Assembly: GCA_964394435.1 (NCBI GenBank) | Contig: CAYMXN010000001.1 | Coordinates: forward strand, 235,928-299,927 | Source of the DNA: an uncultured Candidatus Saccharibacteria bacterium | GTDB lineage: Bacteria > Patescibacteriota > Minisyncoccia > UBA6257 > 1-14-0-10-44-23 | Length of the DNA: 64,000 bases | Direction: 5' to 3' | Shown: in pieces, positions 1 to 64,000 of the stretch | How the letters are laid out: every line of letters begins with the position of its first letter | How positions within the stretch are numbered: position 1 is the stretch's first letter | Made by a program: the position numbers and the translations under genes | The notes under the pieces: generated by a model | The model's input: only the letters and a program-made list of their open reading frames with translations | Databases searched by the model: none | Told to the model about the DNA's origin: nothing

Positions 1-645
1 GAGCGCGTTCTTTCTTATGCGACTTCTGATCGCGCACTTTGCGTACCCTGCCGAGAGTCGATTGAGATTTTTGACGCACTCTGCTGCGCTTCCTGCCATG
101 CGCGTCTGGCGCAACAAAAGCCAATCTGCCACAAAGACCAACCCTACACACTGCTAGCGGCAAGTACGTATCAAAATCCAGCCCTCCAAAAGCTTATTTG
201 GCAGCTTAAGTATAAGAAACATACGATCGCAACCCATGAACTTGTTGAACTTATGTTTTGCGCGTACCAAAACGCTAATCTCACTGCCGAGAACTCGATT
301 TGCGTTCCGATTCCACTCCATCCAACTCGTCTACGCGAACGCGGATTTAATCAGGCGGCGCTGCTTGCGCAGCTTTTCGCAGCAAAAATTGGTACGAGCG
401 CGGTCGAGGCGCTTAGGCGTATAAAACAAACTGCATCACAAACCAAAATGCAGTCTGATGAACAGCGTACTGCAAATATGCTTGATTCCTTTAGTATCAT
501 TGCCCCAAATCTTATTGCTAATATGAACGTATTTCTTATTGATGATGTCGCAACCTCTGGTGCGACGCTCGCGGAAGCGGCAAAAATACTCAAAGCTGCT
601 GGTGCTCGAAGAGTTGTCGCCGTCGTGGCAGCTCGGGCGCGCTAA
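1..645 (+). CDS. comF: ComF-family protein, 5' partial (zinc-finger plus phosphoribosyltransferase domain)
   Basis: Frame 1 is open from base 1 and contains Cys pairs (CVPC, CASCHARL, PICHKD). The C-terminus has the PRTase motif LIDDVATSGATL. The 5' end is truncated by the window edge. Confidence 0.7.
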   Translation, partial: ERVLSYATSDRALCVPCRESIEIFDALCCASCHARLAQQKPICHKDQPYTLLAASTYQNPALQKLIWQLKYKKHTIATHELVELMFCAYQNANLTAENSICVPIPLHPTRLRERGFNQAALLAQLFAAKIGTSAVEALRRIKQTASQTKMQSDEQRTANMLDSFSIIAPNLIANMNVFLIDDVATSGATLAEAAKILKAAGARRVVAVVAARAR

Positions 646-3275
646 GCTGTTTCGCGCTCGCGAAAAAGATACTTCGTGATCTCGATAAAAAGAATATTTA
701 CAATTCCAAATACGATCACGGCGACCACCCATGGTGCCGACAATGCTACGGTTCCAAATAAGCGCTGGAGTGGTGGGAAGTATACTGCTACGGTCATTAG
801 AACAATTCCAAATACTACGCTCATAACTAACGGCATATTTGAAAATGGGTTATAGCGGAAGATGCTCTTTGTGAGGCTGCGAACTGCGAAAATTAGGAAC
901 AAACTATAGGTTCCAAACGCGCTGAAAATAAATGTTTTTACGATTGCCGGATCAAATCCTCGATCAATAAGTCCGATATACACAATAAAGAGTAAGATAC
1001 TACTCACTAATCCGTTTACAAATAGCATAAAGCGCATCTCGCCTGTAAATAATCCGCGCGAAAGCTTGGCTGGCTGACGCTTAAATCCGTCGAGATGCTC
1101 TTCAAACGCGAGCGAGAGTCCCGGGAAGCTATCGGTGAAAAAGTTTACCCAAAGAATTTGCAATGCGGTAAGTGGCAATGGTATTCCGGCGATAATCGAA
1201 CCCCCGATTAGCAGAATTTCGTTAAAAATAGTTGAAGAAAGATATACGATTGCCCGACGAAGATTTTCAATGATTCTCCTTCCCTCTTTAATGGCGGCAA
1301 CAATAGTCTCGAAGTTGTCATCGAGCAAGATTAAATCAGCAACATCCTTTGCCACATCTGTACCCGAACCCATCGCGATTCCAATATCTGCCTGGCGCAA
1401 CCCTGGCGCATCGTTAATACCATCTCCATTCATTGCTACGATCTCACCCTTGCGCTGAAACGCCTTTGCGATACGCATCTTTCCTTCCGGACTGACGCGG
1501 GAAACAATTTTGAGACGCTTAAGCCGATGATCAAGCTCTCCATCGGTCAACTTATCAAGCTCGGTGCCCGCGATAACCTCGTCAAGCTCAATACTCATCC
1601 CTAACTCACGAGCGATCGCGATTGCTGTTCCTGCGTGGTCGCCCGTAACAATGACCGTGCGAATGCCGGCTTCGTGAACTTCCTGAATCGCTTGCGCAAC
1701 CCCCGGGCGGAGTGGATCTCTAAATGAAATAGTACCGAGTAGCGTTATGCCATTAAAATGCTTTTTATCATGAATATTTATTTGTCGGATATCTTCGATT
1801 TCGCGTATACCAACTGCGATGACGCGCTCACCTTTAGCCGCCATTTGATTTACCTCTTCAAGCAATCGCTCCTTCTCAAGCGCAGTTCCGGTCATAAATG
1901 GGATGAGCATTTCTGGCGCACCCAATACTGCGATTACATTAATGCACTTCCTGCTTCCTAAAAATCCAAACTGCTCACCACTTACCTGACACACTGATGC
2001 GGAGAACTTATCGCGTGAGTTAAATGGCAAGAAGTGCAAAGCGTTTTTCTCCTCTTTAAGCTGCGTAATAAGTACGCCGCGATTCGCTGCCTCTTTTGCA
2101 AGTGCTACCTCGAGCGGTTTACCGATTATTTTCCAGTTCTGAATATCATCGGTGGGATTTTCGACTGCGACATCGATATTGAGTAGTGCGGCCCGCAAGA
2201 GCATCTCTTCAGTCACCTTGCCCTTATTAAGAATCGCGATGGTTGAGAGTGAAAGCTTTGCTTGCGTAAGAGTTCCTGTTTTGTCGGTCAAAATAACCGT
2301 AGTACTTCCGAGCGTTTCGGCGGCCGAAAGACGACGTACTACCCCGTTTTTGCGCGCCAGCCGTTGAACACCAATCGCCAGAATTACCGTCATTACGATT
2401 GGTAATCCTTCAGGAACTGCGGCAACCAGTACAGCTACCGAGATAAGAAACGCTTCAAGCAGTGGAATCTCTGAAGCTCGGGCGACAAAAAATATTAACA
2501 CCGAAAATAAAATAATTACGGCGCTCGCCTGAACCGAAAGTTTTGCGAGTGCTTTTTGTAGCGGAGTCTGCTCTTCGGTAACAAACTCAACCGCCCGGGC
2601 GATTTTTCCAAGCTCGGTCTGCGAGCCAATCGCGGTTACTACCGCGTGACCAATACCTGCGGCAACCGTCGTACCGCTATAAATCATTGATTTACGATCA
2701 GCAAGTGGAATATCACGTGATACTGATTGCGGCGTTTTCTCTACCGGCATAGACTCGCCAGTGAGTATCGCCTGGTCGACGCTAATGTCATTAGCGTAAA
2801 TTAGCCGAGCGTCTGCGCACATCCTATCGCCCTGCGCCACATACATAATATCTCCGGGCACAAGCTGGTTCGCGGGAATCTCTTTCTCAACTCCCTGACG
2901 AAATACACGTACATTTTTAACAACATACTTTCGTAAATCGCTTAGCGCGGCTTCTGCTTTATTCTCCTGATAAAACCCAAGTGCCGCATTAATCAGTGCG
3001 GCAGCGAAAATAAACAGCGCGTCATTAAAATCCTTGAGCGCGAGCGTAATACCACCCGCGATAAGTAGCATAAAAATAAGCGGACTCTTGAACTGTTCAA
3101 GAAACAGCAAGATTTTTGCCGAACGATGACGCTGATCTATTTCGTTTCGCCCAAATACTTGCGCGCGCGTACGCGCCTCGCTCTCACTTAATCCGTCGGG
3201 CGTAGTCTCAAGCTCGCGCAGTGTGTCCGCGACCGACATTCCCCAAAATTGTTTTGCCGAGACTTCTTTGTGCAT
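642..3275 (-). CDS. P-type cation-transporting ATPase, type II (Ca2+/Mg2+-like)
   Basis: 877 aa. Contains DKTGTLT (phosphorylation site), TGDHAGTA, GDGINDAP and about 10 TM segments. Confidence 0.85.
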   Translation of the reverse strand: MHKEVSAKQFWGMSVADTLRELETTPDGLSESEARTRAQVFGRNEIDQRHRSAKILLFLEQFKSPLIFMLLIAGGITLALKDFNDALFIFAAALINAALGFYQENKAEAALSDLRKYVVKNVRVFRQGVEKEIPANQLVPGDIMYVAQGDRMCADARLIYANDISVDQAILTGESMPVEKTPQSVSRDIPLADRKSMIYSGTTVAAGIGHAVVTAIGSQTELGKIARAVEFVTEEQTPLQKALAKLSVQASAVIILFSVLIFFVARASEIPLLEAFLISVAVLVAAVPEGLPIVMTVILAIGVQRLARKNGVVRRLSAAETLGSTTVILTDKTGTLTQAKLSLSTIAILNKGKVTEEMLLRAALLNIDVAVENPTDDIQNWKIIGKPLEVALAKEAANRGVLITQLKEEKNALHFLPFNSRDKFSASVCQVSGEQFGFLGSRKCINVIAVLGAPEMLIPFMTGTALEKERLLEEVNQMAAKGERVIAVGIREIEDIRQINIHDKKHFNGITLLGTISFRDPLRPGVAQAIQEVHEAGIRTVIVTGDHAGTAIAIARELGMSIELDEVIAGTELDKLTDGELDHRLKRLKIVSRVSPEGKMRIAKAFQRKGEIVAMNGDGINDAPGLRQADIGIAMGSGTDVAKDVADLILLDDNFETIVAAIKEGRRIIENLRRAIVYLSSTIFNEILLIGGSIIAGIPLPLTALQILWVNFFTDSFPGLSLAFEEHLDGFKRQPAKLSRGLFTGEMRFMLFVNGLVSSILLFIVYIGLIDRGFDPAIVKTFIFSAFGTYSLFLIFAVRSLTKSIFRYNPFSNMPLVMSVVFGIVLMTVAVYFPPLQRLFGTVALSAPWVVAVIVFGIVNILFIEITKYLFRERETA

Positions 3276-3619
3276 TGTGTATATATTTTACCTTACTTTT
3301 ATTTCTCGTGCTTATTTGTTGGGGATACTTGCAACTCCTGACTCAAACCGTTTAGGGTAAAGAAAGAACATCTCATACGCGGAGGTCCCCTTGAATAGCG
3401 AATCACCTACGGCGTTCAATCACGACAGGGAAATGTCTTGGTATAAGTGGCGTCCGACTCGTCGACACGTTCCTCGGTTTTGGCGTGAGCTACTGGATCG
3501 CTCGTACGGGGCACGAGCTTCGCCACGGTCACAGCCACCATCATCACCACAAACCGCGCACCCCGTAAGGGATGCGCGGCCTTTTTATCATTTTCCTTCG
3601 AATCTCTAATTCTCAGGAC

Positions 3620-3817
3620 CTAGCGGCCAAGCATTTTCTTTACCTCATCACGACTTACTAAGTCTCGCTTAGCAATCTCGGAAGCGACTGCTTTTTGAAT
3701 CATCTCTTCCATTTGCTTCTGATAGTTTTGCGCCTGACCCATTAAGTCTTTCATCTGCTCTGGCGACATATTTTTCATCATATCTTTGGCCGCCTTCATA
3801 TTGTCAAAAAATCCCAT
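3620..3817 (-). CDS. small hypothetical protein (65 aa, Met/Lys/Gln-rich)
   Basis: ORF only. No recognisable domain. Confidence 0.35.
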   Translation of the reverse strand: MGFFDNMKAAKDMMKNMSPEQMKDLMGQAQNYQKQMEEMIQKAVASEIAKRDLVSRDEVKKMLGR

Positions 3818-3948
3818 ATTTTTTATGTATTAATTTTTACTCAAACAAGTATACGAAAATTTCTGAAAAAGTGAAATCGTTTATTCATCTTGCCCTTGAC
3901 GGGAAAAAAGAATAGTATAGAAACACCTTTATTAACCCTTAATTACCT

Positions 3949-5052
3949 ATGAAATTATCACATTCAGCCATTAGCCTGGCGGTACTCGGAAGCGTTTTAT
4001 TCGCCCCTATCTCGTCTGCCCTGGCCCAGGAAGCGATCACCCAAGGAACGGCCCGCCTTACCTTTACTACGCTAACTAAAGCGGGATTTCCTGAACAAGA
4101 CGTGTTTATCGGTGGACCGACGAGCGCCAATCCAAACACCCTAAATGAACAGGTAGTCCGCGTGTTTGGCGCTGATGCGAAAAACCCGGTTAACCTTGTT
4201 AAAACTATTTTCCGCAGCGAACAACCAGCGCCGCACGACTTAGCGCGCACGGGAGGTACTCCACTTGGGCCATTTGCACGCGGCAAAACACTCGATACCG
4301 CACTCCAGGCTTGGCTCAATGCGAAGGGCTCTGCCTCGTATACTATTCTCGGAGGTGGTTCTTCGCTCAATGCTGCGTTTGAAAACTTGATGCCGAACGC
4401 GCTTTATTCGCTTTGGTGCAACCGGTACACCGTCGGAGCTGCTGACTTTGTCGTCTCCCCTTGTCTACGCGGCGACGGATCGATGATTACCTTTACGACT
4501 GATCCAGGAGGAACTGCTACACTCTCGGCCTCATTTCCAACTGTAGCTCCGACTGGAAACTCAACGAAGTCTGTTTTTGCTTTGGTTTATCACAGCAATG
4601 GAAAAACCAATGGAAGCACTCCAGGCGAGTACGGCGTAACTGCGCACACCCACCTTATCGCCTTCTTGCCAACGAAGTCTGAAAATGCCGAGCAGCAGAA
4701 GTCGGACAGCGCACTCGCCCAAGCGGCGTGTATCGCCAACGCAGGAGAGGCGCGCGACTTAGCAATCTTAGAGACGTTTAAAAAGTACCACCTCGCACTC
4801 GAAGACGCCCTCCTCGCCCGTACTAAAGCTCTGAAGGCGGCGTGGAACATCACGACTAACACTGCCGAACGTAAGCTGGCGGTAAAAGCTGCGGCGAGCG
4901 CGTTTAATGACGCGGTGCGTAAGTCATGGAAAGATTTGAGTGAGAAGCGAAATGGAGCGTGGAAGACGTTCCGCTCTGAACAGAAAAAGTGTAATGCGGT
5001 TGAAAAATACGACAGCGAGTTTATCAACGAAGCATTTGACGCGAAGCTTTAA
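3949..5052 (+). CDS. secreted hypothetical protein
   Basis: N-terminal signal peptide (MKLSHSAISLAVLGSVLFAPISSALAQEA). 367 aa, followed directly by a terminator. Confidence 0.6.
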   Translation: MKLSHSAISLAVLGSVLFAPISSALAQEAITQGTARLTFTTLTKAGFPEQDVFIGGPTSANPNTLNEQVVRVFGADAKNPVNLVKTIFRSEQPAPHDLARTGGTPLGPFARGKTLDTALQAWLNAKGSASYTILGGGSSLNAAFENLMPNALYSLWCNRYTVGAADFVVSPCLRGDGSMITFTTDPGGTATLSASFPTVAPTGNSTKSVFALVYHSNGKTNGSTPGEYGVTAHTHLIAFLPTKSENAEQQKSDSALAQAACIANAGEARDLAILETFKKYHLALEDALLARTKALKAAWNITTNTAERKLAVKAAASAFNDAVRKSWKDLSEKRNGAWKTFRSEQKKCNAVEKYDSEFINEAFDAKL

Positions 5053-5054
5053 CA

Positions 5055-5092
5055 ACAAAAAAACCGCTCTCATCTCGAGAGCGGTTTTTTTA
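5055..5092. terminator. bidirectional rho-independent terminator
   Basis: A-run, CCGCTCTC-atctc-GAGAGCGG hairpin, T-run. Lies between convergent genes. Confidence 0.8.
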
Positions 5093-5093
5093 T

Positions 5094-5630
5094 TTATCGT
5101 ACGATGGTTGTTAAGTCGATTTCACTTAGGCGGTTAAACGGTTCCGGCTGACTCTCTTCTTCGGCAACCGTACGTACGCGTGCGATTACTACATTATCCT
5201 GACGAATCACACTGAACTGTTCGCCAATTCCCGCGAACCAACACTGGGCGTAACCAAGTGAGGTCGCTCCTTTTGGCAGCACATCATCAGCTGGGGCGGC
5301 AACTTCTACGCACGAACCCTGATAGACACCGAGGCGATATGGCAAAACCGTAATTTGTCTGCCGTCTGGGCGATACACACCAGTGAGTTGAATACGAACC
5401 TTGGTATTTGGCGTGCCGTAGGCTCCTTCGGCTTGCGGCTCAAACAGCCACTGCACCTTATCAACACGATAGAGCTCACTGGTCGCTACGGTCGTTGAGG
5501 CGCTCTCTTGCTTTTGCTCTACTTCGCCGCCTATCGCGCCATCTTTTGGTCCGGAAAAAACTCCGTACAATACCAACGCAACACCAACTATCAGAATCAA
5601 CGGTACGAGATTGATAATAATCTTTTTCAT
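5094..5630 (-). CDS. membrane-anchored hypothetical protein
   Basis: N-terminal TM helix (MKKIIINLVPLILIVGVALVLYGVF). 178 aa. Confidence 0.5.
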   Translation of the reverse strand: MKKIIINLVPLILIVGVALVLYGVFSGPKDGAIGGEVEQKQESASTTVATSELYRVDKVQWLFEPQAEGAYGTPNTKVRIQLTGVYRPDGRQITVLPYRLGVYQGSCVEVAAPADDVLPKGATSLGYAQCWFAGIGEQFSVIRQDNVVIARVRTVAEEESQPEPFNRLSEIDLTTIVR

Positions 5631-5631
5631 A

Positions 5632-5889
5632 CTATTTTACTCCAGCCCAATTTTTAACGTCTTCATAGCTCACCTCTCCACAAATCGTACTTCCGGTTTC
5701 GGTATTGATATAAAACGGAACGCCGCCGCACTTACCCTGATCATAGCTCTCCATTTTCTTTGCATTCTCTTCGTTGTGCCAAACCTCAAACTTTTCTACT
5801 TTTACTCCCGTCTCTTTTTCGAGTTGCTCGATGAGTGGCTGCATACGTACGCAGTGCGGGCACTCTTTTCCATAAAATTCTAATAACAT
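5632..5889 (-). CDS. thioredoxin-family small protein (CPHC active site)
   Basis: 85 aa. CPHC motif within the context FYGKECPHCVRM. Confidence 0.65.
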   Translation of the reverse strand: MLLEFYGKECPHCVRMQPLIEQLEKETGVKVEKFEVWHNEENAKKMESYDQGKCGGVPFYINTETGSTICGEVSYEDVKNWAGVK

Positions 5890-5989
5890 ATATGACTAAG
5901 ATATCATATAGTTTTTTGATTGCAAGATTCTTTTGGCTATTTTAAAAAATAAAACGCCCCAACCAATCGCTTGGTGGGGGCGGAAGAAC

Positions 5990-6118
5990 CTAGCGCCGAC
6001 GCCTGGCAAGCATCAACGCAGTCGCTTTGAGAAACTCGAAAGCGACCGGGGCGAGCGCCTCGATTCGCTTAAGCTCCTTGCGATACTCCACCGGATCAAC
6101 CGTGAAGATACGACCCAT
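5990..6118 (-). CDS. unannotated small ORF, 42 aa (MGRIFTVDPVEYRKELKRIEALAPVAFEFLKATALMLARRRR)
   Basis: AGGAGGG Shine-Dalgarno 5 nt upstream of the ATG. Immediately followed on the minus strand by hairpin CCCCACCAAGCGATTGGTTGGGG plus a T-run. Locally GC-elevated. Below the 60-aa cutoff of the ORF track. Confidence 0.45.
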   Translation of the reverse strand: MGRIFTVDPVEYRKELKRIEALAPVAFEFLKATALMLARRRR

Positions 6119-6185
6119 TCGACCCTCCTGGGGTATGAGAAATGACCTGCCTTGTTATACAACAGGCCTATGTCCACTGTGAAAA

Positions 6186-6593
6186 CTACGATTCGTCTGC
6201 GAGTTTGTTTACCGTAATCATTACCGTATCGGGAAGCCTAAATCCCCCAAGCAAAAACTGATACCCACCATCACTTATCGCGATACGCGTGACGCTTCCG
6301 AGTGAGATTTCTTTTGTTTGCGTGAAAGTCGATCCGCTCAAACGAAGATACGCGTTAACCTCTCCCGCCCAAATACACTGTACGTCTTTTGGACAGCGTG
6401 AGTCAGTTACCTGAATAAGCTCGATAGATAATCCATCTGGATACTGAACTGGTACGCCTTTCTCAATCTCAATTTTTGAACCATACTCAACCGTAGTTGG
6501 CTCTGGCAGCTTGTCTTTTTGAATACGAATCCAGGCGAATGCAGCGCCGGCAATTGCGAGAATAAGCAAGATGATTTCGATTTTTTTCTTCAT
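6186..6593 (-). CDS. membrane-anchored hypothetical protein
   Basis: Start moved to the internal ATG (MKKKIEIILLILAIAGAAF) to avoid overlap with the upstream gene. Single N-terminal TM helix. Confidence 0.45.
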   Translation of the reverse strand: MKKKIEIILLILAIAGAAFAWIRIQKDKLPEPTTVEYGSKIEIEKGVPVQYPDGLSIELIQVTDSRCPKDVQCIWAGEVNAYLRLSGSTFTQTKEISLGSVTRIAISDGGYQFLLGGFRLPDTVMITVNKLADES

Positions 6594-6672
6594 AGATAGC
6601 ATCAGTATATCATGCCGCTGATACTCAAAATAAAACCGCCCACATCGTTTCGACGTGGGCGGACTACGGGTA

Positions 6673-7515
6673 CTACTTTCGCCGCGGCGCAGGCAACTCC
6701 AACTCTCGTAGTGCTCGTTGCTGATATGCGACCGCTTCTGCGCGAAGCTGACCAGACGTAAGGCGAAATGGATGCCCAAAGAAGTAGCACAACGCAGACC
6801 TTAACCCGAAGCGCTTGATGACCGGGTATACGAGCCAGTGCCCACCGTTGTAGATGAGCGAGATGCGCATCGCCCTGTCGCTCCAACAACTCTCATCAAA
6901 CACTACTGGTATCAACCCGATGCTTGGCGAAACGTCTTCCGGGCCATCGCGTTCGACATACCGCGCGATACCTTCACAGAGCATATCGCTTGCTATCTCG
7001 TTTTGATGATCGCCCGATCCATAGCCAATACTCGGGAATGTGCCAAACCCCAGTCGGCGACTTAGTTGATCGGCAAGTGCGTGTGCGAGCTCGTGCGTAA
7101 TCGTATTACGAAGCTCGAGAGATAACTCTGGGTTGCTCTTATCTGGTTGATTTATGATGCAGTAGTCGAGCAAGCGACGATTTTCCCTGACGTGTTCGAA
7201 ATAGCCTGGGTTAAGCGTAAAGCCTTGCCGAGTTAGCTCATAGTGCGCGGCAAACGCAACCCCCTCAAGCGCTGGATGCGTTACGATCGGTATTTCAAAC
7301 TTAATCGTTGGCTTCCAGTGTTGATCAAACTCGATTCCGTACAGTTGCTCGATCGCCTGCATACGAGCCTCAAACGCCCGCTCAAATTGAGCGTACACAC
7401 TCAACTGTTCACCCGTCATTACTAATGATTGTGTCGCGCTCGCCCGAATTCTCTGACTACAACCCATTCCAAAGAACGCAAGGAGCGCCAATGAGACAAG
7501 CGTCTTTGATCGCAT
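6673..7515 (-). CDS. putative zinc metallopeptidase, lipoprotein-like (HEXXH)
   Basis: Signal peptide with a lipobox-like FFGMGC. HELAH motif within NTITHELAHALAD. Confidence 0.5.
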   Translation of the reverse strand: MRSKTLVSLALLAFFGMGCSQRIRASATQSLVMTGEQLSVYAQFERAFEARMQAIEQLYGIEFDQHWKPTIKFEIPIVTHPALEGVAFAAHYELTRQGFTLNPGYFEHVRENRRLLDYCIINQPDKSNPELSLELRNTITHELAHALADQLSRRLGFGTFPSIGYGSGDHQNEIASDMLCEGIARYVERDGPEDVSPSIGLIPVVFDESCWSDRAMRISLIYNGGHWLVYPVIKRFGLRSALCYFFGHPFRLTSGQLRAEAVAYQQRALRELELPAPRRK

Positions 7516-7605
7516 CGTACACCCCTTTTCTTAAGGACCTCAAGTATCGTATTCCTTCAACTTGTGCGTGTCAAAATGTCATATTTTATCACTATTTATG
7601 GGCTA

Positions 7606-7634
7606 TTGACATATATATGCTTATATGCTATAAT
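7606..7634 (+). promoter_or_regulatory. consensus sigma70 promoter TTGACA-N17-TATAAT with extended -10 (aTGcTATAAT)
   Basis: TTGACA at 7606-7611, 17-nt spacer, TATAAT at 7629-7634. About 110 nt upstream of the GC-rich ORF start. Confidence 0.6.
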
Positions 7635-7749
7635 GTACCTTAGAAAGCTGGTAAGTGGGACGTTCCCCTTGCTTGAGCTTTAGATCTTTGAGAAGAACAA
7701 GTCTGTGCGCTAAGAACGCACATTACGAAAGAAAGGCTCGGTTACTCGA

Positions 7750-8691
7750 ATGACCATGCACCACGTTCGCGCCACGATCTGCTTCGTGTCCCCCGACAAC
7801 CAGTGGGGGTTCGCGGAGGTCGTCGACTCGGAGACGGGCGACAAGAAGACGTGGATGTGCCACCGTCTCGGCCGTCGCGACGCGTTCGCGACGCAGCAGG
7901 GTACGATCACCTACTCCGACGCGAAGATCGCGTTCGGTCCCTTCCCGCAGCACGGCGACGTCGTCGTCGTGCTGGCGGAGAGGGCTCCCCAGGAGGGCAA
8001 GCAGTACCCCCAGGCCGTGTGGACCACGGCCGAGCAGTACGACCCCTTCATCGAGATCGCCGCGGGCAACCGCGCCGCCTTCGCCGAGTACGCTCGTGAG
8101 CAGGAGCGGCTCGCCGCCAAGCGGGCGGAGCTCGAGCAGAAGCTCGCCACCCGGCGGGTGGAGCTCGAGCCCCAGGTCGGGCCGCTGCAGAAGCGGTTCG
8201 CGATCCAGGACCTGTCCCCCATCTTCAACCCCCTGAAGATGACCCGGGTCGTCGTCAAGGAGCTCGGCCGCGAGCAGATGCTCGCGGAGACCGAGGACGG
8301 CGTCAAGGTCGTCCTGCCCCTGAACGTCCAGCACCTCGTGGTGATCAACCCGCGCGGCCCGTCGATCACGGCGGCGCCGGCGGCGACGCCCCGGATGCTG
8401 GCGATCGGCGAGGTCGCGTACGTGCGCAGCGCGTACGTGAGCATCCTCGAGGAGGACGAGGACCTCGTCCTCAAGATCCAGGCGAACGCCTGGATCAGCC
8501 AGCTCCAGGCGGAGCGGGTGGTGATGACGGGCCTCACGAAGGCCCAGAACACCCTCGCCATGAAGGCGGTGGAGGCCGCGGACACCGAGCGTCAGCGGCA
8601 GGAGGCGATCGCGCGGTCGCACATCAAGGGGCCGAAGCTGTCGCCCCCGCCCAAGGGCGGCATGGCGAAGGCGCTCGCTCGCGGGCGCTAG
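7750..8691 (+). CDS. GC-rich foreign-looking ORF, 313 aa; N-terminal OB-fold / cold-shock-like region then coiled-coil; function unknown
   Basis: Abrupt GC jump (to about 68% by eye) with strong GC3 codon bias. GAAAGAAAGG RBS. N-terminus (ICFVSPDNQWGFAEVVDSETGDKKTWMCH) resembles the cold-shock-domain core. Own terminator downstream. Confidence 0.6.
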   Translation: MTMHHVRATICFVSPDNQWGFAEVVDSETGDKKTWMCHRLGRRDAFATQQGTITYSDAKIAFGPFPQHGDVVVVLAERAPQEGKQYPQAVWTTAEQYDPFIEIAAGNRAAFAEYAREQERLAAKRAELEQKLATRRVELEPQVGPLQKRFAIQDLSPIFNPLKMTRVVVKELGREQMLAETEDGVKVVLPLNVQHLVVINPRGPSITAAPAATPRMLAIGEVAYVRSAYVSILEEDEDLVLKIQANAWISQLQAERVVMTGLTKAQNTLAMKAVEAADTERQRQEAIARSHIKGPKLSPPPKGGMAKALARGR

Positions 8692-8717
8692 CACGCACTA
8701 CCCCATCCTACGGGGTT

Positions 8718-8761
8718 GGCGCGGATGCAGATCGAAAGATCTTGTGTCCGCGCCTTTTTTA
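8718..8761 (+). terminator. rho-independent terminator of the GC-rich ORF
   Basis: GGCGCGGA...TCCGCGCC hairpin followed by a TTTTTTATTT run. Confidence 0.7.
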
Positions 8762-9598
8762 TTTAAACGCGCTTACAAATTTAAGCGGGTCGATTGAGAT
8801 GCCGTTTACCTTCAGCGAAAGGTGTAAGTGTGGTCCGGAAGCGTACCCGGTTTGCCCAACCGTTCCGATGATAGTTCCTTTTTTTACTTTCTGTCCTGGT
8901 CTTACACTCATCGAGTTCAAATGAAGATAGAGCGTCGCAATACCCTGTCCGTGATCGACGATAACCGAGTTGCCGTAAATCGAATCGAGATACGCTTTTT
9001 GTACTACCCCGTCGTTGATGACCGCCACTGGCGTACCAACTTTAGCAGTAAAGTCTACTCCGTAGTGATGAGTTACTTCGGTGCCAGTTTTGCGCGTCTC
9101 GCCATATGTACTGCCAATATTACGATTATCGTAAAGCGGCAGACCAAACCCACTCGTAAAATATATTTCCGGTGTTTTAGTTTCGAGATCTTTATTAATC
9201 TGGGTATTTGAGGTAGCTAAACTTTGCGTAAGCTGTTTTGGCGTAAGATTAAGCTTTTCTGGCACGGGAAGATTAATAACCGTAAATACTCCCGGGCGAA
9301 CGGTAAGTGTTTTTTCATACGTTGTCTGGTCTTCAAACGTAATGACTAGTTTGTGTGCTCCAGCCTTGGTCGCAAACGCGATTGGCACGAGCGCCCGATA
9401 CCCTCCTTGATACGCGAAGAGCGGAACTTCTTGGGCGTCATACATCACTTTGACTGGCTTTACCTCATTACTTATTTTGATTACGACAGTCTCTCCTTGG
9501 CGCGGGGTAAGTGTAGAAAAATTTGGCGCCGTAGCGTAAGCGTTTATTGCTAGGGCGAGTGCACATATCGAAATTATAAACGGGGATAATCGTCTCAT
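8759..9598 (-). CDS. M23 family (LytM-like) peptidase, secreted
   Basis: Signal peptide. HHYGVDF and GPHLHLSL metal-binding motifs. Confidence 0.8.
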   Translation of the reverse strand: MRRLSPFIISICALALAINAYATAPNFSTLTPRQGETVVIKISNEVKPVKVMYDAQEVPLFAYQGGYRALVPIAFATKAGAHKLVITFEDQTTYEKTLTVRPGVFTVINLPVPEKLNLTPKQLTQSLATSNTQINKDLETKTPEIYFTSGFGLPLYDNRNIGSTYGETRKTGTEVTHHYGVDFTAKVGTPVAVINDGVVQKAYLDSIYGNSVIVDHGQGIATLYLHLNSMSVRPGQKVKKGTIIGTVGQTGYASGPHLHLSLKVNGISIDPLKFVSAFK

Positions 9599-9622
9599 AC
9601 GCGTTTAGTATATCACCAAATA

Positions 9623-9660
9623 AAACGCCCCCTGCCAATTCTGACTGGGGGCGTTTTATT
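9623..9660. terminator. hairpin terminator
   Basis: AAAACGCCCCC-loop-GGGGGCGTTTTATT. Confidence 0.7.
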
Positions 9661-9782
9661 ATTTATCGATTGTGAAGACGAACTTTTTTGCCCTGCCGCT
9701 TATTGTGCTTTCGGCGAGCTAATTTACGCTTTTTATTCATAGTAGAGCTAGTGTAGCGTATTTTACTTGAATACGCAACGAA

Positions 9783-10394
9783 TTATTTTGTCCCGCGGCG
9801 CAGAAACTCCTTAACTAACTTCGCTTTTTCCCGAGCGGGCAACAGATATTTTTTCATTCCATTTGCTTGGCGCTGACGGGTAATCTCGTATAGGAAAAGT
9901 GTTGCGGCTACAGAGAGATTAAAACTCTCAACCATACCGCGCATCGGGATATATACACACTCATCAGCGAGCTCCGCAGCTTCGACAGAAATTCCTCGAT
10001 GCTCGTTACCCAAAATAATAGCGAGCTTAGGGGCGGTAAATCGAACCTGCTCGATTGATTTACGTTTTTTCCCAGTCAGCGCAGTAGCGACGATGTGATA
10101 CTTCTGCTTACGCAGCTCTTTAATGCACGCTTTAGTCGAAGTGAATACCTTGAAGTCGAGCCATTTATTTGCGGAAGACGAGGTCGCCTTACCGACTCGC
10201 TTTGGGTTAAATGATGTGGCGTCGGACTGATTTTTTCCCGAAAAGATAAAGTATACGTTTTGAAATCCAAACGCGTCCGCGCTACGTAAACACGCCGCCG
10301 CGTTATGTGGATCGTGAATATCTTCAAGTACGAGTACGCCTTGCTGACGCTTACTCGCTACTTCGGTGAGTCGTTTTTTACGCTGAATAGTCAT
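9783..10394 (-). CDS. TrmH/SpoU-family RNA 2'-O-methyltransferase
   Basis: Start at the internal ATG (MTIQRKK). SPOUT fold motifs (ILGNEHRGIS, PMRGMVESFNLSVAATLFLYE). Confidence 0.8.
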   Translation of the reverse strand: MTIQRKKRLTEVASKRQQGVLVLEDIHDPHNAAACLRSADAFGFQNVYFIFSGKNQSDATSFNPKRVGKATSSSANKWLDFKVFTSTKACIKELRKQKYHIVATALTGKKRKSIEQVRFTAPKLAIILGNEHRGISVEAAELADECVYIPMRGMVESFNLSVAATLFLYEITRQRQANGMKKYLLPAREKAKLVKEFLRRGTK

Positions 10395-10421
10395 TGAGGT
10401 GATTGAAAACTGAACAATAGC

Positions 10422-10452
10422 GTCGGACAAACGCGCGAGGCGTTTGTCCGAC
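10422..10452. other. perfect 12-bp stem hairpin (GTCGGACAAACG-cgcgagg-CGTTTGTCCGAC) at the low-GC/high-GC boundary
   Basis: Seen in sequence. No U-tract. Lies between the small GC-rich ORF and the trmH start. Confidence 0.6.
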
Positions 10453-10459
10453 AAGGGAG

Positions 10460-10690
10460 CTAGGCGTCGAGGCTCTGCCGCGGAGTGCGCGGCGGCTGCT
10501 TGGACGGGCAAAACCCGTGGCACTCCTTGTCTTGGCGCGCGCCACAACACATCTTCTCGCCCTCGAGCGGGTCGATGGGGTACTGGGGTGATGAAGCCTG
10601 CGAACCCTCCACTGCGGGAACTTCAGGCAACAACCCCCTTGGACTAAGAACTGGATCCAGCTCGTCAACAAGCCTAAGCTCAATCGTCAT
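10460..10690 (-). CDS. small GC-rich ORF, 76 aa, Cys-containing (…CCGARQDKECHGFC…); function unknown
   Basis: GGGAGG RBS 5 nt upstream of the ATG (MTIELRLVDEL). About 65% GC in a 45% GC context. The longer 100-aa version would overlap the rsmE 3' end. Confidence 0.4.
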   Translation of the reverse strand: MTIELRLVDELDPVLSPRGLLPEVPAVEGSQASSPQYPIDPLEGEKMCCGARQDKECHGFCPSKQPPRTPRQSLDA

Positions 10691-10765
10691 TGCGACCTCC
10701 CTGATGTTTCGCGCGATGCGAAAACACCACCCTACTCTACCTAAGGGCTTTACAAAAGTCAAAGT

Positions 10766-11464
10766 TTAATGCGTAGCAAGGTAGGTGGCGATCATCGCCG
10801 CTGTTTCGGCGCGTAACGTAAGCTGACCGAGATTGACTGGCTGCAGCCCAGCTGTTTTTGCTTGTTCTATCTCTTCGGTCGAAAACCCTCCTTCGGGACC
10901 GATCCAGATACCAACTGTTTGAATCGGACCGGTAAATACCTTCTGGGCCGGCTCACCGGTGATATCGCAAATACACCCTCGGTCGAATGATTTCGCAAAA
11001 TGGAGTGAGTCAACAAACTGCTCCGGCTCTCTGACTTCCGGAATCTTCCCCCTACCCGACTGCTCCGCCGCTTCCTTAGCTATTTTTTGTAAACGGGCTA
11101 ACTTAATACCCAACTTAACTGTTCGCGCAGTAATAATCGGAATAATAGTCGACGCACCACACTCAACTGCTTTTTGAACCGCCAGTTCAACGTTTTCGTT
11201 TTTCAAAATTGCGAGGTATAGCGTTATCTGACTTGATGGCTCACTCGTATTGGCAGCGACCGACTCGATCTCAACCTCAATCTCGTTTTTGCTAATTTTT
11301 TTCAGTGCCGCTTCAGCCTCAAACCCGTCTTCATTTACTAATATAATCTTTTCACCGATAGCGATCTTGAGTACATTTTTAAGCTGATTGGCGAGCTCGG
11401 CATCAAGTACGCGCGCAAACCCGGCACGGAGTGGTATAGTCACAAAAAAGCGATGAAGTTTCAT
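10766..11464 (-). CDS. rsmE: 16S rRNA (uracil1498-N3)-methyltransferase RsmE
   Basis: 232 aa. MKLHRFFV N-terminus with a PUA-like domain, then a SPOUT domain. Confidence 0.75.
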   Translation of the reverse strand: MKLHRFFVTIPLRAGFARVLDAELANQLKNVLKIAIGEKIILVNEDGFEAEAALKKISKNEIEVEIESVAANTSEPSSQITLYLAILKNENVELAVQKAVECGASTIIPIITARTVKLGIKLARLQKIAKEAAEQSGRGKIPEVREPEQFVDSLHFAKSFDRGCICDITGEPAQKVFTGPIQTVGIWIGPEGGFSTEEIEQAKTAGLQPVNLGQLTLRAETAAMIATYLATH

Positions 11465-11537
11465 ATTGATAGATTATTGATATAACCATAACACCGCCCA
11501 GGCTCGTCGTGAAGACGTGCGCTGGGCGGCGAGAAAT

Positions 11538-12026
11538 CTAGCTTGCCAAACTCCAGTACCGCTCAAATGGTATCGGAGTGCCATCGTGACGAGAAAAAAT
11601 CGGAGATGATGATACCCGCAGGATGTCGTGGATGACCTTCATTGGCCAAGCGAGCAGTTCGGGCAGAAACGCGTCGCCAAGTCCATCGATGCTTCGGCCG
11701 TCCCAACCACCAGAGATGAGCGCCGACCGAATCACTCCAGAGAAATCAGTGAACTCATCTGGACGCCAGAGTATCTCTGGTCGGAGCTTGGCAACATTAA
11801 GCGTTGCGAAACCCGGAGCGTTTTCGACGAAACGGAATCCCGCCCGAATAAACGCATCTCGCTGCACTCCTTCGTCGGGCTCGATCATAATCGCACCATA
11901 AGAGTCGGTTTGATCCAGATGAACATTGAACCAAATCCACAGGTCAACGACTCGAGACCCCAAGCCACTCAATCGGTCGAGACACTTCGCGTGAATGTCA
12001 TTAAACACGAAGACACCCTTAATCAT
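11538..12026 (-). CDS. hypothetical protein (about 162 aa), moderately GC-elevated
   Basis: Start set at MIKGVFVF, which has an AAGGAGG RBS 6 nt upstream. No confident domain. Confidence 0.45.
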   Translation of the reverse strand: MIKGVFVFNDIHAKCLDRLSGLGSRVVDLWIWFNVHLDQTDSYGAIMIEPDEGVQRDAFIRAGFRFVENAPGFATLNVAKLRPEILWRPDEFTDFSGVIRSALISGGWDGRSIDGLGDAFLPELLAWPMKVIHDILRVSSSPIFSRHDGTPIPFERYWSLAS

Positions 12027-12083
12027 AGCTACCTCCTTAAGAACTATTCTTAGGGTATGCCGCTCCCTTTTTTCTGTCAAAAA

Positions 12084-12527
12084 TTATTCCGAACTTCCAA
12101 ACGGCTTTAGCTGTGATGCGAGACTAAATGCGAGTGCGATAATAACCAGGTTTTTAATAATATACTGCCCTTCAAGCGTTGGAGTTAGAACTCCTTGCCA
12201 AGTAATTGTCGGCAAAAGCACAAGCGGCATAAATGTCGTAATCATATGCGGGATAAGCAGCGCGATTGAGAGTCGCTCTCCACGTGGAATCAAAAACGAT
12301 ATACCGATAAGCATCTCATAGACACCAAAGCAGAAAATAAACTGGCTAAAAGTAACAAATGGCAACGTCGCCTGTTGAAGCTGCTCAACGAGCGGATTAG
12401 CCGGGCTTGTACCAATAAGTTTTAATATCCCGAACCAGAAAAACACTACGAATAATGCGATCCGACTTAGCGCGGGGGTGATACGGCGCAGAAATGCGAT
12501 AACATATCGGTCAAATTGTGCAATCAT
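12084..12527 (-). CDS. DoxX-like small membrane protein
   Basis: 147 aa with four predicted TM helices. DoxX-like pattern; weak assignment. Confidence 0.45.
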   Translation of the reverse strand: MIAQFDRYVIAFLRRITPALSRIALFVVFFWFGILKLIGTSPANPLVEQLQQATLPFVTFSQFIFCFGVYEMLIGISFLIPRGERLSIALLIPHMITTFMPLVLLPTITWQGVLTPTLEGQYIIKNLVIIALAFSLASQLKPFGSSE

Positions 12528-12549
12528 ATACTCTTAGTATATCAAATTC

Positions 12550-13797
12550 TTAAGCGTTTGAGCCCGCGACCCAGCCGGTCGTCCAGCACAGCTGCAACGA
12601 GTATCCGCCCGACGGACGATTAATATTTAAAAGATCACCGGTAATTGAAAGATTTTTACAGCGTTTTGAACGCATTGTTTTGGTATCAACTTCATTCATC
12701 ATCACACCCCCATCGGCTACTACGGCGCGATTGCCGTCCATTAAGCTGGTGATGGTCAGCGGAAGACCCTTAAGCGTATCGACAATTTTACGCCGCTGCT
12801 CTTTAGTAATGCTGTGTACTTTAGTATCTAGGTTTATCTCGATGAGAGCGAGGGCCACGCCTGGCGCCATACCCTCTGGCACTATCTCCTTGAGTACATT
12901 TTTGAGTAGTTTATTTTTATTAGCTTCAAAAATCGAAAGGATTCGAGCGTCGAGCGCGCCGATATCCGTCGTTGGATAGAGGTCGATATATGTCGTCACC
13001 TCGCCTTCGTGTAATAAGTCACCCACCTTACTCGCAAGGTTGAGAATTGTCGGACCAGAGATGCCAAAGTGGGTAAAAAGCACCTTTCCTTTTTCAGAGA
13101 AATGTTTCTTGCCATCTACGAAGAAAGTCAATTTAACCCCTTCAACCGAGATACCAGAAAGTGTGTGCCCCCACTGCTCGCTCGTCGCCAAGGGAACGAG
13201 GCTTGGCGTTGGCGTTTTGACGGTGTGCCCGAGCTCGCGTAGCCAATCAAAGCCGTCGCCCGTTGAGCCAGTTTCGGGATGCGAAACACCGCCGGTAGCG
13301 AGAATATACTGTTGCGCGGTATACATATCTCCTCCCGCGATAACGCCGTCAATCTTTCCATCTGAACTCTGAATACGCTCCACAGCTGCTCCGGTCTTTA
13401 TCTCTACCTTGCCTTTCTGCATATATCGAGTGAGCGCACTAACTACATCAACTGCCCGCTCTGTTTTTGGAAAAGCACGGTTGTGCGCTTGAGTTACGAT
13501 AGGCAAACCCAGCGCCTCAAAAAAAGTAAACGTCTCTTTTACGCCAAATTGCGCAAATGGTGAAAATAAAAATGGCGCAGCATCGCCGTACTTTTCGAGC
13601 AAAACGCGAACATCTGGAGTTGCGTTGGTTATATTGCATCTTCCTCCGCCAGAGATTTCTAGTTTTTTCCCAAGCTTTTTATTTTTTTCGAGCAAAAGAA
13701 CGCGCTTACCAAGCGCGGCTGCCCGGCCAGCAGCCATCATTCCAGACGCACCTCCGCCGATGACTATTACGTCGTATTGCTTTGAAGGGTTCATTGG
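12550..13797 (-). CDS. HI0933/YhiN-family NAD(P)/FAD-dependent flavoprotein
   Basis: Start at MNPSKQYDVIVIGGGASGMMAAG (Rossmann GxGxxG) and the GGGRCNITN motif. Confidence 0.75.
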   Translation of the reverse strand, partial: PMNPSKQYDVIVIGGGASGMMAAGRAAALGKRVLLLEKNKKLGKKLEISGGGRCNITNATPDVRVLLEKYGDAAPFLFSPFAQFGVKETFTFFEALGLPIVTQAHNRAFPKTERAVDVVSALTRYMQKGKVEIKTGAAVERIQSSDGKIDGVIAGGDMYTAQQYILATGGVSHPETGSTGDGFDWLRELGHTVKTPTPSLVPLATSEQWGHTLSGISVEGVKLTFFVDGKKHFSEKGKVLFTHFGISGPTILNLASKVGDLLHEGEVTTYIDLYPTTDIGALDARILSIFEANKNKLLKNVLKEIVPEGMAPGVALALIEINLDTKVHSITKEQRRKIVDTLKGLPLTITSLMDGNRAVVADGGVMMNEVDTKTMRSKRCKNLSITGDLLNINRPSGGYSLQLCWTTGWVAGSNA

Positions 13798-13956
13798 TGT
13801 GGACCTAGGCGGAATCGGACCGCCGCTTCGTCCTTGCAAAGGACGCACACTACCATTATGTTATAGGCCCAGTAAGTGATGTATTTAAAATAGCCGAAAC
13901 AGGCCAAAAAGAAAAGGAGGTGGCAGCCGGAGAACCCGAAAGCCACCTCGTACTAC

Positions 13957-14499
13957 TTAGGCCGAACTAACCAGGCGCGGACGACGCGAGCGCTCGTCGC
14001 AAAGGTGCGGACCGTACATCCGCATATACTCCTCGCGGGGCAGCGTCTGCACTAGATAGCCTAGGATGCGATGCATCAACTCGTCGTGCCGGGGGTTGTC
14101 TGAAAACCACTCCTCGCAAAGACGATCGATCTCTGTCTTATCCGGCGTCTCTTCGACAGGGATTCGCAGAAAAAGTCGGATGAGATCGGCGCCAGTCGAA
14201 GTATCGCCGAGACGGAGAACATCCCCAAATGGAACCTCGCTAAACCCAAGACTGACATACATCTTGGTCCAAATCTGGAGATATGCGATGACCGCCTTAA
14301 TCTCCGGACTGGGATGGTCGCAAAACGAGATAACCGAGCTGCGCGCCTGCCAGAGCGCCTCTCGATACATACGCTCTACTTCGGCAACTCGCCGCTCTTT
14401 CTGCCGCCTTCGCCACCACCGCAATAGCCTCATACAACTCCCTCCCATTTGCGCTGCTCGCCTATACAGCGCAAGCAAAGACAGTACCATTTTTATCAA
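13957..14499 (-). CDS. GC-elevated hypothetical protein (up to 180 aa; true start uncertain)
   Basis: Higher GC than flanks. Downstream hairpin (GGTGGC…GCCACC) plus T-rich tract on the minus strand. No domain recognised. Confidence 0.4.
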   Translation of the reverse strand: MIKMVLSLLALYRRAAQMGGSCMRLLRWWRRRQKERRVAEVERMYREALWQARSSVISFCDHPSPEIKAVIAYLQIWTKMYVSLGFSEVPFGDVLRLGDTSTGADLIRLFLRIPVEETPDKTEIDRLCEEWFSDNPRHDELMHRILGYLVQTLPREEYMRMYGPHLCDERSRRPRLVSSA

Positions 14500-14569
14500 A
14501 AAACAACAAGGCCATTTTGGGAAAATAAAATAACCCCGTCAACAAACGCTGACGGGGTCGTACAAATCC

Positions 14570-15001
14570 CTAGGCTACCCACCGGAACGCTATGCCATGG
14601 AGATACTGCTGGTACTCCTGCTCAAAATCGGCACGGCCGTACGCCCCAAGTCCGACGAAATCTTCGATTCGATCATCCGCAGTCTTCTGGAAGATCTCGG
14701 CATCAATCAGGGCAAATACGATTTCACCAAGACAACGAGCATCTCTAATGCCAAGCTCACCCAAGACTGTGTGAGCGGCTAAGCCAAACTCCTGGAGTGC
14801 AAATGGCTTGAGGCTTGCTTCGAGCTCGACGCCAGAAACGTGCTTTTTCAAATTACCAGGGTTTAGTCGGTTGAGCGTATAGTCGAGCAACGCCGATACA
14901 AAGTGTAGCGCTTCGAGACCACACCCTATTCTCCGCGACGCCTCCATGAATCGGCGATATGAACGCTCAACGTCATCTTCTGCACCCTTAGTCGAGTCCA
15001 T
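14570..15001 (-). CDS. GC-elevated hypothetical protein, 143 aa
   Basis: GGAGGG RBS 7 nt upstream of the ATG. Hairpin (CCCCGTCAG…CTGACGGGG) plus T-run downstream. No domain recognised. Confidence 0.45.
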   Translation of the reverse strand: MDSTKGAEDDVERSYRRFMEASRRIGCGLEALHFVSALLDYTLNRLNPGNLKKHVSGVELEASLKPFALQEFGLAAHTVLGELGIRDARCLGEIVFALIDAEIFQKTADDRIEDFVGLGAYGRADFEQEYQQYLHGIAFRWVA

Positions 15002-15052
15002 ACACCGCCCTCCACAAATGAGCCTATCTTAACCTAGCAAATGAGATGCCCT

Positions 15053-15307
15053 TCAGGCAACCTTGCGCTCATTTTTAAGAAGTTGCTCTTTATTCCCTCT
15101 TAATCCGTTATAACCTCCAACTGTTCCGTCGGATTTAATAACCCGATGGCACGGAATACTTTTGTCAGTATTTTTACCCAAAATAGTCCCCACGGCACGA
15201 TAAGCGTTTGGCCGACCAGCATACGCCGCAACCTGCTTATAGCTCAACGTCTTTCCTTTGGGAATCTTGCGGACGATTTCGTATACTGCTTTTGTAAAAT
15301 CAGTCAT
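15053..15307 (-). CDS. MGMT/Ogt C-terminal-domain protein (methylated-DNA-protein-cysteine methyltransferase DNA-binding domain, PCHR motif), 84 aa
   Basis: IPCHRVI active-site motif and a helix-turn-helix ahead of it. Lacks the N-terminal Ogt domain. Confidence 0.7.
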   Translation of the reverse strand: MTDFTKAVYEIVRKIPKGKTLSYKQVAAYAGRPNAYRAVGTILGKNTDKSIPCHRVIKSDGTVGGYNGLRGNKEQLLKNERKVA

Positions 15308-15582
15308 CGGGGGTGTTTGCGCATGTTTTCATCACTCCAATTCCACCAAAGCAACAGTCCGGGCTTGTGAGTTTTGTTTGAAGCGTAATATACGGCGCAC
15401 CGGAGCACGTACAACATACACCGATCAATTTGTACGCCCTGTTGTTTACACATTTTCGCATACAACTTTTCGGGGTTTTGATTCTTAAGACAACTCGGGC
15501 GGTCGATGCCGATCGCGCGTAAATCAACGGCGATACTTCTACCTACTCCTGGAATTGACTCAAGTCCCTTTCCGGTCTTCAT
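15304..15582 (-). CDS. helix-hairpin-helix DNA-binding protein
   Basis: SIPGVGRSIAVDLRAIGI HhH motif. Start placed just after the bidirectional terminator. Confidence 0.45.
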   Translation of the reverse strand: MKTGKGLESIPGVGRSIAVDLRAIGIDRPSCLKNQNPEKLYAKMCKQQGVQIDRCMLYVLRCAVYYASNKTHKPGLLLWWNWSDENMRKHPR

Positions 15583-15603
15583 GTGCTTATTGTAGCAAAT
15601 TAA

Positions 15604-15647
15604 AACACCCCGGGCGGTTGCTCTAGCGCTCAAGGGTGTTTTTTACG
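15604..15647. terminator. bidirectional terminator hairpin (ACACCC…GGGTGT with flanking A/T runs)
   Basis: Seen in sequence. Confidence 0.6.
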
Positions 15648-15648
15648 T

Positions 15649-16152
15649 CTATTTACAGACCAGTGGGTAAGTAATCGAATCGTTACAATGCCTACGTTCA
15701 CCTATTAGCTTAGGCCGAATCCTTAACCTTACTGTTCCTGCCATTATCTCATCTTCCCAGTATATCCATTTCTGCTCTCCTGACCGAAGCGTTACGGAGG
15801 TATTATGATACTCAGTTGTTTTTTCAGGGGTATCGCGAAGGTCGACGAGCGAAAATCCTGAAAGGTTTGTCTCGGCAGCAATCATCGATATTTCAATTGG
15901 AGCACCTGAATTATAGAAGAGCGCCTTCCCTCCCGAATACCAACCATCCCCTGAAATCGACGCTCTTTTTATGCCACAGCTCGCTTCTTTGATACTAACT
16001 TGAACCTGAGCACATACAACTGGCTCGCCCCCCTTAGGCTCCTTCGATGGGATAGATGTGCGAGCTAAGATAAATCCAAAAAGAGCTGGAAGAATAACCA
16101 CTAGGATAATTATCACTACTATTGCGATGATGAGATATTTTAGGATTTTCAT
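15649..16152 (-). CDS. membrane-anchored hypothetical protein
   Basis: N-terminal TM helix (MKILKYLIIAIVVIIILVVILPALFGFIL). Confidence 0.5.
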   Translation of the reverse strand: MKILKYLIIAIVVIIILVVILPALFGFILARTSIPSKEPKGGEPVVCAQVQVSIKEASCGIKRASISGDGWYSGGKALFYNSGAPIEISMIAAETNLSGFSLVDLRDTPEKTTEYHNTSVTLRSGEQKWIYWEDEIMAGTVRLRIRPKLIGERRHCNDSITYPLVCK

Positions 16153-16153
16153 A

Positions 16154-16567
16154 TTACACCCAGTAGATCAGAACTAGCGCCATCGCGAGCAATGAAACAA
16201 ACGAGTGCGCGGCGTTAAAGGCAAAGAGTGCGAATGAACGCCCCTCCCAAAGCCACTTACCAGCGAGCGTTGGCATCGTAAAGCCGAGCCACGGCCAAAA
16301 TGCGAGCTGGAGTGCGCCGAGTACGCCAACGAGCGGAAACGGTGTTACTGCACTAATCCAGGCGAGTACCCAAGCGGTCAGAAAAGTCATGACAAATCCA
16401 AGCGTCATCGCGGTGCCCGCGGTCATCTTCATCGCCTTCATGCTCTCCGGCGTAAATCCCTCAAGTGCCATCCACTTCTTTCCAAGGATCGGACCATGCC
16501 ACATCCAACCGACGAAATACGCTGCGATAGTTGCTACTAAAATGTGTACGTAGTTAAGTTCAATCAT
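16154..16567 (-). CDS. DUF1761-like membrane protein
   Basis: 137 aa, three or four TM helices. W..HGP.LGKKW pattern. Confidence 0.5.
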   Translation of the reverse strand: MIELNYVHILVATIAAYFVGWMWHGPILGKKWMALEGFTPESMKAMKMTAGTAMTLGFVMTFLTAWVLAWISAVTPFPLVGVLGALQLAFWPWLGFTMPTLAGKWLWEGRSFALFAFNAAHSFVSLLAMALVLIYWV

Positions 16568-16583
16568 ATGTTTATATTAATTT

Positions 16584-16883
16584 TTATGCTTTTTTATCGA
16601 GCTTCTCAAGACGGAGCATTTTGAATCCGAAATAAATTACAGCCGCAATAACAATAAAGTCGATAACAATAGAGACAAAGTCACCCCACATAATCTTTGC
16701 TGACCCGATTTGAAAAAAAGCTTCTTTGAGTCCAGCGGTCGAACCGAGCAGTAAGCCGACTAACGGATTAATAATATCAGTAACGAGCGCCGAGACTACC
16801 TTCGAGACCGCACCGCCGAGGATAAAACCGATCGCGAGACCGATTACCCCTTGGGCGCGTATAAAATCAATAAATCCACGCAT
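16584..16883 (-). CDS. mscL: large-conductance mechanosensitive channel MscL
   Basis: 99 aa. MRGFIDFIRAQGVIGLAIGFILGGA N-terminus typical of MscL. Confidence 0.8.
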   Translation of the reverse strand: MRGFIDFIRAQGVIGLAIGFILGGAVSKVVSALVTDIINPLVGLLLGSTAGLKEAFFQIGSAKIMWGDFVSIVIDFIVIAAVIYFGFKMLRLEKLDKKA

Positions 16884-16996
16884 AAGTTAGTTATAATTTG
16901 TAATAAATCAAGTTTAGCAGAACTAATAGCTCAATTAAAGCATCATCCCCTTAAGACTTGAGAAAAAGCCCATTTTCTCTTAAACTCTATCAATAC

Positions 16997-17084
16997 GGAG
17001 GTGTCGCATAGTGGTCTAGTGCGCAGTCCTGGAAAGACTGTGTACCGCAAGGTACCGGAAGTTCGAATCTTCCCACCTCCGCCA
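16997..17084 (+). tRNA. tRNA-Ser (anticodon GGA), CCA encoded
   Basis: GGAGGTG acceptor stem, anticodon loop CTGGAAA, long variable arm, T-arm GGAAGTTCGAATCTTCC, 3' CACCTCC-G-CCA. Confidence 0.8.
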
Positions 17085-17127
17085 ACACAACGAATTAAAC
17101 CGATTTCTACTTTTTTAAACCTTCGAT

Positions 17128-17172
17128 GACTAACAAAACCCCGCACGTATGACGCGTCATACGTGCGGGGTT
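17128..17172. terminator. bidirectional terminator (CCGCACGTATGACGCGTCATACGTGCGG with flanking A/T runs)
   Basis: Perfect palindrome with GGTTTTGC downstream on plus and AAAA upstream. Confidence 0.7.
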
Positions 17173-17216
17173 TTGCTTACTACTTCTGGAAGAGTGATTA
17201 AAAAATTCGAAAGTTG

Positions 17217-17804
17217 TTATATAACCTCGCTCGCTTTTACTACTTTATTCCTTCCCGCTCGCTTTGCTTGATAGAGTGCTTTATCAGCCTGCTTAAATAA
17301 GTCTTCAAAGTCTTTCGCATGAGCGAGGTCGGCGACTCCACAGCTGACAGTTAGATTAAACGACTTTCGTTTGTGTTTGATTGGTGTGTTTTCGACATGG
17401 CTACGGATATACTCGGCGATCACTCCCCCATCAACTTCGCTCGCACCAACTAAGCCAATTAAAATCTCTTCACCGCCCCAGCGACCAACGACATCAACTT
17501 CACGTACGCGCTCGGTAATCAGCTTGCTCATCATTTTGAGCGCCTCATCGCCCGCATCATGGCCATACGTGTCATTTATTTTCTTAAAGTGATCAGCATC
17601 GACAATAATCAAACAAAAGTTTTTCACTAAAAACGCCTGACGACGCTCGGGAAAGTTTTTAAACGCAACCACCTCGCTTAAAAATTTGCCCGCCTCTTCT
17701 TTAAAGCCACGACGGTTGTAGAGTTTAGTAAGCTCATCCTTAAAGGCGAGTTCTCGTAAGCGAGAGATTTCTTTTTTAAGCTTTTTAATTTCAGCGGCTG
17801 ACAT
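17217..17804 (-). CDS. GGDEF-domain diguanylate cyclase
   Basis: N-terminal coiled coil. RWGGEEILIG (GGEEI variant of GGDEF) and the D…YGHDAGDEALK region. Confidence 0.8.
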   Translation of the reverse strand: MSAAEIKKLKKEISRLRELAFKDELTKLYNRRGFKEEAGKFLSEVVAFKNFPERRQAFLVKNFCLIIVDADHFKKINDTYGHDAGDEALKMMSKLITERVREVDVVGRWGGEEILIGLVGASEVDGGVIAEYIRSHVENTPIKHKRKSFNLTVSCGVADLAHAKDFEDLFKQADKALYQAKRAGRNKVVKASEVI

Positions 17805-17818
17805 ATATAGCTACTATA

Positions 17819-18184
17819 TCAAATAACGCCTGCGGAGACCATTGTGAGAGCGGTAAGCGCAAGAATCGAGCCGACGACGAGTGCATCGGTTTTAAAGCCT
17901 GGGCGAGGCCAAAAGTAGTGCATGAGCCAAAAGCCAGCACTCGCAAGCAAAATATCCATTAGACTGTTTTGAATTCGGTCAGCTCCAGCGAGATACAACT
18001 CGACGAATTCCCAGCCAACCATGAGCGTGAGCGCGATGACATACGCCCATTTTTTTGAAAAACCCAACATACGTAAAAGCGCGGCGAGCATAAAGCCCCA
18101 CCCAAAGTGCACAAACGACCAGCGGTCGATATACACGCCAAGACTCCATGAACTAAGGACGATATTTGCGCGAGGGTCTGCCAT
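17819..18184 (-). CDS. small integral membrane protein
   Basis: 121 aa, four TM helices. Confidence 0.45.
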   Translation of the reverse strand: MADPRANIVLSSWSLGVYIDRWSFVHFGWGFMLAALLRMLGFSKKWAYVIALTLMVGWEFVELYLAGADRIQNSLMDILLASAGFWLMHYFWPRPGFKTDALVVGSILALTALTMVSAGVI

Positions 18185-18188
18185 GGTC

Positions 18189-19094
18189 TTACTTCAAGTC
18201 CATACCCCGCAGGGCCTTGATTCTTTCTTCGATTGGCGGATGAGTCATAAAGAGCTTGTGCAGAAATGGAGTTTTCTTTTCTCCGTTAAAGGGGTCGTCA
18301 ATCCATAAATGCGCCGTACTGTTATTGGCTGGTGGCATCGGCGTTTTGTCAGTCGCGATTTTCTGTAACGCGTTCGCGAGCCCTTCAGGATAACGAGTTA
18401 AGAGCGCGCCAGAGGCGTCTGCGAGCGACTCACGCCGACGAGAGATTGCTAATCTCATTAATGTAGCGGCGATGGGTGCTAAGATAGCGAACACCAGTCC
18501 GATAACAAGCATTACCGCTTGTATCTGTCCGCCGTTGCGATCATTGCTCGACCGACGAAACATTGTTGAGCGAAGAAAAATATCTGAAAGAATAGCAATA
18601 AATCCAGCGAGCACCACGATCACCGTCGAAACAAGCATATCGCGATTGCCGATGTGCGAAAGCTCGTGCGCCAACACACCTTCGAGCTCTGCCTTATCTA
18701 ATTTAGCCAAAAGGCCGGTAGTCACCGCGATTACCGCGTGTTCAGGATTGCGCCCGGTCGCAAATGCATTTAATTGTGGTTGGTCGATAATATATATCTT
18801 TGGCACGGGCAGTCCGGCGGTGATGCAGAGATTTTCTACTAAGCGGTATAGTTCACGATTATTCTCTACACTTACCGGCTGGGCGCGGTACATTTTGAGT
18901 ACGAGCTTGTCCGAAAACCAGTACGCCCAGATATTCATACAGAGCGCAAATGCGACGGCGATATACAAAATACTTGTGTTGCCATAGATCTGACTGAATA
19001 CCCAGCCGATGCCAATGACGATAACTAAAAAGAGCGTGAGCATAACCCACGTTTTACGAATATTAGAGGTTTTCTGTGAATACAAAGAAGCCAT
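18189..19094 (-). CDS. htpX: zinc metalloprotease HtpX (M48 family)
   Basis: HELSHI zinc-binding motif and TM helices. Confidence 0.8.
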   Translation of the reverse strand: MASLYSQKTSNIRKTWVMLTLFLVIVIGIGWVFSQIYGNTSILYIAVAFALCMNIWAYWFSDKLVLKMYRAQPVSVENNRELYRLVENLCITAGLPVPKIYIIDQPQLNAFATGRNPEHAVIAVTTGLLAKLDKAELEGVLAHELSHIGNRDMLVSTVIVVLAGFIAILSDIFLRSTMFRRSSNDRNGGQIQAVMLVIGLVFAILAPIAATLMRLAISRRRESLADASGALLTRYPEGLANALQKIATDKTPMPPANNSTAHLWIDDPFNGEKKTPFLHKLFMTHPPIEERIKALRGMDLK

Positions 19095-19146
19095 TTATCT
19101 TAGTATGTAGGAAGTAGTTCGTTTAATAACCACCTTCCGTAGTGAT

Positions 19147-19704
19147 TTAAAACTTCACACTCACTGGCTGCTTTTCGGCTTCAGAGGCGGCCTCGAAAAA
19201 CTTTTCGGTCGAGAAGTTAAACATACCGGCGACGAGGTTTGACGGGAAGGTCTGAATTTTGGTGTTCAGATCGAGGACGGTGTTGTTGTAGAAACGACGA
19301 GCGGACATCATTTTGTTCTCGGTATCGGAAAGTTCCTGCTGAAGCGCCAAAAAGTTCGCGTTAGCCTTTAAATCTGGATAGTTTTCAGAAACTGCGAATA
19401 AGGTTTTAAGTGTTTGCGAAAGTTGATTTTCAGCACCTGCCTTATCTATTGCCGAGCCGGTCGCACCCATCGCGGCAGCGCGCGCCTTAGTTACGTTTTC
19501 AAAAACTCCCTGTTCGTGTTTCGCATACCCTTTGACGGTTTCAACTACGTTTGGAATTAAGTCGAAACGGCGCTTGCTTTGCACGTCGATATCGGAAAGT
19601 GCCTCGCGCATACGGTTACGCATACGGATGAGCCCGTTAAACGTGCCAATGAGCCAGAGAACCAGAACCGCAAAAACAATAATCAAAATAGTAAGTGTAG
19701 ACAT
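19147..19704 (-). CDS. lemA: LemA-family protein
   Basis: N-terminal TM helix, then a LemA-like region (RRFDLIPNVVETVKGYAKHEQ…). Confidence 0.75.
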   Translation of the reverse strand: MSTLTILIIVFAVLVLWLIGTFNGLIRMRNRMREALSDIDVQSKRRFDLIPNVVETVKGYAKHEQGVFENVTKARAAAMGATGSAIDKAGAENQLSQTLKTLFAVSENYPDLKANANFLALQQELSDTENKMMSARRFYNNTVLDLNTKIQTFPSNLVAGMFNFSTEKFFEAASEAEKQPVSVKF

Positions 19705-19798
19705 ATGTGATTAGTTTAGATGTTTTGACCTGCAGGTGCAAGTAATGAGGATTAATGCGGGTCTCAAAGGCTAGAAATCAGCATTTCTACCCCACCCC

Positions 19799-19826
19799 TT
19801 GACAAATATAATAGGTATGCTATACT
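19799..19826 (+). promoter_or_regulatory. sigma70 promoter (TTGACA-N16-gTATGcTATACT)
   Basis: Near-consensus hexamers with an extended -10 TG. No plus-strand CDS downstream. Confidence 0.5.
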
Positions 19827-19833
19827 AATTTTA

Positions 19834-20060
19834 TCCACGGGTGGGGAAACCAGCCCCGCGGACGCGCAAGCGGCGTTACGAAAATAACGTTGCGGGCGGC
19901 CACCTGGAGAAGTTAAGAAATCACTCTTGGGCTAACGGCCCACCCCGCTGGCACGGCGCGCAAGTGTCGTGCCAGCGGGCTCTACTCTAATTTAGGGGCA
20001 TCTACATCTAATATTCGCCCCGCCTAAAGGCCAGACTCTTCTCAGAGCTCTGGCCGCTTT
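19834..20060 (+). ncRNA. candidate structured GC-rich ncRNA (about 225 nt), unclassified
   Basis: Promoter upstream, terminator (GGCCAGAG…CTCTGGCC plus T7) downstream. Internal perfect stem GCTGGCACG-N12-CGTGCCAGC and GGGTGGGG/CCCCACCC segments. GC far above surroundings. No ORF with RBS. Confidence 0.4.
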
Positions 20061-20062
20061 TT

Positions 20063-20683
20063 TTATTTAAACGCAATCAGATCAAGAAGCTGCTGGGCGG
20101 TCATCGGCGAGTCCTGGCCAAAACGAATCGAGAGTACTCGGTCGCCAAAACGATTTTGTAAGAAGTAGTGCGTACCACTCGCGCCACAGTTATAGAGCTC
20201 TCCAGTCGGGGTGACCTGAAGCTTGCGACATACTGGGTCTACGCACGGACCCTGGTTTGGGTCGCAAGTTTTTGAAGCAGTTTTTAATAACTTGCCTTCG
20301 ACATAATCAACTGTTTTTGCGTTAGCATTAATCCAGTCGGTTATATTCATAAGCGGATCCTTTTCGCTCACGATAAATCGATACGTGTATGGGTTGTCCC
20401 CTGTTTCAAGGGCCTGATTGATATACTCGCCGTCAATGACGAGGGTTTTTAGTGTACGCTCGTGAACTGAAAATCCATCTGGCAAATTAATCACGTAATC
20501 AGTTTCGCCAGACTTTGAAGGCGCAGAAACATTAATGCGTGAACCAGACGATGCGGTCGACGAAGCGTTCGTGTTGGTTGTTGTTTGCTGAATAGGCAGC
20601 GTACCGCTCGCACTTCCGAATATGAATCCGGCGATTGCAGCAACAACTAATATACCAATAAACGTATAATGACGTTTTTTCAT
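20063..20683 (-). CDS. secreted hypothetical protein
   Basis: Signal peptide/TM (MKKRHYTFIGILVVAAIAGFIFGSA). Confidence 0.5.
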   Translation of the reverse strand: MKKRHYTFIGILVVAAIAGFIFGSASGTLPIQQTTTNTNASSTASSGSRINVSAPSKSGETDYVINLPDGFSVHERTLKTLVIDGEYINQALETGDNPYTYRFIVSEKDPLMNITDWINANAKTVDYVEGKLLKTASKTCDPNQGPCVDPVCRKLQVTPTGELYNCGASGTHYFLQNRFGDRVLSIRFGQDSPMTAQQLLDLIAFK

Positions 20684-20698
20684 ATAGCTTTAGTGTAC

Positions 20699-20737
20699 CA
20701 AACAAAAACCGCCAGCCCAAGGCTGGCGGTTTTCTTT
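20699..20737 (-). terminator. groEL terminator (CCGCCAGCC-ttgg-GCTGGCGG plus T-run on the minus strand)
   Basis: Seen in sequence. Confidence 0.7.
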
Positions 20738-20738
20738 T

Positions 20739-22382
20739 TTACATCCCCATGCCCATACCTCCACCCATGCCACCTCCTGGCATCGCCGGCTCATCCTTCT
20801 TTGGTAGGTCGGCAACTGCGGCACCAATCATTAAGTAATTTGAGGCGACGGAGAGTGCGTTGAGAAACGCTGTCTTGGTTACTTTGAGCGGATCTACAAT
20901 CCCCGCCTCCTTGAGATTACCAAGCGTGTTGGTCATCGCGTTAAAGCCCAGCCACGCATCATTTTTGGCACGCTTCTCGGTTTCAAGCTTTTTCACGATT
21001 GAGTCGGATTGCCCACTGTTGGCGACAATCGCCATAATTGGGGCGCGGAGCGCGTGCTGGAGAATTGCTACCGCGGCTTTGCCCGCATCGCTGGTCGAAC
21101 TCATCTCTTCGAGACCAACATTAAAGAGCGCAATACCACCACCTGGAACAATACCCTCTTCCATAGCGGCGCGTGTTGCGGCGACCGCGTCTTCAACGCG
21201 CTGTTTCAGCTCTTTTTGCGCGGCCTCGGTTGGGGCACCGACTTTAATGACGGCGACACCGCCAGCAAGCTTACCAAGACGCTCTTGAAGCTTTTCTTTA
21301 TCAAAGCTCGAGTCGGTCTTGCTAATCTGAGCCTTAATCTCGGCAACACGGGCGGAAATATTTTTCTTGTCGCCCTTCCCACCGACGATCGTCGTATTGT
21401 CCTTGGTTGAAGTCACGCGACGAGCGTGTCCGAGGTCAGAAAGTTCAACTGTCTCTAGCTTTTTGCCGAGTTCGTCAGCGATAAACTGTCCACCGGTGAT
21501 AATCGCGATATCCTGGAGCATCTCTTTCTTGCGGTCACCAAATCCTGGAGCTTTGACTGCCAGTACGTTAAACGTACCGCGGAGTTTGTTTACGATGAGC
21601 GTAGTGAGCGCCTCACCCTCAACCTCTTCAGCGACAATCACCATTTCTTTCTTTCCGCTCTCAACCACCTTTTCTAAAATTGGCAGCAACTCCTTGATCG
21701 AGCCGATTTTCTTATCCGTAACGAGGATGTATGGATCTTCTAAAACCGCCTCCATACGTTCGGTATTACTCACCATATACTGACTGATATAACCACGATC
21801 AAACTGCATGCCTTCGACAAGCTCGTACGTGTTGGAAATTGTATTGGAGTCGTCGATTGAGACAACGCCCTCGCGACCAACCTTACCCATTACTTCGGCG
21901 ATTAACTTACCAATCTCTGCGTCTTTGGCGGAAAGTGTCGCAACCTCCTGAATCTTTTTATTGTCGTTAATTGGTTCTTTCTGCTTTTCGAGCGCCTTAA
22001 TTACGTCCTGGGAACGGCTCTTGAGCTCGTCAGCCAACTGAATAACGTTAAAACCATCTTCTTTGATTGCCTTTTCACCCGCGTTAATCATCGCGTGTGC
22101 GAGCACGATCGAAGTGGTCGTCCCATCACCCACATTGTCGTTGGTTTTGTCGGCAGCTTGCTTGATAAGCTCCGCGCCGAGATTTTCAAACTTGTCCTCG
22201 AGCTCAACTTCTTTGGCTACCGTAACTCCGTCAAACGTAACCTGTGGAGCACCATAACCCTTTTCAATAACCACCGCACGGCCGCGAGGACCAAGCGTCA
22301 TCTTGACCGCTTCGGCGAGCTTATCGATACCTTTTTTGATTGAGGAGCGCGCCTCGTCGTTGAATTTAAGTTGTTTAGCCAT
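20739..22382 (-). CDS. groEL: chaperonin GroEL
   Basis: 547 aa. [13 protein letters not shown]-terminus and a C-terminal GGM repeat tail. Confidence 0.95.
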
Positions 22383-22390
22383 AAGAATGA

Positions 22391-22678
22391 TTAACTAAGA
22401 ATTGCTAATATATCGTCCTCGTCCCCGACTAAGTACTTTTTGCCCTCGATCTCGATCTCGTCCGGGCCGTATTTTTTATATATTACCTGGTCGCCAACTT
22501 TGACGGTCATCGGCACGAGCTTGCCGTCATCAAACTTGCCCGGCCCTGTAGCCACCACCTTACCAATCATTGGCTTTTCACCTGAAGCATTTTCTGGAAG
22601 CACGATACCTGACTTAGTCTTTTTGTCTTCACTGACTGGCTCAATTAATACCCGACTACCTAATGGTTTAATGTTCAT
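22391..22678 (-). CDS. groES: co-chaperonin GroES
   Basis: Start at MNIKPLGSRVLIEP. 96 aa, mobile-loop region. Confidence 0.9.
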   Translation of the reverse strand: MNIKPLGSRVLIEPVSEDKKTKSGIVLPENASGEKPMIGKVVATGPGKFDDGKLVPMTVKVGDQVIYKKYGPDEIEIEGKKYLVGDEDDILAILS

Positions 22679-22875
22679 CCCGTTACTCATAATTAGTGTG
22701 TATATTTTTGTAATTAACTGCTTTTGGTATACGACCCGATCCATCACTAGATACAGCCGTGACTACGGGACAAGTATTGTTTAAAAGTTAAATATTACCG
22801 AAAATTACTTATTTTTAATGATATCTGACCTTTAAAGTAAGGCTAGTATAAACCCGAAAAAACACCCAGTCAATA

Positions 22876-22903
22876 TAAAACCGCCTTTCGGCGGTTTTAT
22901 ATA
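22876..22903 (-). terminator. trxB terminator (AAAACCGCC-gaaa-GGCGGTTTTAT)
   Basis: Seen in sequence. Confidence 0.7.
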
Positions 22904-22909
22904 CTCTCG

Positions 22910-23863
22910 TTACTGATGTGCTCCAGTCAGATGATTTCTATGAAGGAAGTCGTAGATGTTCAAAATCGCTTTTACCGCGTCACCGGCAGATATGTTGTTC
23001 TGTTTATAGAGCACATCAGACACATCACCTGCCGCCCAAATACCAACCTGTGAGCTTGCTTGCGTTTTATGATCAACGATTACCTCGCCAATTTTATTCA
23101 GACTGACAATATTTTTCACAAAGTCAGAATTTGGCATCGAACCGATTTCGATAAATACACCATCAACCTTAAGCTCTTTCGCTTCGCCGGTCTTTGCATC
23201 TTTGTACTGAAACGCATTGACGGTCTTTTCACCAAGAATTTCAGCTGGTACCGCGTTAAATAAGACGCTCACCTTTGGGTGCTTCTGAATCTTTTCATAC
23301 GTAGTGGCGTCACCGCGAATCTGGTCACCACGAACAATGAGATAAATCTTTTCTGCGTACGGAATTGAGTCGATGACCGCCTCAAGACCGGCGTTGCCGG
23401 CACCCACCACTGCTACGGTTTTATTTTTGAACAGCGGCGCGTCGCAGGTCGAACAAAATACGACACCCCTTCCATCAAGACGATCTTCACCTGGAATACC
23501 TAGCCGCTTGCGACGACTGCCACTTCCGAGAAAGACTGTGTTTGCCTCAACTACCTTTCCACTTTCTGTTGTAATACGAAAAAATCCTTTTGGTGGTTCG
23601 CCATTTACTTTTTCAATTGACTTTACGCGCTCACCGTCAACAATCTCAAGGCCCTGCTGTGCACGAACATGCGCCTCAAGATCTTGCGCAAGCTTAAGAC
23701 CAGGGATTGAGGTTGTACCAATCCAGTTTTGGATATCATTAGAAACAATTGACTGTCCGCCAAATGTTTCAGTAATGAGGACTGTTTTGATTTGTTTGCG
23801 GGCGGCGTAGACGCCGGCGGCTACTGCCGCCGGGCCACCTCCGATAATTACCAACTCGTACAT
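22910..23863 (-). CDS. trxB: thioredoxin-disulfide reductase
   Basis: GGGPAA FAD motif, redox-active CSTC (CxxC), second GxGxxG. Confidence 0.85.
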   Translation of the reverse strand: MYELVIIGGGPAAVAAGVYAARKQIKTVLITETFGGQSIVSNDIQNWIGTTSIPGLKLAQDLEAHVRAQQGLEIVDGERVKSIEKVNGEPPKGFFRITTESGKVVEANTVFLGSGSRRKRLGIPGEDRLDGRGVVFCSTCDAPLFKNKTVAVVGAGNAGLEAVIDSIPYAEKIYLIVRGDQIRGDATTYEKIQKHPKVSVLFNAVPAEILGEKTVNAFQYKDAKTGEAKELKVDGVFIEIGSMPNSDFVKNIVSLNKIGEVIVDHKTQASSQVGIWAAGDVSDVLYKQNNISAGDAVKAILNIYDFLHRNHLTGAHQ

Positions 23864-24099
23864 TATTTTGCTGCAGCTACTACGTTTTCGATCTCCTTTT
23901 TATTGAATCCAACAAAAATCTGACCATCGATATCGATAACCGGCACACCAAGCTGTCCAGACTTCTGAACCATTTCTTCGCGCTCGTTATCATCTTCGGC
24001 GACATTTACTTCGGTATACTTCAGGTTCTTTGAACCGAAATACTCCTTAGCCATCTTACAGTAGACACAACTCGGGGTTGAATAAATTTTGATGTTCAT
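23863..24099 (-). CDS. glutaredoxin/NrdH-like redoxin
   Basis: 78 aa. CVYC active site in KIYSTPSCVYCKMAKEYF. Confidence 0.7.
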   Translation of the reverse strand: MNIKIYSTPSCVYCKMAKEYFGSKNLKYTEVNVAEDDNEREEMVQKSGQLGVPVIDIDGQIFVGFNKKEIENVVAAAK

Positions 24100-24148
24100 A
24101 GTGTTATTAGTTTAATTAATTACTTTCAGTATACCAAGGCTGTCAAGT

Positions 24149-24801
24149 TTATTTACCAGCTGCTTGCAGTGCTGCGTCGATCGCTGATTTAAATACTGCG
24201 AACGGTTGAGCTCCAGAAACTGGTGTGCCGTTGATATAGCTCGCTGGTGTGCCATCAACTCCGGCCGCATTTCCGTCGGCGGTATCTTTCGCAATCTCAT
24301 CTTTCGGCTTTTGCGAGGTTAGACACTGACTAAAAACTCCTTTATTGAGTCCAAGATCCCCGGCGAGCTTCGTGTAATCGAGCGTTGCGATCTGTGCCTG
24401 ACGATCAAAAATAGCGTCGTGCATCTTCCAATAAGCCCCCTGATCTTTAGCGCACTCTGCGGCAATCGCAGCTGGCATAGCGGACAGGTGGAATGAGAGC
24501 GGGTAGTCGCGAAATACCATACGAACCTTACCTGTTTTAATATATTGCTCGCGGATCTGCCCTTCAGTCTCCTTGTACATCTTTTCACAAAACGGGCACT
24601 CGTAATCACCAAATACGATCATCGTAACTGGCGCATTTGGATCACCTAACACGACATCGTCATCAATAGTTGGAGCGGCTGGCGCAACTTGCTGCCCTGG
24701 TTGCTCATTTTTTACTGGCGCTCCTGTGCGCGGACCAGCAGTGTAGATCACCGCACCCGCGATCAAGATACCGGCAAAAATAATACTCGCGGGCACCATC
24801 A
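24149..24801 (-). CDS. DsbA-like thiol:disulfide oxidoreductase, membrane-anchored
   Basis: Start at MMVPASIIF (GGAAGGAAG RBS upstream). TM helix. CPFC active site. Confidence 0.65.
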
Positions 24802-24937
24802 TTTTATTACTTCCTTCCATATAATTTTTGAAAATATATTTATAAATTTTATTGCCCGCCGCACCTTGGACAAGGGGCTTGGATTTCATTATGATGAGGC
24901 TGTATACAGGTTGTCAAACAACCCCCTGTGAGCGAAT

Positions 24938-26302
24938 ATGAACCCATTCATTAAAATCCGCGCGCTAGCCCGTATTCCTGTGCTTATCCTTGGCGATATC
25001 GCTATTTTTTATGCTTCACTTTTTATCGCCTTAAGTATTCGCTATGGTCTCGCTCCACTTAGCCACCTTGCTGACCACTTGATTCCTTTTTCAATCGGAC
25101 TGCTCCTCTGGCTCGTTATCTCATACATCAGTGGCCTCTATGAGCGTGCTTCGCTTAAAAATACCTCGTCATTTTATGCGACCTTTTTAGTATCGCTGGT
25201 TATTGAGATGCTCGCACTTATCGCCCTCTTCTATTTAGTTCCGGCATTTGGCATCGCTCCAAAAGCAAACCTCTTTATTTTTACCGCTGTTTTTGCCGTA
25301 CTTGAAGCTATTTGGCGCGCCATACTTAATATCATATTGCGCGCAAGCGGTTCGCGCATACGGCTTATGTTTCTTGGTGCTAGCCACAACATGACCGAAA
25401 TCAAAGAACATCTTGAGCGCAATCCGCAGCTTGGATATGAAGTAATCACTTGGTACAGCGATGAGCCAACGCACCAGACCAGCGAACAGCTTTTACGCGA
25501 AATCGCTACTAAGCAAATCCACTTTGTTGTCGTTTCTGCACAGCTTGAAAAAACAAAAACGTTTAAAGACTTTGCGTATAAAAATGCGGTTAGTGGAGTT
25601 CCGCTTCTTAGTCTTGCAGTGCTCTACGAGCAAATCTTTTCCCGCGTATCACTGGCCGAACTTGAAGAGTCGTGGTCACTTAAAGATATAACGTATGAAG
25701 CTCGCCTGTACCAATCAATAAAGCGTGTTCTTGAACTTTTGGGCGTGCTCCTTATTGGAATTATTGCACTTCCCTTTGCGATTATTACCGCACTCGCCAT
25801 CCTACTTACTTCTCGCGGCCCTGTTTTTTATAAGCAGCGACGCGTTGGTAAACGAAAACAGCTTTTTTGGCTTTATAAGTTTCGTAGTATGTATGCTGAA
25901 AAAGAAAAAAACCCAGACGCTGATGCGAGTAAGCCAATTTGGACCAGCGGCAATGACCAACGCATCACTCCAGTTGGGAAGTTTATTCGCTTCACTCATC
26001 TCGATGAGCTTCCGCAGCTTATCAATATAGTAAAGGGAGAGATGTCGTTTATCGGCCCGCGCCCCGAGCGACCAGAATTTGACGCGGATTTAGAGCAAAA
26101 GATCCCGTACTACGAGCTCCGCTATCTCGCTAAGCCTGGTATTACCGGCTGGGCGCAAATCAACTATCGATACGGCGCATCGGTTGAAGACGCGTACGCT
26201 AAATTGCAGTACGACCTGTACTACCTTGCTCACCGATCACTGCTTTTAGATATTTCCATCCTGCTCAAAACTATTAAAAAGTTTTTTGTGCAGGTTGATT
26301 AA
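24938..26302 (+). CDS. polyprenyl-phosphate sugar phosphotransferase (WbaP/bacterial sugar transferase family)
   Basis: N-terminal TM helices. C-terminal motifs SRGPVFYKQRRVGK, LDELPQLINIVKGEMSFIGPRPERP. Confidence 0.85.
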   Translation: MNPFIKIRALARIPVLILGDIAIFYASLFIALSIRYGLAPLSHLADHLIPFSIGLLLWLVISYISGLYERASLKNTSSFYATFLVSLVIEMLALIALFYLVPAFGIAPKANLFIFTAVFAVLEAIWRAILNIILRASGSRIRLMFLGASHNMTEIKEHLERNPQLGYEVITWYSDEPTHQTSEQLLREIATKQIHFVVVSAQLEKTKTFKDFAYKNAVSGVPLLSLAVLYEQIFSRVSLAELEESWSLKDITYEARLYQSIKRVLELLGVLLIGIIALPFAIITALAILLTSRGPVFYKQRRVGKRKQLFWLYKFRSMYAEKEKNPDADASKPIWTSGNDQRITPVGKFIRFTHLDELPQLINIVKGEMSFIGPRPERPEFDADLEQKIPYYELRYLAKPGITGWAQINYRYGASVEDAYAKLQYDLYYLAHRSLLLDISILLKTIKKFFVQVD

Positions 26303-27223
26303 ATGAACAAGCGACTCAACATCATCGTAACGGGTGGCGCTGGATTTATCGGAAGCCATATCGTTGATCTCTATATTGCCGCCGGTCATCACGTTGCGAT
26401 AATCGACAACCTTTCAACTGGCTTCAAGAAGAATATTCATCCTCGAGCGCGTTTCTACCATGCGGATATTCGCGACAAACAAGCGATCGACAAAATTTTC
26501 GCCATCGAGCGGCCAGATATCGTAAATCATCAAGCGGCACTCGCTGCGGTAGTAAGTGGTGAAAAAAACCAAAATGCGGCGTATGAGATTAATGTGATTG
26601 GTACTATAAACCTCTTAACTACCCCTACCCCGATTAAACGGTTTATCTTCGCCTCAACTGGCGGAGCGATGTATGGACTTAATGCCCGGCCAAGACCAAC
26701 AAATGAAGAGGCGCCGCGCCGCCCAGTTTCTGCATACGGTTTTTCAAAACTCCTCGCTGAACAGGCGGTTATCCACTTTGCCCGCGAACGAAAATTTTCG
26801 TATGTAATCCTCCGTCCGGCAAACGCTTTTGGTCCTCGCCAAAATCCAAAAGGAGAAGCTGGAGTTGTCGCCCTATTCACCTATATGATGAAACACGATA
26901 TCCAGCCAATCATCTATAATAAGAAGGCTACTCGCGATTATGTATATGTTGGTGATATTGCCGCTCTTAATCTCGCCGCGCTCTCCGGACCAAAGAATGT
27001 AATTTGTAATGTTGGGACCGGCATTGAGACTTCGAACGAGCAGATTTTTAAGCTCATTGCGAAGCAGTGCGGCTATGCGGGTAAGCCAGTTTATAAACTA
27101 GCGCGACAAGGCGAAGTGCTTCATGCAGCGCTTGATGCTCGCTATGCGCGCAAAATCTTTAAGTGGAAACCAGCTGTCAATCTAACTACAGGTATTACCC
27201 ACGTATATGCTCAAAAAGATTAA
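26303..27223 (+). CDS. NAD-dependent sugar epimerase/dehydratase (SDR family)
   Basis: VTGGAGFIGSH Rossmann motif, YxxxK region. Confidence 0.8.
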   Translation: MNKRLNIIVTGGAGFIGSHIVDLYIAAGHHVAIIDNLSTGFKKNIHPRARFYHADIRDKQAIDKIFAIERPDIVNHQAALAAVVSGEKNQNAAYEINVIGTINLLTTPTPIKRFIFASTGGAMYGLNARPRPTNEEAPRRPVSAYGFSKLLAEQAVIHFARERKFSYVILRPANAFGPRQNPKGEAGVVALFTYMMKHDIQPIIYNKKATRDYVYVGDIAALNLAALSGPKNVICNVGTGIETSNEQIFKLIAKQCGYAGKPVYKLARQGEVLHAALDARYARKIFKWKPAVNLTTGITHVYAQKD

Positions 27224-28679
27224 ATCACTTCTTTTTACCAACACGACCGCCGGACAAACGATTGTTAAGAATACGTTTTGGTTAATGACGGGCGAGATCG
27301 TCGGACGCTTAATTCGCGCCGGCATCGTTATTTACTCTGCGCGCGTCTTAGGTGCCGGTGAGTATGGAATTTTTTCCTATGCGATATCGGTAGCCGCATT
27401 TATTACTGTCTTTTCTGACATCGGACTCTCGGCCGTACTCACCCGCGAAACATCAAAAAGTCCCGAACTACGCAGTAAGTATCTTGCTAATTCATTTTTT
27501 CTTAAAGTAATCCTTATTAGCCTGAATATTCTTTTTGTACTCTTTGTTGTCCCGTTTATCTCTAAACTCGGTGGCGTTAATCAGCTCCTTCCGCTGGTCG
27601 CTGTGATGATTATTTTTGAAAGCCTACGCGAATTTGGCTTTGGTTTTAATCGTGCACTGGAAAAAATGGAGCGTGAGGCGTATGTGAAAGTAATTCTCAA
27701 TCTCTCCATAGCCGCCCTAGGCTTTATCGCGATTTTTACTCACCCAAACGCCTACACACTGCTTATCGCATATGTACTTGGCGCCCTTATTGGATTTTTA
27801 GCCACCGTATGGTTTTTGCGCGCTCACCTGCGTGAACTTTTTGGTGCGATTGATTTTTCGTTTGCGTGGCACATATTCAAAAACGCCTGGCCGGTCGGAC
27901 TCCTCACTGTCTTAGGTGCGGTAATGATCAATACCGATATGATTATGCTTGGCTGGTGGCTTGATAAAAATCCAGTCGGGTATTACGCTGCTGCACAGAA
28001 AATTATCTTACTACTCTACATTATTCCAACACTGCTTTCCTCGGCAGCATTTCCGGCATTTGCCCGTCTTGCGCACAGCTTAAATCATGAGCGCTTCCGC
28101 GCCATCCTTGAGCGAACGATCGCCTTCGCCTTTTTAATCGGCATTCCGCTCGCTTTTGGCGGACTCATCTTGGCGCGGGAAACAATTGCGCTTCTCTATG
28201 GCACCGAATATCTCCCGGCCGCAACGACATTTCGCATTCTGATGGCAACGATGTTTGTCGTTTTCCCAAGCACGATTATTACTAACGCACTTTTTGCTTA
28301 CAATCAGCAAAAACGTTTTATTTGGTACGTTGGTCTTGGTGCGCTCTCAAACGCGTTTTTTAACTATCTCTTTATTCCACGCTACGGCATCGAGGGAGCG
28401 GCGGTTGCTACGCTTAGCTCTCAAATTCTTTCTAACTTTTTGATTTGGCGAGCGATGAAAAAAGTAAACTACTTCGTGATTATTCCGCGCCTCACGCGTA
28501 TCTGTATTGCCGCCCTACTTATGTCCTTGTATGCGTATGGCGCGAATCAACTCGGGGTTTCTGCCCTTACTATTATCCCTACAAGCATCGCCCTCTATGG
28601 TGTTTTGATCGTTTTATTTAAAGAACCACTGCTTCGCCAGGCGAAGCAGGCTGTTTCAGTAGACGAGTTAAAGGGCTAA
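27207..28679 (+). CDS. oligosaccharide flippase (Wzx/MOP superfamily)
   Basis: 490 aa, about 12-14 TM helices, polysaccharide-biosynthesis-protein-like. Confidence 0.7.
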   Translation: MLKKIKSLLFTNTTAGQTIVKNTFWLMTGEIVGRLIRAGIVIYSARVLGAGEYGIFSYAISVAAFITVFSDIGLSAVLTRETSKSPELRSKYLANSFFLKVILISLNILFVLFVVPFISKLGGVNQLLPLVAVMIIFESLREFGFGFNRALEKMEREAYVKVILNLSIAALGFIAIFTHPNAYTLLIAYVLGALIGFLATVWFLRAHLRELFGAIDFSFAWHIFKNAWPVGLLTVLGAVMINTDMIMLGWWLDKNPVGYYAAAQKIILLLYIIPTLLSSAAFPAFARLAHSLNHERFRAILERTIAFAFLIGIPLAFGGLILARETIALLYGTEYLPAATTFRILMATMFVVFPSTIITNALFAYNQQKRFIWYVGLGALSNAFFNYLFIPRYGIEGAAVATLSSQILSNFLIWRAMKKVNYFVIIPRLTRICIAALLMSLYAYGANQLGVSALTIIPTSIALYGVLIVLFKEPLLRQAKQAVSVDELKG

Positions 28680-28716
28680 CTCCTCCTTGCTTTTTTATTC
28701 CTGCCCGTTCGCTCTA

Positions 28717-29538
28717 TTACTTTTTATATCTCCGAAAAACTGCGAGACGCAGCTTATCTGAAATGAGCGATCCAAACGCCGAGTATGCGAGGTACCGCAT
28801 CCAGGCTTTCAGTTTTGAGATACGATAGCGCGGATACAATCCTTTATAGCGACTTATAATCGCAATCGCTTGGCGAAGCTGGGCGCGTTTATTACTCCAA
28901 CTGATTGAGCCGCTACGCAAGGTAAACCCCAGGGCGTAATCAGGCAGGTTGGCAAGTTTACCCATTGTGCCGAGCTTGAGCCAAAGATCATAGTCTTCAA
29001 CACGATGCGTAAGGGGGAGTTCGCTATACCCTCCCGCCGCTACTGCTGCTAGGCGACGGAAAACAACGCTCGCGTGCGCGAAACAATTGCGATATAAGAT
29101 ACGGCTACGAATCTGCCCATCTGTTTGTGGATTTTGATACCTAAAAAGCTCTTTACTGTTTTCATCAACTACCATTACCGCAGTACCAACCAGCACGTGA
29201 TCTGGATTACTTTCGAGAAACTCTATTTGATTTTTAAGCTTATTAACATCTGTCCAAAAATCATCATCATCAATACGAGCGATAAACTCACCAGTCGCCT
29301 CTTTAAGTCCGTGATTAAGCGTTTTTTGGATACCAAGATTGTGCGGATTACGTAGTGGGCGGACGCGCTTATCAAGCTGCGCGTACTTTTGAATTAAAAG
29401 CGGCGTTTTATCGGTCGAACAGTCATCGATGATGATTAACTCAAAATCACGATAGCTCTGTACGAGCACGCTTTTAATTGCACGCTCGATAAAGCGTTCG
29501 CCATTGTAGACCGGCAGCAAAATTGAGACACGTGTCAT
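28717..29538 (-). CDS. glycosyltransferase family 2
   Basis: SILLPVYNGERFIERAIKSVLVQSYRDFELIIIDDCSTD. Confidence 0.8.
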   Translation of the reverse strand: MTRVSILLPVYNGERFIERAIKSVLVQSYRDFELIIIDDCSTDKTPLLIQKYAQLDKRVRPLRNPHNLGIQKTLNHGLKEATGEFIARIDDDDFWTDVNKLKNQIEFLESNPDHVLVGTAVMVVDENSKELFRYQNPQTDGQIRSRILYRNCFAHASVVFRRLAAVAAGGYSELPLTHRVEDYDLWLKLGTMGKLANLPDYALGFTLRSGSISWSNKRAQLRQAIAIISRYKGLYPRYRISKLKAWMRYLAYSAFGSLISDKLRLAVFRRYKK

Positions 29539-29540
29539 GA

Positions 29541-30614
29541 TTATTTATTTTCAACCCCCATCACCTTAAAGATGTGATCAAACCGATTAGCGTACGTATG
29601 CTCGCGAACGGTGCGCTCATATCCAGCTTTACGAATCGCCTCGCGTTCCTCGTCATGTGCGAGATAATACTTCGCCTTCTCGATTAAGTCGGCGGTGTCG
29701 GTAAAAAGAATAATTTCCTTGCCAGGCACGAAATACTCCTCAACATTATCAGCGCGGTCGGTCATAAGTAGTGCGCCAGAACCAGGAACTTCAAAGTTTC
29801 TCGTTTTGATTTGGTACGTATTGAGCCGGTCGATGTATGCGCGCAGTTGATCAAGCCAGGTACCAATTGGATTCATATGATACTTACCCGCGCTATCTTT
29901 ATTGATAAAGATACGAGCGATACCTTTCAAGTTGAATGCTCCGGAACTACGGGCAAAATTTAGATTTATTTTACTCGCGCAAAACGCTTTAATCATCGCC
30001 TCGCCAAAAATACGGCCGTTTGGCCACCCTGGGCCAAAACACTCTACCTTAACTCCTGCATCTTTCAGTGCTTGAATAATCTCCGGGCGCTTACCATATG
30101 GCTGGCCGATAAATGAGACGTCGTACTGATATGGGACATCGTAACGCTTATAGAGCGACGGACTGCACGCCCACTGCGTTTTAATCACATTGGTTAAGCC
30201 GGCTTTTTTATAGCGAGGAAGCGAGCCATTATCGGTTGTCGATACCCAGTGAAACAGCGGTGCGTAGTGCTTACTGAAGTTATGAAATCTCCAGTGATCG
30301 TCGCAATACCAGTTATAGGTTATCGCGCCAGATTTTTCTTTAATCTCCTTCAGCGTTTCTTTGTTAATTTCGTCGTTAAACAACACAAAGAAGCAGAGGT
30401 CTGGCTTTTGCTCATATACTGTTTTTAATAAGCGAGCGTTCATCTGCTCTTTACCCACTTCATGCATCACCTCATCAAACGGGAAGTAGATAACCTTATG
30501 CTTACCACCCTGATACGCAACCAATGACTCGTAAAAGTTGTAATGCTCGAGACTATAGCCCCCGCGCTTCGGATCGCCATAATCGTACTTCATTGCGACA
30601 TACAGGATTTTCAT
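29541..30614 (-). CDS. hypothetical glycosyltransferase-like protein (CgeB/DUF3880-like?)
   Basis: 357 aa in a glycan locus. Weak family assignment. Confidence 0.35.
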   Translation of the reverse strand: MKILYVAMKYDYGDPKRGGYSLEHYNFYESLVAYQGGKHKVIYFPFDEVMHEVGKEQMNARLLKTVYEQKPDLCFFVLFNDEINKETLKEIKEKSGAITYNWYCDDHWRFHNFSKHYAPLFHWVSTTDNGSLPRYKKAGLTNVIKTQWACSPSLYKRYDVPYQYDVSFIGQPYGKRPEIIQALKDAGVKVECFGPGWPNGRIFGEAMIKAFCASKINLNFARSSGAFNLKGIARIFINKDSAGKYHMNPIGTWLDQLRAYIDRLNTYQIKTRNFEVPGSGALLMTDRADNVEEYFVPGKEIILFTDTADLIEKAKYYLAHDEEREAIRKAGYERTVREHTYANRFDHIFKVMGVENK

Positions 30615-30618
30615 ATGC

Positions 30619-31677
30619 TTATTTTTTAGTTGCGTTTGTGTGCTGGGCGATCATTTCGCGCAATGTGCGCTCGAGGTCGTATTCGTATTTCCAGTCCGGA
30701 TAGTGCTTTTGGAACTTAGATACATCAGAGATATACCAGATGTGGTCACCGCGACGGTTCTGATCAACATATTCATAATCAGCCTTTTTACCGCTAATCT
30801 TTTCAATCATCTCGATCGCCTCAATCATCGAACAGTTACTAAACCGACTGCCGCCCATATTGTATACCTCTCCTTTTCGCGGATTGAGATAGAAGTGATA
30901 GAACGCGTTAATTAAATCGTACGAGTGGATATTGTCGCGAACCTGCTTACCCTTATACCCAAAAATTTTATATTTTTTACCGCTTACTACGCATTTGACG
31001 AGATAGCTCAAGAATCCGTGCAGCTCTACGCCAGCGTGCGACGGACCAGTTAAGCAGCCACCGCGAAAAACCGCCGTCTTAAGTCCAAAATACTTCCCGT
31101 ACTCCTGCACGAGAATGTCTGCCGCAACCTTACTCGCACCAAACAAGCTATGAAGTGAGTCGTCGATACTCATCGTCTCATCAATACCTTTTTGATACGG
31201 GTGCTTCGGATCTATCTCCCAGCGCTTCTCGGTTTCGATAAGCGGAAGCGTATTTGGTTTATCTCCATATACCTTATTTGTCGAGGTAAAAATAAAGACT
31301 GCTTCAGGCGAGTAGAGCCTAAAGTGCTCGAGGATGTTCAGTGTACCGTTTGCGTTAACCGTAAAATCGGTAAGTGGCTCTTTTACAGCCCAGTCGTGCG
31401 ATGGCTGCGCTGCGGTGTGAATAATTAAATCAAACTTATGCTCCTTGAAGAGCTTAGTGAGCTCCTCTTGGTTGCGAATATCAAAATTATAGTGCTTAAA
31501 ATGCTGATGTTTATCTTTGAGTTGTTGATTGCGACTCTTCGTACTCCCATCTGGGCCGAAGAAGTAGCTACGCATATCGTTATCAATACCCACAACCTCA
31601 AAGCCCTTGTCGGCGAAAAAGCTGACGGCTTCTGAACCAATCAGCCCTCCCGAGCCTGTAATTAACACTTTTTTCAT
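30619..31677 (-). CDS. NAD-dependent epimerase/dehydratase (CDP-sugar 2-epimerase-like)
   Basis: [16 protein letters not shown] Rossmann motif. 352 aa. Confidence 0.7.
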
Positions 31678-31709
31678 AGCAATATTTTGTCTTAATTTCT
31701 AAATTTTGT

Positions 31710-32852
31710 CTACTTTTTGCTAACCAGCTCTCCCGCTAATTGCTCATACCTTTCGACGATGCGCTCCCATCGATGCTCCTGATCCCAAAGCTCGAATGCG
31801 CGCTGTGTAGAGCGATGTCTTAGTGCATCATCGTTAAGCAGTCGATCAGCTATATGCGCCATTTCTTCCGGCGTCTGTACGATAGAGAGATACTCTTTGT
31901 GATCAGCAACATTACCAACTGGTCGAGTGATAAATGACACCTTGCTGGCAAATGACTCATACATTACCAGTGGCGCACACTCAACTCGTGAGCCAAACAA
32001 AAATAAATCGGCGTTTTTATACGCAGAAATAACCTCGGCTCTATTTTTCCCAGAAATAATTTTAATGCGAGGATTTAGCAGGCTGGCTATCCAACACGGC
32101 AGATACCCTGTAATGATATGCGCGAGTTTTTTTACTCCCTTGCTGGTCGGCAGTTCACCGATGAGTGCGAGCGTGACATCTTTGTTACGCATTTTTTTAA
32201 TGGCCTTAATAACGAAGCGCTGGCCTTTCGCGGCGTAAAAATTCGCAACAGTTATGGCGAGGTATTTTGTTCGTATATGTGCTCGCTCTCTAAAGCGATA
32301 GAGATCGGATGGGATAAACTCGTCAGCAGAAGCACCATTTGGAATATATACCGCCTTCGCACCCACTCCGTGCTCGTCGCCAAATACCTTGTCCTGATAA
32401 CTCATCGACATATAGACGAGCGAGTCGTATTGCGCAAGATACGCCGGAAGTTGCGCAAAATATGCTTGATAGATCGGATTATGTAGTCCCGAGTACCCGC
32501 ACGGGATAAGCACTTTTTTTGCTTTGATTTTTGATAATACTGCGAACGCAAGATCGGTCGACCAGTTTTGCGCCGCATAATTAATCACCACATCAAAATC
32601 TCCTTGGAGATATTGATGATAACGTGCCTGCTCATCGCTTGCTCCTACGAACCCTTTGGCAAGATTTCCTCCAAGTTTAAAACTCTCAACTCGCACGCCA
32701 TTGAGTGCGGTGAAATTGCGCTCACTCGTGTACGATGTGGCGACCGAAACTTGATGTCCTTTTTTAAGAAGCCCTTCCGCGAGCTGCTTCACCACCTGCT
32801 CAACCCCACCTTTTCGTGGCTCATAAAACTCAACCGTAAAAAGTATTTTCAT
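31710..32852 (-). CDS. glycosyltransferase family 4 (GT-B)
   Basis: MKILFTVEFYEPRKGGVEQVV N-terminus. E…E C-terminal motif region. Confidence 0.7.
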   Translation of the reverse strand: MKILFTVEFYEPRKGGVEQVVKQLAEGLLKKGHQVSVATSYTSERNFTALNGVRVESFKLGGNLAKGFVGASDEQARYHQYLQGDFDVVINYAAQNWSTDLAFAVLSKIKAKKVLIPCGYSGLHNPIYQAYFAQLPAYLAQYDSLVYMSMSYQDKVFGDEHGVGAKAVYIPNGASADEFIPSDLYRFRERAHIRTKYLAITVANFYAAKGQRFVIKAIKKMRNKDVTLALIGELPTSKGVKKLAHIITGYLPCWIASLLNPRIKIISGKNRAEVISAYKNADLFLFGSRVECAPLVMYESFASKVSFITRPVGNVADHKEYLSIVQTPEEMAHIADRLLNDDALRHRSTQRAFELWDQEHRWERIVERYEQLAGELVSKK

Positions 32853-33646
32853 AAGCGAATTAACGTTCCGATTACGACCTTGGCAGCATTAACAACGTAT
32901 TTACGCATGAGCGTAAAGCGGTTATATCCAAATCGCCTGTTTTTCAAAAAATCAGCATACAGCCAACATAGGCGCTTATAGCTCTTTACTCGGCTTTTTG
33001 AAGTCTGCTCTGGGTGAATTCGGTAGCGCATCAAAGGCTCATTTATGGCCTTAAATTGGCCCGTAGGAGCGATTTTGAGCCATAAATGGTAATCCTCTAT
33101 AGCGAGTCCACGCCCCTCTTCGCTAAACATACCCGCACGCTCAATTGCCGACTTGCGCGCCACAACGGTCGAGGCGGGAATAAAGTTTTTTTGAATGAGT
33201 CTGTCGGCAACCGCACCAACCGATAGTTCACCGGTCATTTGCGAGTACAGCGCATACGTTTGCTGCGCGGTGCCGAAAAATTCTGCATCAGAATATACAA
33301 GATGTACGTTGATATCATCAAATAGCGGCATCTGCTTGGCGAGCTTTTCACTCTGCCAAAGATCGTCGGCATCTAATAACGCGATAAACTCACCTTGAGC
33401 AATTTTAATACCCGCATTACGCGCCGCGCCCGTGCCTTTATTTTTCTGATAGATATATGTAATCGTTTTTGCATCAATATACGACTGCAAAACTTCGCGC
33501 GTGGTATCAGTTGAACCATCGTCAATAACAATAATCTCGATTGGCTTGTATGTTTGCGCACGAACCGAATCAATCGCCTCGGCGATGTACTTTGCTGCGT
33601 TATAGCTAGGGATAATTACCGAGACGAGCTTGCTCATACTAGCCAA
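32849..33646 (-). CDS. glycosyltransferase family 2
   Basis: VSVIIPSYNAAKYIAEAIDSVRAQTY…IIVIDDGSTD. Confidence 0.8.
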   Translation of the reverse strand: MASMSKLVSVIIPSYNAAKYIAEAIDSVRAQTYKPIEIIVIDDGSTDTTREVLQSYIDAKTITYIYQKNKGTGAARNAGIKIAQGEFIALLDADDLWQSEKLAKQMPLFDDINVHLVYSDAEFFGTAQQTYALYSQMTGELSVGAVADRLIQKNFIPASTVVARKSAIERAGMFSEEGRGLAIEDYHLWLKIAPTGQFKAINEPLMRYRIHPEQTSKSRVKSYKRLCWLYADFLKNRRFGYNRFTLMRKYVVNAAKVVIGTLIRL

Positions 33647-34313
33647 AAATATCCTTAAGCCACACTTCGAGGATCTCCTCCTCTTTTCCTAATAACGAGA
33701 GCGAAAGAACTTCGCGCGCAACTGCGCGCTCGTCAATCGACTGCGCACCCTTATGTGCTTTCGCAATTACGTTGTGCAGTCGATGACTAACTCCCGGAAT
33801 AATCGAAGCCAACTTAGCTGCCCGATCAGGAACAAGCTTGCTCGTATACACGATTTTTGATTCTATGTTTGGATTTACAAAACCAAGTTTTTCAAACAGA
33901 TAGGCAAATTTTTCTTTTCCAAAAAAATCTTTATGGAGCGCCCAATCTGACTCCTGTGAGCCAAAAAGATGTCGGGCGATGCGAAACTTTTCAGCTAATG
34001 AGGCGCCAATAAAATCACGCGCGCCGGTTTCAAAGTCAGGTGTTTCGATAAACAGCAATCCGTTTGGCTTAAGCCAGCGACGCCACTGAAATAAGATCTT
34101 AAGCGCCTCTTGGCGAGTGAAGTGCTCAAACAAGTGATGCGTACGAATCTCGTCGACGGTATTATCCGCAAACTGAAGCGTCCGAATATCTTGATACACA
34201 TCCGCCTTCGCCTTCATAACCGTCTGCCCCTGCGGCGGTAAGTCGACGTTAGTATACCCTTCTAAATAATTCGCACCGCAGCCGAGATGTAATCTGATTG
34301 GTTTTGTTGTCAT
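33639..34313 (-). CDS. class I SAM-dependent methyltransferase
   Basis: LHLGCGANYLEGYTNVD motif I. Confidence 0.6.
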   Translation of the reverse strand: MTTKPIRLHLGCGANYLEGYTNVDLPPQGQTVMKAKADVYQDIRTLQFADNTVDEIRTHHLFEHFTRQEALKILFQWRRWLKPNGLLFIETPDFETGARDFIGASLAEKFRIARHLFGSQESDWALHKDFFGKEKFAYLFEKLGFVNPNIESKIVYTSKLVPDRAAKLASIIPGVSHRLHNVIAKAHKGAQSIDERAVAREVLSLSLLGKEEEILEVWLKDIFG

Positions 34314-34318
34314 ATGCG

Positions 34319-34939
34319 TTATTTCTTAATCATAATGATATTATTTCCAAGCTCAAAAGTAATTCGCATCGAGACTTTGCCACTCAATAACTTCACCTCA
34401 TCAATAGTCGGATATCCATTTTGACCGGTAAATAGATGAGCATCATCAACGAGCACGATACTTTCAGGGCCATACTTCCAATTAAGAATTGCTGAAATTT
34501 CTTTTCGAAGCGGAGAGTCTTCTGCTGCGCGCGCCGTGTCGCCACCCGAGTAATGACCATCAAGCCAAAATATAGCCGGCTGATTAAGCTGCGCTAAGAT
34601 CTTTGAGAGCTCGACGCCACTATCGCCATATACAATTGATATATTAGAGTCCTGCCTAAATCGATGCACCGCAGCCTCGTAATATGATTTGGCTAACTCA
34701 ATTGAATATAGATGAGTGAAGTTCGACTTGAGCGCGCTTATCGTGTCACCCATATACGTCCCTGTTTCAACGAAAACCTTTATATTGGATTGCTTAGCTA
34801 TGGTGCGAATACATTTTTGCTTAGCGATACTTGGCGCAAAATCAGCCTTGCCTTTTATGAGCCAGCCTACATATGAAAGTCGAGCGAGAACTATTCGCTT
34901 GAAATAGGAGAGGCCAAGTTTTTGCAATAGTTTTTTCAT
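34319..34939 (-). CDS. class I SAM-dependent methyltransferase (TylF/CmcI-like)
   Basis: VETGTYMGDT motif. Weak family assignment. Confidence 0.45.
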   Translation of the reverse strand: MKKLLQKLGLSYFKRIVLARLSYVGWLIKGKADFAPSIAKQKCIRTIAKQSNIKVFVETGTYMGDTISALKSNFTHLYSIELAKSYYEAAVHRFRQDSNISIVYGDSGVELSKILAQLNQPAIFWLDGHYSGGDTARAAEDSPLRKEISAILNWKYGPESIVLVDDAHLFTGQNGYPTIDEVKLLSGKVSMRITFELGNNIIMIKK

Positions 34940-34940
34940 A

Positions 34941-35867
34941 TTAGATCAATTTAAGATATTCTTCCGCGGCTTTGCGATCGGTAAAGTTTTGTAAGTGATA
35001 TGCGCGAGGGCGAAATGTATCAAGCTTTTTGAGAAAACTATCCAATTTTACACTCAACTCTTGCTCGTCCTTAAACTCAATACCAACTTCGTCACTTAAG
35101 TACGGGGCTGAACTTGCGCCCATCCACTCATAATCTCCCGCCTTAAACAATCGCCTGTCCCACACAAGCGTTGGCACGTCCATCATCCACGCCTCATGAA
35201 TCGCAATACCCTGACTCTCGGACTCACTCAAAAAGATAAGCGCTTTCGCCCGGTTCAATTCGCTTAGGTATGCGCGCCGACTATATGCTCCATATCGCAC
35301 AACCTTATATGGTAACCCCCTCTTTTGTAGTTCAGAAATAATATATTCAAATAATGCGGTCGGACATTTCTTCTGGTACACAATAAATGTACCGCGTTCA
35401 CTTGAAAGTTTGGTTATCGGCGCGGTTTCTACGCCGGCTGCCCAAATACTTAGCGCCTGCGCACGAGTTGGTGCGAGTGAGGCGAGCCAGTCTTTCGCCC
35501 AGCCTGATGGAGCGAGCAATGTATCAACTTGTTCGCTAAAAATAATCCCATTGTGCTCTTTGGGCATCGCGATATTAGGACCGGCGATTATTTTTTTAAT
35601 CTTACCTTCCTTTTTTGCCTGTATAGCCCAGCGCAACCCCTCTACCGAACTAAGAACACCAACAACTGCATCTTGCGGTACTCGCACCGGATTGTACTTA
35701 TACGAGACTCCCAGCTCGTTTAACCCGCGCAGAAGACTTTGCGCTACCGCACGTGGTCCGCGCGTTCTGCGACTTACCTGTTTGAGGCGTGATTTAATAT
35801 ACCCAACTAGACCTGGGCGCTCGGTAAGTAACACTAATGGCGTATTGTTAGATATTGATGTACTCAT
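34941..35867 (-). CDS. hypothetical protein of the glycan locus
   Basis: Start moved to MSTSISNNTPLVL to limit overlap. No motif recognised. Confidence 0.35.
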   Translation of the reverse strand: MSTSISNNTPLVLLTERPGLVGYIKSRLKQVSRRTRGPRAVAQSLLRGLNELGVSYKYNPVRVPQDAVVGVLSSVEGLRWAIQAKKEGKIKKIIAGPNIAMPKEHNGIIFSEQVDTLLAPSGWAKDWLASLAPTRAQALSIWAAGVETAPITKLSSERGTFIVYQKKCPTALFEYIISELQKRGLPYKVVRYGAYSRRAYLSELNRAKALIFLSESESQGIAIHEAWMMDVPTLVWDRRLFKAGDYEWMGASSAPYLSDEVGIEFKDEQELSVKLDSFLKKLDTFRPRAYHLQNFTDRKAAEEYLKLI

Positions 35868-36534
35868 TTTTAAACGCGTCGTGCCAGCGTAAACCAAGAT
35901 TCGCCAACGTCTTAAATGCCCATTTTTTCTTTTTTGCATACTGAAAGAGATCCGTCTCAAGACTCACCCTTGTTTCTGCTAACTGCTTCAGATTTGCCTG
36001 TTCACAATACTCACGTAGCGCCTCCACTGGACAACTAAATAAACCTGTCCAAAACTGCTTAAGCGTTTTTGAGAATATTCGCATAAACTTAACTTTGACG
36101 CTCGTTACTTTAAGATACGTTTCCGGCGCGGCCACGAATTGATCAAAAAATGATATATCGACCATCTCTTGCCGTGGCTCAAAATGAATGACGTATGTAT
36201 ATCCGCCCGCCGCTAAGCTAGGCAAGACCCCTCTCCACGCAGCGATTACCCCACACCCCTTATTTACCCGCCCATACTCGTTATCATAAAACGTTTTTTC
36301 ACCACACAGATTTGGCAAAGCTTTGATTGCGCTCATAAGCCGCTGATCATATTGCTTCTCGGGTTCGATCGTATTGTCTACCCAAAATACATCAAAGTCG
36401 TTTGGATACTTTTGTATAACCTCGGCAATTCTACTAAACCCGGCGCAGTATTGCCGGATGCGCTCATCATGATCTGCTGTACTACCGAGCGTTGTAATAA
36501 ATGCCGTTGGAAGAACAATCGCAGTTTTTTTCAT
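35848..36534 (-). CDS. hypothetical protein of the glycan locus
   Basis: 228 aa, no motif recognised. Confidence 0.35.
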   Translation of the reverse strand: MKKTAIVLPTAFITTLGSTADHDERIRQYCAGFSRIAEVIQKYPNDFDVFWVDNTIEPEKQYDQRLMSAIKALPNLCGEKTFYDNEYGRVNKGCGVIAAWRGVLPSLAAGGYTYVIHFEPRQEMVDISFFDQFVAAPETYLKVTSVKVKFMRIFSKTLKQFWTGLFSCPVEALREYCEQANLKQLAETRVSLETDLFQYAKKKKWAFKTLANLGLRWHDAFKNEYINI

Positions 36535-36537
36535 ATC

Positions 36538-37671
36538 TTACCAGCCTTTTTTAATTGAATCGACAATATACTGACGCTGCTTTGGAGTGAGCCACCAACC
36601 AACTGGAATACAGATAATTTTCTGACTAAGCTCATCAAGCTGGGGCAGCGGGCGCTTGTATGCCGCAACACAACTGTGTTTATCGTTTCGCTCATGTACG
36701 CGACTTACCATAATTCCCCGCTCTTTCATCGCTCTCATAAAATCTTCGCGGCGGTCGACTTTGAGCGTGTAGATCCAGTACGCACTCTTATACCCAGCCT
36801 TGAGCGGCATAAGCTCAACACCTGCAACCCCTTTTAAAGCTTTGTTATAAAACGCAGCATTTGCCTGATGCTTTTTAAGGGTAGTGTTTACATATTTTAA
36901 TTGCTCAATGCCAATCGTCGCATTAACATCGTTCATATGCATCTTGTACCCCCACTCTGGAATATCGTTCTCTACTCGGAAATCGCTACTTCCCTTGCGC
37001 TCCTCGCGATCAATTCCGTACCAACGCAAAAGCTTTCCACGCTTATATGCTTGCTCATCCTTTGCGATTAACAATCCCCCATCGACGGTAGTCATATGCT
37101 TAATCGCTTGAAGACTAAATGCACCAAAATCACCAACTGTTCCGAGCGGCTTACCTTTGTAGGTAGCGCCAAACGCGTGCGCACAATCTTCAATTACTTT
37201 TAAGTTATGCTTTTGTGCAATCGCATTAATCTCATCCATGTCACATGGAGTGCCGCCCCAGTGCACGACCATAATTGCTTTTGTTTTAGGCGTGATACGG
37301 GCCTCGATAGTCCGCCAATCTATATTTGCCGTTTCTTGATCAACATCCGCCCAAACTGGAACGCCTCCTGCGGCCAAAATGGCCCAATTGGTCGCCGTAC
37401 AAGTTAGCGCTGTTGTGATTACCTCGTCTCCGCGACCAGGCTCGATACCCGAAAGCTTTACTGCGAGTTGCAAGGCAGATGTTCCGCTGTTTACCGTCAA
37501 TACATGCTTTGTTTTTAAGCGTTTACGCAAAAGACCCTCAAACTCTTCAACGCGCGGACCCTGCGTAATATATCCACTTAGTAATGTTTTTTTCAGCGGC
37601 GCCATTACGCTCGCGGGCATATATACCTTAAACAGAGGAATAAGTGGCTTTGCGTTTTCTTTTTTAGGCAT
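36538..37671 (-). CDS. DegT/DnrJ/EryC1/StrS-family PLP-dependent sugar aminotransferase
   Basis: 377 aa. Family-typical regions (…TGTSALQLA…, …AHAFGATYKGKPLG…SLQAIKHMTTVDGGLL). Confidence 0.8.
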   Translation of the reverse strand: MPKKENAKPLIPLFKVYMPASVMAPLKKTLLSGYITQGPRVEEFEGLLRKRLKTKHVLTVNSGTSALQLAVKLSGIEPGRGDEVITTALTCTATNWAILAAGGVPVWADVDQETANIDWRTIEARITPKTKAIMVVHWGGTPCDMDEINAIAQKHNLKVIEDCAHAFGATYKGKPLGTVGDFGAFSLQAIKHMTTVDGGLLIAKDEQAYKRGKLLRWYGIDREERKGSSDFRVENDIPEWGYKMHMNDVNATIGIEQLKYVNTTLKKHQANAAFYNKALKGVAGVELMPLKAGYKSAYWIYTLKVDRREDFMRAMKERGIMVSRVHERNDKHSCVAAYKRPLPQLDELSQKIICIPVGWWLTPKQRQYIVDSIKKGW

Positions 37672-37674
37672 AGC

Positions 37675-38262
37675 TTAGTGTTTTCGAATTAACGTAATGG
37701 AAGGAAATGGCGCAACAGTAAAATACTCGATATCTCCGCGCTGTTTCGCAAATTGCTTTAACCAGTCAGCAATCGGCTGTTTCTTAAACTTAACCATCCA
37801 CTCAACCTTATCGCGCTCTGGCGAGCCTCCTTCGATAATAATGCACTGCCGAACCTTATCGATCCATTTGGGAATAATCTCCTCGAGAATCTCTCCCTTG
37901 TTACTTACATCGACGTGCAGTATATCAACCATGTCGTGTTCTTGGTCGACTCCAACCGCATCACGCAATGTTAGTTGAACGACATCTTTTACTTCTTTTA
38001 GGTTTTCAGCAGCTACGGCTTGCGAGCACGAGCTAAACTCGTACTTCTCCCAGAGGTCGTAGCAAAATAACTTCCCTTTTTTGTTGTCAGTTAGTCCACG
38101 TGCGATATGATACGCGCTGTACCCATCTTTTGTACCAAGCTCTACTACTTTTTCTGGTTGGTAGGTTTTGATAAGTGCGTAAAATAACTCGCCGTATGCG
38201 TGCTCCTCGTATGATGAGTGCCATTTTGATTGGCCCATTTTATCTTTCCATTGTTCAGGCAT
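37675..38262 (-). CDS. class I SAM-dependent methyltransferase-like protein
   Basis: VVELGTKDGYSAYHIARG motif I-like. Confidence 0.45.
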   Translation of the reverse strand: MPEQWKDKMGQSKWHSSYEEHAYGELFYALIKTYQPEKVVELGTKDGYSAYHIARGLTDNKKGKLFCYDLWEKYEFSSCSQAVAAENLKEVKDVVQLTLRDAVGVDQEHDMVDILHVDVSNKGEILEEIIPKWIDKVRQCIIIEGGSPERDKVEWMVKFKKQPIADWLKQFAKQRGDIEYFTVAPFPSITLIRKH

Positions 38263-38268
38263 ATAGTT

Positions 38269-39117
38269 TTATTTATTTTTTATTTTTCGCTTTATCCACC
38301 GAAATCCATCAAGCAGGATTGGTGGAATAAACGCCTTTATTACATCTTTAGTAGTAGTTAAATCTACCTCGCGCTTTACTGCTTCGTCGCCAACTGGCCG
38401 CGCTTGAAACAGTGTATTGTGATTCTCGATTCCTTTATTAATCTCCTCGACTGGACGGCCATTCGTATAGTAGTACAAGGCGAGCGACTTACGACTCATT
38501 CCTGGCGGGCAGGCTAACGGCTCTGGATGGCCGTGGTACGTAAAATCATTGGTAGAGAAAATAGCCATGCGATTAAATAATGGCAAAATCTTTGCTTGCG
38601 ATTTTTTCATCTCCTTATCCCACAACTCAAAATGGCCACCGTACTCCTCTTTCCAGTTCTTATTAAGATATACGAGCACGTTAATACGCCGATCGAGATT
38701 GTTATAGTGATGCTTATTAAAATCAGCGTGGATTTTTAACCAACCACCCGGCTGAATCTCATGAAATCCACCCCCATCAAAATATGCGTCCGCAATGAGA
38801 TTTTGAATTCCGGTAAGCTCGGAAAGGAAATCAAGGAATGGCTGTGAGTTTAAAAAGTGAGCAAATTCACGCGTTGCTGGACCAAACTGATCCTCAACGA
38901 GTGTTGCGGCCTTTTTATTTTCGTATTTATTCGCAAATTGTACCGGCGCCTCTTTCTGGAGCGCAGGAAATTCCTTTAAAACCCGATCGAGCAACTCGGT
39001 TGGAAAAAAATTATCAAAATACGTATGCGGAAACGGCTGCGCGCCCATATAGGCCTGATGCTTTTGTTTTCCAAGTTCGCGAAGTTCTTGAGCTGTTTTT
39101 CCGATAAGTGTTTTCAT
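38269..39117 (-). CDS. 2OG-Fe(II) oxygenase-superfamily protein
   Basis: HADFNKHH (HxD…H) and YGGHFELW regions. Weak assignment. Confidence 0.45.
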   Translation of the reverse strand: MKTLIGKTAQELRELGKQKHQAYMGAQPFPHTYFDNFFPTELLDRVLKEFPALQKEAPVQFANKYENKKAATLVEDQFGPATREFAHFLNSQPFLDFLSELTGIQNLIADAYFDGGGFHEIQPGGWLKIHADFNKHHYNNLDRRINVLVYLNKNWKEEYGGHFELWDKEMKKSQAKILPLFNRMAIFSTNDFTYHGHPEPLACPPGMSRKSLALYYYTNGRPVEEINKGIENHNTLFQARPVGDEAVKREVDLTTTKDVIKAFIPPILLDGFRWIKRKIKNK

Positions 39118-39139
39118 ACGAGTGGGTAATTGTTATTTT

Positions 39140-40711
39140 TTAATTGAGCCAATGCGTTTTGTATGCGTCGCGATTCCATCCTGTATACAAGTAATCCATT
39201 TGATCGACCTTGTCGTAGTTATATGTTTTGAATCGAAAATTTGTCCAGTCTGCGAACTGCGGGCGCTCTTGGCAAATACAACCCGCAATCGCATCCATTC
39301 CAGTCCCGATGTCGATAAACACTGCATCACTGTACGCTTTTAATCGATGCAGTATTGCTGTTTTTGCGTGCCCCATACCGACAAGGAATATTTTAGCTTT
39401 CGAATTCTGAATTTGCGCACCAATTTTAGCCATTAACTCTTCTGGATAATCGGCCGCCCCTTTTTGCGGTACTCCGATGTATTCAGTAAATGATGGCGTT
39501 CCTAGATACGCTTGGTATGCGGGCTGCTTCATAAGCTCGCTCACTAGCTCCATCTTGTGTTCATTGCCAATCAACCCAATCTGCCCCGAAAACTCCCTAA
39601 AAATCCACCGACTGGCAATAAGAGCATAAATCGCATCGTGTGGAATTGATGGACTATATAAATTCTCAAATACTCCCTGCGCATACTTCTTGAGCGCAGA
39701 AAATACCTTCCAGTCTCCTAGACGAATTAATCGGCGTAAAAATATACGATTAAGCCATAATGGACGCGTAACAAGATACCAAAGCATCTTACGGCGATAG
39801 CGCGGCTCTGGATGATACGAGATAAGGTCATTTTCAAATATGCCGTATCGAAATGGAGCGATGTCGATCTTGTCATAACTCAGCGTACTACCTCTTCGCC
39901 CTGGAGTGGCGCTTCCAACTGCTTTTTTACGCAAAAAGTAGAATTCTCCATCCGACACACGAATTATCGTTCCTCCTCCGAGCACTGCAAGTTGCTTGAT
40001 TTTCTTTTTAAGTGAATCGAAACGTTCTTGAAAACTTGCGCGAAACATTGAATACCCGAGCTCAATTTGCACATCACGAAGACCCCAAATTGTGTAAAAT
40101 CGTCGCGCAGTCTTGCGTCGCTTCTGATAAATCGTCACAGTTTCTGCCCACCACTGATGCCCGTATGGACTTACTGTACTCTTGAGCTCCGCCCGGAATC
40201 GCTTAGTTGCGTTTTTCTCAATCCAAAATCCACGCTTTTTTATCTGTGACTGAATATATCGTGCAGTTCGTGGATTGAAATGCTGCTCGCCGGGATGCTT
40301 TGACCAACTTAAAATGAGAATATCCTTAGTTATTCTCGCAAGGTTATCTAAGAAAATCGCCTCATGTTCTTTTTGCAAATGCTCTCCGACTTCTGTTGAA
40401 TTTACGACCGAAAACGCCTGATCCATACCAACAATCGGCTGACGAAGATCTCTCACTTCGATACAATCTTTAATTTCTGTCGCCGCATTTTGCTTACCCC
40501 ATTCAAAACCCTCCAGCCCCTTTAATGCCAAGTGCGGATAATGCGCCTTAAGATTTTCAAGTAATCTCCCGTTTGAGCAGCCGACGTCGATAAATGACTC
40601 AAACTGTTTTAAGTCGAGCGCGTGCGATAGTGCTTTTCGATATAAATTGTAAAAACGCATCTGACGGCGATACTCATTTTCCTGATACATATGTGAAACG
40701 TCTTGCATCAT
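39140..40711 (-). CDS. methyltransferase-domain protein with large C-terminal domain of unknown function
   Basis: FIDVGCSNGRLLENL motif I. 523 aa. Confidence 0.45.
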   Translation of the reverse strand: MMQDVSHMYQENEYRRQMRFYNLYRKALSHALDLKQFESFIDVGCSNGRLLENLKAHYPHLALKGLEGFEWGKQNAATEIKDCIEVRDLRQPIVGMDQAFSVVNSTEVGEHLQKEHEAIFLDNLARITKDILILSWSKHPGEQHFNPRTARYIQSQIKKRGFWIEKNATKRFRAELKSTVSPYGHQWWAETVTIYQKRRKTARRFYTIWGLRDVQIELGYSMFRASFQERFDSLKKKIKQLAVLGGGTIIRVSDGEFYFLRKKAVGSATPGRRGSTLSYDKIDIAPFRYGIFENDLISYHPEPRYRRKMLWYLVTRPLWLNRIFLRRLIRLGDWKVFSALKKYAQGVFENLYSPSIPHDAIYALIASRWIFREFSGQIGLIGNEHKMELVSELMKQPAYQAYLGTPSFTEYIGVPQKGAADYPEELMAKIGAQIQNSKAKIFLVGMGHAKTAILHRLKAYSDAVFIDIGTGMDAIAGCICQERPQFADWTNFRFKTYNYDKVDQMDYLYTGWNRDAYKTHWLN

Positions 40712-40719
40712 AAATTTAG

Positions 40720-42246
40720 CTATATACTTCTAGGAATTTTTATATACGAACGAATAAGTCGCCAATCGCTTTCTTCAAAGAACCCAAGCACGCGATAGAG
40801 TCCGATAAACACACCACCCGAAAGCCCACCGCAGAGCACGGTCAAAAAAAGAGTTGTCGTTAGTGGAAGTATAAACCATTTCATGAGTACGTAATACATA
40901 ACCCCGGTTATGAGCAACTTCGAAATGAGTTTTGTATGAAACGCAATGCTATCAGTTAAGCCAAAAAATCGGCGCTCACCAAAATACAGCACAAAAGGCA
41001 TTGGCGCTAAACTCGCAAGGTATGCGTATGCGGCACCGGTGATGCCGTACGCTGGTAGCCACCAAGCAAGAAAGACGACGTTTAGCACCAAAAAGAGGAG
41101 CGTGTATTGCGCAAGGTGCTTCACCTTTCCCATGCCGAGCATAAAATGCCCAAATGAGGTAAAAATCCCGAGAATAAAATAAGTTACTGCGAGGATATAT
41201 AGCCCGGTTAGACTCTGCGCGAGGAAATCCTGACCGACCCAGTATTGTAAGATTGGCTTACCAAATGCGATAACAATACTCATAAGCGCAAACCCGATTA
41301 CCGAAACTAAACGCAGCGTTTTACGGTAAATATGTCGTAAGCGCTCATGCTCGCTATTAGCTGAAAGACTCGAAGATACGGGCAAAAAAATACTTGTTAA
41401 ACTTCCGACCGTTCCCTGAATCTTCTGACTAACGGTTCCACTAATATTGTAGTAAGAAACCGCGGCTGGCCCCAAAATCGTACTGATAAGCACTTTATCG
41501 AGCTGAAACAGAAGCGTTGCCGCTGACTCATGCACATACGCATACACATTTAGCTTCAAGTAAGGCAAAAAATATTTCTTTGAATACATAATTCGAATCG
41601 GAATCTCTGGGATAATTTTTCTAAGTGCAAGATAGTAGCTTACAAGCAGTCCGATATTAGTGACTACCTGCATCGCAATGAGACTCAAAACGCCAAATCC
41701 CAAGTCGAGCAATCCAATCATGCCAAGATTAAGCACGATCATGCCGCTTAGATAGATCTTGGTATACACATCGGCTCTATGCGACGCGGTGATCGCGCCC
41801 GTAAAGGCCGAGCACAAACAGCTGAACATAAACCCCAGACCAGCAAGTATAAAGATAATTCTTGCCTGTGCGTGTTCGGCGAGCGGAATCTTGAGTACAT
41901 CAAGACCGTAAAATCCGACCAAGCTTGAGCCTATAAGTCCAATCACGCCAACCCCCAACAGAAGCATGAGCGTCGAACCAATCACTTCTTTTACTCCCTC
42001 ACTCCGCTTATGTCCGTGATATTCCGATACTACCTTTGCGACACCATATGAAAGGCCAAACGTAAGCAGGCTAAAAAACGTAGTAATAACGCTCGCCAAC
42101 ACAAACAATCCATATCGCTCGATGCCAAGCTTATGAATGATGAGTGGAGTTAAGAATATCGTGAAGAAGATTGGAACCACGTACGACAAAAACCCATAAA
42201 ATGAGTTTTTGGCTGTTCGTTTTGAGAGTGACTGAACTGATTCCAT
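40720..42246 (-). CDS. second oligosaccharide flippase (Wzx/MOP superfamily)
   Basis: 508 aa, about 14 TM helices. Confidence 0.65.
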   Translation of the reverse strand: MESVQSLSKRTAKNSFYGFLSYVVPIFFTIFLTPLIIHKLGIERYGLFVLASVITTFFSLLTFGLSYGVAKVVSEYHGHKRSEGVKEVIGSTLMLLLGVGVIGLIGSSLVGFYGLDVLKIPLAEHAQARIIFILAGLGFMFSCLCSAFTGAITASHRADVYTKIYLSGMIVLNLGMIGLLDLGFGVLSLIAMQVVTNIGLLVSYYLALRKIIPEIPIRIMYSKKYFLPYLKLNVYAYVHESAATLLFQLDKVLISTILGPAAVSYYNISGTVSQKIQGTVGSLTSIFLPVSSSLSANSEHERLRHIYRKTLRLVSVIGFALMSIVIAFGKPILQYWVGQDFLAQSLTGLYILAVTYFILGIFTSFGHFMLGMGKVKHLAQYTLLFLVLNVVFLAWWLPAYGITGAAYAYLASLAPMPFVLYFGERRFFGLTDSIAFHTKLISKLLITGVMYYVLMKWFILPLTTTLFLTVLCGGLSGGVFIGLYRVLGFFEESDWRLIRSYIKIPRSI

Positions 42247-42257
42247 CTCGGCTTTGC

Positions 42258-43172
42258 TTAACTCTTAATAATTCCCTCTTCCTTGAAATATTCAATGAGT
42301 CCCTGCTCAAAACTATATTGCGGCTTCCAGCCAAGGCCAATAATGCGAGTATTATCCATACGGTAGAAGCGATCATGTCCGGCGCGTTTTCCATCGTGAT
42401 AGGTAACTTTTTTCCCAGTTAACTCCTCGGCCTTCTTGATAAGATCAACTACCGTAAATCCATCACGATTGGTTATGTTGTAGGTTCGATCTCCCTTTTG
42501 CATCACTAGATCAATTACCGCGGGGATATTTTTCACATAGAGATATTCACGATATCCTTCTCCGCCGTTTTGTAGTGCGATCGAAAATCCCTCTTTAATA
42601 CTCTTAATTAAGAGCGGCATAATTTTTCGCGTATCCTGACGTGGTCCAAAAATATTACACATACGAATCTCGGTTGTTTTGTCGTGAATCTCTGGAAACG
42701 TATTATCATACGCGTACCGCATTAACGCACCCGCTGCTTTTGAGGCCGAATACGGATTGCGCGGGAAAAGTATCTCGGTTTCATTTTTTGCGTGCTCACA
42801 CTCGCCATACACCTCGTCTGTATTTACATACAATAACTTTTTCAACTTCGGAAGCTGTCGCGCAGCCTCAAACGCATTAAGGTTGCACATATAGTTGTTA
42901 TAAAACACCTCTTCCGGATGACGAATTGAGTGATCGACGTCGGTGATTGCCGCAGCATGAATAATCCAGTCAGGCTGCTCCTCGACAATTAGCTTCCAGG
43001 CAGATGGGCGACTAAAGTCTTCTTTTAAAAGCTTAAATTTACCCGTATGAATCTCTGGATGTGAACCAGTCGAGCAGTTATCAATCACAACTACGTCGTG
43101 ACCTTTTTCGACAAAATATTCAGTAACGTGACTAAAGATAAAACCGAGACCGCCCGTGATGACAATTTTCAT
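42258..43172 (-). CDS. NAD-dependent sugar epimerase/dehydratase
   Basis: MKIVITGGLGFIFSHV Rossmann motif. YxxxK present. Confidence 0.8.
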   Translation of the reverse strand: MKIVITGGLGFIFSHVTEYFVEKGHDVVVIDNCSTGSHPEIHTGKFKLLKEDFSRPSAWKLIVEEQPDWIIHAAAITDVDHSIRHPEEVFYNNYMCNLNAFEAARQLPKLKKLLYVNTDEVYGECEHAKNETEILFPRNPYSASKAAGALMRYAYDNTFPEIHDKTTEIRMCNIFGPRQDTRKIMPLLIKSIKEGFSIALQNGGEGYREYLYVKNIPAVIDLVMQKGDRTYNITNRDGFTVVDLIKKAEELTGKKVTYHDGKRAGHDRFYRMDNTRIIGLGWKPQYSFEQGLIEYFKEEGIIKS

Positions 43173-43194
43173 AAATTATGAGTATTAATGGTAA

Positions 43195-43440
43195 TTACCA
43201 ATCCTTCATCGCAACTTTCGCCTTGCGCTTAATTTTTTGATACAAACGTACTGCTTTTTCTTCGACCCGCGGAGAAACGACCCGTAAAATTTCTCGGCCA
43301 AGGATCCGATACTGACCGCCAACCTTATTAGCTTTAATTACGCCTTTCTTAAGAAGACGTTTGATCGTACTCGTACTCACTTTTAGAAGCTCCTTAGTTT
43401 CGTCGCTCGTGTATACGGTATTTGGGTCGATACTGCTCAT
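43195..43440 (-). CDS. excisionase-type helix-turn-helix DNA-binding protein
   Basis: YTSDETKELLKVSTSTIKRLLKKGVIKANKVGGQYRI matches the excisionase/MerR-like HTH pattern. Start placed at MSSIDPN. Confidence 0.55.
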   Translation of the reverse strand: MSSIDPNTVYTSDETKELLKVSTSTIKRLLKKGVIKANKVGGQYRILGREILRVVSPRVEEKAVRLYQKIKRKAKVAMKDW

Positions 43441-43570
43441 ATCGCCTATTTTAGACGAAGTGTCAAAAGGTGTCAAAAAGGTTCATGGGGATAATCGGTA
43501 ATAAAAAGAGCGGACGATGTATCTCTACATTGTCCGCTCATCGCCCGCCTGTTGGCGGACGGGTGCGAAA

Positions 43571-44263
43571 CTAGTGACCGAAGCGGTAACCGTAACCCTG
43601 TGCACGCGCCCGATGGGCCGCCAACATCACCTCTACAAACGTGTGGCTCATGTCGTACGACCACTCTCCCTCGATCGGGAGCGTATCGAGAGAGTACCAC
43701 TCGAGGCCACTCGCCTCGGCCTGGTTGTCTCCGCTCTTCACCCCGAACACGACCTGCTGGTCGTGCGTACCCGCGTACGTCACGATGTGGGTCGAGGCGT
43801 AGCTGTGCTTGCCCGGGTCGTGGGAGAATCCGTTGCGATTACGACCGTCCATCTGAGGCGCGTACTGGCGCATACAGACCGGATGGGCCCAACCGAGCGG
43901 CAGCTCGACGTCGATGCCGAGATCGCTCTTGTAGTGGAACTTCAAGGCGTCCTCGATGGACTGGTAAAGTCCGACCACGCCGCCGACGATGGCGAGCTTG
44001 CCAGGAAAGCGCCCCGTCCGACGACGGATGACACCGCCGAGCAACTGACCCGTCTTCGGGTCCTGCTTGACGATGACGCCGTCGACACAGGGCACGGCAC
44101 CGAGCTTCGTACGCAAGGGCCAGACCGCTCCCGAGACCCGCCCGTCCGGCTGGACGAGCTGATCGAGATCCGAACGCTGGGCGAGGATCTCGGCGAGTTG
44201 CCGAGTGCTGTAGCCCACCAGCCGATCCGCAAGGTCGGCAGTCGAATCAGTCCTTTCGGACAT
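43571..44263 (-). CDS. GC-rich foreign-looking ORF, 231 aa; Nudix-fold-like with degenerate Nudix box
   Basis: GC jump with GC3 bias. GGAGGT RBS. Region VIVKQDPKTGQLLGGVIRRRTGRFPGKLAIVGGVVGLYQSIEDALKFHYKSDLGI follows Nudix fold topology but lacks the REx2EE catalytic residues. C-terminal LEWYSLDTLP…YDMSHTFVEVML resembles the Nudix C-terminal helix. Confidence 0.5.
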   Translation of the reverse strand: MSERTDSTADLADRLVGYSTRQLAEILAQRSDLDQLVQPDGRVSGAVWPLRTKLGAVPCVDGVIVKQDPKTGQLLGGVIRRRTGRFPGKLAIVGGVVGLYQSIEDALKFHYKSDLGIDVELPLGWAHPVCMRQYAPQMDGRNRNGFSHDPGKHSYASTHIVTYAGTHDQQVVFGVKSGDNQAEASGLEWYSLDTLPIEGEWSYDMSHTFVEVMLAAHRARAQGYGYRFGH

Positions 44264-44314
44264 CGGAAACCTCCGGGAAATACCCTCCGCAACCGATTGT
44301 TGTGGATTAGATAT

Positions 44315-44343
44315 GTTATAGCATAAAATATGCCCAAAGTCAA
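44315..44343 (-). promoter_or_regulatory. sigma70 promoter TTGACT-N17-TGcTATAAC on the minus strand driving the GC-rich ORF
   Basis: -35 at 44338-44343 and -10 at 44315-44320, read as the reverse complement. Confidence 0.55.
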
Positions 44344-44396
44344 TCACCTGCTGTTGCGCCCACAAATCAAAAGCCCGCCAGCTGGCGGACTTTTGA

Positions 44397-46631
44397 TTAC
44401 TTCGTGCTTACTCCCAAGGCTTCAAAGACTGGCATAAATTGAGCGGCGTTCGGATTGCCTAGGAAGAAGTCTGGGACGTGAGCTAAGAACTGCCGTAGGT
44501 ATGTAGCTGCTTCAGCATTTTGGCCAGTAAAAGCCAGTACGACACCGAGCTTGAGCTCGGACTCGTAATCAGCTTCGTTGTACTTGAGTGCGAGACGATA
44601 TAACCTCGCCGCTTCTTCATAATTCTCTGCGTCACCATAATACCCGGCAACAATACGAGCCTCTGGTGCAGTGTTTGGGTTGCGCCCCCTGCTCTTTGCT
44701 AGTTCGATCTCTTCAAATCCTTTTTTCTGATCGCCAACTTCAAATGAAAGCAACCCATAGAAAAAGTGCGGGTCAGCAGCTACCGGATCAAGGTCGATAG
44801 CGTTTTGCATTTCTTTGAGCGCCGCTTTTTTATCTCCCTGGAGCAAGCGAAGCTTTGAGAGCATATAATACGTCTGCTGACGATTGGATGAGATACTTAT
44901 CGCCTTACGAATATTTTCCTCGATCAACTTGAAATACTTTTTATCGAGGTTTTGAAAAATCATTCCGGCATCGGCGCGTACAATGTACAGATAGTAGTTA
45001 TTCGGATCAGCCTGGATAGCCTTATCAAACTGCGCGAGTGCGTAGTCAACAACTGCTATCGTATTTGAAATTTCCTGCTGCTGCACCATCTGCGACAACG
45101 CACTTACCATGCTCTGACTGATCTCGTGCTGATATGGCTCGTTGAGTGCGATTCCTTTTTTATACGACTCGATCGCCTTATCTGGCATTCGATTTACGAA
45201 ATAGTTCAGCCCCCAGAACTGGAGGTGGTTTGCATATACAATTCTACTATTCACTACTACTCCGATGAGCAACCCGGCAACCACTACGCCTACTACGCAG
45301 CCGCCAAAGACCTTCTTTGTTGTAGTAAACGAACCTACCTCGCTGGTTGCACGATGCCGATCTGGAACATACTGGTCGACAAGCGCAATAAACACAATGA
45401 GCATCAAGTACGAGCCAAACGCATCAAAGACGAAAAAGTTTTGAGCGAGATAAGCGACTAGGGCGCCGAGTGCGAATGGGCGGAGCTCCAGAGGCGCGAA
45501 GCGAATAATCGTTCGGATAAGCAAGCCAATAAGTAGTACGTAGGCGAGAAAACCGACTACGCCACTTGTCGCTAAAATCTCAAGATATACGTTGTGCGGC
45601 TTATCCCAGTACGTTTCAGCAAAGCCAGTACGAAGCAAAACTGGGTTATAACGCTGATCAAATGGGTATTTAAAGTTTTCCCAACCATATCCCAGTAGTG
45701 GCTTTGTTTTAATAATATCGATTGCGGTTTTCCAGGCGATTAAACGGTTACCGACGGTCGCATCAAAACTTGAGATTTGAGCTAAGCGATTGAGCCCTGG
45801 GACCTTTTGCCATACAGCTGCGCTGCGGGTAGCAAAAAATACTCCACCAAAAATTATCATCGCGACAATACCGAGTAGCGGGATGTTTTTTACTATTGAT
45901 GTGCGCACTGTAAATGGCTTGAGCTTACGAAGAGCAACATACCCAAGCGTACTCATTGCGCCCAATGTCAAACCAACCAAAGCACCACGCGTCTGTCCGA
46001 GTAAGATAACAACGGCTAGGGTTGCGATGCCAAACCATAGCCAAACTCTTACCCCTTTTCGCTGGGTCGTACGAGCAAGCCAAGCTCCAATAAACATATT
46101 AAACATAAGATATGGAGCTAAAAATGCTGGGTTGCCCATAAAACTACCTGGGCGTTGAGCATCACTCCCCTCAAACACCGTTGGTGCGATTTTTTGGATG
46201 ATCGCAAAAAAGCCAACGATAAAGGCTAAGCCAAATAGATAGCTCATAAATGAGCGCCAGTTAATACGGCGACGCATCGCGACTAATACCAAGAAGTATG
46301 CGTAAAAGTGTAGGAGTGAGAAAATACCAATCGCGCGCTCTTGAATTGACCAAAAACTTCGATGCAAATTAACTCCCGTCAAACTAGCGAGCGCGAGCAT
46401 CCCCAAAAATAAACCTAGGGCGAGTACTAACTTACTTGCCCGAGGACGGTACTCTTTGCGAAATACTGCGAGCCCAATCCAAGCAGCTACTGTTAGCTCA
46501 ACTAAAATATGAAAGCCAAATACCTTTAAGGTTACGAGTGGATAAATGAGGTTATTAATATAGAGCAAAATGGCGAGCGGGCAGATATACAATCCCCAGC
46601 GCACGATTTTCGATAATACGTCTGTGTTCAT
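44397..46631 (-). CDS. O-antigen ligase-like (Wzy_C) membrane protein with C-terminal TPR repeats
   Basis: 744 aa. About 12 TM helices in the N-terminal half. The C-terminal half has repeated TPR-like helices (…YYMLSKLRLLQGDKKAALKEMQNAIDLDP…). Confidence 0.7.
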   Translation of the reverse strand: MNTDVLSKIVRWGLYICPLAILLYINNLIYPLVTLKVFGFHILVELTVAAWIGLAVFRKEYRPRASKLVLALGLFLGMLALASLTGVNLHRSFWSIQERAIGIFSLLHFYAYFLVLVAMRRRINWRSFMSYLFGLAFIVGFFAIIQKIAPTVFEGSDAQRPGSFMGNPAFLAPYLMFNMFIGAWLARTTQRKGVRVWLWFGIATLAVVILLGQTRGALVGLTLGAMSTLGYVALRKLKPFTVRTSIVKNIPLLGIVAMIIFGGVFFATRSAAVWQKVPGLNRLAQISSFDATVGNRLIAWKTAIDIIKTKPLLGYGWENFKYPFDQRYNPVLLRTGFAETYWDKPHNVYLEILATSGVVGFLAYVLLIGLLIRTIIRFAPLELRPFALGALVAYLAQNFFVFDAFGSYLMLIVFIALVDQYVPDRHRATSEVGSFTTTKKVFGGCVVGVVVAGLLIGVVVNSRIVYANHLQFWGLNYFVNRMPDKAIESYKKGIALNEPYQHEISQSMVSALSQMVQQQEISNTIAVVDYALAQFDKAIQADPNNYYLYIVRADAGMIFQNLDKKYFKLIEENIRKAISISSNRQQTYYMLSKLRLLQGDKKAALKEMQNAIDLDPVAADPHFFYGLLSFEVGDQKKGFEEIELAKSRGRNPNTAPEARIVAGYYGDAENYEEAARLYRLALKYNEADYESELKLGVVLAFTGQNAEAATYLRQFLAHVPDFFLGNPNAAQFMPVFEALGVSTK

Positions 46632-46764
46632 ATAGCTTTGATACTACCAAGTTTGCTCCCCTTTTTCCACCAAAGCAAACGCCCCCTTGCGGGGGCGTTT
46701 GCCGGTTTACTCCACTACACAAATTGCTTTATGTAGTTCGAGCTATCCCATGCTGACGTTACTA

Positions 46765-49700
46765 CTATTCGTAGCTGACGTTGGCGATGGTGAACGGAAC
46801 AACCGTTGACTCGATCGAGATGTTGCTCGTCGTGCCATCGTTGAACGTGATACCCGAGGCAGCGTTGATAAGCGCTGAGAGGGAGTCAGAGGTGTTGGAA
46901 CCGTTGTAGAAGCTTGAGGAGTTCACACGAACCTTAGCAGCCTTCGTGGTGCCTGGGTCAACTGTGTATGACGGGTTAAACGTCACAGAACAGGAGTTAC
47001 CAGCACCTGGAGTGCAAGTCTGTTGAGCTGCACTGCCGAGAGCTGAGTTGGTGTTGGCGTCAAGAAGGTCAACCGTGAAAGCGGTCGAACCGTTGCTGAC
47101 AGCCTGACCAGAGAACTTGACCGTTACAGTACCAACTACAGCCTGGTAGGCCGAGTCAGCCGTAAAGTTCAAGGTTGCAAGGTCGTCAACCGCTACACGA
47201 GTACGGCCAGTGGATGAACCAAGGACCGCGCTTGAGAGCGAGAGCTTCGTGCGGTAAACCGTGACAGTGTTACCTGAAGCAGAACCAGACTTCGTAGCAG
47301 ACGTGTTCGAGTCCTTACCATACGCCGTAACGAAGTACGTCGGCTGGGAGAGACCGAATGCGTGGGTGCTGTTTGAAGTGGCACCACCAGAGCTGTACGT
47401 CGCAACATCACCCTTTACCACGAGGTTAACCGTACCGTTTTTCGGAACGATAACTGGGTTGAGGCTGAAGGTCGCCGTAGCAACTGAACTGCCAGACATC
47501 GTCATCGAGATAGGACCAGCTACCTGAGTAGAGCCGTTCCAGAGCGTTACGTTCTGGAATGAAGCGATACCAGCTGAACCGTTACCTACCGTGTCGGTGA
47601 GCGAGATGTCGGTTACGCGGATGTCCTCAACGTTGTCCGCGGTAAGGCGGATCGTTAAGAGGGCGTTGCCGGTTGAACCCATTACTACGTACTTAGAAGG
47701 CGCCGTGTCGGAGCCAGTAGCGACCGTAAGGGTTGGACCAGACGAGATTACGATACTCTGACCGTTAACTGCACCTGGGAAGGTAATCGCCGAGTTCGAG
47801 ATCGAACCCAAAGCGCTCCAACCGATGATGTCGATAACTGCAGAGTGAGTCGCAGCCGTCGAGCTGGTCAAGATGTCGGCGTAAACGTCAATCGTTACTG
47901 AACCACCCTGTGGAACAGTGACTGGGGTCGCAGCGCTGAACGCGAGCGAGGTTTCCGCATCACTGATCGTTGGGCGGGTCGTTCCGAACTGAGTCGAACC
48001 GATCATAACCTTCATGTTCTGCATGTCGAAGTTCGCGTTGCTGTCCTTGTCAAAGGTAAGCGACGAAAGGGTCGCACCCTGGGCTGAAGAAGCAGTTACG
48101 ATGAACGAAGCGACACGAGCGTTGTTGCTACCAGCGATAAACGTTGGTGAGTTAAACGCTGAGTTTACAGCAACCGTGAGCGGAGTCGTCGTAACAGCGA
48201 GCGTCGCGCCGGTTACAGAACCGGATGAAGCTGACTGGAACGAGGTCTGACCCTCAAGGTTTGTGCTGTTACCTGGCAAGCTGCCCTGGAGCGTCGTGAC
48301 GTCAGCACCCGAGAGGATGTCAACGACGAGCGAGACTACACGGACAGTGTTGGCCGGAACAATGTAGTTAATTGGGGATCCGGACGTACCGAAGTGGCAA
48401 GTAATCGAGCCGGAAGCGAGCGTACACTGACCGGAGGAAGAACCACCAGCAACAGTGTTGATCGCGTTACCAACCTGACCACCTACGTCATCGATAAGGC
48501 GGATGTTTTGGATGTCGTCCGTCGGAGCAGTAGCCCAGTTAGTACCGGAACCAACCTGCGAGATGGTCGCATCTAAGAACTTAACTTTAACTGCCTCACC
48601 AGCTGCATAAATGCGAGCGCGGAGAAGAGTTACGCCAGAGGCACCTACTGGAATTGGAGCAGTTGGGGTGTCTGAAGCGAGAGATACCGTGATCGAACCG
48701 GTGTTGATCGTAATCGTTGTCTGGTTCGTTGAGGTGATGGAGACCGTGATACCAGTGTTGTACTGGGTGTCGATCGCCGTGACCTTAAACGGCTGGAGCA
48801 ATGAGAACGTCAAAGTGCGGTTAGGGCTGCCGTTGATGTCAGCGAAAAGCTGAATCGTCGAGTTACCCGTGTTGAGCACGATACCCTCTGGGAAGTTGAA
48901 GTTGGTGTTCGTCGCGCCAGCTGCGAGAGTCGCAACCTGCGTGCCGTTAACCAAAAGCCTCAAATTCTGAACATCGCCTGGGTTAGCTGAACCGACCATG
49001 CTGAACTGCATGTTGGTGAGCTTGACCTTGCTGTTAGAAACGTTCGCAGTCCAAGATGAAACGAGGACCGAGGCCGTACCAGCATCAACTGTTGAACCTA
49101 CCGCGTTAGCAGTAAGAGTCATCGTTGAAAGTGATGGGTTGGAAACTGAAGTGACAGTCAAGGAAGCGGTGGAAACTGGAAGACCAGTAACCGTCGCACC
49201 CGTCGCCGTTACACCCTTAAGCTGCCAAGCGAGCGTGTTGCCAGCTGAAGCAGATGAAGAGAGGTCAAGGCGGAGCTCACCAGTCCAAGTCTGACCAGCT
49301 GGGATCATCAAGTTGAGACCCGAGAAGGTTGCGACTGAGTTGGTGAGTGACTGGAACTGAGCAACAACTTCACCGGTCGCCGCGTTGGCGAGGTAAAGGT
49401 TGTTGATGTTGCTGTCAGATACGACACCAACCTTGTTGAATGTAAGGCCAGTAACCGTTACTGCAGCGCCAGCTGGAGCGGTGAAAGCGAAGCGGCCAGC
49501 GTTGATCTGACCAGCTCCGGCGATTGCCGAGCCAATTGGGTTGTTACCAGCGAGGGTAACGTTAAGAGTGGAACCGGCTGGGAGTGAAACGCCCGTGCCA
49601 GTACCAGTGCCAGTGTTCACAGAGCCAGTGAAGGCTGCGCGAGACTTTGCACCGAAGTAACCAGAAGCTGGGGTGATGCCAGCAGAAGTCTGCCAGGCCA

Positions 49701-50034
49701 TAACCGCCGCCTTGGTGATGCTACCGAAGTAGCCCGTTGGGGAAACACTGAAGTGACCCTTTGACGCAAGAACCTGCTGGAGGCAAGTAACATCAGCGCC
49801 CTTTGAGCCCACGGTGAGGTCGCGGGTGAAGGAACATGCTGAGTTGCCGCCAGTCGAGTTGTTGAGCTGGGACTGCAGGTTAGCCAACGTTGCGAGCAAC
49901 GCGTTGATCTGAGTCTGGATGTCTGAAGCTGATTGCGCACCGGCAACCGCTACAAATGAACCAAAACCAGAGAGCGTAGCCGCAGTGGTTACCGTCAGGA
50001 TTACTGAGGCAACCTTGTTGCTAAATTTACTCAT
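46765..50034 (-). CDS. giant secreted surface protein (1089 aa) with peptidoglycan-binding domain and long Thr/Ser/Gly-rich beta-repeat region (S-layer-like)
   Basis: Signal peptide. PG_binding_1-like segment (GSKGADVTCLQQVLASKGHFSVSPTGYFGSITKAAVMAWQ). About 900 aa of low-complexity T/S/G/A/V-rich repeats. About 500 nt untranslated leader upstream. Confidence 0.7.
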   Translation of the reverse strand: MSKFSNKVASVILTVTTAATLSGFGSFVAVAGAQSASDIQTQINALLATLANLQSQLNNSTGGNSACSFTRDLTVGSKGADVTCLQQVLASKGHFSVSPTGYFGSITKAAVMAWQTSAGITPASGYFGAKSRAAFTGSVNTGTGTGTGVSLPAGSTLNVTLAGNNPIGSAIAGAGQINAGRFAFTAPAGAAVTVTGLTFNKVGVVSDSNINNLYLANAATGEVVAQFQSLTNSVATFSGLNLMIPAGQTWTGELRLDLSSSASAGNTLAWQLKGVTATGATVTGLPVSTASLTVTSVSNPSLSTMTLTANAVGSTVDAGTASVLVSSWTANVSNSKVKLTNMQFSMVGSANPGDVQNLRLLVNGTQVATLAAGATNTNFNFPEGIVLNTGNSTIQLFADINGSPNRTLTFSLLQPFKVTAIDTQYNTGITVSITSTNQTTITINTGSITVSLASDTPTAPIPVGASGVTLLRARIYAAGEAVKVKFLDATISQVGSGTNWATAPTDDIQNIRLIDDVGGQVGNAINTVAGGSSSGQCTLASGSITCHFGTSGSPINYIVPANTVRVVSLVVDILSGADVTTLQGSLPGNSTNLEGQTSFQSASSGSVTGATLAVTTTPLTVAVNSAFNSPTFIAGSNNARVASFIVTASSAQGATLSSLTFDKDSNANFDMQNMKVMIGSTQFGTTRPTISDAETSLAFSAATPVTVPQGGSVTIDVYADILTSSTAATHSAVIDIIGWSALGSISNSAITFPGAVNGQSIVISSGPTLTVATGSDTAPSKYVVMGSTGNALLTIRLTADNVEDIRVTDISLTDTVGNGSAGIASFQNVTLWNGSTQVAGPISMTMSGSSVATATFSLNPVIVPKNGTVNLVVKGDVATYSSGGATSNSTHAFGLSQPTYFVTAYGKDSNTSATKSGSASGNTVTVYRTKLSLSSAVLGSSTGRTRVAVDDLATLNFTADSAYQAVVGTVTVKFSGQAVSNGSTAFTVDLLDANTNSALGSAAQQTCTPGAGNSCSVTFNPSYTVDPGTTKAAKVRVNSSSFYNGSNTSDSLSALINAASGITFNDGTTSNISIESTVVPFTIANVSYE

Positions 50035-50570
50035 TGATTTGTTTTTCGTAGAAACTTAGTTAAATTCTTTGTAATTAATGTGTGGTTGTTCCGGGAAATC
50101 ACCCCCTCTTTTGGCTCCTTCGCTTACCCGCCACACGTGACGGATAAAAGGATCGACCGCTACAAAAGCTTAAGGATGACTTTAGTAACTTTGTTGAGCT
50201 CTCTTACTTTCTTTTACTCCCGATAAAAGAAAAGAGCTTCGCACAAATGCGAAGCTCTTTTCTAGATTGGAAGTAATACGCTAAACGCAACTAAAATAAA
50301 CCCGCGGCTTGGCGCACAGACCTTTTATATAGAAAGCCTACATAAAAGCACGGCCAAACCGGTTGCGTATACCGTATTACCCCCACTAGACCAAGCCTCA
50401 CACTCGGGCTAATGAACGTACTTACCTAACAGAAACAGTATATCAAATAACGGAGAAATTAGCAATACATGTGGATAAATCCGTCAAGAAGGCGAAGTTA
50501 ACCTCATACACTGCTCATAAGGTATAACGAGCAGGAATCAAATCTATTACACCCCTCCCCCTGGGCAAAA

Positions 50571-51281
50571 CTAGACCCCTCCTAGGGCGTAAAAATTGGA
50601 TGGACCGCCATTACCCTGACGCGTCAATTTGCCGGTTTCACAAAGGTACTTAAGGTCGTAACGGATAGTTCGCTCGCTCACACCCGGCAGCCCGGCAATA
50701 ATGTCTTTGAGTTGCAACTTTCGCTCTGCCGACTTCTGAATCATTGCCACGATCGCTAGCTGCCGATTAAGCGCTGACTGACTCGCCTCGCCTGTACTCA
50801 CCTGAACATCTGGCTTACTTATGATTGCCGGAATGCGCTGTTCTGATTGCCTGATTGGACTCGCCGCCTGCCTGATTGCCATTAACTCACGGGTTGGGCT
50901 TTTCTCAAGCGGCTTTGCCGAAAAGATGGATTCGATACTACCCGATGGTAAGACCATTTCCAACTTCTGAATCTCGCCCGCAAGAAGCTCAAGTTCGCGC
51001 GTGATAATCTTGGCGTTGACCGGCTCGATCTCGTAAACACTTTTGCCGAGCGAGACTAGTGAGTCGATCGCCTCAATCGTACCAAGGGTGAGCTCGGTGT
51101 TTTTATACGAAACATTCTCCAGCAAGTGGTACGCGAGCACCTCAAGACGGCGGCGGAGTTCAAATCGACGAACGTATGCGGCAAGACGAAGTACTGCGTA
51201 GGAGATTTCTCTGGATTTTTGCCTAATGAATTGATTCATACTGTTGCCGATATCATATGCCAGATAGTCTAGGCAAGTCAA
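50571..51281 (-). CDS. hypothetical protein with C-terminal DeoR-type HTH
   Basis: LKDIIAGLPGVSERTIRYDLKYLCETGKLTRQG HTH. N-terminal helical bundle. Confidence 0.45.
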   Translation of the reverse strand: MTCLDYLAYDIGNSMNQFIRQKSREISYAVLRLAAYVRRFELRRRLEVLAYHLLENVSYKNTELTLGTIEAIDSLVSLGKSVYEIEPVNAKIITRELELLAGEIQKLEMVLPSGSIESIFSAKPLEKSPTRELMAIRQAASPIRQSEQRIPAIISKPDVQVSTGEASQSALNRQLAIVAMIQKSAERKLQLKDIIAGLPGVSERTIRYDLKYLCETGKLTRQGNGGPSNFYALGGV

Positions 51282-51316
51282 ACAAAAAAACAGGCAACGA
51301 TGTTGCCTGTTTTTTG

Positions 51317-53104
51317 TTATTCGACTGTCGCCCTAATGCGCCTGATTCCAGCTCCGACCGCCTCCTCTTTGACTATCTTGAACTTGCCGATTACCGCTGT
51401 GTGGTCCACGTGCGGTCCACCGCAAAACTCCTTACTAAATGATTCCGGAATCGTGTGTCCGACGTAGTACACTTTTACTTTTGCCGGATACTTTTGCTTA
51501 AAGAAGTATAACGCCCCAGTCTTTTCCGCATCCTCCTTTGCCATCTCGACAAATCCTACCGGCAAATCTTTAGCTACAACCCCATTTACGATATCCTCCA
51601 CCTTCTTAATCTCCTCCGGAGTGAGCTTGCGCGGAAATGAGAAGTCAAAACGCATACGCTCCGCAGTAATGTCACTACCCGCCTGATGCACCTCCTGGCC
51701 GAGCACCATACGCAGCGCCTGTTGAGTTAAGTGTGTGGCGGTGTGTAATCGTGTTACCTTTTTCAGCTCTTCTTCATTAGCAGCTTTGAGCTCACCGGTG
51801 TCTAATAACAACCCGTGACCGCCAAACTTCTTTTCCGCTCCGGCGCGAGATATCTCTTGGTGCTTTTTAAACTCCTTTTCGAAATCAGCAACGCTTACTC
51901 CTTTGAGCACCTCTGGTGCCATCTCTTTCATGAGTTCAAAGTTAAGCCCGAAAGTTGAGTTGATTAAAAACGCCTCTTCCACACTCAACGTCTGGTGCTT
52001 CTTAAGCTCCTTAAGCCCATTAGCAACTACTTTTTCAAACTTTTCTTGCTCCTCTAAAAGCACTGTCATAATCTCCGGCTTAGTTATTTCCGGATAAGTA
52101 GTGCTAAATTTTTCTACTACTACTGGAACAAGTTGCTCAAACAACCCGCCATGGATGTCATATCGGACTTTGTAGGCAAGGATACGGCGAATGAGACGGC
52201 GCAAGATATATCCCGCCTCTTTGTTGGCTGGGCGGACACCGTCAGCAATCAAAAAGATACTAGCGCGCATATGATCAGCGATTACCTTCTTCTCTTTTTC
52301 AGGAAGCTGTGGCGCGAGCTGACTAATTGCCGAAAGAATGCCTGTGAATAAGTCGGTCTGGTAGATGTTTTCTACGCCCTGTAAGACGGTTGTTAAGCGC
52401 TCAAACCCCGCTCCAGTATCAATACCCGGAAATGGCAACGGCTTAAGCTCACCCTTGCCGGCGATAAGCGACTCTTTGGAAACATTTGAGTAGTACTGAT
52501 TAAATACCACGTTCCATACCTCAACCCCCTTGCCTTGTTTTGCCAGATCTTCGGTCGGTGCGACATAGATCTCGGTTGTTGGTCCGCACGGCCCCTCGTT
52601 GCCAGTTGGCCCCCAGAAGTTATCCTCCATACCAAAGCGACGAATCCGCTCTGCCGGAATACCAATCTCTTTGTGCCAGATATCATAGGACTCGGCATCA
52701 AATGGTACTGCCACATTACCCGTAAACACCGTGACGTACATCCTTGCCGGATTTATACCAAGCTCTTCGGTCAGTAAGCGATACGCGAAATGAATAGCCT
52801 CTTTTTTAAAATAGCCACCAAACGAGAAGTTGCCGAGCATCTCAAAAAACGTCAGGTGGGTGTTATCCCCAACCTCCTCAATATCTCCGGTACGGAAACA
52901 CTTCTGAATTGAAGCGGTACTCTTTGCACCAAAGTCAGTTTGCGCATCAAGCTCGCCAGTATAGTACTTTTTAAACTGCTGCATACCGGCAGTGGTTAAG
53001 AGTACTGACGGGTCAGACGGGACGAGCGATGACGAAGCAATAGTCGCGTGACCGTTACGCTTGAAAAACTCGAGGAATTTTTTGCGAATTTGTTCTGAAG
53101 TCAT
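51317..53104 (-). CDS. alaS: alanine--tRNA ligase, short form lacking C-terminal C-Ala domain
   Basis: N-terminus MTSEQIRKKFLEFFKRNGHATIASSSLVP…TTAGMQQFK. Editing-domain HTATHL and CGGPHV motifs. Ends after the editing domain at 595 aa. Confidence 0.85.
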   Translation of the reverse strand: MTSEQIRKKFLEFFKRNGHATIASSSLVPSDPSVLLTTAGMQQFKKYYTGELDAQTDFGAKSTASIQKCFRTGDIEEVGDNTHLTFFEMLGNFSFGGYFKKEAIHFAYRLLTEELGINPARMYVTVFTGNVAVPFDAESYDIWHKEIGIPAERIRRFGMEDNFWGPTGNEGPCGPTTEIYVAPTEDLAKQGKGVEVWNVVFNQYYSNVSKESLIAGKGELKPLPFPGIDTGAGFERLTTVLQGVENIYQTDLFTGILSAISQLAPQLPEKEKKVIADHMRASIFLIADGVRPANKEAGYILRRLIRRILAYKVRYDIHGGLFEQLVPVVVEKFSTTYPEITKPEIMTVLLEEQEKFEKVVANGLKELKKHQTLSVEEAFLINSTFGLNFELMKEMAPEVLKGVSVADFEKEFKKHQEISRAGAEKKFGGHGLLLDTGELKAANEEELKKVTRLHTATHLTQQALRMVLGQEVHQAGSDITAERMRFDFSFPRKLTPEEIKKVEDIVNGVVAKDLPVGFVEMAKEDAEKTGALYFFKQKYPAKVKVYYVGHTIPESFSKEFCGGPHVDHTAVIGKFKIVKEEAVGAGIRRIRATVE

Positions 53105-53201
53105 AGGTGAAATATGTATTATGTACTGTACCTTTTTTGCGGTCCGAAATCAAAGCGCCCCCGCTTTTAGGCGGGGGCGCTTGTTGACCTTATGTATTAG
53201 T

Positions 53202-54557
53202 CTAGTTTACAAGCAGTCCAGCGATAAAAGCGAGACGAATTTTGAGGTTACGGATATTTGCCCCTGCGGCCGAAAGATCTTTGCCGGCTGAAATACGCGC
53301 AGTAAGATCAGCGATTTTAGTCTTCATATCAGCGAGTAGTGCCTGAGCGGTCTCAACATTCTCGGTTAATACACCGCTCGCAGTAGCTAACTGGCCAACT
53401 AGGTCGTATTGCGTGCGGAGCTTGTCGAGCTCGGCCTCAAGGTCGAAATCGGAAAGCTGTACGCGTGCACTACTTGCGGCAGCGTAAGCGAGCTTGGCTT
53501 GCAAATAGGCGTTTTGAAAAGCCCCTTCGGATAAGAGCGCTTGCGCCTGCTCGTTGTTAAAGTTCGCACGAATAAGCATCGCTGAAAGCGCAGGAATTGA
53601 GTTCGCGCTCGTTGCGGTTGCGGTATAGATCTGAATAACACGTGCCGACGCCTTAATAGCCGCGTCAGCTGCGTCTTGGGTAAACAATCCCTTTTCTTCA
53701 GCAGACTTAATCACCTTTGAACGAACGACATTGAGCTGACTCTTAAGTTCAGAATCGACTAAGCGTTCGGCGATTTCCGCAAATGATGCGAGGCGGCCAA
53801 CCCCATCTCCAGAAAGCGAAGCGAGGTCATCCAATGTCGCACTTTTCCCAAGCGAGTGTTGAGCCTCTAAGACGCCGGCAAATTGTACGTATAAGTCATC
53901 AGCTCCGCGGCGCAACTCGATTAACGACTCGTCGTTTTTAACAATGCGCGACAGCACTTCGGCTAAGCGCAATGACTGATACTCGGTCTCACCACCAAGT
54001 GCGAGTTGCTCGGCTTTCTGACGCAACCCCTTTTCGGTTTCAAACGACTTGAGTGAAGCGGTGGCTAGGTCAACTAAGGCTTGATTAAGATTGGTCGCGG
54101 CCGTACGAATCGCCGGAGTCGCCGGATTAGTCAAAATATCATCGGCAAACTGGAGATGAACTAAGATACGCTCGGCGAATAAATCGACAAAGCCCGGCTC
54201 GATTTCCGAAGCTTTGGCGCGGTTAATGCGAGCCAGTAGTGTAGTTGCCGCTTTTTGGTACTGCGTTAAGCCACCGAGCATCAAACTCTCATTGTCAGGC
54301 GCGATACGCAATGATTTACCAACCTCGGCCGCTTTGTCATCAAGCGCACTTAACGCGGTCGTGAGCTTTGTACCCGAGAAAAAACGCTCAAATCCAACCT
54401 TAAATGCGTAAAATGGGTTGTTTGGTAAAATAGCCGGATCGCTACTGCTTAACTCGGCTAGTGAGACGGCGCCGATGATCGAAGACTGAATAGCAAAAGC
54501 CGGTACGGTCAAGGCGAGTGAGAACAAACTAATTGCGGCAACAATAAATCGTTTCAT
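53202..54557 (-). CDS. secreted Ala/Leu-rich hypothetical protein
   Basis: Signal peptide (MKRFIVAAISLFSLALTVPAFA). Helical/coiled-coil composition. Confidence 0.5.
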   Translation of the reverse strand: MKRFIVAAISLFSLALTVPAFAIQSSIIGAVSLAELSSSDPAILPNNPFYAFKVGFERFFSGTKLTTALSALDDKAAEVGKSLRIAPDNESLMLGGLTQYQKAATTLLARINRAKASEIEPGFVDLFAERILVHLQFADDILTNPATPAIRTAATNLNQALVDLATASLKSFETEKGLRQKAEQLALGGETEYQSLRLAEVLSRIVKNDESLIELRRGADDLYVQFAGVLEAQHSLGKSATLDDLASLSGDGVGRLASFAEIAERLVDSELKSQLNVVRSKVIKSAEEKGLFTQDAADAAIKASARVIQIYTATATSANSIPALSAMLIRANFNNEQAQALLSEGAFQNAYLQAKLAYAAASSARVQLSDFDLEAELDKLRTQYDLVGQLATASGVLTENVETAQALLADMKTKIADLTARISAGKDLSAAGANIRNLKIRLAFIAGLLVN

Positions 54558-54574
54558 ACGTTTGAATAGGAATA

Positions 54575-55804
54575 TTAGTACCCTTCGAGCATCGTCGACT
54601 TAAGGTGACCACGGATACGGAGCAAGGCTTTCGCCTCGATCTGACGAATACGCTCACGCGTAACACCAAACTCCTTACCTACCTCTTCAAGGGTGTGTGT
54701 AACTCCATCCTCCAACCCAAAACGCATCTGTAAAATCTTTTGCTCGCGCGGCGTTAAATCAATCAAAATTTCACGAATTTTTTCACGCAAGAGCGCCTGG
54801 CTGGCAACTTGAGCCGGCGTCAAACTCTTATCATCTTTAATAAACTCGGAAAGCGTCGAGTCATCGTCTGAATCACCAACTGGCGACTCGAGGCTGACCA
54901 CGTCCTGACTAATTTTCTGGATGTAGTGAATCTTATCGATTGGCATATCCATCTCACCGGCGATCTCTTCAACGAGTGGGTCGCGGCCAAGCTCTTGAGT
55001 TAATCGGCGCTTAACCTGCGTGTATTTACTGATTGTTTCCACCATGTGTACTGGAATACGAATCGTACGGCTCTGGTCGGCCAGTGCGCGGGTAATAGCC
55101 TGACGAATCCACCAGGTGGCGTAGGTTGAGAACTTAAAACCACGGCGATAATCAAACTTATCAACAGCGCGCGAGAGACCCATATTACCCTCCTGAATCA
55201 AGTCGAGAATCGAGAGGTTGGAGCTGCGGTTTACGTAGCGCTTAGCGATAGAAACGACTAAACGCAAGTTGGCGCTAATAAACTTTTGACGAGCAACTTC
55301 GTCGCCCTTTTCGATACGCTTAGCGAGCTCTTTCTCTTCAAATGACTTTAAAAGCGACGCCTTACCAATTTCTTTGAGATACATCTGTACCGAGTCCGGG
55401 AGGTTGTCCTCGTAATTAATCTCGGTAGCACGCTGGAGCTCTTTCTCGGTAATCTCCTCTTTGTCGCGCGGAACATCAATTAACTGACTCGTTTCAATAA
55501 CTTTAATACTCGACTCGTCGAGCTTGCGATAGATTTCGTCTAAAAAGGTCACATCTTCCTCAATGCGCGGGAAGTAGTGAAGCACCTCGGTATCAGTAAC
55601 ATAACCACGGTCCTTGCCGCGATCGATAAGATCGCCTAACTGTTGGAGGTTAATTTCTTCTCGCTTTTTAGCTTTTGCAGTCTTAGCTGATGCCGCCTTA
55701 CGGGCACTCTTTTTCAGAACAGTCTTTTTCGGCTTGGCGGACTTAGAACGTTTTGCAGCTTGAGCAGATTTTGCTTTTACCGCTTTCTTTTTTGGCATAG
55801 TCAA
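54575..55804 (-). CDS. rpoD: RNA polymerase sigma factor RpoD
   Basis: Lys/Ala-rich N-terminus. Regions 2-4 present ([10 protein letters not shown]…, [33 protein letters not shown]). Confidence 0.9.
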
Positions 55805-56142
55805 ACCAGTATTAATTATAACCCAGATTTCCCTGACAAAAAAATAAGACTATCAATGTGCCAATCCCTATCACTTTTCTCGTATAATGACGCTTCAAAC
55901 GCCTTTATATTGACACAAATAGCCTACTGTTGAAGTATATGGTATTTTTGCGATTTGTCAATGTAGCCGCCTGCCTACCTAATAAGAGTAAATGACCACT
56001 AACTCAATGCTCCAGGCTATCTGAAATGCTGAGTTAGTTGCAGGAGAAGAGGTTTGAATTCTTCTCCTGCGATGCTTGAGGCGAACTCGTACGTTCGCCT
56101 CGACCTGTTGCGCGGGGTACGACCCGCTGTCTCGAGTCTCGC

Positions 56143-56976
56143 CTACGAGGCGAGACCCTTCTTCACCGCGGCGAGGACCACCTCGCCGTCGATTCCGCTG
56201 GCACCCCAGTAGGCGGGCTGTCCCGCCTTGCCGAGGCCTGCGCCACCCGACCAGCCACCCAAGTGCTCCTTCAAGCTGGCACAGAGCGCGCCGTCCCCGT
56301 AGAAGTTCACCTCCCCGTCCTTCGAGAGGATGAGGAGCTGGTCGACGGCCCCGTAGAGGCGGTCAGCGACCGCTGAGGTCTTCGAGTGGTCCATGCGGAC
56401 CACCGTCAGACGTCCGTCCACCTCCTTCGCGCCGATGGCGCGGAGGGCCTCTGTCTCGTGCGCGGGGGTCACCCCCTGCGCCGCACGGTCTAGCGCACGA
56501 ATGCGCTCGACCTCGGCGTCAGATGCCCCGAGCGCCCGCATCGCAGGGACGTACCCCGCGTCGTTGGCACCTACGAGCTCGATCCAGCGACGAGTCTGCT
56601 CGCTGGTCGGCATCTTAATCAGTGCCAAAACCTGCTGCACCGCCGGGGGACGGTGCGACTGGTCGCCGTGATGGTCGACGACCACCACCTCAGTCTGCTC
56701 CGGCCACTCCTTGGTCGGCGAGCACTCGACGAAGATGACGCATTCGATGCCGGCACACCGCGTCGACTTACGGTTGTGCTGCCAGAAGTCTGGTCCGGTC
56801 TGGACCAGGATCTCCTCGACCGTGAGGCCAAGGTCGCCTGCGGCGGCGTAGACATGCGACCCCCAGCCCTTGTTGGGCTGGACCCACTTCTCACCCGCGA
56901 GGGTGAGGAGAGAGCGAACGACCTCCATTTCGAGGTCGTTCCCGCCGAGTACGAACAAACGGTTGGCCTTACCCAT
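56143..56976 (-). CDS. GC-rich foreign-looking ORF, 277 aa; DHH-like phosphoesterase?
   Basis: GC jump with GC3 bias. Start at MGKANRLFVLGG with GGAG RBS. VVVDHHGD (DHH motif III-like) and LGGNDLEMEVVRSLL (motif I-like, substituted). C-terminal Gly-rich GGWSGGAGLGKAG where DHHA1 has GGGH. Weak assignment. Confidence 0.45.
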   Translation of the reverse strand: MGKANRLFVLGGNDLEMEVVRSLLTLAGEKWVQPNKGWGSHVYAAAGDLGLTVEEILVQTGPDFWQHNRKSTRCAGIECVIFVECSPTKEWPEQTEVVVVDHHGDQSHRPPAVQQVLALIKMPTSEQTRRWIELVGANDAGYVPAMRALGASDAEVERIRALDRAAQGVTPAHETEALRAIGAKEVDGRLTVVRMDHSKTSAVADRLYGAVDQLLILSKDGEVNFYGDGALCASLKEHLGGWSGGAGLGKAGQPAYWGASGIDGEVVLAAVKKGLAS

Positions 56977-57174
56977 CGAAATCTCCAGTTGGTCCGGAAG
57001 GACCGTGAATCCACTTCGGGCGTTTCCGCTCAGGTAGGACGACACCTCTGGATAAGCACTTTATTTTACAACCCGGCTTGGAAGGTTGTCCGCTCTGCGA
57101 GCAGCGTTTTAGGCGCAAATACGCTCAAAACACTGCTCACGAACGGTCTATTTCAATGAACGACTTAGATATTT

Positions 57175-57203
57175 AATATAGCATATTTTTATGCTTTTGT
57201 CAA
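57175..57203 (-). promoter_or_regulatory. sigma70 promoter TTGACA-N17-TGcTATATT on the minus strand driving the GC-rich ORF, followed by long structured leader
   Basis: -35 at 57198-57203 and -10 at 57175-57180. Leader contains inverted repeat GAGCAGCGTTTTAG…CTCAAAACACTGCTC. Confidence 0.5.
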
Positions 57204-57224
57204 TCTATCTCTTTTTGTTCCTTC

Positions 57225-58958
57225 CTACCCCTTTCTGCTCAATTGTTGATACTCCTGGATGAGTTTTTCGAGCAGTTGATGGTCCCCGGCACGTTCGGCG
57301 GCAGCCATCTGCCCCTGAATCTCCTGACGCCTCTGTTTTGCCCCCTCCTGGCGTAGTCCACGTACAATATCTTCAAACTCCTTCTTTACCTTTTTCGGGT
57401 CGTCGCTTACCACCAAACTCGCGTGCATCTGAAGCAGGCCAACTCGCGCGGCATCTTCTTGCGATAACTGCGCAACCTGCCCACCCTCGATATATGCATA
57501 TATCGCCTGATAGGTTTCCGGAATATACTCTCGCACTCCCTTTGATTCGATTAGTAATCCGGCTGTGTCATTTAAGAGCATCTCTAACAAACGCTCGACG
57601 AGAATGTCTTTACGCGTTGTTGGCTCGGGAATATCTACGTTGCCGTTTACCTCTTTAGGCGCACTACTACCTGCGAGATCGAGCTTGATCTGACTCATTT
57701 CAGCTATCAACGTCTGCTCGGCGATGCCGCTCATACGAGCAAGCTGGTGGAGCCAGTGGTTTTGTTCTACTGGACTACTCACCTGCTTAATTTTGCCAAG
57801 CGCCTGTCGTACCGCTTTTTTCTTACTTGCTATGTCAGTCGCCCGACCGATGCCGTAGAAGTTGAAGTAATACTCCATTGCGGGCACCGATCTTTCAATT
57901 AACTCTTTCATATGCCCCGGTCGAGACTTAGCGATATCGGCCGGATCTTTAAGATTCGGGTCGTCAAAGATAACTACTTTGACATTAAAGTCATTGGCTT
58001 GCGCCAGGTCGATTGTACGCTCGGCTGCCGCCTTGCCCGCGTTGTCGTTATCAAAAGAGAGCACGAGATTCTCCGCAAACCGGCGAATGGTCTTAAGGTG
58101 GTCGGCGGTAAGCGCGGTGCCGGAGGTGGCGACGAGATTTTTCACGCCATCCTGATAGGTGGCGATAAAATCCATCTGCCCCTCAACTAATACCGCGGTG
58201 TTGGCGTCGCGAATGTCATTTTTTGTTTTCCAAAAGCCAAATAGGAGGCGCGACTTGTTAAAAATAGGCGTTTCTGGACTGTTTACGTACTTTCCGATAT
58301 CCGCGCTCTCGTTGCCCGGCATAACACGCCCCGTAAAACCGATCACTTTCCCGAAGTGATTGTGGAGCGGAAACATAATTCGGTTGCGGAACCGGTCCAT
58401 ATACATTCCCCGCTCGGTTTTAAAGATTAACCCAGCTCGCTCAATATCGGCGGTCGCGTACCCGAGTTTTGTTACGTGGCGAAGTAGCGCGTCCATACCT
58501 GGACCCGCCATACCAATCTCAAACTCTTCAATCGTCTTCTCGGTTAGGCCGCGGCCGGTGAGATACGCTTTTGCTGGACGCCCCATATCCTCGGCGAGCG
58601 TCTGCTTGTAAAAATCTTTTGCGATTCGATTGAGCTCGTACAAGACGTCATACTTTTTCTGATCTTGGTTACCGTGCGTCTTAAGCTCAACCCCTGCTTT
58701 GTCAGCTAAAATTTTGAGTGCGTCTAAAAACTCGATGTTTTCATAACGCATCGTAAATCCGATTACATCTCCCCCGAGCCCACACCCAAAGCAGTGCCAG
58801 ATGCCACGGTCGGGCGAGACCATGAATGATGGGGATTTCTCTTTGTGAAATGGGCAAATTCCCTTCAGGTTTTTCCCTGCTGGTGCGAGCGCGACATACT
58901 GCTTAATAAATTCAGCGATGTCGATTTTTTCTTTGATGAGATCGGTGGTTTCGGCCAT
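57225..58958 (-). CDS. dnaG: DNA primase DnaG
   Basis: Zinc finger CPFHKEKSPSFMVSPDRGIWHCFGCGLGGD. TOPRIM region (EGQMD…). Confidence 0.9.
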   Translation of the reverse strand: MAETTDLIKEKIDIAEFIKQYVALAPAGKNLKGICPFHKEKSPSFMVSPDRGIWHCFGCGLGGDVIGFTMRYENIEFLDALKILADKAGVELKTHGNQDQKKYDVLYELNRIAKDFYKQTLAEDMGRPAKAYLTGRGLTEKTIEEFEIGMAGPGMDALLRHVTKLGYATADIERAGLIFKTERGMYMDRFRNRIMFPLHNHFGKVIGFTGRVMPGNESADIGKYVNSPETPIFNKSRLLFGFWKTKNDIRDANTAVLVEGQMDFIATYQDGVKNLVATSGTALTADHLKTIRRFAENLVLSFDNDNAGKAAAERTIDLAQANDFNVKVVIFDDPNLKDPADIAKSRPGHMKELIERSVPAMEYYFNFYGIGRATDIASKKKAVRQALGKIKQVSSPVEQNHWLHQLARMSGIAEQTLIAEMSQIKLDLAGSSAPKEVNGNVDIPEPTTRKDILVERLLEMLLNDTAGLLIESKGVREYIPETYQAIYAYIEGGQVAQLSQEDAARVGLLQMHASLVVSDDPKKVKKEFEDIVRGLRQEGAKQRRQEIQGQMAAAERAGDHQLLEKLIQEYQQLSRKG

Positions 58959-59011
58959 ACAATTGCTGTTAGCTTATAGCTTATAGCTTTTAGGGAACAG
59001 AAGCAAAGCGG

Positions 59012-59440
59012 TTGCAAAGAGTATATACAATCGATATGCTTTCCTTGGCCTATCTGGAGGCTCGCGTGGCAAAAAAGCTCACATTCGCCCAGCGAATTTA
59101 CCAAAAGCGAAAGGCGTGGCTCAAGGCCCACCCCGCTACGGCTCGACGATACAAGAAGCGCGCTCAAGAGTATGCGCGTCGGCGCTATCAAGAACTTAAG
59201 CGTCAACGCTACGAGATGAGCACTCCCTGTATCCGCTGTGGTCATGCAGCAGACCACATCTTTTACGGTAAGTGTCAGGCGGGGCAGAGCGTTGCCGAAC
59301 AGATGCTGCGCCCCAAGGAGACGTTTGATCATTGGCTGCAGCGCATTGCGAAGCAGAGGTGCGACTGCCCCATCCATATCTCGATTCTCCCCCGCGAAAA
59401 ACCCGCCCAGAGCCGGTCCAGTAAATCTTCCGAGCGATGA
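59012..59440 (+). CDS. basic Cys-containing hypothetical protein (142 aa; TTG start or ATG at 59036)
   Basis: Arg/Lys-rich. CIRCGH…CQAG…CDCP cysteines (possible zinc ribbon). Terminator hairpin plus T-run downstream. Confidence 0.4.
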   Translation: MQRVYTIDMLSLAYLEARVAKKLTFAQRIYQKRKAWLKAHPATARRYKKRAQEYARRRYQELKRQRYEMSTPCIRCGHAADHIFYGKCQAGQSVAEQMLRPKETFDHWLQRIAKQRCDCPIHISILPREKPAQSRSSKSSER

Positions 59441-59531
59441 CTCACCCGCTGAATCATCGCTCTTGCTTTTTTATATGAAAGTGTATATACTAGCCCTATT
59501 GTCAAATTAGTAGCTATAGAAACTTACATTT

Positions 59532-59888
59532 ATGCGACACTGTGCAGTCTGTGGAAAAACTTCAAAGATGGGCGGTACCCGAAAACTTCTTCGTGGTCAC
59601 TACAACCCAACCAACTGGACCCGAAAGTACCCAAACCTCCAGTTGACCTTAACTCCTGACGGTGAGCGCCTTTTGGCTTGCACCCAGTGTATTCGCACCT
59701 TTAGTAAAGCTGCTCGCCTCGAGAAAAAGAAAGCCCTCAAGACCGAAGCTGCTCAAAAAGCTACTGTCGCAGCTCCAGTTGCCGAGAAGAAGGCAGAAGA
59801 GCCTAAAGCAGAAAAAGCCAAGGCACCTAAAAAGCCTCGCGTCCCATCGAAGAACAAGAAAGAGCCTAAAGCCAAAAAAACCGCGTAA
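59532..59888 (+). CDS. rpmB: 50S ribosomal protein L28-like with Lys/Ala-rich C-terminal extension
   Basis: CAVCGK…RKYPNLQ matches the bL28 core. The C-terminal 45 aa is KAEEPKAEKAKAPKKPRVPSKNKKEPKAKKTA (histone H1-like). Confidence 0.6.
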   Translation: MRHCAVCGKTSKMGGTRKLLRGHYNPTNWTRKYPNLQLTLTPDGERLLACTQCIRTFSKAARLEKKKALKTEAAQKATVAAPVAEKKAEEPKAEKAKAPKKPRVPSKNKKEPKAKKTA

Positions 59889-59902
59889 GCGGTTTTTTTG
59901 AT
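59874..59902 (+). terminator. terminator (AAAAAAACCGCGTAAGCGGTTTTTTTG)
   Basis: Seen in sequence. Overlaps the stop codon. Confidence 0.7.
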
Positions 59903-60624
59903 CACCCATTCCAATTTCCAAACCGTTCGGCAAATACATTTTCATACGCAAATCCGGAGACTAGTAGGTTTTGCGTTATAGCCTCAACAAACGGGGTCGA
60001 TCCACATACATAGATGCGTGGCTTCTGGTCTTTTATCCGCCCGAGAACTTCTTCAAGCATCTTGCGATCGATGCGTCGTGCGTATCCACTCCATTCTTGA
60101 GGCGGACGCTTTGTGTATGTCGTGACGAGCTCAAAGCTGGGATGATTTTGCGCATAGCGCTCAAGCTCGGCTTGATATAAAAAGTAGTCGGGCGATTGGA
60201 CGCTAATCAAGGCGATAACCTGCCGCTGCTTACCCGACTCGATGTGATGCCGGAGCATACTCATCAGCGGAGCAAGCCCACACCCACCCGCGACCAGCAC
60301 CAGTGGCTCTGAAAAACTTGATCGCCAGGTAAAATCACTAACTGGTGCGAGCTGAAGCTCGACCCGGTCTCCCGTGTTCATCTTTGCGAGCTGCGGAGTA
60401 ATACGACCAGTTGGCGTAATTTGAATCGCAAACTCAACCTGATCTTTTTGTGACGGCGCAGACACAATCGAGTACTGCCGGATGTTATGTGTATCACTAA
60501 CTAAGCGTAGTAAGTAGTGCTGACCTGGAAGATGTGGCTGCCAATTTGGCAATGAAAAAGTTAAACCGATAATATCAGTCGCCAACTGTTCTTTTTTGAC
60601 TAATGTCGCCAGTTGCCAGCTCAT
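59902..60624 (-). CDS. ferredoxin-NADP reductase-like FAD/NAD(P)-binding oxidoreductase
   Basis: RQYSIVS (RxYS FAD motif). LVAGGCGLAPLMSM NAD-binding motif. Confidence 0.7.
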   Translation of the reverse strand: MSWQLATLVKKEQLATDIIGLTFSLPNWQPHLPGQHYLLRLVSDTHNIRQYSIVSAPSQKDQVEFAIQITPTGRITPQLAKMNTGDRVELQLAPVSDFTWRSSFSEPLVLVAGGCGLAPLMSMLRHHIESGKQRQVIALISVQSPDYFLYQAELERYAQNHPSFELVTTYTKRPPQEWSGYARRIDRKMLEEVLGRIKDQKPRIYVCGSTPFVEAITQNLLVSGFAYENVFAERFGNWNG

Positions 60625-60903
60625 CTACTGATCGATTTTCTTCTTGCCCCAACGCCACTCGGGTTTTTCACCGGTAAGAAAACAGATGCCAATAAGGGCG
60701 ACAGTTGAAACAATATATGGAATCACGAGACCGTAGAGCGTATCGCTGCCGGAGTGCGACGCACTATCGATTTTTAGAAAAAAGAAAATTATCACTACAA
60801 AATAGAGCGCTAAAACCATCCACCCCTCCCAACTGGCTGGCGTCCATCCCCACCCATACGTTTTATTTTTAAACCAGAGTTTTTTCATATTATTACCGAA
60901 CAT
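60625..60903 (-). CDS. small membrane protein
   Basis: 92 aa, two TM helices. Confidence 0.4.
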   Translation of the reverse strand: MFGNNMKKLWFKNKTYGWGWTPASWEGWMVLALYFVVIIFFFLKIDSASHSGSDTLYGLVIPYIVSTVALIGICFLTGEKPEWRWGKKKIDQ

Positions 60904-60940
60904 TGTTTACTGAGTTAACTCGCCCTGAGCGAAGCCGAAG

Positions 60941-61013
60941 GGTCGGGCTGCCGGGAATCGAACCCGGACCGCACACTCCCGAAGCGTGCATACTGCCACT
61001 ATACGACAGCCCG
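60941..61013 (-). tRNA. tRNA-Pro (anticodon CGG)
   Basis: Reverse complement reads CGGGCTG acceptor, anticodon stem-loop CACGC-TTCGGGA-GTGTG, T-arm CCGGGTTCGATTCCCGG, 3' CAGCCCG-A-CC. Confidence 0.75.
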
Positions 61014-61171
61014 TCTTCGTCGCGCCGAAGCTCGACTACGACGAGGCGAGGCCCGTTAGGAGAGCGAAGGCGGACATAATCAAAGCGCCGTAGCGTACAT
61101 TCGACGGGATAACCCGCCCATCGCCTACTAGCGTCGATGTTTTATAGAATATATTGAAAAGAGACGAAAGT

Positions 61172-61504
61172 CTATCGATTATCCCCCTGCCCCTTGATTA
61201 CATCTCGTTGCTTGCGGTCGGCAAGCTTTTTGATATTGCGAGCTACTACTTCTTCGAGTGGAATACCAAGTTCGTGCGCAATAACTGCGACATACCATAA
61301 CACATCGTTAAGCTCCTTTTTTAAATCTTCTTGGTCTTCATTGGTAATTATCCCATTGCGGTATGCGACGATTTTTTTCCATTTTTCAACTACCTCGCCG
61401 GCTTCGCCAGCAATGCCAAGCATCCAAATTGTTTTTTGCATCAATGGGTCGGCGTTACCCTCGAGCGTAGTGAGCGCTATTTTCTGATACTCATCAAATG
61501 TCAT
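61172..61504 (-). CDS. MazG-like nucleotide pyrophosphohydrolase
   Basis: 110 aa. EAGEVVE and ELNDVLWYVAVIAHELGI motifs. Confidence 0.7.
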   Translation of the reverse strand: MTFDEYQKIALTTLEGNADPLMQKTIWMLGIAGEAGEVVEKWKKIVAYRNGIITNEDQEDLKKELNDVLWYVAVIAHELGIPLEEVVARNIKKLADRKQRDVIKGQGDNR

Positions 61505-61550
61505 AGATATATTTATTTATCTTGATCTTCGCTATACATTAAAACCGATT

Positions 61551-62204
61551 TTAAGCCTCTGGCGATTCAGCCAAACCGCTCCATGCAATTGGATTCTTCT
61601 TAAACATTTTAATTGTCTTGACCATGTTGCGCCCAACCATCGGCGAGCCCTCCCAAGCCCACGAAACTGCCTGCCTGTCCGTATTATTCCACTTCGCCGG
61701 ATGCCACAATACGGAGTTCGGAGGAATAAGTACTCCCATCTGTGCCAGCGCCCCCACCATCAACATAGCAGCCATCTCTAAACCTCCTTCGTTCTCCTTT
61801 GAGGCTGAAATAAATGCTGCAACTTTACCCTCTAACTGGAAACCATCATTCTCGAGCGGTGTCAGGTGCTCGATAAAATCCTTCATTGCCGCACTCATAT
61901 TTGCCCAATAAACCGGAGTTGCTAACACCAACCCGTCCGCACGCAAAATCTCTGGATACAGCTTCACAATATCGTCCTGCGGCATCATCGAAGGCGTCTC
62001 CTTATTCGGATCCTGACTGTAATAGCCCGGAGTGCGAACTGAATTCAATTCATAGAGATGGATGACTTTCGTCTCCGCCCCCTCTTTCTGCGCACCCTCT
62101 AAGACCCTATTCAGCAACTGCATCACAATCCCATCTTTATGCGGAGAACCATTAATACCCAACACAAACGGTTTTTTGGTCTTTGCAATCATCCTCTTAA
62201 GCAT
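61551..62204 (-). CDS. NAD(P)H-dependent FMN reductase / flavodoxin-like fold protein
   Basis: VLGINGSPHKDG N-terminal motif. Confidence 0.65.
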   Translation of the reverse strand: MLKRMIAKTKKPFVLGINGSPHKDGIVMQLLNRVLEGAQKEGAETKVIHLYELNSVRTPGYYSQDPNKETPSMMPQDDIVKLYPEILRADGLVLATPVYWANMSAAMKDFIEHLTPLENDGFQLEGKVAAFISASKENEGGLEMAAMLMVGALAQMGVLIPPNSVLWHPAKWNNTDRQAVSWAWEGSPMVGRNMVKTIKMFKKNPIAWSGLAESPEA

Positions 62205-62209
62205 ATAAG

Positions 62210-63733
62210 TTATTCAACTGAATATTTTTTCTTTATTTCATTATCAATCTTCTCTTGCTCCCCGGCCGCCCGCTCTTTCGACTTCTGAGACATTTTCACG
62301 AGCTCCTTCACCGACAGCTTCGCCAACGCCTTCACTCGCGCCAAAAGCAACTCTTTTTCATTCAATTCCGGCTTATCCAGCACCTCTTCGAGAAGTATGG
62401 CGATAATCGCACCGATAGCCGGGCCCGGCTCAACACCAGCAGCCTCAATCACCTCCTGTCCTTTAACCGCAAGCATCTTGGCGCTCACCGGGTCGGTCTT
62501 CACCTTTTCAATCATCGCCTGGAGATACCGCAAACGATACGGCTGCGCCTTTGGCACACCAGAACCAATTCGATCGGCTTCACGTACTTTAATCAGCGCC
62601 TCAACGTTATCCGTACCCACCCGACTCACCAGGCGACGAACACCGGAAAGCGTGACCACCTCCGGGTCATACACGAACATGTGTTCATAAACGAGCAGCG
62701 AAACCTTCTCAATGATATCGTTGCTGTATTTTAAACGCTGCAAGATTGCGGTTGTTTGCTTGGCGCCGATTACTTGGTGACCATAAAACGTCCAATCTCC
62801 TTTTTTACCGCCGCGCGTTTTCTTCCCGGTTGGCGTATTTTTCCACTGTCGGCTTTTCGGCTTACCCACGTCGTGTAATAACGCCGCTAAACGCAAATCA
62901 AGCGGAAATTCTTTTTCTACCGCGTACTGAAGCGACTTGAGGTTATGTTCGTATACGCTATAGATATGGTGCTGGTTTTGCTCCATATCAACGCCTTCAA
63001 GGAGTTCTGGGATGACGTATTGCAATAAGCCAGTCTGCCGCATCAGTTCTACACCCTCGTGCCCGCGACTAGTCATCAGCAACTTACTGAACTCGTCACG
63101 GATACGCTCTTTAGCGATGAACTCCAATAACCCGGCATGCTTTTCAATCGCAGCCTTAGTATCTTTAGCGATCGTAAAACCAAGTTGAGCACTAAATCGA
63201 ACTGCGCGCATTAACCGAAGCGCGTCTTCAGTAAAGCGCTCATTCGCATTACCGACGGCGCGAATTTTCTCGTCTTTTAAATCTTCGCGGCCATCAAACG
63301 GGTCAACAATATACTCCTCGTCAATCTCCCCGTCACCTACTAATCCTTCGGGAATCTGCAGTGCCATGGCGTTAACGGTAAAATCACGGCGAGCCAAATC
63401 CTCTTCAACAGTCTTTGCGAACTTGACCTCGTCTGGATGACGCTTATCAGTATACTTTCCCTCTAATCGAAACGTTGTAATCTCGATAATCTTAATTCGC
63501 GGATCTTCAGAACGCGTTTTTACCCCAACTGTTCCAAACTGATTTTCGTACACACTGTCGGGAAATAATTTTTGCACTTCCTCGGGTTTTGCGTTAGTTG
63601 TGATATCCCAATCCTTTGGCTCAACTTTTAATAAGAGATCGCGAAGACAGCCGCCAACTAAATAGGCGGAATGACCGCTCTGCTGTAAAATCGCGGCAAT
63701 CTGGAGAACTTCTTTTGGTACTTTTACTTCCAT
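62210..63733 (-). CDS. cca: CCA-adding tRNA nucleotidyltransferase with HD domain
   Basis: GGCLRDLLL…DWDITT Pol-beta NT motif. HD domain (LLHDVGK). Confidence 0.85.
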   Translation of the reverse strand: MEVKVPKEVLQIAAILQQSGHSAYLVGGCLRDLLLKVEPKDWDITTNAKPEEVQKLFPDSVYENQFGTVGVKTRSEDPRIKIIEITTFRLEGKYTDKRHPDEVKFAKTVEEDLARRDFTVNAMALQIPEGLVGDGEIDEEYIVDPFDGREDLKDEKIRAVGNANERFTEDALRLMRAVRFSAQLGFTIAKDTKAAIEKHAGLLEFIAKERIRDEFSKLLMTSRGHEGVELMRQTGLLQYVIPELLEGVDMEQNQHHIYSVYEHNLKSLQYAVEKEFPLDLRLAALLHDVGKPKSRQWKNTPTGKKTRGGKKGDWTFYGHQVIGAKQTTAILQRLKYSNDIIEKVSLLVYEHMFVYDPEVVTLSGVRRLVSRVGTDNVEALIKVREADRIGSGVPKAQPYRLRYLQAMIEKVKTDPVSAKMLAVKGQEVIEAAGVEPGPAIGAIIAILLEEVLDKPELNEKELLLARVKALAKLSVKELVKMSQKSKERAAGEQEKIDNEIKKKYSVE

Positions 63734-64000
63734 ACTCGTTTGTTATTAATCGCCTCTTTATCCCAAAAAGCTTTTTCAAGATCAATACCCATACCGTTAC
63801 AAATACCTAAAATGTGGATCAACACATCAGCTACCTCGTGCTCCGGATTATATTCAGTAGAGTGCTTGCCCGTTTTGATTCCAACTGACTTACGCGAAGC
63901 TTTCGCGAACTCACCAATCTCTTCAATGAGAAGCATAAACTTTTGCGGAACTGTCTCCTCGGCAAAACCACGCTCTTTTGCCTTTTTGGCGATATAGCGC
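63724..64000 (-). CDS. MazG-like NTP pyrophosphohydrolase, N-terminus beyond window edge
   Basis: LLIEEIGEFAKA…VADVLIHILGI motifs. Reading frame stays open to base 64000. Confidence 0.5.
   Translation of the reverse strand, partial: RYIAKKAKERGFAEETVPQKFMLLIEEIGEFAKASRKSVGIKTGKHSTEYNPEHEVADVLIHILGICNGMGIDLEKAFWDKEAINNKRVWK

Follow-up and report, generated by a model that had tools for sequence, protein, structure and literature searches.

A gene cluster for a decorated cell-surface sugar chain in a probable Patescibacteria genome

S-layer glycan (slg) clusters are adjoined by S-layer genes, and a Wzy_C domain with C-terminal TPRs is the architecture reported for the O-oligosaccharyltransferases (O-OTases) WsfB and PglL (PMC2943079). 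In Mimivirus and the Vio island of Pseudomonas syringae, a dehydratase, an aminotransferase, a methyltransferase, and a glycosyltransferase are clustered and give rise to a methylated viosamine derivative (PMC10117803). The window analyzed here, a 64-kb stretch of DNA, contains a gene cluster for a decorated cell-surface sugar chain that is genuine but largely conventional (Table 1). The gene calls rest on Pfam and NCBIfam profile searches, with scores far beyond chance. A previous sequence-only reading described about 18 genes at 24938-43172, and 18 tightly packed ORFs are indeed found there, three on the + strand followed by 15 on the - strand. The domain searches reproduce nearly all of its calls, the exceptions being the methyltransferase count, a 523-aa protein, and the cassette protein unk228, all of which are corrected below.

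The end of the locus does not lie at 43172, as had been supposed, but same-strand genes continue to about 50034, with a small HTH gene, a GC-rich ORF, a Wzy_C+TPR protein, and a 1,089-aa surface protein. On balance, 24938-50034 is best regarded as a single cell-surface glycan locus of ∼25 kb. Neighboring genes of the - strand array overlap or sit no more than 32 nt apart, and the HTH_17 gene, a putative regulator, probably heads a 16-gene operon that ends with GT2a, downstream of which is a hairpin with a T-run (28649-28629, - strand). HTH_17 homologues (54 to 64% identity) lie directly upstream of Wzx2 in four related loci. A second promoter-like site is near the PGT gene (24867-24895), and overall counts of such sites in the window are not above those in shuffled sequence. 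The GC-rich ORF has no match in Pfam, PHROG, or Rfam searches and is probably a foreign single-gene insertion; its codon-position GC (0.64/0.43/0.76) indicates that the - strand frame is coding. The + strand ORF at 43517-44326 is rejected as a gene, being the antisense shadow of this ORF.

Table 1. Features of the glycan locus, with window coordinates and principal evidence
Feature	Coordinates	Strand	Length (aa)	Evidence or remarks
PGT, initiating polyprenyl-phosphate sugar-1-phosphate transferase	24938..26302	+	454	PF02397, 211.7 bits
SDR1, GalE-like NDP-sugar 4-epimerase	26303..27223	+	306	PF01370, 175 bits
Wzx1, Wzx-type flippase	27207..28679	+	490	PF01943, 122 bits; ~12 hydrophobic segments
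GT2a	28717..29538	-		PF00535, 123 bits; last gene of operon
CgeB-like Glyco_trans_1_2 glycosyltransferase	29541..30614	-	357	PF13524, 118.9 bits
SDR2, CDP-tyvelose-2-epimerase-like NDP-sugar epimerase	30619..31677	-	352	PDB matches
GT4 (GT-B) glycosyltransferase	31710..32852	-	380	PF00534, PF13439, PF13579
GT2b	32849..33646	-		PF00535, 130.9 bits
SAM methyltransferase (Methyltransf_11)	33639..34313	-	224	PF08241, 32.2 bits (cutoff 21.2)
unk206, probable methyltransferase	34319..34939	-		NCBIfam Erm(45) SAM-binding region, E 1.8e-5
unk308, divergent GT-B (GT4-like) glycosyltransferase, cassette member	34941..35867	-		weak Glycos_transf_1 matches
unk228, unannotated family, cassette member	35848..36534	-		recurrent synteny and fusions
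DegT-family sugar C4-aminotransferase	36538..37671	-	377	PF01041, 315.9 bits
MT24, Methyltransf_24 (COMT-like, cation-dependent class), cassette member	37675..38262	-		PF13578, 42.9 bits
2OG-Fe(II) oxygenase	38269..39117	-	282	PF13640 (2OG-FeII_Oxy_3), 69.9 bits
Bifunctional fusion protein	39140..40711	-	523	class-I SAM methyltransferase (~1-200) and domain X (~215-523)
Wzx2, Wzx-type flippase	40720..42246	-	508	PF13440, 64.5 bits; MatE
SDR3, NDP-glucose 4,6-dehydratase-like SDR	42258..43172	-	304	TIGR01181, 174.9 bits
HTH_17 DNA-binding protein	43195..43440	-	81	PF12728, 39.9 bits; first gene of operon
Promoter-like site	43448..43476	-		TTGACA-17-TAAAAT, 11/12 matches; consensus match only
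GC-rich ORF (61% GC)	43571..44365	-		alternative start possibly ATG at 44263
Wzy_C and C-terminal TPR polytopic membrane protein	44397..46631	-	744	PF04932, 76.8 bits; TPR families
Wall-anchored Ser/Thr-rich surface protein	46765..50034	-	1089	hydrophobic segment 11-29; PG_binding_1 79-130

The initiating sugar transferase (PGT) was correctly recognized, with N-terminal hydrophobic segments and a TIGR03025 score of 352 bits, above the cutoff of 295.55. The predicted two GT2 proteins (33% identical to each other) and one GT4 protein are likewise present, and both of the proteins left as unassigned glycosyltransferases are GT-B-like. The CgeB-like protein has a homologue with 39% identity in a CPR locus (L011), and unk308 has an ESQG..EAW motif and weak Glycos_transf_1 matches that recur in three homologues. 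The 523-aa protein was described as a methyltransferase, which is true of its N-terminal part, but its C-terminal half (domain X) has a glycosyltransferase fold, TagA/DUF1792-like (GT-D/GT-E-like), and an invariant D254-G-[E/D]; the full structure model has a pLDDT of 89.6. There are thus up to six cytoplasmic glycosyltransferase domains beyond the PGT (two GT2, GT4, CgeB-like, unk308, and X).

The three extended SDRs (PF01370 at 140 to 175 bits) and the DegT aminotransferase are as first described. The top PDB matches of SDR3 are dTDP-glucose 4,6-dehydratases (best 2hun, 3.5e-36), with a TIGR01181 score that is below the cutoff of 365; SDR1 has galE as its best NCBIfam match (148 bits, under the equivalog cutoff); and the best PDB matches of SDR2 are the CDP-tyvelose 2-epimerases 9rl0 (8.6e-43) and 1orr (2.2e-39), with other SDRs far behind. 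DegT is nearest to the AtmS13/CalS13 C4-aminotransferases (4zwv/4xau, 1.7e-101; CalS13, 4.4e-91), followed by ArnB. Because SDR3, SDR1, and DegT fall under NCBIfam equivalog cutoffs, their substrates are taken from the nearest relative only. The pathway is locally incomplete, as the whole 64-kb window lacks a sugar nucleotidyltransferase, an N-acyltransferase, Wzz, and an LCP ligase.

Four or five methyltransferases were proposed, of which three are firm and one is probable, and there is not a fifth. The probable one, unk206, has no match in a PDB search, but it and its L011 homologue have weak matches to Methyltransf_24 (E of 0.1 to 0.15). MT24 has weak PDB matches of the COMT type, and the Methyltransf_11 protein has a homologue in L004 that comes after the unk308 homologue. 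The 2OG-Fe(II) oxygenase is catalytically intact, with an invariant HxD...H triad (H130-x-D132...H195) and R209. Its homologues number more than 5,800, with ∼60% identity in Bacteroidota and Cyanobacteria, but it is absent from all 11 related genome loci and is locus specific among CPR relatives. The gene content, including the nearest relatives of DegT and SDR3, agrees with the prediction of a glycan on a polyprenyl carrier that is aminated and methylated and may also be hydroxylated.

The - strand array contains a core set composed of the dehydratase, the C4-aminotransferase, MT24, unk228 (228 aa), unk308 (308 aa), a methyltransferase, and the GT-D/E-like domain. This cassette is syntenic in 11 genome loci, including ones in CPR-labeled MAGs, and in 71 IMG/VR loci, with unk308 present in 8 and 13 of these, respectively. 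Of the 18 IMG/VR loci with a DegT of at least 40% identity, 16 have MT24 and 13 have unk228, compared to 3 and 4, respectively, of the 45 loci with a lower-identity DegT. The methyltransferase domain that is fused to X in this locus is a separate gene adjoining X in 21 viral loci, and elsewhere unk228 is fused to DegT (P0353), to unk308 (P0333), or to unk308 and X (P0378). Synteny, co-occurrence, and fusions are best explained by the cassette acting as one functional unit, and its conserved core, which probably makes a methylated amino sugar, includes two unannotated enzyme families. In one relative (L021), RmlA-, RmlB-, and cupin-like genes lie just upstream. Cassettes are found in giant-virus MAGs, cyanophage-like contigs, and marine phage-like contigs.

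Contrary to the earlier call, unk228 belongs to no recognizable family; it has no match in Pfam, NCBIfam, PHROG, or PDB, and no fold evidence was found. A set of 1.84 billion proteins contains 242 representatives of this family, in which D53, E119, and E193 are invariant. The most likely function of unk228 is that of a divergent nucleotide-sugar-dependent transferase.

Both predicted Wzx-type flippases are present, with about 12 to 14 hydrophobic segments each, and are just 25% identical across 166 aa. Homologues of Wzx2 (30 to 54% identity) adjoin the HTH_17 and fusion genes in L004, L005, L011, and L012, and Wzx2 is the flippase of the conserved CPR module. The + strand unit (PGT, epimerase, and Wzx1) converges on the - strand operon, and the suggestion of a bipartite locus survives in the form of a mosaic of a + strand initiation unit, the conserved amino-sugar cassette, which also occurs in other genomes and viral contigs, and a variable glycosyltransferase block. 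The proposal of two distinct lipid-linked glycans is not supported. Two adjacent independent pathways, a simple glycan from the + strand unit and a - strand glycan primed from elsewhere and using Wzx2, are consistent with convergent units that each have a promoter-like site and a dissimilar flippase, and with related loci in which an adjacent PGT is mostly missing and there is one flippase only, of either type. However, this is unlikely, as the window has a single initiating transferase and a single Wzy_C protein, no elongating glycosyltransferase is encoded in the + strand unit, and in L011, the most syntenic relative, a PGT homologue ends the same cassette operon beside a GT2, which links the PGT and the cassette functionally; the single flippase of related loci also argues against two glycans. 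The single-glycan model leaves the two flippases unexplained.

The sequence-only reading overlooked the Wzy_C+TPR protein, the adjacent surface protein, the glycosyltransferase domain within the 523-aa protein, and the likely CPR origin of the locus. The Wzy_C+TPR protein has about 10 to 14 hydrophobic segments and is a candidate O-oligosaccharyltransferase, ligase, or polymerase, activities that Wzy_C cannot distinguish; homologues are near the cassette (within 10 kb) in 2 of the 11 related loci (L006 and L007). The surface-protein gene is immediately upstream on the same strand, separated by 133 nt, and codes for ∼950 aa after PG_binding_1 that contain 23 N-x-S/T sequons and are 27% Ser+Thr. 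No other real ORF in the window exceeds 18% Ser+Thr, and the protein is a candidate glycan acceptor, although none of the 11 related loci has a homologue or Ser/Thr-rich counterpart of it alongside the cassette.

The best explanation is an S-layer/PglL-type O-glycosylation route with en bloc transfer in a probably Patescibacteria (CPR) genome, with a probability of roughly 0.55. The CPR assignment is drawn from the labels of the MAGs in which the closest homologues of locus genes occur, one related locus (L012) being labeled Gammaproteobacteria, and none of the housekeeping proteins in the window gave an organism name. A Wzx/Wzy-dependent heteropolysaccharide (capsule, exopolysaccharide, or secondary cell-wall polymer) is a possible but clearly weaker candidate, in which the Wzy_C+TPR protein is a repeat-unit polymerase, the polymer is freed or is joined to peptidoglycan by an enzyme whose gene lies elsewhere, and the surface protein is unrelated. 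The PGT, Wzx, several glycosyltransferases, and Wzy_C-family protein do form the canonical Wzx/Wzy set, PF04932 takes in polymerase-like proteins too, and both the 133-nt gap and the lack of surface-protein conservation fit this scheme. Nonetheless, a Wzz/PCP chain-length regulator, an export component, and an LCP ligase are all absent in the 64 kb, the C-terminal TPR matches WsfB and PglL, and up to seven transferase domains are many for one repeat unit. As Wzy_C is the O-antigen ligase family and one related locus (L012) is in a Gammaproteobacteria-labeled MAG, a diderm O-antigen/LPS locus with WaaL-type ligation onto lipid A-core can also be considered, but is highly improbable: lipid A, core, Lpt, and outer-membrane genes are absent from the window, the closest homologues of at least five locus proteins are in MAGs labeled Saccharibacteria, Parcubacteria, or Pacebacteria, and the neighboring surface protein has a peptidoglycan-binding domain as its anchor.

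The most likely product is one lipid-linked oligosaccharide with a methylated 4-amino-4,6-dideoxyhexose, which is flipped and then placed on a surface protein or polymerized. In the O-glycosylation route, SDR3 would dehydrate NDP-glucose to a 4-keto-6-deoxy sugar, and C4 amination by DegT would yield a viosamine-like NDP-4-amino-4,6-dideoxyhexose. MT24 and/or the fused methyltransferase may methylate this or a neighboring sugar, and the fused GT-D/E-like domain and unk308 would install the amino sugar, with unk228 predicted to act in the same cassette unit as DegT, X, and unk308. The GT2, GT4, and CgeB-like enzymes would assemble the remaining oligosaccharide on the primer supplied by the PGT, a Wzx would flip the finished lipid-linked glycan, and the Wzy_C+TPR protein would transfer it en bloc. 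Ser/Thr residues on a surface protein are the favored acceptor, and the adjacent 1,089-aa protein is the candidate.

Canonical Wzx/Wzy loci also contain a PGT, Wzx, several glycosyltransferases, nucleotide-sugar tailoring genes, and a Wzy_C protein, and similarly have a GC content below the genome average; however, this locus has two flippases, a TPR-fused Wzy_C, and no Wzz or export machinery, and its probable host is a monoderm CPR bacterium that lacks LPS. The viosamine clusters (Mimivirus R132-L143 and the P. syringae flagellin Vio island) share the core logic of a 4,6-dehydratase, a PLP C4-aminotransferase, a small class-I sugar methyltransferase, and glycosyltransferases (PMC10117803), but have an L142/VioB-type N-acetyltransferase that is not recognizable here, whereas this cassette adds unk228 and the GT-D/E-like domain, which are not described in PMC10117803. 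We infer the sugar identity in this locus, and the likeness to the Mimivirus cluster is one of gene functions. The closest known families to domain X are the GT-E (WecG/TagA/CpsF, GT26) and GT-D (DUF1792) glycosyltransferases. The slg loci (Geobacillus stearothermophilus wsa and Paenibacillus alvei wsf) and PglL/PilO-type O-glycosylation also start on a lipid carrier with a WsaP-type PGT. G. stearothermophilus exports via a Wzm/Wzt ABC transporter, whereas this locus has two Wzx flippases, no ABC transporter, and no rml genes, and its methyltransferase-fused glycosyltransferase domain has a TagA/DUF1792-like fold rather than a rhamnosyltransferase one. However, slg loci likewise have tightly packed glycosyltransferase genes, WsaE joins an N-terminal methyltransferase to glycosyltransferase domains, the transferases WsfB and PglL are Wzy_C proteins that carry a C-terminal TPR, like the transferase proposed here, and a surface-layer protein gene lies beside the cluster, much like that of the 1,089-aa candidate S-layer or acceptor protein (PMC2943079).

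The region from 24938 to about 50034 is a recognizable Wzx-dependent surface-glycan locus, and what is new in it is a fusion of a methyltransferase to a GT-D/E-like domain (X), a protein family that carries no annotation (unk228), and a core cassette that it shares with viral contigs. Its first part, 24938-43172, holds 18 ORFs, three on the + strand followed by 15 on the - strand, with the - strand genes overlapping or spaced by no more than 32 nt. Domain annotation, the check proposed with the sequence-only reading, reproduced nearly all of its gene calls in Pfam and NCBIfam with scores far above chance: a Bac_transf initiating phosphoglycosyltransferase (PGT), three extended SDRs, two MOP/Wzx flippases, two GT2 and one GT4 glycosyltransferases, a DegT aminotransferase, and a 2OG-FeII_Oxy_3 oxygenase, together with Methyltransf_11 (MT11) and Methyltransf_24 (MT24) proteins. 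Four or five methyltransferases had been proposed, of which three are firm and a fourth is weakly supported, and the count does not reach five. The two GT-like proteins previously left unassigned are a CgeB-like Glyco_trans_1_2 protein and unk308, for which recurrent weak Glycos_transf_1 matches in the protein and its homologues point weakly to a divergent GT-B enzyme. The neighboring unk228 matches no family in Pfam, NCBIfam, or PHROG.

Same-strand genes continue past 43172, adding four features (Table), and the locus is bounded on the left by dsbA-like, trxB-like, and groES/EL genes and on the right, past 50.5 kb, by a DeoR-like gene, alaS, a sigma-70 gene, dnaG, and a CCA-adding enzyme gene. 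Its GC content is 42 to 47%, compared with 48% across the whole window; lower GC is usual in glycan loci. No nucleotidyltransferase, Wzz, LCP ligase, ABC exporter, or second initiating enzyme is present among the annotated ORFs of the window, and the nucleotidyltransferase for nucleotide-sugar supply is presumably encoded elsewhere. The HTH_17 gene (HTH17) has the best promoter-like site of the region directly upstream (TTGACA-17-TAAAAT), although total counts in the promoter and terminator scans are not above those in shuffled sequence, so any single site is no more than suggestive. A search of 24000-51500 against Rfam gives no match. A MamR identity for the HTH_17 protein was rejected, as the NCBIfam score (46.7 bits, cutoff 100) reflects the shared HTH and there is no magnetosome-gene evidence.

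Coordinates of the locus features and of other features in the window
Feature	Coordinates	Strand	Description
GC-rich island 1	7701-8700		
GC-rich gene 1	7750-8691	+	
HI0933-like flavoprotein	12550-13848		longest ORF, GTG start at 13848
tRNA-Ala	13799-13870		same strand as HI0933-like ORF
GGDEF protein	17217-17804		195 aa
PGT	24938-26302	+	initiating phosphoglycosyltransferase
SDR1	26303-27223	+	extended SDR
Wzx1	27207-28679	+	flippase
SDR2	30619-31677	-	extended SDR
Fourth methyltransferase	34319-34939	-	weakly supported
unk308	34941-35867	-	GT-B-like
unk228	35848-36534	-	no family match
DegT	36538-37671	-	aminotransferase
MT24	37675-38262	-	methyltransferase
2OG oxygenase	38269-39117	-	
Fusion	39140-40711	-	523 aa, methyltransferase + X
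Wzx2	40720-42246	-	flippase
SDR3	42258-43172	-	extended SDR
HTH_17 gene	43195-43440	-	81 aa, same strand as operon
Promoter-like site	43476-43448		
GC-rich island 2	43501-44300		
unk269	43517-44326	+	269 aa, public gene call
GC-rich ORF (gene 2)	43571-44365	-	
Wzy_C-TPR protein	44397-46631	-	744 aa, polytopic, C-terminal TPR region
1089-aa protein	46765-50034	-	N-terminal hydrophobic segment, PG_binding_1 domain, ~950 residues with 27% Ser+Thr
Alanyl-tRNA synthetase	51317-53104		595 aa
GC-rich island 3	56001-56900		
GC-rich gene 3	56143-57045	-	

The GC-rich ORF lies in one of three ~0.9-kb islands of 63 to 70% GC in this 48% GC window, each with long ORFs on both strands, and codon-position GC identifies one real gene in each (GC3 of 0.97 in the first). 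The three proteins are mutually unrelated, none has a PHROG match, and the second and third, with which Pfam was scanned, have no Pfam match; the islands look like single-gene acquisitions from high-GC donors. By the same codon-position measure, the public gene call unk269, also seen in locus L001, is most likely an antisense shadow of the GC-rich - strand gene and was discarded. Elsewhere in the window, the alanyl-tRNA synthetase stops after its tRNA_SAD domain, without the long C-terminal extension that such enzymes usually have, and a GGDEF diguanylate cyclase domain protein stands alone, with no sensor domain. The longest ORF of the HI0933-like flavoprotein overlaps a tRNA-Ala gene, and its true start is therefore further downstream; the exact sequence of this ORF is absent from the protein collection.

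The 523-aa protein is, as modeled, a methyltransferase-glycosyltransferase fusion, with a confident two-domain AlphaFold model (pLDDT 89.6, pTM 0.90) from an alignment of 28 family members. Its C-terminal domain, X, has the TagA-like fold that defines GT-E (WecG/TagA/CpsF, GT26), although by sequence it falls below membership in PF03808 (21.2 bits, gathering cutoff 27.4). All family matches are weak and sub-threshold, to the WecG/TagA/CpsF model in 22 of the 28 members (best E of 1.6e-5) and to GT-D-like models in 9, and a search of the PDB with the X profile gives nothing credible. D254-G255-[E/D]256, just past the first beta-strand, is invariant in the fusion family. Homologues of the fusion are few (67 in a word-indexed search), and the named ones are from Parcubacteria/Paceibacterota.

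A scan of species-representative genomes for fusion homologues yielded 11 loci, with gene sharing scored by tblastn. Nine are labeled Saccharibacteria, Parcubacteria, or Pacebacteria, one Gammaproteobacteria, and one is without a taxon name; metagenome-assembled genomes (MAGs) with the first three labels also supply the closest homologues of the fusion, Wzx2, HTH17, DegT, unk228, and unk308. Ten of the 11 loci have X and ten have DegT, whereas eight have unk308, seven the N-terminal methyltransferase, six an SDR3-like dehydratase, and five unk228. HTH17 and Wzx2 occur together in four and a Wzx1-like flippase replaces Wzx2 in three, with the Wzy_C-TPR gene in two and the PGT in one, L011, where it is last in the same gene array. 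None of the 11 has the 2OG oxygenase. The Gammaproteobacteria-labeled MAG (L012, a 772-kb contig) codes for relatives of HTH17 (60% identical) and Wzx2 (37%), a stand-alone X, two DegT genes, and unk308. With this gene set outside genomes labeled as candidate phyla radiation (CPR), either the cassette, regulator and flippase included, is not strictly CPR specific or the bin label is unreliable. The window comes from metagenome assemblies, with a parent contig of 320 kb, and by association with its closest homologues it is more likely than not itself from a CPR genome.

X also occurs on its own, as a ~287-aa protein, in 71 IMG/VR contigs, two giant-virus MAGs included, where it is accompanied by DegT (63/71), an SDR3-like gene (50/71), an orthologue of the N-terminal methyltransferase as a separate neighboring gene (21/71), MT24 (19/71), unk228 (17/71), and unk308 (13/71). 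Wzx, PGT, and Wzy_C genes are never beside X within the fetched flanks of these loci. Loci with a DegT at least 40% identical to that of the window commonly contain MT24 (16 of 18) and unk228 (13 of 18), and those with the low-identity DegT class seldom do (3 and 4 of 45, respectively). The gene order unk228-MT24-DegT-x-X is seen repeatedly, as in L021, L022, L029, L040, L075, L079, and L080; the viral cassette, carried by cyanophage-like contigs and giant-virus MAGs, spans 4917-8777 in L021 and 3959-15412 in L083. In L021, RmlA-, RmlB-, and cupin-like genes are immediately upstream of the cassette and the flank matches T4-like cyanomyophages, so the viral label holds at least for this contig; L057 has weak matches only. 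Among deposited phage genomes, X is present in just one uncultured marine virus and unk228 in none. As a regular cassette member in viral loci, MT24 is ruled out as an insertion specific to this window, which leaves the 2OG oxygenase as the sole locus-specific gene among the CPR relatives.

An exhaustive profile search of 1.84 billion proteins returned 242 representatives of the unk228 family, in which D53, E119, and E193 are invariant and an NKG-G motif is near invariant. Several members are natural multi-enzyme fusions, all Asn/Lys-rich, AT-rich-genome proteins: P0353 (610 aa; DegT and unk228), P0333 (517 aa; an unk308-like domain and unk228), and P0378 (992 aa; an unk308-like domain, X with its DGE motif, and unk228). 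These fusions, and the fusion-fission pattern of X and its methyltransferase, indicate that X, that methyltransferase, DegT, unk228, and unk308 form one functional unit. The unk228 N-terminal pattern (a beta-strand, VDNT, and DNE) is loosely like that of GT-A enzymes; hhalign comparisons with X and with GT2b are insignificant, a search of the PDB with the profile gives nothing credible, and a motif scan of viral sequences found no relatives. We give unk228 a little short of an even chance of being a divergent nucleotide-sugar-dependent transferase, the alternative being an enzyme that modifies the 4-amino group.

The most far-reaching reading, to which we assign a probability of roughly 0.3, is that the locus core is an unrecognized, horizontally mobile amino-sugar glycosylation cassette common to CPR bacteria, cyanophage-like marine viruses, and giant viruses, holding two enzyme families with new activities. 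The cassette would comprise a 4,6-dehydratase, a C4-aminotransferase, MT24, unk228, the GT-B protein unk308, and the methyltransferase coupled to a GT domain whose fold lies between GT-D and GT-E, and in CPR would be joined to a Wzx/O-oligosaccharyltransferase route decorating a wall-anchored surface protein. If this is correct, it could shape episymbiont-host or phage-host recognition; on the ordinary reading, this is one more strain-variable glycan locus. CPR/Patescibacteria depend on host-cell contact, yet to our knowledge almost nothing is known of their surface glycans, and no paper describing such a locus in them was found in the literature. With its gene set defined and candidates for both the oligosaccharyltransferase and the acceptor protein, the locus is a concrete, testable system. 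In bacteria, phage-like contigs, and giant viruses, fusions and neighborhoods link unk228 and X to amino-sugar transfer, which makes both reasonable targets for enzymology and better annotation.

DegT (PF01041, 315.9 bits) is predicted to be a PLP-dependent C4-aminotransferase, with the regiochemistry taken from its nearest relatives; the best PDB matches are 4zwv/4xau (1.7e-101), presumably AtmS13, then CalS13 (4.4e-91) and ArnB. SDR3 best matches dTDP-glucose 4,6-dehydratases (2hun, 3.5e-36; TIGR01181, 174.9 bits against a cutoff of 365), and the nearest relatives of SDR2 and SDR1 are CDP-tyvelose 2-epimerase and GalE. All are below NCBIfam equivalog cutoffs, so we infer their substrates, and the simplest reading is that the product would be an NDP-4-amino-4,6-dideoxyhexose that is then methylated. 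MT24 belongs to the cation-dependent COMT-like class. Pfam and NCBIfam detect no acetyl- or formyltransferase family in the locus, and unk228 or an N-methyltransferase may take the N-acyltransferase role. The 2OG oxygenase (PF13640, 69.9 bits) has its HxD...H iron triad (H130, D132, H195) and a basic 2OG-binding residue (R209) invariant in 14 sequences and belongs to a family with more than 5,800 matches and 65% mean column identity. It is ~60% identical to Bacteroidota and Cyanobacteria proteins (Chitinophagaceae, Sphingobacteriales, Nostocales), far above the values for other locus proteins, suggesting recent horizontal transfer; both homologues examined adjoin GT, methyltransferase, or MBOAT genes, and the oxygenase seems to be a tailoring enzyme gained by horizontal transfer. 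The enzyme logic of the locus parallels that of the Mimivirus Vio4NAc cluster and the Pseudomonas syringae Vio island, which likewise combine a dehydratase, an aminotransferase, a methyltransferase, and a GT (PMC10117803).

The lipid-carrier route is well defined at its start, with the PGT scoring 211.7 bits to PF02397 and 352 bits to TIGR03025 (cutoff 295.55). The flippases (122 bits to PF01943 and 64.5 bits to PF13440) have at least 12 hydrophobic segments each. They share just 25% identity across 166 residues, too little for recent duplicates, and each related locus has a single flippase, of either type. The earlier suggestion that two flippases mean two distinct lipid-linked glycans is not supported, and since the PGT and the Wzy_C protein are each the only one of their kind in the window, one product served by redundant or specialized flippases would be more economical. 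The other suggestion, a bipartite locus, was closer, as the locus is plainly a three-part mosaic, made of a + strand initiation unit, the conserved mobile amino-sugar cassette, and a variable block of MT11, GT2b, GT4, SDR2, the CgeB-like GT, and GT2a.

How the glycan is finished depends on the Wzy_C protein (PF04932, 76.8 bits at residues 201-365; TPR families at residues 474-722), and the Wzy_C domain alone does not tell polymerase, ligase, and O-oligosaccharyltransferase apart. That it is a polymerase is a serious rival; none of the window's annotated ORFs belongs to a Wzz/PCP family. The preferred reading is en bloc O-glycosylation of a surface protein, in which the Wzy_C-TPR protein would transfer the oligosaccharide whole and the 1089-aa product of the gene directly upstream would be the candidate acceptor; this neighbor is not conserved in related loci, its adjacency is seen only in this lineage, and Wzy_C-TPR is nearby in only those two genome loci. 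It is comparison with S-layer glycan (slg) clusters, also proposed with the sequence-only reading, that favors en bloc transfer. The S-layer O-oligosaccharyltransferase WsfB and PglL join Wzy_C to a C-terminal TPR region, slg clusters have S-layer genes alongside, and WsaE, which caps the glycan chain, has an N-terminal methyltransferase domain fused to glycosyltransferase domains (PMC2943079); all three features have counterparts here, in the Wzy_C-TPR protein, the adjacent 1089-aa protein, and the methyltransferase-GT fusion.

What the first reader, a model, noticed from the sequence alone, without database searches (positions are those of the whole stretch)
24938..50570. Candidate complete surface-protein O-glycosylation system: glycan locus + Wzy_C/TPR transferase + giant Thr/Ser-rich PG-binding protein
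The gene order runs glycan locus, then the 744-aa Wzy_C/TPR membrane protein, then the 1089-aa secreted Thr/Ser/Gly-rich surface protein.
- This mirrors S-layer glycosylation clusters in which a WsaB-like O-oligosaccharyl:protein transferase (Wzy_C domain) moves a lipid-linked glycan onto Thr/Ser/Tyr of the S-layer protein.
- The target candidate has a PG-binding anchor, hundreds of potential O-glycosylation sites and a long (about 500 nt) leader typical of highly expressed S-layer genes.
- If the organism is a reduced-genome bacterium, a self-contained protein O-glycosylation system of this size would be notable.
Basis: inference. Interest (0 to 1): 0.6.

Follow-up and report, generated by a model that had tools for sequence, protein, structure and literature searches.

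The report
Candidate surface-protein O-glycosylation module in Parcubacteria
In a small-genome Parcubacteria (candidate phyla radiation) bacterium, the gene for a large wall-anchored surface protein is followed by a WaaL/PglL-type glycan-transferring membrane enzyme carrying an outward-facing TPR domain, and this pairing recurs across the lineage, so the enzyme most likely puts sugars on that protein, although no experiment has shown it.

Summary
They comprise two glycan-building operons, a 744-aa Wzy_C+TPR membrane protein, and a 1089-aa secreted Ser/Thr-rich protein with a PG_binding_1 anchor.

**Main new evidence: gene linkage**
- Starting from the enzyme, 18 of 19 metagenome loci have the surface-protein gene directly upstream.
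- Starting from the surface protein, 35 of 58 species-level loci have a Wzy_C gene directly downstream, 31 of them with TPR.
- 47 of 67 loci have a DeoR-type HTH gene directly upstream.
- The pairing persists where no glycan locus is nearby, so the conserved core is HTH, surface protein, then ligase. The adjacent glycan locus is specific to this lineage and varies between strains.

**The enzyme**
- It keeps the WaaL/PglL Arg-Arg-His catalytic set. The His marks ligases rather than polymerases.
- An extra helix places the TPR domain outside the cell.

**The surface protein**
- It has a signal peptide, a coiled coil, a PG-binding domain, a Thr/Pro/Gly linker and about eight β-sandwich domains.

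**Verdict**
- Best reading: a dedicated O-oligosaccharyltransferase and its target.
- Glycosylation, S-layer identity and the "500-nt leader" remain unproven.
- It is a new member of a known kind.

The parts
50571..51281 (-). DeoR-type HTH protein (236-aa ORF; gene callers give 222 aa). It is the conserved upstream neighbour of the surface-protein gene and a candidate regulator.
   Evidence: Pfam HTH_DeoR at residues 173-225, E 2.2e-6. A homologue lies directly upstream of the surface-protein gene in 47 of 67 species-level loci.
50035..50570 (-). 536-nt intergenic region upstream of the surface-protein gene. It contains a terminator-like hairpin (50261-50230) and one GGTCGAT motif (50159-50153). 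No Shine-Dalgarno sequence precedes the ATG.
   Evidence: Sequence. Hairpin -26.3 kcal/mol, z -6.0. No Rfam family reaches its threshold. A gap of 255-1062 nt between the HTH gene and the surface-protein gene is usual in relatives. GTCGA motifs are enriched in this position in relatives.
46765..50034 (-). 1089-aa secreted surface protein. Signal peptide is about residues 1-33, a coiled-coil helix covers 36-58 and PG_binding_1 covers 79-130 (nt 49645-49800). A disordered Thr/Gly linker spans about residues 139-156 (nt 49567-49620). About eight β-sandwich domains fill residues 155-1089. It is the proposed glycan acceptor.
   Evidence: Pfam. Composition. AlphaFold2 model with mean pLDDT 84.9. Foldseek matches only generic Ig-like/macroglobulin domain arrays. 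The linker is hypervariable and T/P/G/S-rich in 40 homologues. Homologues are full-length at 40-66% identity across Paceibacteria.
46675..46702 (-). GC-rich hairpin between the surface-protein gene and the enzyme gene. It is a likely partial terminator or mRNA-stabilising stem.
   Evidence: Sequence. -30.1 kcal/mol, z -4.6.
44397..46631 (-). 744-aa WaaL/PglL-type (Wzy_C, GT121-like) membrane enzyme. The transmembrane catalytic domain is residues 1-462 (nt 45246-46631). The Pfam Wzy_C match is nt 45537-46031. Residues R215, R296 and H346 form the catalytic set. Helix 437-462 is an extra transmembrane helix. The extracytoplasmic TPR domain is residues about 465-744 (nt 44400-45239). It is the proposed O-oligosaccharyl:protein transferase.
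44367..44394 (-). Intrinsic terminator that ends the surface-protein/enzyme transcription unit.
   Evidence: -23.6 kcal/mol, z -6.2, followed by a T-rich tract.
43571..44365 (.). 0.8-kb GC-rich insert (62-66% GC against about 45%) between the enzyme gene and the glycan operon. It holds two overlapping antisense ORFs with no family match. It is probably not part of the system.
   Evidence: No Pfam or NCBIfam hit. Present at 84% nucleotide identity in the related strain L001.
43195..43476 (-). Sigma-70-like promoter match (43476-43448, 11 of 12 positions) followed by an 81-aa HTH_17 gene (43195-43440) at the head of the minus-strand glycan operon.
   Evidence: Pfam HTH_17, E 3.6e-10. 96% identical in L001.
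28717..43172 (-). Glycan assembly operon of 15 genes. It encodes epimerase/dehydratases, a Wzx-like flippase (508 aa), a DegT aminotransferase, a 2OG-Fe oxygenase, methyltransferases, two GT2, one GT4 and GT1-like transferases. The Wzx-like flippase is the only integral-membrane protein in this operon, so there is no separate polymerase.
   Evidence: Pfam. Hydropathy scan. Strain-variable compared with L001.
24938..28679 (+). Convergent operon encoding the initiating phosphoglycosyl transferase (Bac_transf, 454 aa), an epimerase (306 aa) and a Wzx flippase (490 aa).
   Evidence: Pfam. Transmembrane helices.

Best explanation
**What it is.** The 744-aa protein is a dedicated O-oligosaccharyl:protein transferase of the WaaL/PglL (Wzy_C, CAZy GT121-like) class. 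Its main substrate is the 1089-aa peptidoglycan-anchored surface protein encoded immediately upstream.

**Proposed sequence of events.**
1. The Bac_transf enzyme starts a glycan on undecaprenyl phosphate. The cytoplasmic glycosyltransferases and sugar-modifying enzymes of the two neighbouring operons extend it. This step is inferred from Pfam families.
2. A Wzx flippase moves the lipid-PP-linked oligosaccharide to the outer face of the membrane. This is inferred.
3. The surface protein is exported by Sec. It probably oligomerises through its N-terminal coiled coil and binds peptidoglycan through PG_binding_1. The domains are shown; their behaviour is inferred.
4. The enzyme binds the lipid-PP donor with R215 and R296. 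It uses H346 to activate a Ser/Thr (or Tyr) hydroxyl of the acceptor. The residues are shown to be conserved and aligned with the WaaL catalytic residues; the chemistry is inferred.
5. The extracytoplasmic TPR domain holds the acceptor protein. Its location is inferred from topology and its role from analogy. The Thr/Pro/Gly-rich flexible linker after the PG-binding domain is the most likely first acceptor site. This is inferred.

**Regulation.** The upstream DeoR-type HTH protein probably regulates the unit. This is inferred from conserved adjacency only.

**Conserved unit.** The conserved unit is HTH, surface protein, then ligase. The glycan supply locus is exchangeable.
For: **Enzyme class.**
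- Wzy_C scores above the Pfam cut-off.
- A profile of the transmembrane domain hits WaaL 7tpg_B and the 610-aa 'Oligosaccharyltransferase' 9rmk_A.
- R215, R296 and H346 align with CmWaaL R191, R265 and H313. R296 and H346 also align with R298 and H349 of 9rmk_A.
- The roles of those WaaL residues are given in PMC10920833. PglL numbering is given in PMC3643930.

**Ligase rather than polymerase.**
- Polymerases and SEDS proteins of the same clan carry Asp/Glu where ligases carry His.
- His is invariant in this family.

**Dedicated link to the surface protein.**
- 18 of 19 metagenome loci found with the enzyme have the surface-protein gene directly upstream on the same strand, with gaps of -7 to 628 nt.
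- 35 of 58 species-level loci found with the surface protein have a Wzy_C gene directly downstream.
- The pair persists with unrelated flanking genes and with no glycan locus nearby.

**TPR location and precedent.**
- A Lys/Arg-rich loop at residues 419-440 is followed by an extra helix after the 12-helix WaaL core, which places the TPR domain outside the cell.
- Wzy_C+TPR is the architecture reported for the S-layer O-oligosaccharyltransferase WsfB and for PglL.

**Acceptor candidate.**
- The disordered linker between the anchor and the first β-sandwich is low-complexity and T/P/G/S-rich in all 40 homologues inspected.

**No canonical WaaL acceptor expected.**
- A curated Parcubacteria genome lacks lipid A/LPS genes (PMC5220378).

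**Donor supply.**
- The window encodes one initiating phosphoglycosyl transferase, two Wzx flippases and about six glycosyltransferases, and no other Wzy-like membrane protein.

**Surface exposure.**
- The glycan locus diverges sharply between strains. The enzyme is 92% identical, but Wzx is 75%, the 523-aa protein 51% and DegT 38%, and some genes are replaced.
Against: - There is no experimental or proteomic evidence of glycosylation.
- The acceptor of a WaaL-family enzyme cannot be read from its sequence.
- The PglL-specific Pfam model (PF15864) and the PglS-type model (PF11846) do not match.
- The best NCBIfam hit, TIGR03097, scores 46 bits against a cut-off of 188.
- About 40% of surface-protein loci have no Wzy_C gene within 10 kb, and no alternative transferase is seen there. 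Glycosylation may therefore be dispensable, or the enzyme may be encoded elsewhere in those genomes.
- Several relatives carry one or two extra ligase-type paralogues next to the pair. This shows the enzymes may have several acceptors or donors.
- T/P/G-rich linkers are common in unglycosylated proteins.
- The link between this particular glycan locus and this enzyme rests on proximity in one lineage only.
Confidence: 0.55

Rival explanations
1. The enzyme is a ligase, but its acceptor is not a protein. It would attach the lipid-PP-linked glycan to peptidoglycan, to a glycolipid anchor or to another wall polymer. The surface protein would then be a neighbour because both build the same wall layer, for example if the protein interacts with that polymer.
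For: - CAZy GT121 ligases occur in Gram-positive bacteria. They have been hypothesised to link capsule to peptidoglycan (PMC10920833).
- The surface protein is itself a peptidoglycan binder.
- 40% of surface-protein loci lack the enzyme nearby.
- No LCP-family ligase is encoded in the window.
Against: - The enzyme lies next to this one protein gene almost without exception (18 of 19 loci), even where no glycan or wall-synthesis genes are near.
- The enzyme has an outward-facing TPR domain, a type usually used for protein binding.
- The protein has its own PG_binding_1 anchor and needs no secondary polymer.
Confidence: 0.2
2. The enzyme is a general O-oligosaccharyltransferase that glycosylates many exported proteins, as PglL does in Neisseria. 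The adjacent surface protein would be only one substrate, or not the main one.
For: - PglL-type enzymes are promiscuous and often sit next to just one of their substrates, typically pilin (PMC3643930).
- The profile aligns with 9rmk_A over a longer stretch (positions 91-392) than with WaaL (179-381). This stretch includes N167, which aligns opposite PglL Q178.
- Type IV pilus genes lie near the pair in some relatives.
Against: - Nothing argues directly against this reading. It extends the main explanation rather than contradicting it.
- The near-obligate adjacency to the surface-protein gene favours a dedicated pair.
Confidence: 0.12
3. The enzyme is the Wzy-type polymerase of the adjacent Wzx-dependent glycan locus and makes a capsule-like or wall polysaccharide.
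For: - The Pfam family is named Wzy_C. One source labels a Nomurabacteria homologue 'O-antigen polymerase'.
- The glycan operons contain no other polytopic membrane protein that could be the polymerase.
Against: - The catalytic position holds an invariant His, as in ligases. Polymerases of this clan have Asp/Glu there.
- No chain-length regulator (Wzz/PCP) is present in the window.
- The gene travels with the surface-protein gene and not with glycan loci.
Confidence: 0.06
4. There is no functional link. The adjacency would be inherited gene order in a slowly rearranging part of Parcubacteria genomes.
For: GroEL/ES, an M48 peptidase and LemA also lie near the pair both in the window and in the 37%-identity relative L002.
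Against: - In more distant genomes the flanking genes are entirely different: ClpB, an NTP transferase, HU, an ECF sigma factor and pilus genes. The three-gene core is kept all the same.
- The association holds down to about 30% identity.
Confidence: 0.05

Closest known systems
WsfB with the S-layer protein SpaA (Paenibacillus alvei), and WsaA+WsaB with SgsE (Geobacillus stearothermophilus): S-layer protein O-glycosylation (slg) clusters
   Same: - A Wzy_C-domain membrane transferase is combined with a TPR module. The two are fused in WsfB and separate in WsaA/WsaB (PMC2943079).
- It is encoded near the gene for a wall-anchored, multi-domain surface protein and near a lipid-linked glycan assembly locus.
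- En bloc transfer takes place outside the membrane.
   Different: - The anchor here is PG_binding_1 plus a coiled coil, not SLH or another SCWP-binding domain.
- The transferase lies directly downstream of the target gene, and the pair is conserved without the glycan locus.
- The organism is a Parcubacteria member.
- Sequence relatedness to WsfB/WsaB was not tested, and no glycan or lattice has been shown.
PglL (Neisseria) and the pilin-linked TfpO/PilO O-oligosaccharyltransferases
   Same: - They belong to the same Wzy_C superfamily.
- R296, P311, G314, G316 and H346 align with PglL R298, P313, G316, G318 and H349.
- The enzyme gene lies next to a substrate gene in most genomes. In Schulz et al. 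2013, 21 of 31 lie next to pilin genes.
- The preferred acceptors are flexible low-complexity segments. This point is from general knowledge.
   Different: - There is no match to the PglL_A model PF15864.
- PglL N180 has no conserved counterpart here.
- The C-terminal domain here is a long canonical TPR array.
- The neighbour is not a pilin.
- Treating 9rmk_A as PglL is my inference from its residue numbering.
WaaL O-antigen ligase (Cupriavidus metallidurans, PDB 7TPG/7TPJ)
   Same: - It is the best profile match (E 3.7e-12).
- The Arg-Arg-His catalytic set is conserved.
   Different: - WaaL is about 400 aa with no extra helix or TPR domain.
- Its acceptor, lipid A-core, is not expected in Parcubacteria (PMC5220378).
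- Sequence identity is 15%.
TIGR03097 (PEP_O_lig_1), the putative O-glycosylation ligase associated with exosortase A systems
   Same: It is the best NCBIfam hit. That family is likewise a Wzy_C enzyme proposed, without proof, to glycosylate co-encoded secreted proteins.
   Different: - The score of 46 bits is far below the 188-bit cut-off, so this protein is not a member.
- No exosortase or PEP-CTERM proteins are present here.

Membership tests
Wzy_C / CAZy GT121-like lipid-PP-glycan ligase superfamily (WaaL, PglL, PilO) | Match to Pfam PF04932 above the curated cut-off | tested here: met
   76.8 bits against a cut-off of 31.7, at residues 201-365.
Wzy_C / CAZy GT121-like lipid-PP-glycan ligase superfamily (WaaL, PglL, PilO) | WaaL-type polytopic fold | tested here: met
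   [not shown]
Wzy_C / CAZy GT121-like lipid-PP-glycan ligase superfamily (WaaL, PglL, PilO) | Two Arg that bind the diphosphate, plus the catalytic His (CmWaaL R191, R265, H313) | tested here: met
   R215, R296 and H346 align with them. R296 and H346 are invariant and R215 is at least 90% conserved. The residue roles are from PMC10920833.
Wzy_C / CAZy GT121-like lipid-PP-glycan ligase superfamily (WaaL, PglL, PilO) | Uses an undecaprenyl-PP-linked glycan as donor | not testable with these tools
   This needs biochemistry.
PglL-type protein O-oligosaccharyltransferase | Match to the PglL_A model (PF15864) | tested here: not met
   No hit even at max E-value 10.
PglL-type protein O-oligosaccharyltransferase | Residues conserved in PglL but not in enteric WaaL (Q178, N180, G316, G318; PMC3643930) | tested here: inconclusive
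   N167 aligns with Q178, and G314/G316 align with G316/G318. N180 has no conserved counterpart, and CmWaaL also has the G-x-G.
PglL-type protein O-oligosaccharyltransferase | A protein Ser/Thr is the acceptor | not testable with these tools
   Only context is available: 18 of 19 loci lie next to the surface-protein gene.
WsaB/WsfB-type S-layer O-oligosaccharyltransferase | Wzy_C domain combined with a TPR module | tested here: met
   Pfam Wzy_C plus TPR families. The model shows about 8 TPR-like helix pairs at residues 483-718. The architecture of WsfB is taken from PMC2943079.
WsaB/WsfB-type S-layer O-oligosaccharyltransferase | Encoded with the target surface-protein gene and a glycan assembly locus | tested here: met
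   True in this window. Only the protein-enzyme pairing is conserved.
WsaB/WsfB-type S-layer O-oligosaccharyltransferase | Sequence clustering with WsaB/WsfB rather than with WaaL | not tested
   WsaB/WsfB sequences were not retrievable with the tools.
Bacterial S-layer protein | N-terminal wall anchor followed by a chain of β-sandwich domains | tested here: met
   Pfam PG_binding_1. The model shows about eight β-sandwich domains.
Bacterial S-layer protein | SLH or another known S-layer anchoring or lattice domain | tested here: not met
   Only PG_binding_1 was found. Foldseek finds generic Ig-like/macroglobulin arrays and no S-layer protein among the top 50 hits.
Bacterial S-layer protein | Forms a 2-D lattice and is among the most abundant proteins | not testable with these tools
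   This needs cryo-ET or proteomics.
Wzy-type polysaccharide polymerase | Asp/Glu at the position of the ligase His (clan GT-C1, PMC10920833) | tested here: not met
   His is invariant in the family and in its TPR-less paralogues.
Wzy-type polysaccharide polymerase | A chain-length regulator (Wzz/PCP) in the locus | tested here: not met
   None was found among the window ORFs scanned.
LPS O-antigen ligase WaaL in the strict sense | A lipid A-core acceptor is present in the organism | not tested
   Only 64 kb of the genome was seen. A curated Parcubacteria genome lacks lpxC and kdsA (PMC5220378).

The most novel reading that the evidence does not exclude
The three-gene unit may encode the long-unidentified outer coat of Parcubacteria cells. 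The unit comprises the DeoR-type HTH gene, the ~1100-aa coiled-coil/PG_binding_1/β-sandwich protein gene and the TPR-bearing ligase gene. In this reading the protein is the main S-layer or sheath subunit seen by cryo-EM on these ultra-small cells, and the ligase is its dedicated glycosylation enzyme. The exchangeable glycan loci would give each strain its own surface sugar type. A conserved GTCGA repeat element ahead of the gene would control its expression. That would be a lineage-wide envelope module specific to this part of the candidate phyla radiation.
Probability: 0.3. Interest if true: 0.75.

Novelty: new member of a known kind. Interest (0 to 1): 0.58.

Why it matters
**An open question becomes concrete.** How candidate-phyla-radiation cells build their envelope is acknowledged to be unclear (PMC5220378). 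Cryo-EM shows an apparent S-layer or sheath on a Parcubacteria cell, but no protein has been assigned to it (bioRxiv 10.1101/2022.04.20.488981). My searches of the held paper library found no description of this gene pairing.

**What the module offers if the reading is right.**
- It gives a concrete candidate for the major surface glycoprotein of hundreds of Parcubacteria species, together with its modifying enzyme.
- The surface is where these episymbiotic or host-dependent cells meet hosts and phages.
- The claim can be tested without cultivation. One route is heterologous glycosylation in E. coli. Another is mining existing groundwater metaproteomes.
- It would extend Wzy_C-type protein O-glycosylation to a lineage without LPS.
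- It offers a compact TPR-fused transferase of possible use in glycoengineering.

Tried and rejected
- **Transmembrane domain alone against PDB sequences.** There was no meaningful hit. A family profile was needed.
- **Whole-protein profile and Foldseek searches against the PDB.** Both were swamped by TPR proteins. WaaL came only at rank 18, and 9rmk was not returned. Structure therefore could not rank WaaL against PglL.
- **Foldseek of the surface-protein model.** Only generic multi-Ig or macroglobulin-like arrays were found, with no S-layer protein.
- **Self-BLAST of the surface protein.** No internal sequence repeats were found, so the β-sandwich domains are old and diverged.
- **Rfam on the upstream gap.** Only sub-threshold chance hits on the hairpin were found.
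- **Promoter and terminator consensus scan.** Counts were no higher than in shuffled sequence. The long-leader idea was rejected as unsupported.
- **Search for an alternative transferase next to the surface-protein gene in loci without a Wzy_C neighbour.** The neighbours are heterogeneous: an epimerase-GT4 fusion, a solute-binding protein, a β-lactamase-like protein, SecA, a recombinase and further PG_binding_1 proteins.
- **Context of the nearest relatives outside the candidate phyla radiation.** It was uninformative.
- **NCBIfam.** It gave only a far sub-threshold hit to TIGR03097.
- **Considered and rejected: the TPR-less paralogues in relatives are the missing polymerases.** They keep the ligase His.

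Full report
**1. Observation**

- On the plus strand, 24938-28679 encodes a Bac_transf initiating phosphoglycosyl transferase (454 aa), an NAD-dependent epimerase and a Wzx-type flippase.
- Converging on it from the minus strand, 43172 down to 28717 encodes 15 genes. These are three further epimerase/dehydratases, a second Wzx-like flippase, a DegT aminotransferase, a 2OG-Fe(II) oxygenase, several methyltransferases, two GT2, one GT4 and GT1-like transferases.
- 44397-46631 (-) encodes a 744-aa protein. Its Wzy_C domain scores 76.8 bits against a cut-off of 31.7, and it has C-terminal TPR repeats.
- 46765-50034 (-) encodes a 1089-aa protein with a signal-like N-terminus and a PG_binding_1 domain.
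- The 1089-aa protein has 27% Ser+Thr and 8% charged residues. Other proteins of the window have 10.4% and 25%.
- A hydropathy scan finds no polytopic membrane protein in the glycan operons other than the phosphoglycosyl transferase and the two flippases.
- The rest of the window holds housekeeping genes: GroEL/ES, a short AlaRS, sigma-70, DnaG and the CCA-adding enzyme. No LCP-family ligase or chain-length regulator is present.
- Homologues of both key proteins come from Parcubacteria/Paceibacteria metagenome-assembled genomes. Some are labelled Saccharibacteria by one automated submission.

**2. The enzyme**

- An AlphaFold2 model built on 34 homologues is confident (pLDDT 91.5, pTM 0.89).
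- A profile of the membrane domain alone (alignment A3, 25 sequences) matches two solved proteins.
  - WaaL 7tpg_B matches at E 3.7e-12.
  - A 610-aa chain deposited as 'Oligosaccharyltransferase' (9rmk_A) matches at E 5.6e-9.
  - From its residue numbering (Q178, N180, R298, P313, G316, G318, H349), I infer that 9rmk_A is Neisseria PglL as numbered by Schulz et al. (PMC3643930).
- In these alignments R215, R296 and H346 fall on CmWaaL R191, R265 and H313. R296 and H346 also fall on R298 and H349 of 9rmk_A.
- The same paper reports that SEDS enzymes and the polysaccharide polymerases of the same clan carry Asp or Glu at the His position.
- R296 and H346 are invariant, and R215 is conserved in at least 90% of sequences. 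The protein is therefore ligase/transferase-type, not polymerase-type.
- After the 12-helix WaaL core comes a Lys/Arg-rich loop (residues 419-440) and one more transmembrane helix (437-462). This places the TPR array (about 465-744) on the outer face of the membrane.
- Neither the PglL-specific Pfam model PF15864 nor PF11846 matches. The best NCBIfam hit, TIGR03097, is far below its cut-off.

**3. The surface protein**

- The model (pLDDT 84.9; pTM 0.49, as expected for beads on a string) has the following parts:
  - a signal peptide;
  - a 23-residue helix with a conserved LQAQIAALLAQI-type heptad pattern;
  - the PG_binding_1 domain;
  - a disordered linker;
  - about eight β-sandwich domains running to the C-terminus.
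- Foldseek returns only generic Ig-like or macroglobulin-like arrays.
- There are no detectable internal sequence repeats.
- The family is conserved at full length, with 40-66% identity over about 1100 residues. At least 417 relatives occur among GTDB species representatives.
- The linker between the anchor and the first β-sandwich is hypervariable. In all 40 homologues inspected it is a low-complexity run rich in Thr, Pro, Gly and Ser. In the window it reads NTGTGTGTGVSLPAGS.
- An N-terminal wall anchor followed by a chain of β-sandwich domains is also the plan of Bacilli S-layer proteins. [quoted passage not shown]
- No S-layer-specific domain is present in the 1089-aa protein.

**4. Linkage**

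This is the main new evidence.

- In a relative whose enzyme is 37% identical, the order is HTH_DeoR, a 120-aa ORF, a 1104-aa protein, Wzy_C/TPR, a second Wzy_C, then a glycan locus.
- In a Liptonbacteria genome (32% identity) and another genome (30%), the HTH, an ~1160-aa PG_binding_1 protein and Wzy_C/TPR are kept. The flanking genes there are ClpB, an NTP transferase, HU, an ECF sigma factor and type IV pilus genes, with no glycan locus.
- I fetched 77 loci from species-representative genomes using the surface protein as query.
  - 35 of the 58 loci with at least 3 kb downstream carry a Wzy_C-family gene within 1.5 kb on the same strand. 31 of these have TPR.
  - 47 of 67 loci have the HTH gene directly upstream.
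- In the other direction, I fetched 31 metagenome loci using the enzyme as query.
  - 18 of the 19 loci with at least 1.5 kb upstream have the surface-protein gene immediately upstream. Gaps are -7 to 628 nt.
  - Three shorter contigs show its 3' end.
- Glycan-synthesis genes lie within 10 kb in only about 12 of the 77 loci. This figure comes from single-sequence phmmer searches, so it is a lower bound.
- The conserved unit is therefore HTH, surface protein, then ligase, and the enzyme is nearly always tied to this one gene.
- Where the neighbour is missing, the downstream genes are unrelated and no other transferase takes its place.
- Several relatives have one or two extra TPR-less Wzy_C paralogues beside the pair, and these too keep the ligase His.

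**5. Transcription units in the window**

- A strong hairpin follows the surface-protein gene (46702-46675, -30.1 kcal/mol).
- A hairpin plus T-tract terminator follows the enzyme gene (44394-44367, -23.6 kcal/mol).
- Next comes a 0.8-kb segment of 62-66% GC with two overlapping antisense ORFs and no family match.
- After that come a good sigma-70-like promoter match (43476-43448, 11 of 12 positions), an 81-aa HTH_17 gene and the glycan operon.
- The glycan operon is therefore a separate unit.
- Compared with a strain whose enzyme is 92% identical, the HTH_17 protein is 96% identical. Wzx is 75%, the 523-aa protein 51% and DegT 38%, and other genes are replaced. This is the usual behaviour of an exposed-glycan locus.
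- Upstream of the surface-protein gene, the 536-nt gap contains a 16-bp perfect hairpin about 190 nt before the ATG (50261-50230, z -6.0).
- Nothing supports a 500-nt leader.

**6. Interpretation**

- The most economical reading is a dedicated protein O-oligosaccharyltransferase acting on the protein encoded just upstream. It would use lipid-PP-linked glycans supplied by whichever Wzx-dependent locus the strain carries.
- Four things are shown:
  - the enzyme's class, fold and catalytic residues;
  - the inferred outside location of its TPR domain;
  - the domain plan of the surface protein;
  - the gene linkage.
- Four things are inferred:
  - the nature of the acceptor;
  - the acceptor site (the linker);
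  - the use of the neighbouring glycan;
  - the regulatory role of the HTH protein.
- The main rival is ligation to a non-protein wall acceptor. This has been hypothesised for GT121 enzymes of Gram-positive bacteria.
- The polymerase reading is disfavoured by the His and by the gene linkage.
- Pure inherited synteny is disfavoured by the changing flanking genes.

**7. Comparison with known systems and novelty**

- In function and layout the module resembles the S-layer glycosylation clusters of Paenibacillus alvei and Geobacillus stearothermophilus. There a Wzy_C transferase is fused to, or accompanied by, a TPR module (PMC2943079).
- It also resembles the pilin-adjacent PglL/TfpO systems (PMC3643930).
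- Membership in the Wzy_C/GT121-like superfamily is met on three tested features.
- Membership in the PglL subfamily fails the PF15864 test.
- Relatedness to WsaB/WsfB could not be tested.
- Searches of the held paper library found no description of this pairing in Parcubacteria.
- The literature states that the envelope of these organisms is not understood and that a 'glycosylated S-layer' is only a guess based on glycosyltransferase counts (PMC5220378).
- I rate it a new member of a known kind.
- Interest is moderate to good, because it turns an open question about the cell surface of these organisms into a testable one.

Noticed in passing
L010-L086, last ~120 nt before the surface-protein start codon; window 50153-50159 (-) has one copy: A short motif, GTCGA (usually AGGTCGAT/C or AGTCGAAA, often 2-3 copies about 20 nt apart), sits just upstream of the surface-protein gene in 59 of 67 distinct loci. 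Its density there is about 16 times the locus background. 33 of 153 motif clusters fall in the 0.5% of sequence that lies upstream of this gene. No Shine-Dalgarno sequence is evident there. It could be an operator for the adjacent HTH protein or a 5'-UTR element. The window itself has only a single GGTCGAT, 119 nt upstream.
   Followed up: partly
window 50230-50261 (-): A perfect 16-bp hairpin with an A-rich 5' flank and a T-rich 3' flank lies inside the gap between the HTH gene and the surface-protein gene (-26.3 kcal/mol, z -6.0). It is probably the terminator of the HTH gene, or an attenuator. It argues against a 500-nt leader.
   Followed up: partly
window 43571-44365: A 0.8-kb island of 62-66% GC sits in a ~45% GC genome, between the enzyme gene's terminator and the glycan operon's promoter. 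Two overlapping ORFs lie on opposite strands (264 aa minus, 269 aa plus). Public gene calls chose the plus-strand ORF, whose product is Arg/Val/Leu-rich and looks like an antisense artefact. The minus-strand frame has GGAGG followed by an ATG at 44263. No family matches either ORF. The island is present at 84% nucleotide identity in a related strain. It may be horizontally acquired.
   Followed up: partly
L001 3265-12290 compared with window 34000-43440: The glycan operon differs sharply between two strains whose ligase is 92% identical. L001 has NUDIX and NTP-transferase genes and a second DegT gene instead of the 2OG-Fe oxygenase and methyltransferase genes. The shared genes drop to 38-75% identity.
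   Followed up: yes
L002 12333-13655; L012, L018, L024, L034, L055, L062 (downstream); L015, L018, L019, L025, L063 (upstream, opposite strand): Many relatives carry extra Wzy_C paralogues beside the pair. One type has 440-530 aa and no TPR. Another has about 630 aa. All keep the ligase-type His. This suggests several ligases with different donors or acceptors.
   Followed up: partly
L029 10001-22753: One genome has the surface-protein gene followed by two further ORFs of about 1100-1180 aa before the Wzy_C/TPR gene. The first of these was scanned and carries PG_binding_1, fn3 and Ig-like domains. The second was not scanned.
   Followed up: no
window 13799-13870 and 12550-13848: The listed GTG start of the HI0933-like flavoprotein ORF overlaps the tRNA-Ala gene on the same strand. 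The true start must lie further downstream.
   Followed up: no
window 53202-54557 (-): This is a 451-aa protein with a signal-like N-terminus and no match in Pfam or NCBIfam. It lies between the sigma-70 and AlaRS genes and is kept in that position in contigs of the same strain. Its function is unknown.
   Followed up: no
window 17217-17804 (-): This is a stand-alone GGDEF diguanylate cyclase domain protein (195 aa), which hints at c-di-GMP signalling in this small genome.
   Followed up: no

Follow-up and report, generated by a model that had tools for sequence, protein, structure and literature searches.

The window, i.e., the whole 64-kb stretch of DNA analysed here, has an average GC content of 48% and contains three sharp GC-rich blocks (7701-8775, 43526-44300 and 56026-57050). 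The middle block, over which consecutive 150-bp windows all keep a GC content of 58% or more, harbors an intact open reading frame located on the reverse strand (43571-44263), which starts with an ATG at 44263, ends with a TAG stop codon at 43573-43571 and encodes a Nudix-fold protein of 230 residues related to DUF4916; the 231-aa ORF of the original prediction corresponds to these 230 codons plus the stop. The middle island reaches 63.1% GC between flanks of 43.6% and 46.2%, and the ORF itself 63.5%, with values of 0.66, 0.44 and 0.80 at the first, second and third codon positions, respectively, against a GC3 of about 0.47 in the neighbouring genes, in agreement with the GC content of 63-68% and the GC3 bias which had been claimed for this region. 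As had also been proposed, the gene is placed between a Wzy_C/TPR gene (44397-46631), the product of which is a membrane protein, and an excisionase-like gene, an HTH_17 gene of 81 residues (43195-43440) which passes the 'excisionase family' domain model. The whole belongs to a long polysaccharide locus comprising glycosyltransferases, a DegT-type aminotransferase, a flippase, an NDP-sugar SDR and Wzy.

The expression signals of the gene are readily recognized, and most of them recur in a diverged sister strain (L022, run SRR20074300), the DNA of which is ~82% identical over the region. A Shine-Dalgarno sequence GGAGGT occurs on the reverse strand at 44269-44274, 6 nt upstream of the ATG, as predicted, and the same GGAGGTTTC-(C)G-ATG arrangement is found at the ribosome-binding site of L022. 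Further upstream on the same strand, a motif scan locates the promoter-like TTGACT-17 nt-(TGc)TATAAC with an extended -10 (44315-44343), which matches the consensus at 10 of 12 positions, in addition to the TGn extension, and thus deserves the near-consensus label it had received; a generic promoter scan missed this site because the final base of its -10 element is a C. The corresponding promoter of L022 reads TTGACT-17-CATAAT, with both the -35 and the -10 elements conserved in position. The pattern TTGACW-N14-TGCTATAWY occurs three times in the 64 kb, for 0.03 expected, once upstream of each GC-rich island; since it was derived from these three sites themselves, its informative part is the absence from the window of any further site fitting it with one mismatch or less. 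All three island promoters look like strong promoters of the organism itself, and 'host-style' was accordingly an apt description. A fourth close variant of the promoter precedes a structured, GC-rich stretch devoid of any ORF at 19835-20060.

Between the promoter and the ribosome-binding site, the alignment of the window with L022 delineates a 29-nt stretch of the 5'-UTR on the reverse strand (44281-44309) that is 100% identical in the two strains, against ~82% for the surrounding DNA, and occurs only once in the window. It might serve as a leader or an operator; the 5'-UTR shows no significant RNA fold (z = -1.2), and no Rfam element was matched in the conserved 5'-UTR or in the terminator. 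At the other end of the gene, the double hairpin and T-run of the original prediction are present as an intrinsic terminator on the reverse strand (43500-43560), composed of hairpin 1 (43560-43543) and hairpin 2 (43539-43508), followed by TTTTTATT with a T-run at 43507-43500. The corresponding RNA folds with -36.7 kcal/mol (z = -6.2 against shuffles), and both hairpins are kept in L022, where several stem positions differ and the stability is equal. The gene is interpreted as a single-gene transcription unit.

Hairpin 1 also forms one copy of an 18-nt direct repeat. The upstream copy, identified by pattern search, repeat finder and folding, coincides with the terminator hairpin of the Wzy_C/TPR gene on the reverse strand (44373-44390), so that the two copies, GTCCGCCAGCTGGCGGGC (44390-44373) and GTCCGCCAACAGGCGGGC (43560-43543), bracket the promoter and the ORF. 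A pattern search finds the repeat at these two sites only in the window, for 0.08 expected, and L022 carries both copies. It may correspond to an insertion scar or to the mere reuse of a terminator; a target duplication or a recombination site was also considered. The repeat finder returns no such repeats around the other two GC-rich islands.

The sharp break in base composition coincides with a single ORF and the public gene calls pick another frame, two points that could suggest an unreal feature, due either to a chimeric assembly or to an antisense ORF being the true gene. Such an explanation is scarcely credible. Over one or both junctions, the window is matched at 100% identity by eight Logan contigs from two SRA series, one of these contigs being 915 bp in length, and L022 exhibits the same order of elements, i.e., Wzy, hairpin, promoter, GC-rich gene, double hairpin and HTH. 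These two observations rule out a chimeric assembly and confirm the junctions on which the original prediction depended. The antisense ORF, of 269 residues on the forward strand (43517-44326), is the one listed, in a 269-aa or a 256-aa version, by the gene calls on three deposited contigs, including that of L022 (L015, L018 and L022), while the only record of the sense protein comes from the 915-bp Logan contig, which leaves this protein effectively invisible in databases. With a GC1 of 0.75 and a GC3 of 0.64, the antisense frame displays the wrong pattern for a high-GC gene and it is rejected as spurious on the grounds of GC by codon position, of homology and of fold. The real gene lies in the sense frame, which combines the expected GC3 signature with expression signals (RBS, promoter and terminator), homologues, a confidently predicted Nudix fold and a dN/dS below 1. 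The finding thus corrects a public mis-annotation of the locus.

The comparison with the ortholog from L022 also gives some indications on the origin and the age of the gene. Both proteins share 81% of their amino acids (dN 0.14, dS 0.57, dN/dS 0.25), and this dN/dS ratio is 5-15 times that of the neighbours (Wzy, 0.044; HTH gene, 0.016). The GC3 amounts to 0.80 in the window and to 0.88 in L022, and, among the codons specifying identical amino acids, 23 changes to A or T at the third position are specific to the window for 4 specific to L022, indicating that the ancestral copy was even GC-richer and that the window lineage is ameliorating. In the closest relative (P0004, 60% identity), the gene has a GC3 of 0.85 and the rest of the contig a GC content of 58%; at each of the loci examined, the GC content of the family gene exceeds that of the DNA around it. 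The neighbour-joining tree of the family is star-like and singles out no donor lineage. No empty site was found: all contigs with the neighbouring HTH gene carry the island and are 100% identical, no relatives of the Wzy protein occur in the genome contigs searched for such a site, and L022, the sole diverged relative found, also possesses the island.

The presence of an ortholog at the same site in the sister strain indicates that the probable acquisition is old and selected, and not an assembly artefact. The gene is probably foreign: read most economically, it came long ago from a GC-richer organism and has since been kept by selection. The word 'inserted' used in the original prediction holds with respect to the foreign composition (GC3 of 0.80 against ~0.47), with the reservation that the presumed insertion is old and common to the sister strain. 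GroEL assigns the window to CPR bacteria of the Parcubacteria/Paceibacteria type, the GroEL proteins of the relatives P0183 and P0184 being 97-98% identical. In the proposed scheme, for which we infer the donor as well as the ligand and the catalysis, a Parcubacteria-type CPR bacterium would have received the gene, within its surface-polysaccharide locus, from a donor of higher GC content before the split from L022; purifying selection would keep it in place, the strong host-type extended -10 promoter would drive its transcription, and the gene would be slowly losing GC in the window lineage. In this respect, the locus neatly illustrates how an old, presumably foreign ORF can reside in a reduced genome with expression signals of native style on either side.

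Integrative elements of actinomycetes are GC-rich and carry excisionases, and the association of an excisionase-like gene with a Nudix gene evokes the remnant of such an element, with a Nudix protein of the Pif type. This candidate was rejected: no integrase, replication or transfer gene was recognized among the neighbouring genes scanned, tblastn finds no plasmid or phage relatives, and the HTH gene has the native composition of the host. Given this composition and the lack of an integrase among the neighbours scanned, the 'excisionase-like' gene probably encodes just a small HTH regulator.

Searches performed with the window protein alone retrieve no Pfam match, PF00293 included, and nothing significant in Pfam, NCBIfam and PDB sequence searches, the marginal matches being NudI (E 0.013) and the PDB entry 4ktb (E 0.14), so that a family profile was needed. 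A large protein database contains 14 relatives with 48-60% identity, and a profile built from 15 homologues matches 4ktb at 6.6e-5. Among the 15 members, 13 match PF16262 (DUF4916, Nudix clan), with a best value of 1.9e-9, and 11 weakly match PF00293 (NUDIX), with a best value of 1.4e-4. An exhaustive profile search among 1.84 billion representatives yields 227 clusters, of which 34 at E<=1e-30; a second, word-indexed search with 65 sequences adds few members. Scans of metagenomes and of genomes with the family profile give two loci each, the family occurring in 2 of ~185,000 species genomes, both from CPR bacteria (a Saccharibacteria MAG and Microgenomates OLB22). The AlphaFold model, built from the 15-sequence alignment, is predicted with a pLDDT of 82 and a pTM of 0.77, and Foldseek returns 372 matches against the PDB at E<=1e-3, the top ones listed being all Nudix proteins (TM 0.75 for 4ktb). 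The protein displays the alpha/beta/alpha fold of the Nudix superfamily (clan CL0261), with a loop-helix-loop at the position of the Nudix box. The Nudix topology read from the sequence in the original prediction, which was to stand or fall with the predicted structure, is thus upheld. Judging from these profile matches, the protein appears to belong to a rare family, known to date from CPR/Patescibacteria genomes and distantly related to DUF4916 (4KTB), as a sister clade or an outlying member rather than a core member. All members share an N-terminal helical extension of ~55 residues.

According to the family alignments, the degenerate Nudix box covers residues 95-114 (43921-43981 on the reverse strand; G-VVGLY-Q-SIEDALK-F-H-Y-K-S-D). 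It reads G-x5-Q-x7-F-H-Y-K-S-D-L-G-I in the window protein and G-x5-E-x7-R-H-[FWY]-x-[TS]-D-L-G in the 65-member alignment, and departs in both cases from the canonical box GX5EX7REUXEEXGU with its metal-binding glutamates (PF00293). The first Glu of 'RE' is replaced by His (H110) in 59 of the 65 members and the first Glu of 'EE' by Thr or Ser, while D114, the last acidic position of the box, is kept as Asp in 59 members. The box of 4ktb (RHIEKDLG) shows the same R-H-x-x-x-D pattern as the family, of which the window copy keeps H110 and D114 and replaces R by F. E101 and R109 are each found in 54 of the 65 members; R109 accompanies E101 in 52 of 54 cases and is absent from 9 of the 11 members devoid of E101, a co-variation such as the structural Glu-Arg pair of Nudix proteins would produce. 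The window copy departs from the family at E101Q, R109F and in the GGQEA loop; the ortholog from L022 has the same Q and F at positions 101 and 109, which points to a lineage variant and not to decay. More generally, the degenerate box R-H-x-x-T/S-D is a trait of the family and does not reflect the decay of the window copy.

Beyond the box, all 65 aligned members share D61, R81 and G94-G95, and E183 (64 of 65), W189, K152 and H153 are nearly invariant. The loss of the catalytic REx2EE, in place of which F-H-Y-K-S-D is found, was correctly recognized in the original prediction. The canonical hydrolase site is gone, and the conserved polar set is compatible with a re-invented active site as well as with a binding site. 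The terms 'non-hydrolytic' and 'nucleotide sensor' are, for this reason, not established, D61, R81, E183, H110, D114, K152 and H153 being equally suitable for a modified active site. A serious, if less probable, alternative is that the protein acts as a non-catalytic ligand sensor or binder comparable to the Nudix domain of NrtR, which would signal to the HTH_17 protein or to the glycan machinery. Three of the four catalytic residues of the box are replaced throughout the family, and the window copy has additionally lost the Glu/Arg pair; the top Foldseek matches include 2fml, which we take to be a non-catalytic NrtR-type Nudix domain, and 3gz8, an ADP-ribose-bound NrtR Nudix domain; and the small HTH gene lies directly downstream in both strains. 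However, the (near) invariance of the polar residues is just as typical of an altered active site, the protein is devoid of any fused DNA-binding or output domain, the HTH_17 gene is not conserved beside the family members elsewhere, and the Nudix-fold gene possesses its own promoter.

The one line of evidence bearing on the function is provided by the gene neighbourhoods of the family members. In the window and in L022, the gene lies between Wzy on one side and NDP-sugar SDR, RmlAB and flippase genes on the other. In L022, the locus also contains RmlB, RmlA and, in the same cluster, a separate 157-aa NUDIX protein with a Gmm-like box, so that the two proteins are probably not redundant. In the loci of P0009 and P0004 (L005 and L008), the gene is paired, in a conserved divergent arrangement, with an SDR of 354 residues, the two SDRs being 74% identical, and a flippase and a GT11 occur downstream of the P0009 gene. 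Elsewhere, the gene comes after an SDR (P0003, locus L009). The genes of P0181 and P0066, distant members with ~30% identity to the window protein, reside inside GT/methyltransferase clusters, the surroundings being a GT2/GT4/methyltransferase cluster in L024 and a GT1, a Methyltransf_21 and an epimerase in L025/L026. NDP-sugar or glycosyltransferase clusters thus surround the family members in about 5 of 9 lineages; in four lineages (L001, L002, L014 and L023), glycan genes are missing from the vicinity. The SDRs found beside the gene come from distinct subfamilies with mutual identities of only ~25%, and hence do not implicate a single pathway. GDP-mannose dehydratase was rejected as an identity for them: the NCBIfam matches correspond to generic NDP-sugar dehydratases/epimerases, below the equivalog cut-offs, RmlB from L022, a true NCBIfam match, being the exception. 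Since foreign DNA readily accumulates in polysaccharide loci, the co-location with glycan genes could be passive.

Taken together, these data favor a tentative reading, to which we give a probability of about 45%, according to which the gene is an old foreign acquisition and the protein binds an NDP-sugar or a related metabolite of glycan synthesis, which it probably hydrolyses. By analogy with GDP-mannose mannosyl hydrolase, the best guess is an accessory protein of surface glycan synthesis that binds or hydrolyses nucleotide sugars. The protein would bind an NDP-sugar or a related nucleoside-diphosphate-X metabolite of glycan biosynthesis, hydrolysis would probably occur at the non-canonical His/Asp site, and the pool of precursors would be trimmed or proof-read, as it is by Gmm/WcaH in the colanic-acid cluster. 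The recurrent placement of the family among NDP-sugar and glycosyltransferase genes would represent the first functional lead for DUF4916.

A passenger or conflict gene, i.e., a foreign nucleotide-metabolising protein settled in a hypervariable locus and engaged in a Pif-like immunity or in the degradation of immune-signalling nucleotides, is improbable. The sharing of TTGACW-N14-TGCTATAWY by the three GC-rich single-gene islands, the presence in one of them (island C) of a DHH-type hydrolase matching CRISPR type III CorA-associated models, and the excisionase-family HTH next door are consistent with such a role, as is the reportedly frequent occurrence of Nudix genes on actinomycete integrative elements, one of which, Pif, codes for a Nudix protein responsible for conjugal immunity (PMC3218068). 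Yet PADLOC gives no match for the window protein and three of its relatives, which led to the rejection of a defence system, and tblastn finds no relatives among 50,697 phage and 72,556 plasmid records. The absence of recognized mobility genes among the neighbours scanned and the host composition and low dN/dS of the HTH gene point in the same direction. The neighbours are glycan-synthesis genes, and this adjacency recurs in distant members of the family. Even bolder, and very improbable, is the idea that the three islands form a coordinated set captured from GC-rich organisms, possibly the hosts of the symbiont, and devoted to the degradation of nucleotide-based immune or signalling molecules, the DUF4916-like fold relying on a new His/Asp chemistry in place of the Nudix glutamates. 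Such a set would comprise the Nudix-like protein, the CorA-associated-type DHH hydrolase and a 313-aa protein without assignment, all three preceded by the same promoter.

With respect to known systems, the locus resembles that of Pif from pSAM2 in that a Nudix-fold protein is encoded by high-GC DNA, mobile in the case of Pif, alongside an excisionase-type HTH. It differs from it by the lack of recognized mobility genes among the neighbours scanned and of phage or plasmid relatives in the tblastn searches, and by an HTH gene that is compositionally native; Pif, moreover, needs a canonical Nudix motif. The NrtR-type Nudix domains (3GZ8, 3GZ5 and 2FML) rank among the top structural neighbours retrieved by Foldseek and, like the window protein, exhibit a degenerate box, used in their case for ADP-ribose sensing. 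However, the window protein has no counterpart of the winged-helix DNA-binding domain that forms part of NrtR, the sequence identity drops to 13-16%, and the gene lies in a context of glycan genes instead of NAD genes.

The crystal structure 4KTB from Jonesia denitrificans, which represents PF16262, was deposited as a 'possible asymmetric Ap4A hydrolase' and shares with the family the re-modelled box R-H-x-x-x-D. In contrast, the window protein falls below every Pfam threshold, with ~20% identity to 4ktb, and the CPR clade is distinguished by a longer N-terminal helical extension and by the additional invariant motifs CMRQYAP, DPGKHSYASTH, GGQEA and EWSYDM. These proteins make up a small clade or variant, found across CPR bacteria, that is new to the DUF4916-type Nudix fold. 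No literature was found on DUF4916 or 4KTB, and, DUF4916 being devoid of any known function, membership explains little: the protein appears as a fairly ordinary member of a poorly known family and does not overturn current understanding.

A further parallel is offered by GDP-mannose mannosyl hydrolase (Gmm/WcaH/NudD, PDB 2I8T), similarly encoded in a surface-polysaccharide cluster beside NDP-sugar SDR enzymes. This catalytic Nudix enzyme has lost two glutamates of the box and kept a single acidic residue, and a His located outside the box aids catalysis. Gmm is absent from the matches of the family profile at E<=10, no NCBIfam equivalog match is obtained, and its box reads RL..AE instead of the RH..[TS]D of the family; because a specific similarity is lacking, the resemblance is one of analogy and not of membership. 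If the His/Asp-substituted Nudix helix proved to be catalytic, it would represent a new active-site solution beside those of GDP-mannose mannosyl hydrolase and IPP isomerase.

Two other GC-rich blocks of the window, islands A and C, each contain a single gene and have in common with island E, the GC-rich block harbouring the Nudix-fold gene, the same type of promoter. Island A (window 7701-8775, 67% GC) contains a plus-strand ORF (7750-8691) encoding a protein of 313 aa with a GC3 of 0.97, for which the Pfam and PADLOC searches returned no match. The ORF is preceded by the promoter TTGACA-17-TGCTATAAT (window 7606-7634), a perfect example of the extended -10 type, and a terminator hairpin occurs at window ~8720-8760. 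The NCBI contig records at this place consist exclusively of an antisense ORF of 323 aa (7723-8694, minus strand) and the plus-strand protein is recorded from Logan only; island A is probably another strand mis-annotation.

Island C (window 56026-57050, 65% GC) carries a minus-strand ORF (56143-56976) which encodes a 277-aa product with a GC3 of 0.83. A Pfam search with this protein gave no match, and the PADLOC models it matches are C3a116 (7.6e-47) and DHH_CorA (4.6e-31), the latter representing a DHH-family hydrolase found in association with CorA-type type III CRISPR accessory modules. A promoter of the type common to islands A and E is located at window 57203-57175, and the context of the ribosome-binding site and start codon, GGAGATTTCGATG, resembles that of island E.

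The strong promoter motif is present a fourth time, as TTGACA-16-TGCTATACT, on the plus strand together with a GC-rich stretch, at window 19799-20060. The ~230 nt downstream of the motif are devoid of any ORF, visibly self-complementary, and terminated at the 3' end by a hairpin followed by a T-run. Neither a tRNA nor a tmRNA was found in this stretch and Rfam gave no match at E < 0.1; the stretch is a candidate unclassified small RNA.

The promoter and ORF of island E are flanked by two directly oriented copies of an 18-nt hairpin sequence (window 44373-44390 and 43543-43560), identical at 16 of 18 positions and both kept in the sister strain. No further copy occurs in the 64-kb window, and the repeat may originate from an insertion scar or from the duplication of a terminator. 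The adjoining HTH_17 gene (window 43195-43440, minus strand, 81 aa), described as excisionase-like in the original prediction, possesses its own promoter (11/12 match), and shows extreme conservation in the sister strain, with 96% amino acid identity and a dN/dS of 0.016. The best-scoring models are the magnetosome MamR (2.9e-12, far below the MamR cut-off) and the PADLOC MADS Mad1 HTH (4e-5). The gene likely encodes a small regulator and not an excisionase.

Relatives of the island E protein also occur at other loci. In one case, a canonical Nudix hydrolase gene has its start overlapped by the gene for a distant family member of 35% identity (L014, 973-2213), and two paralogues ~640 bp apart adjoin parA and parB (L023, 6314-8251).

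In the sister strain (contig L022, run SRR20074300), the HTH_17 gene is directly followed by an additional NUDIX gene (PF00293, 157 aa, L022 3520-3993), then by RmlB and RmlA. This gene is absent from the window, and the polysaccharide locus is therefore mosaic between the strains. In the box of the 157-aa protein, GGFIGYNETFEQACQRIAKRELG, two glutamates are missing, a loss that follows the pattern of GDP-mannose mannosyl hydrolase.
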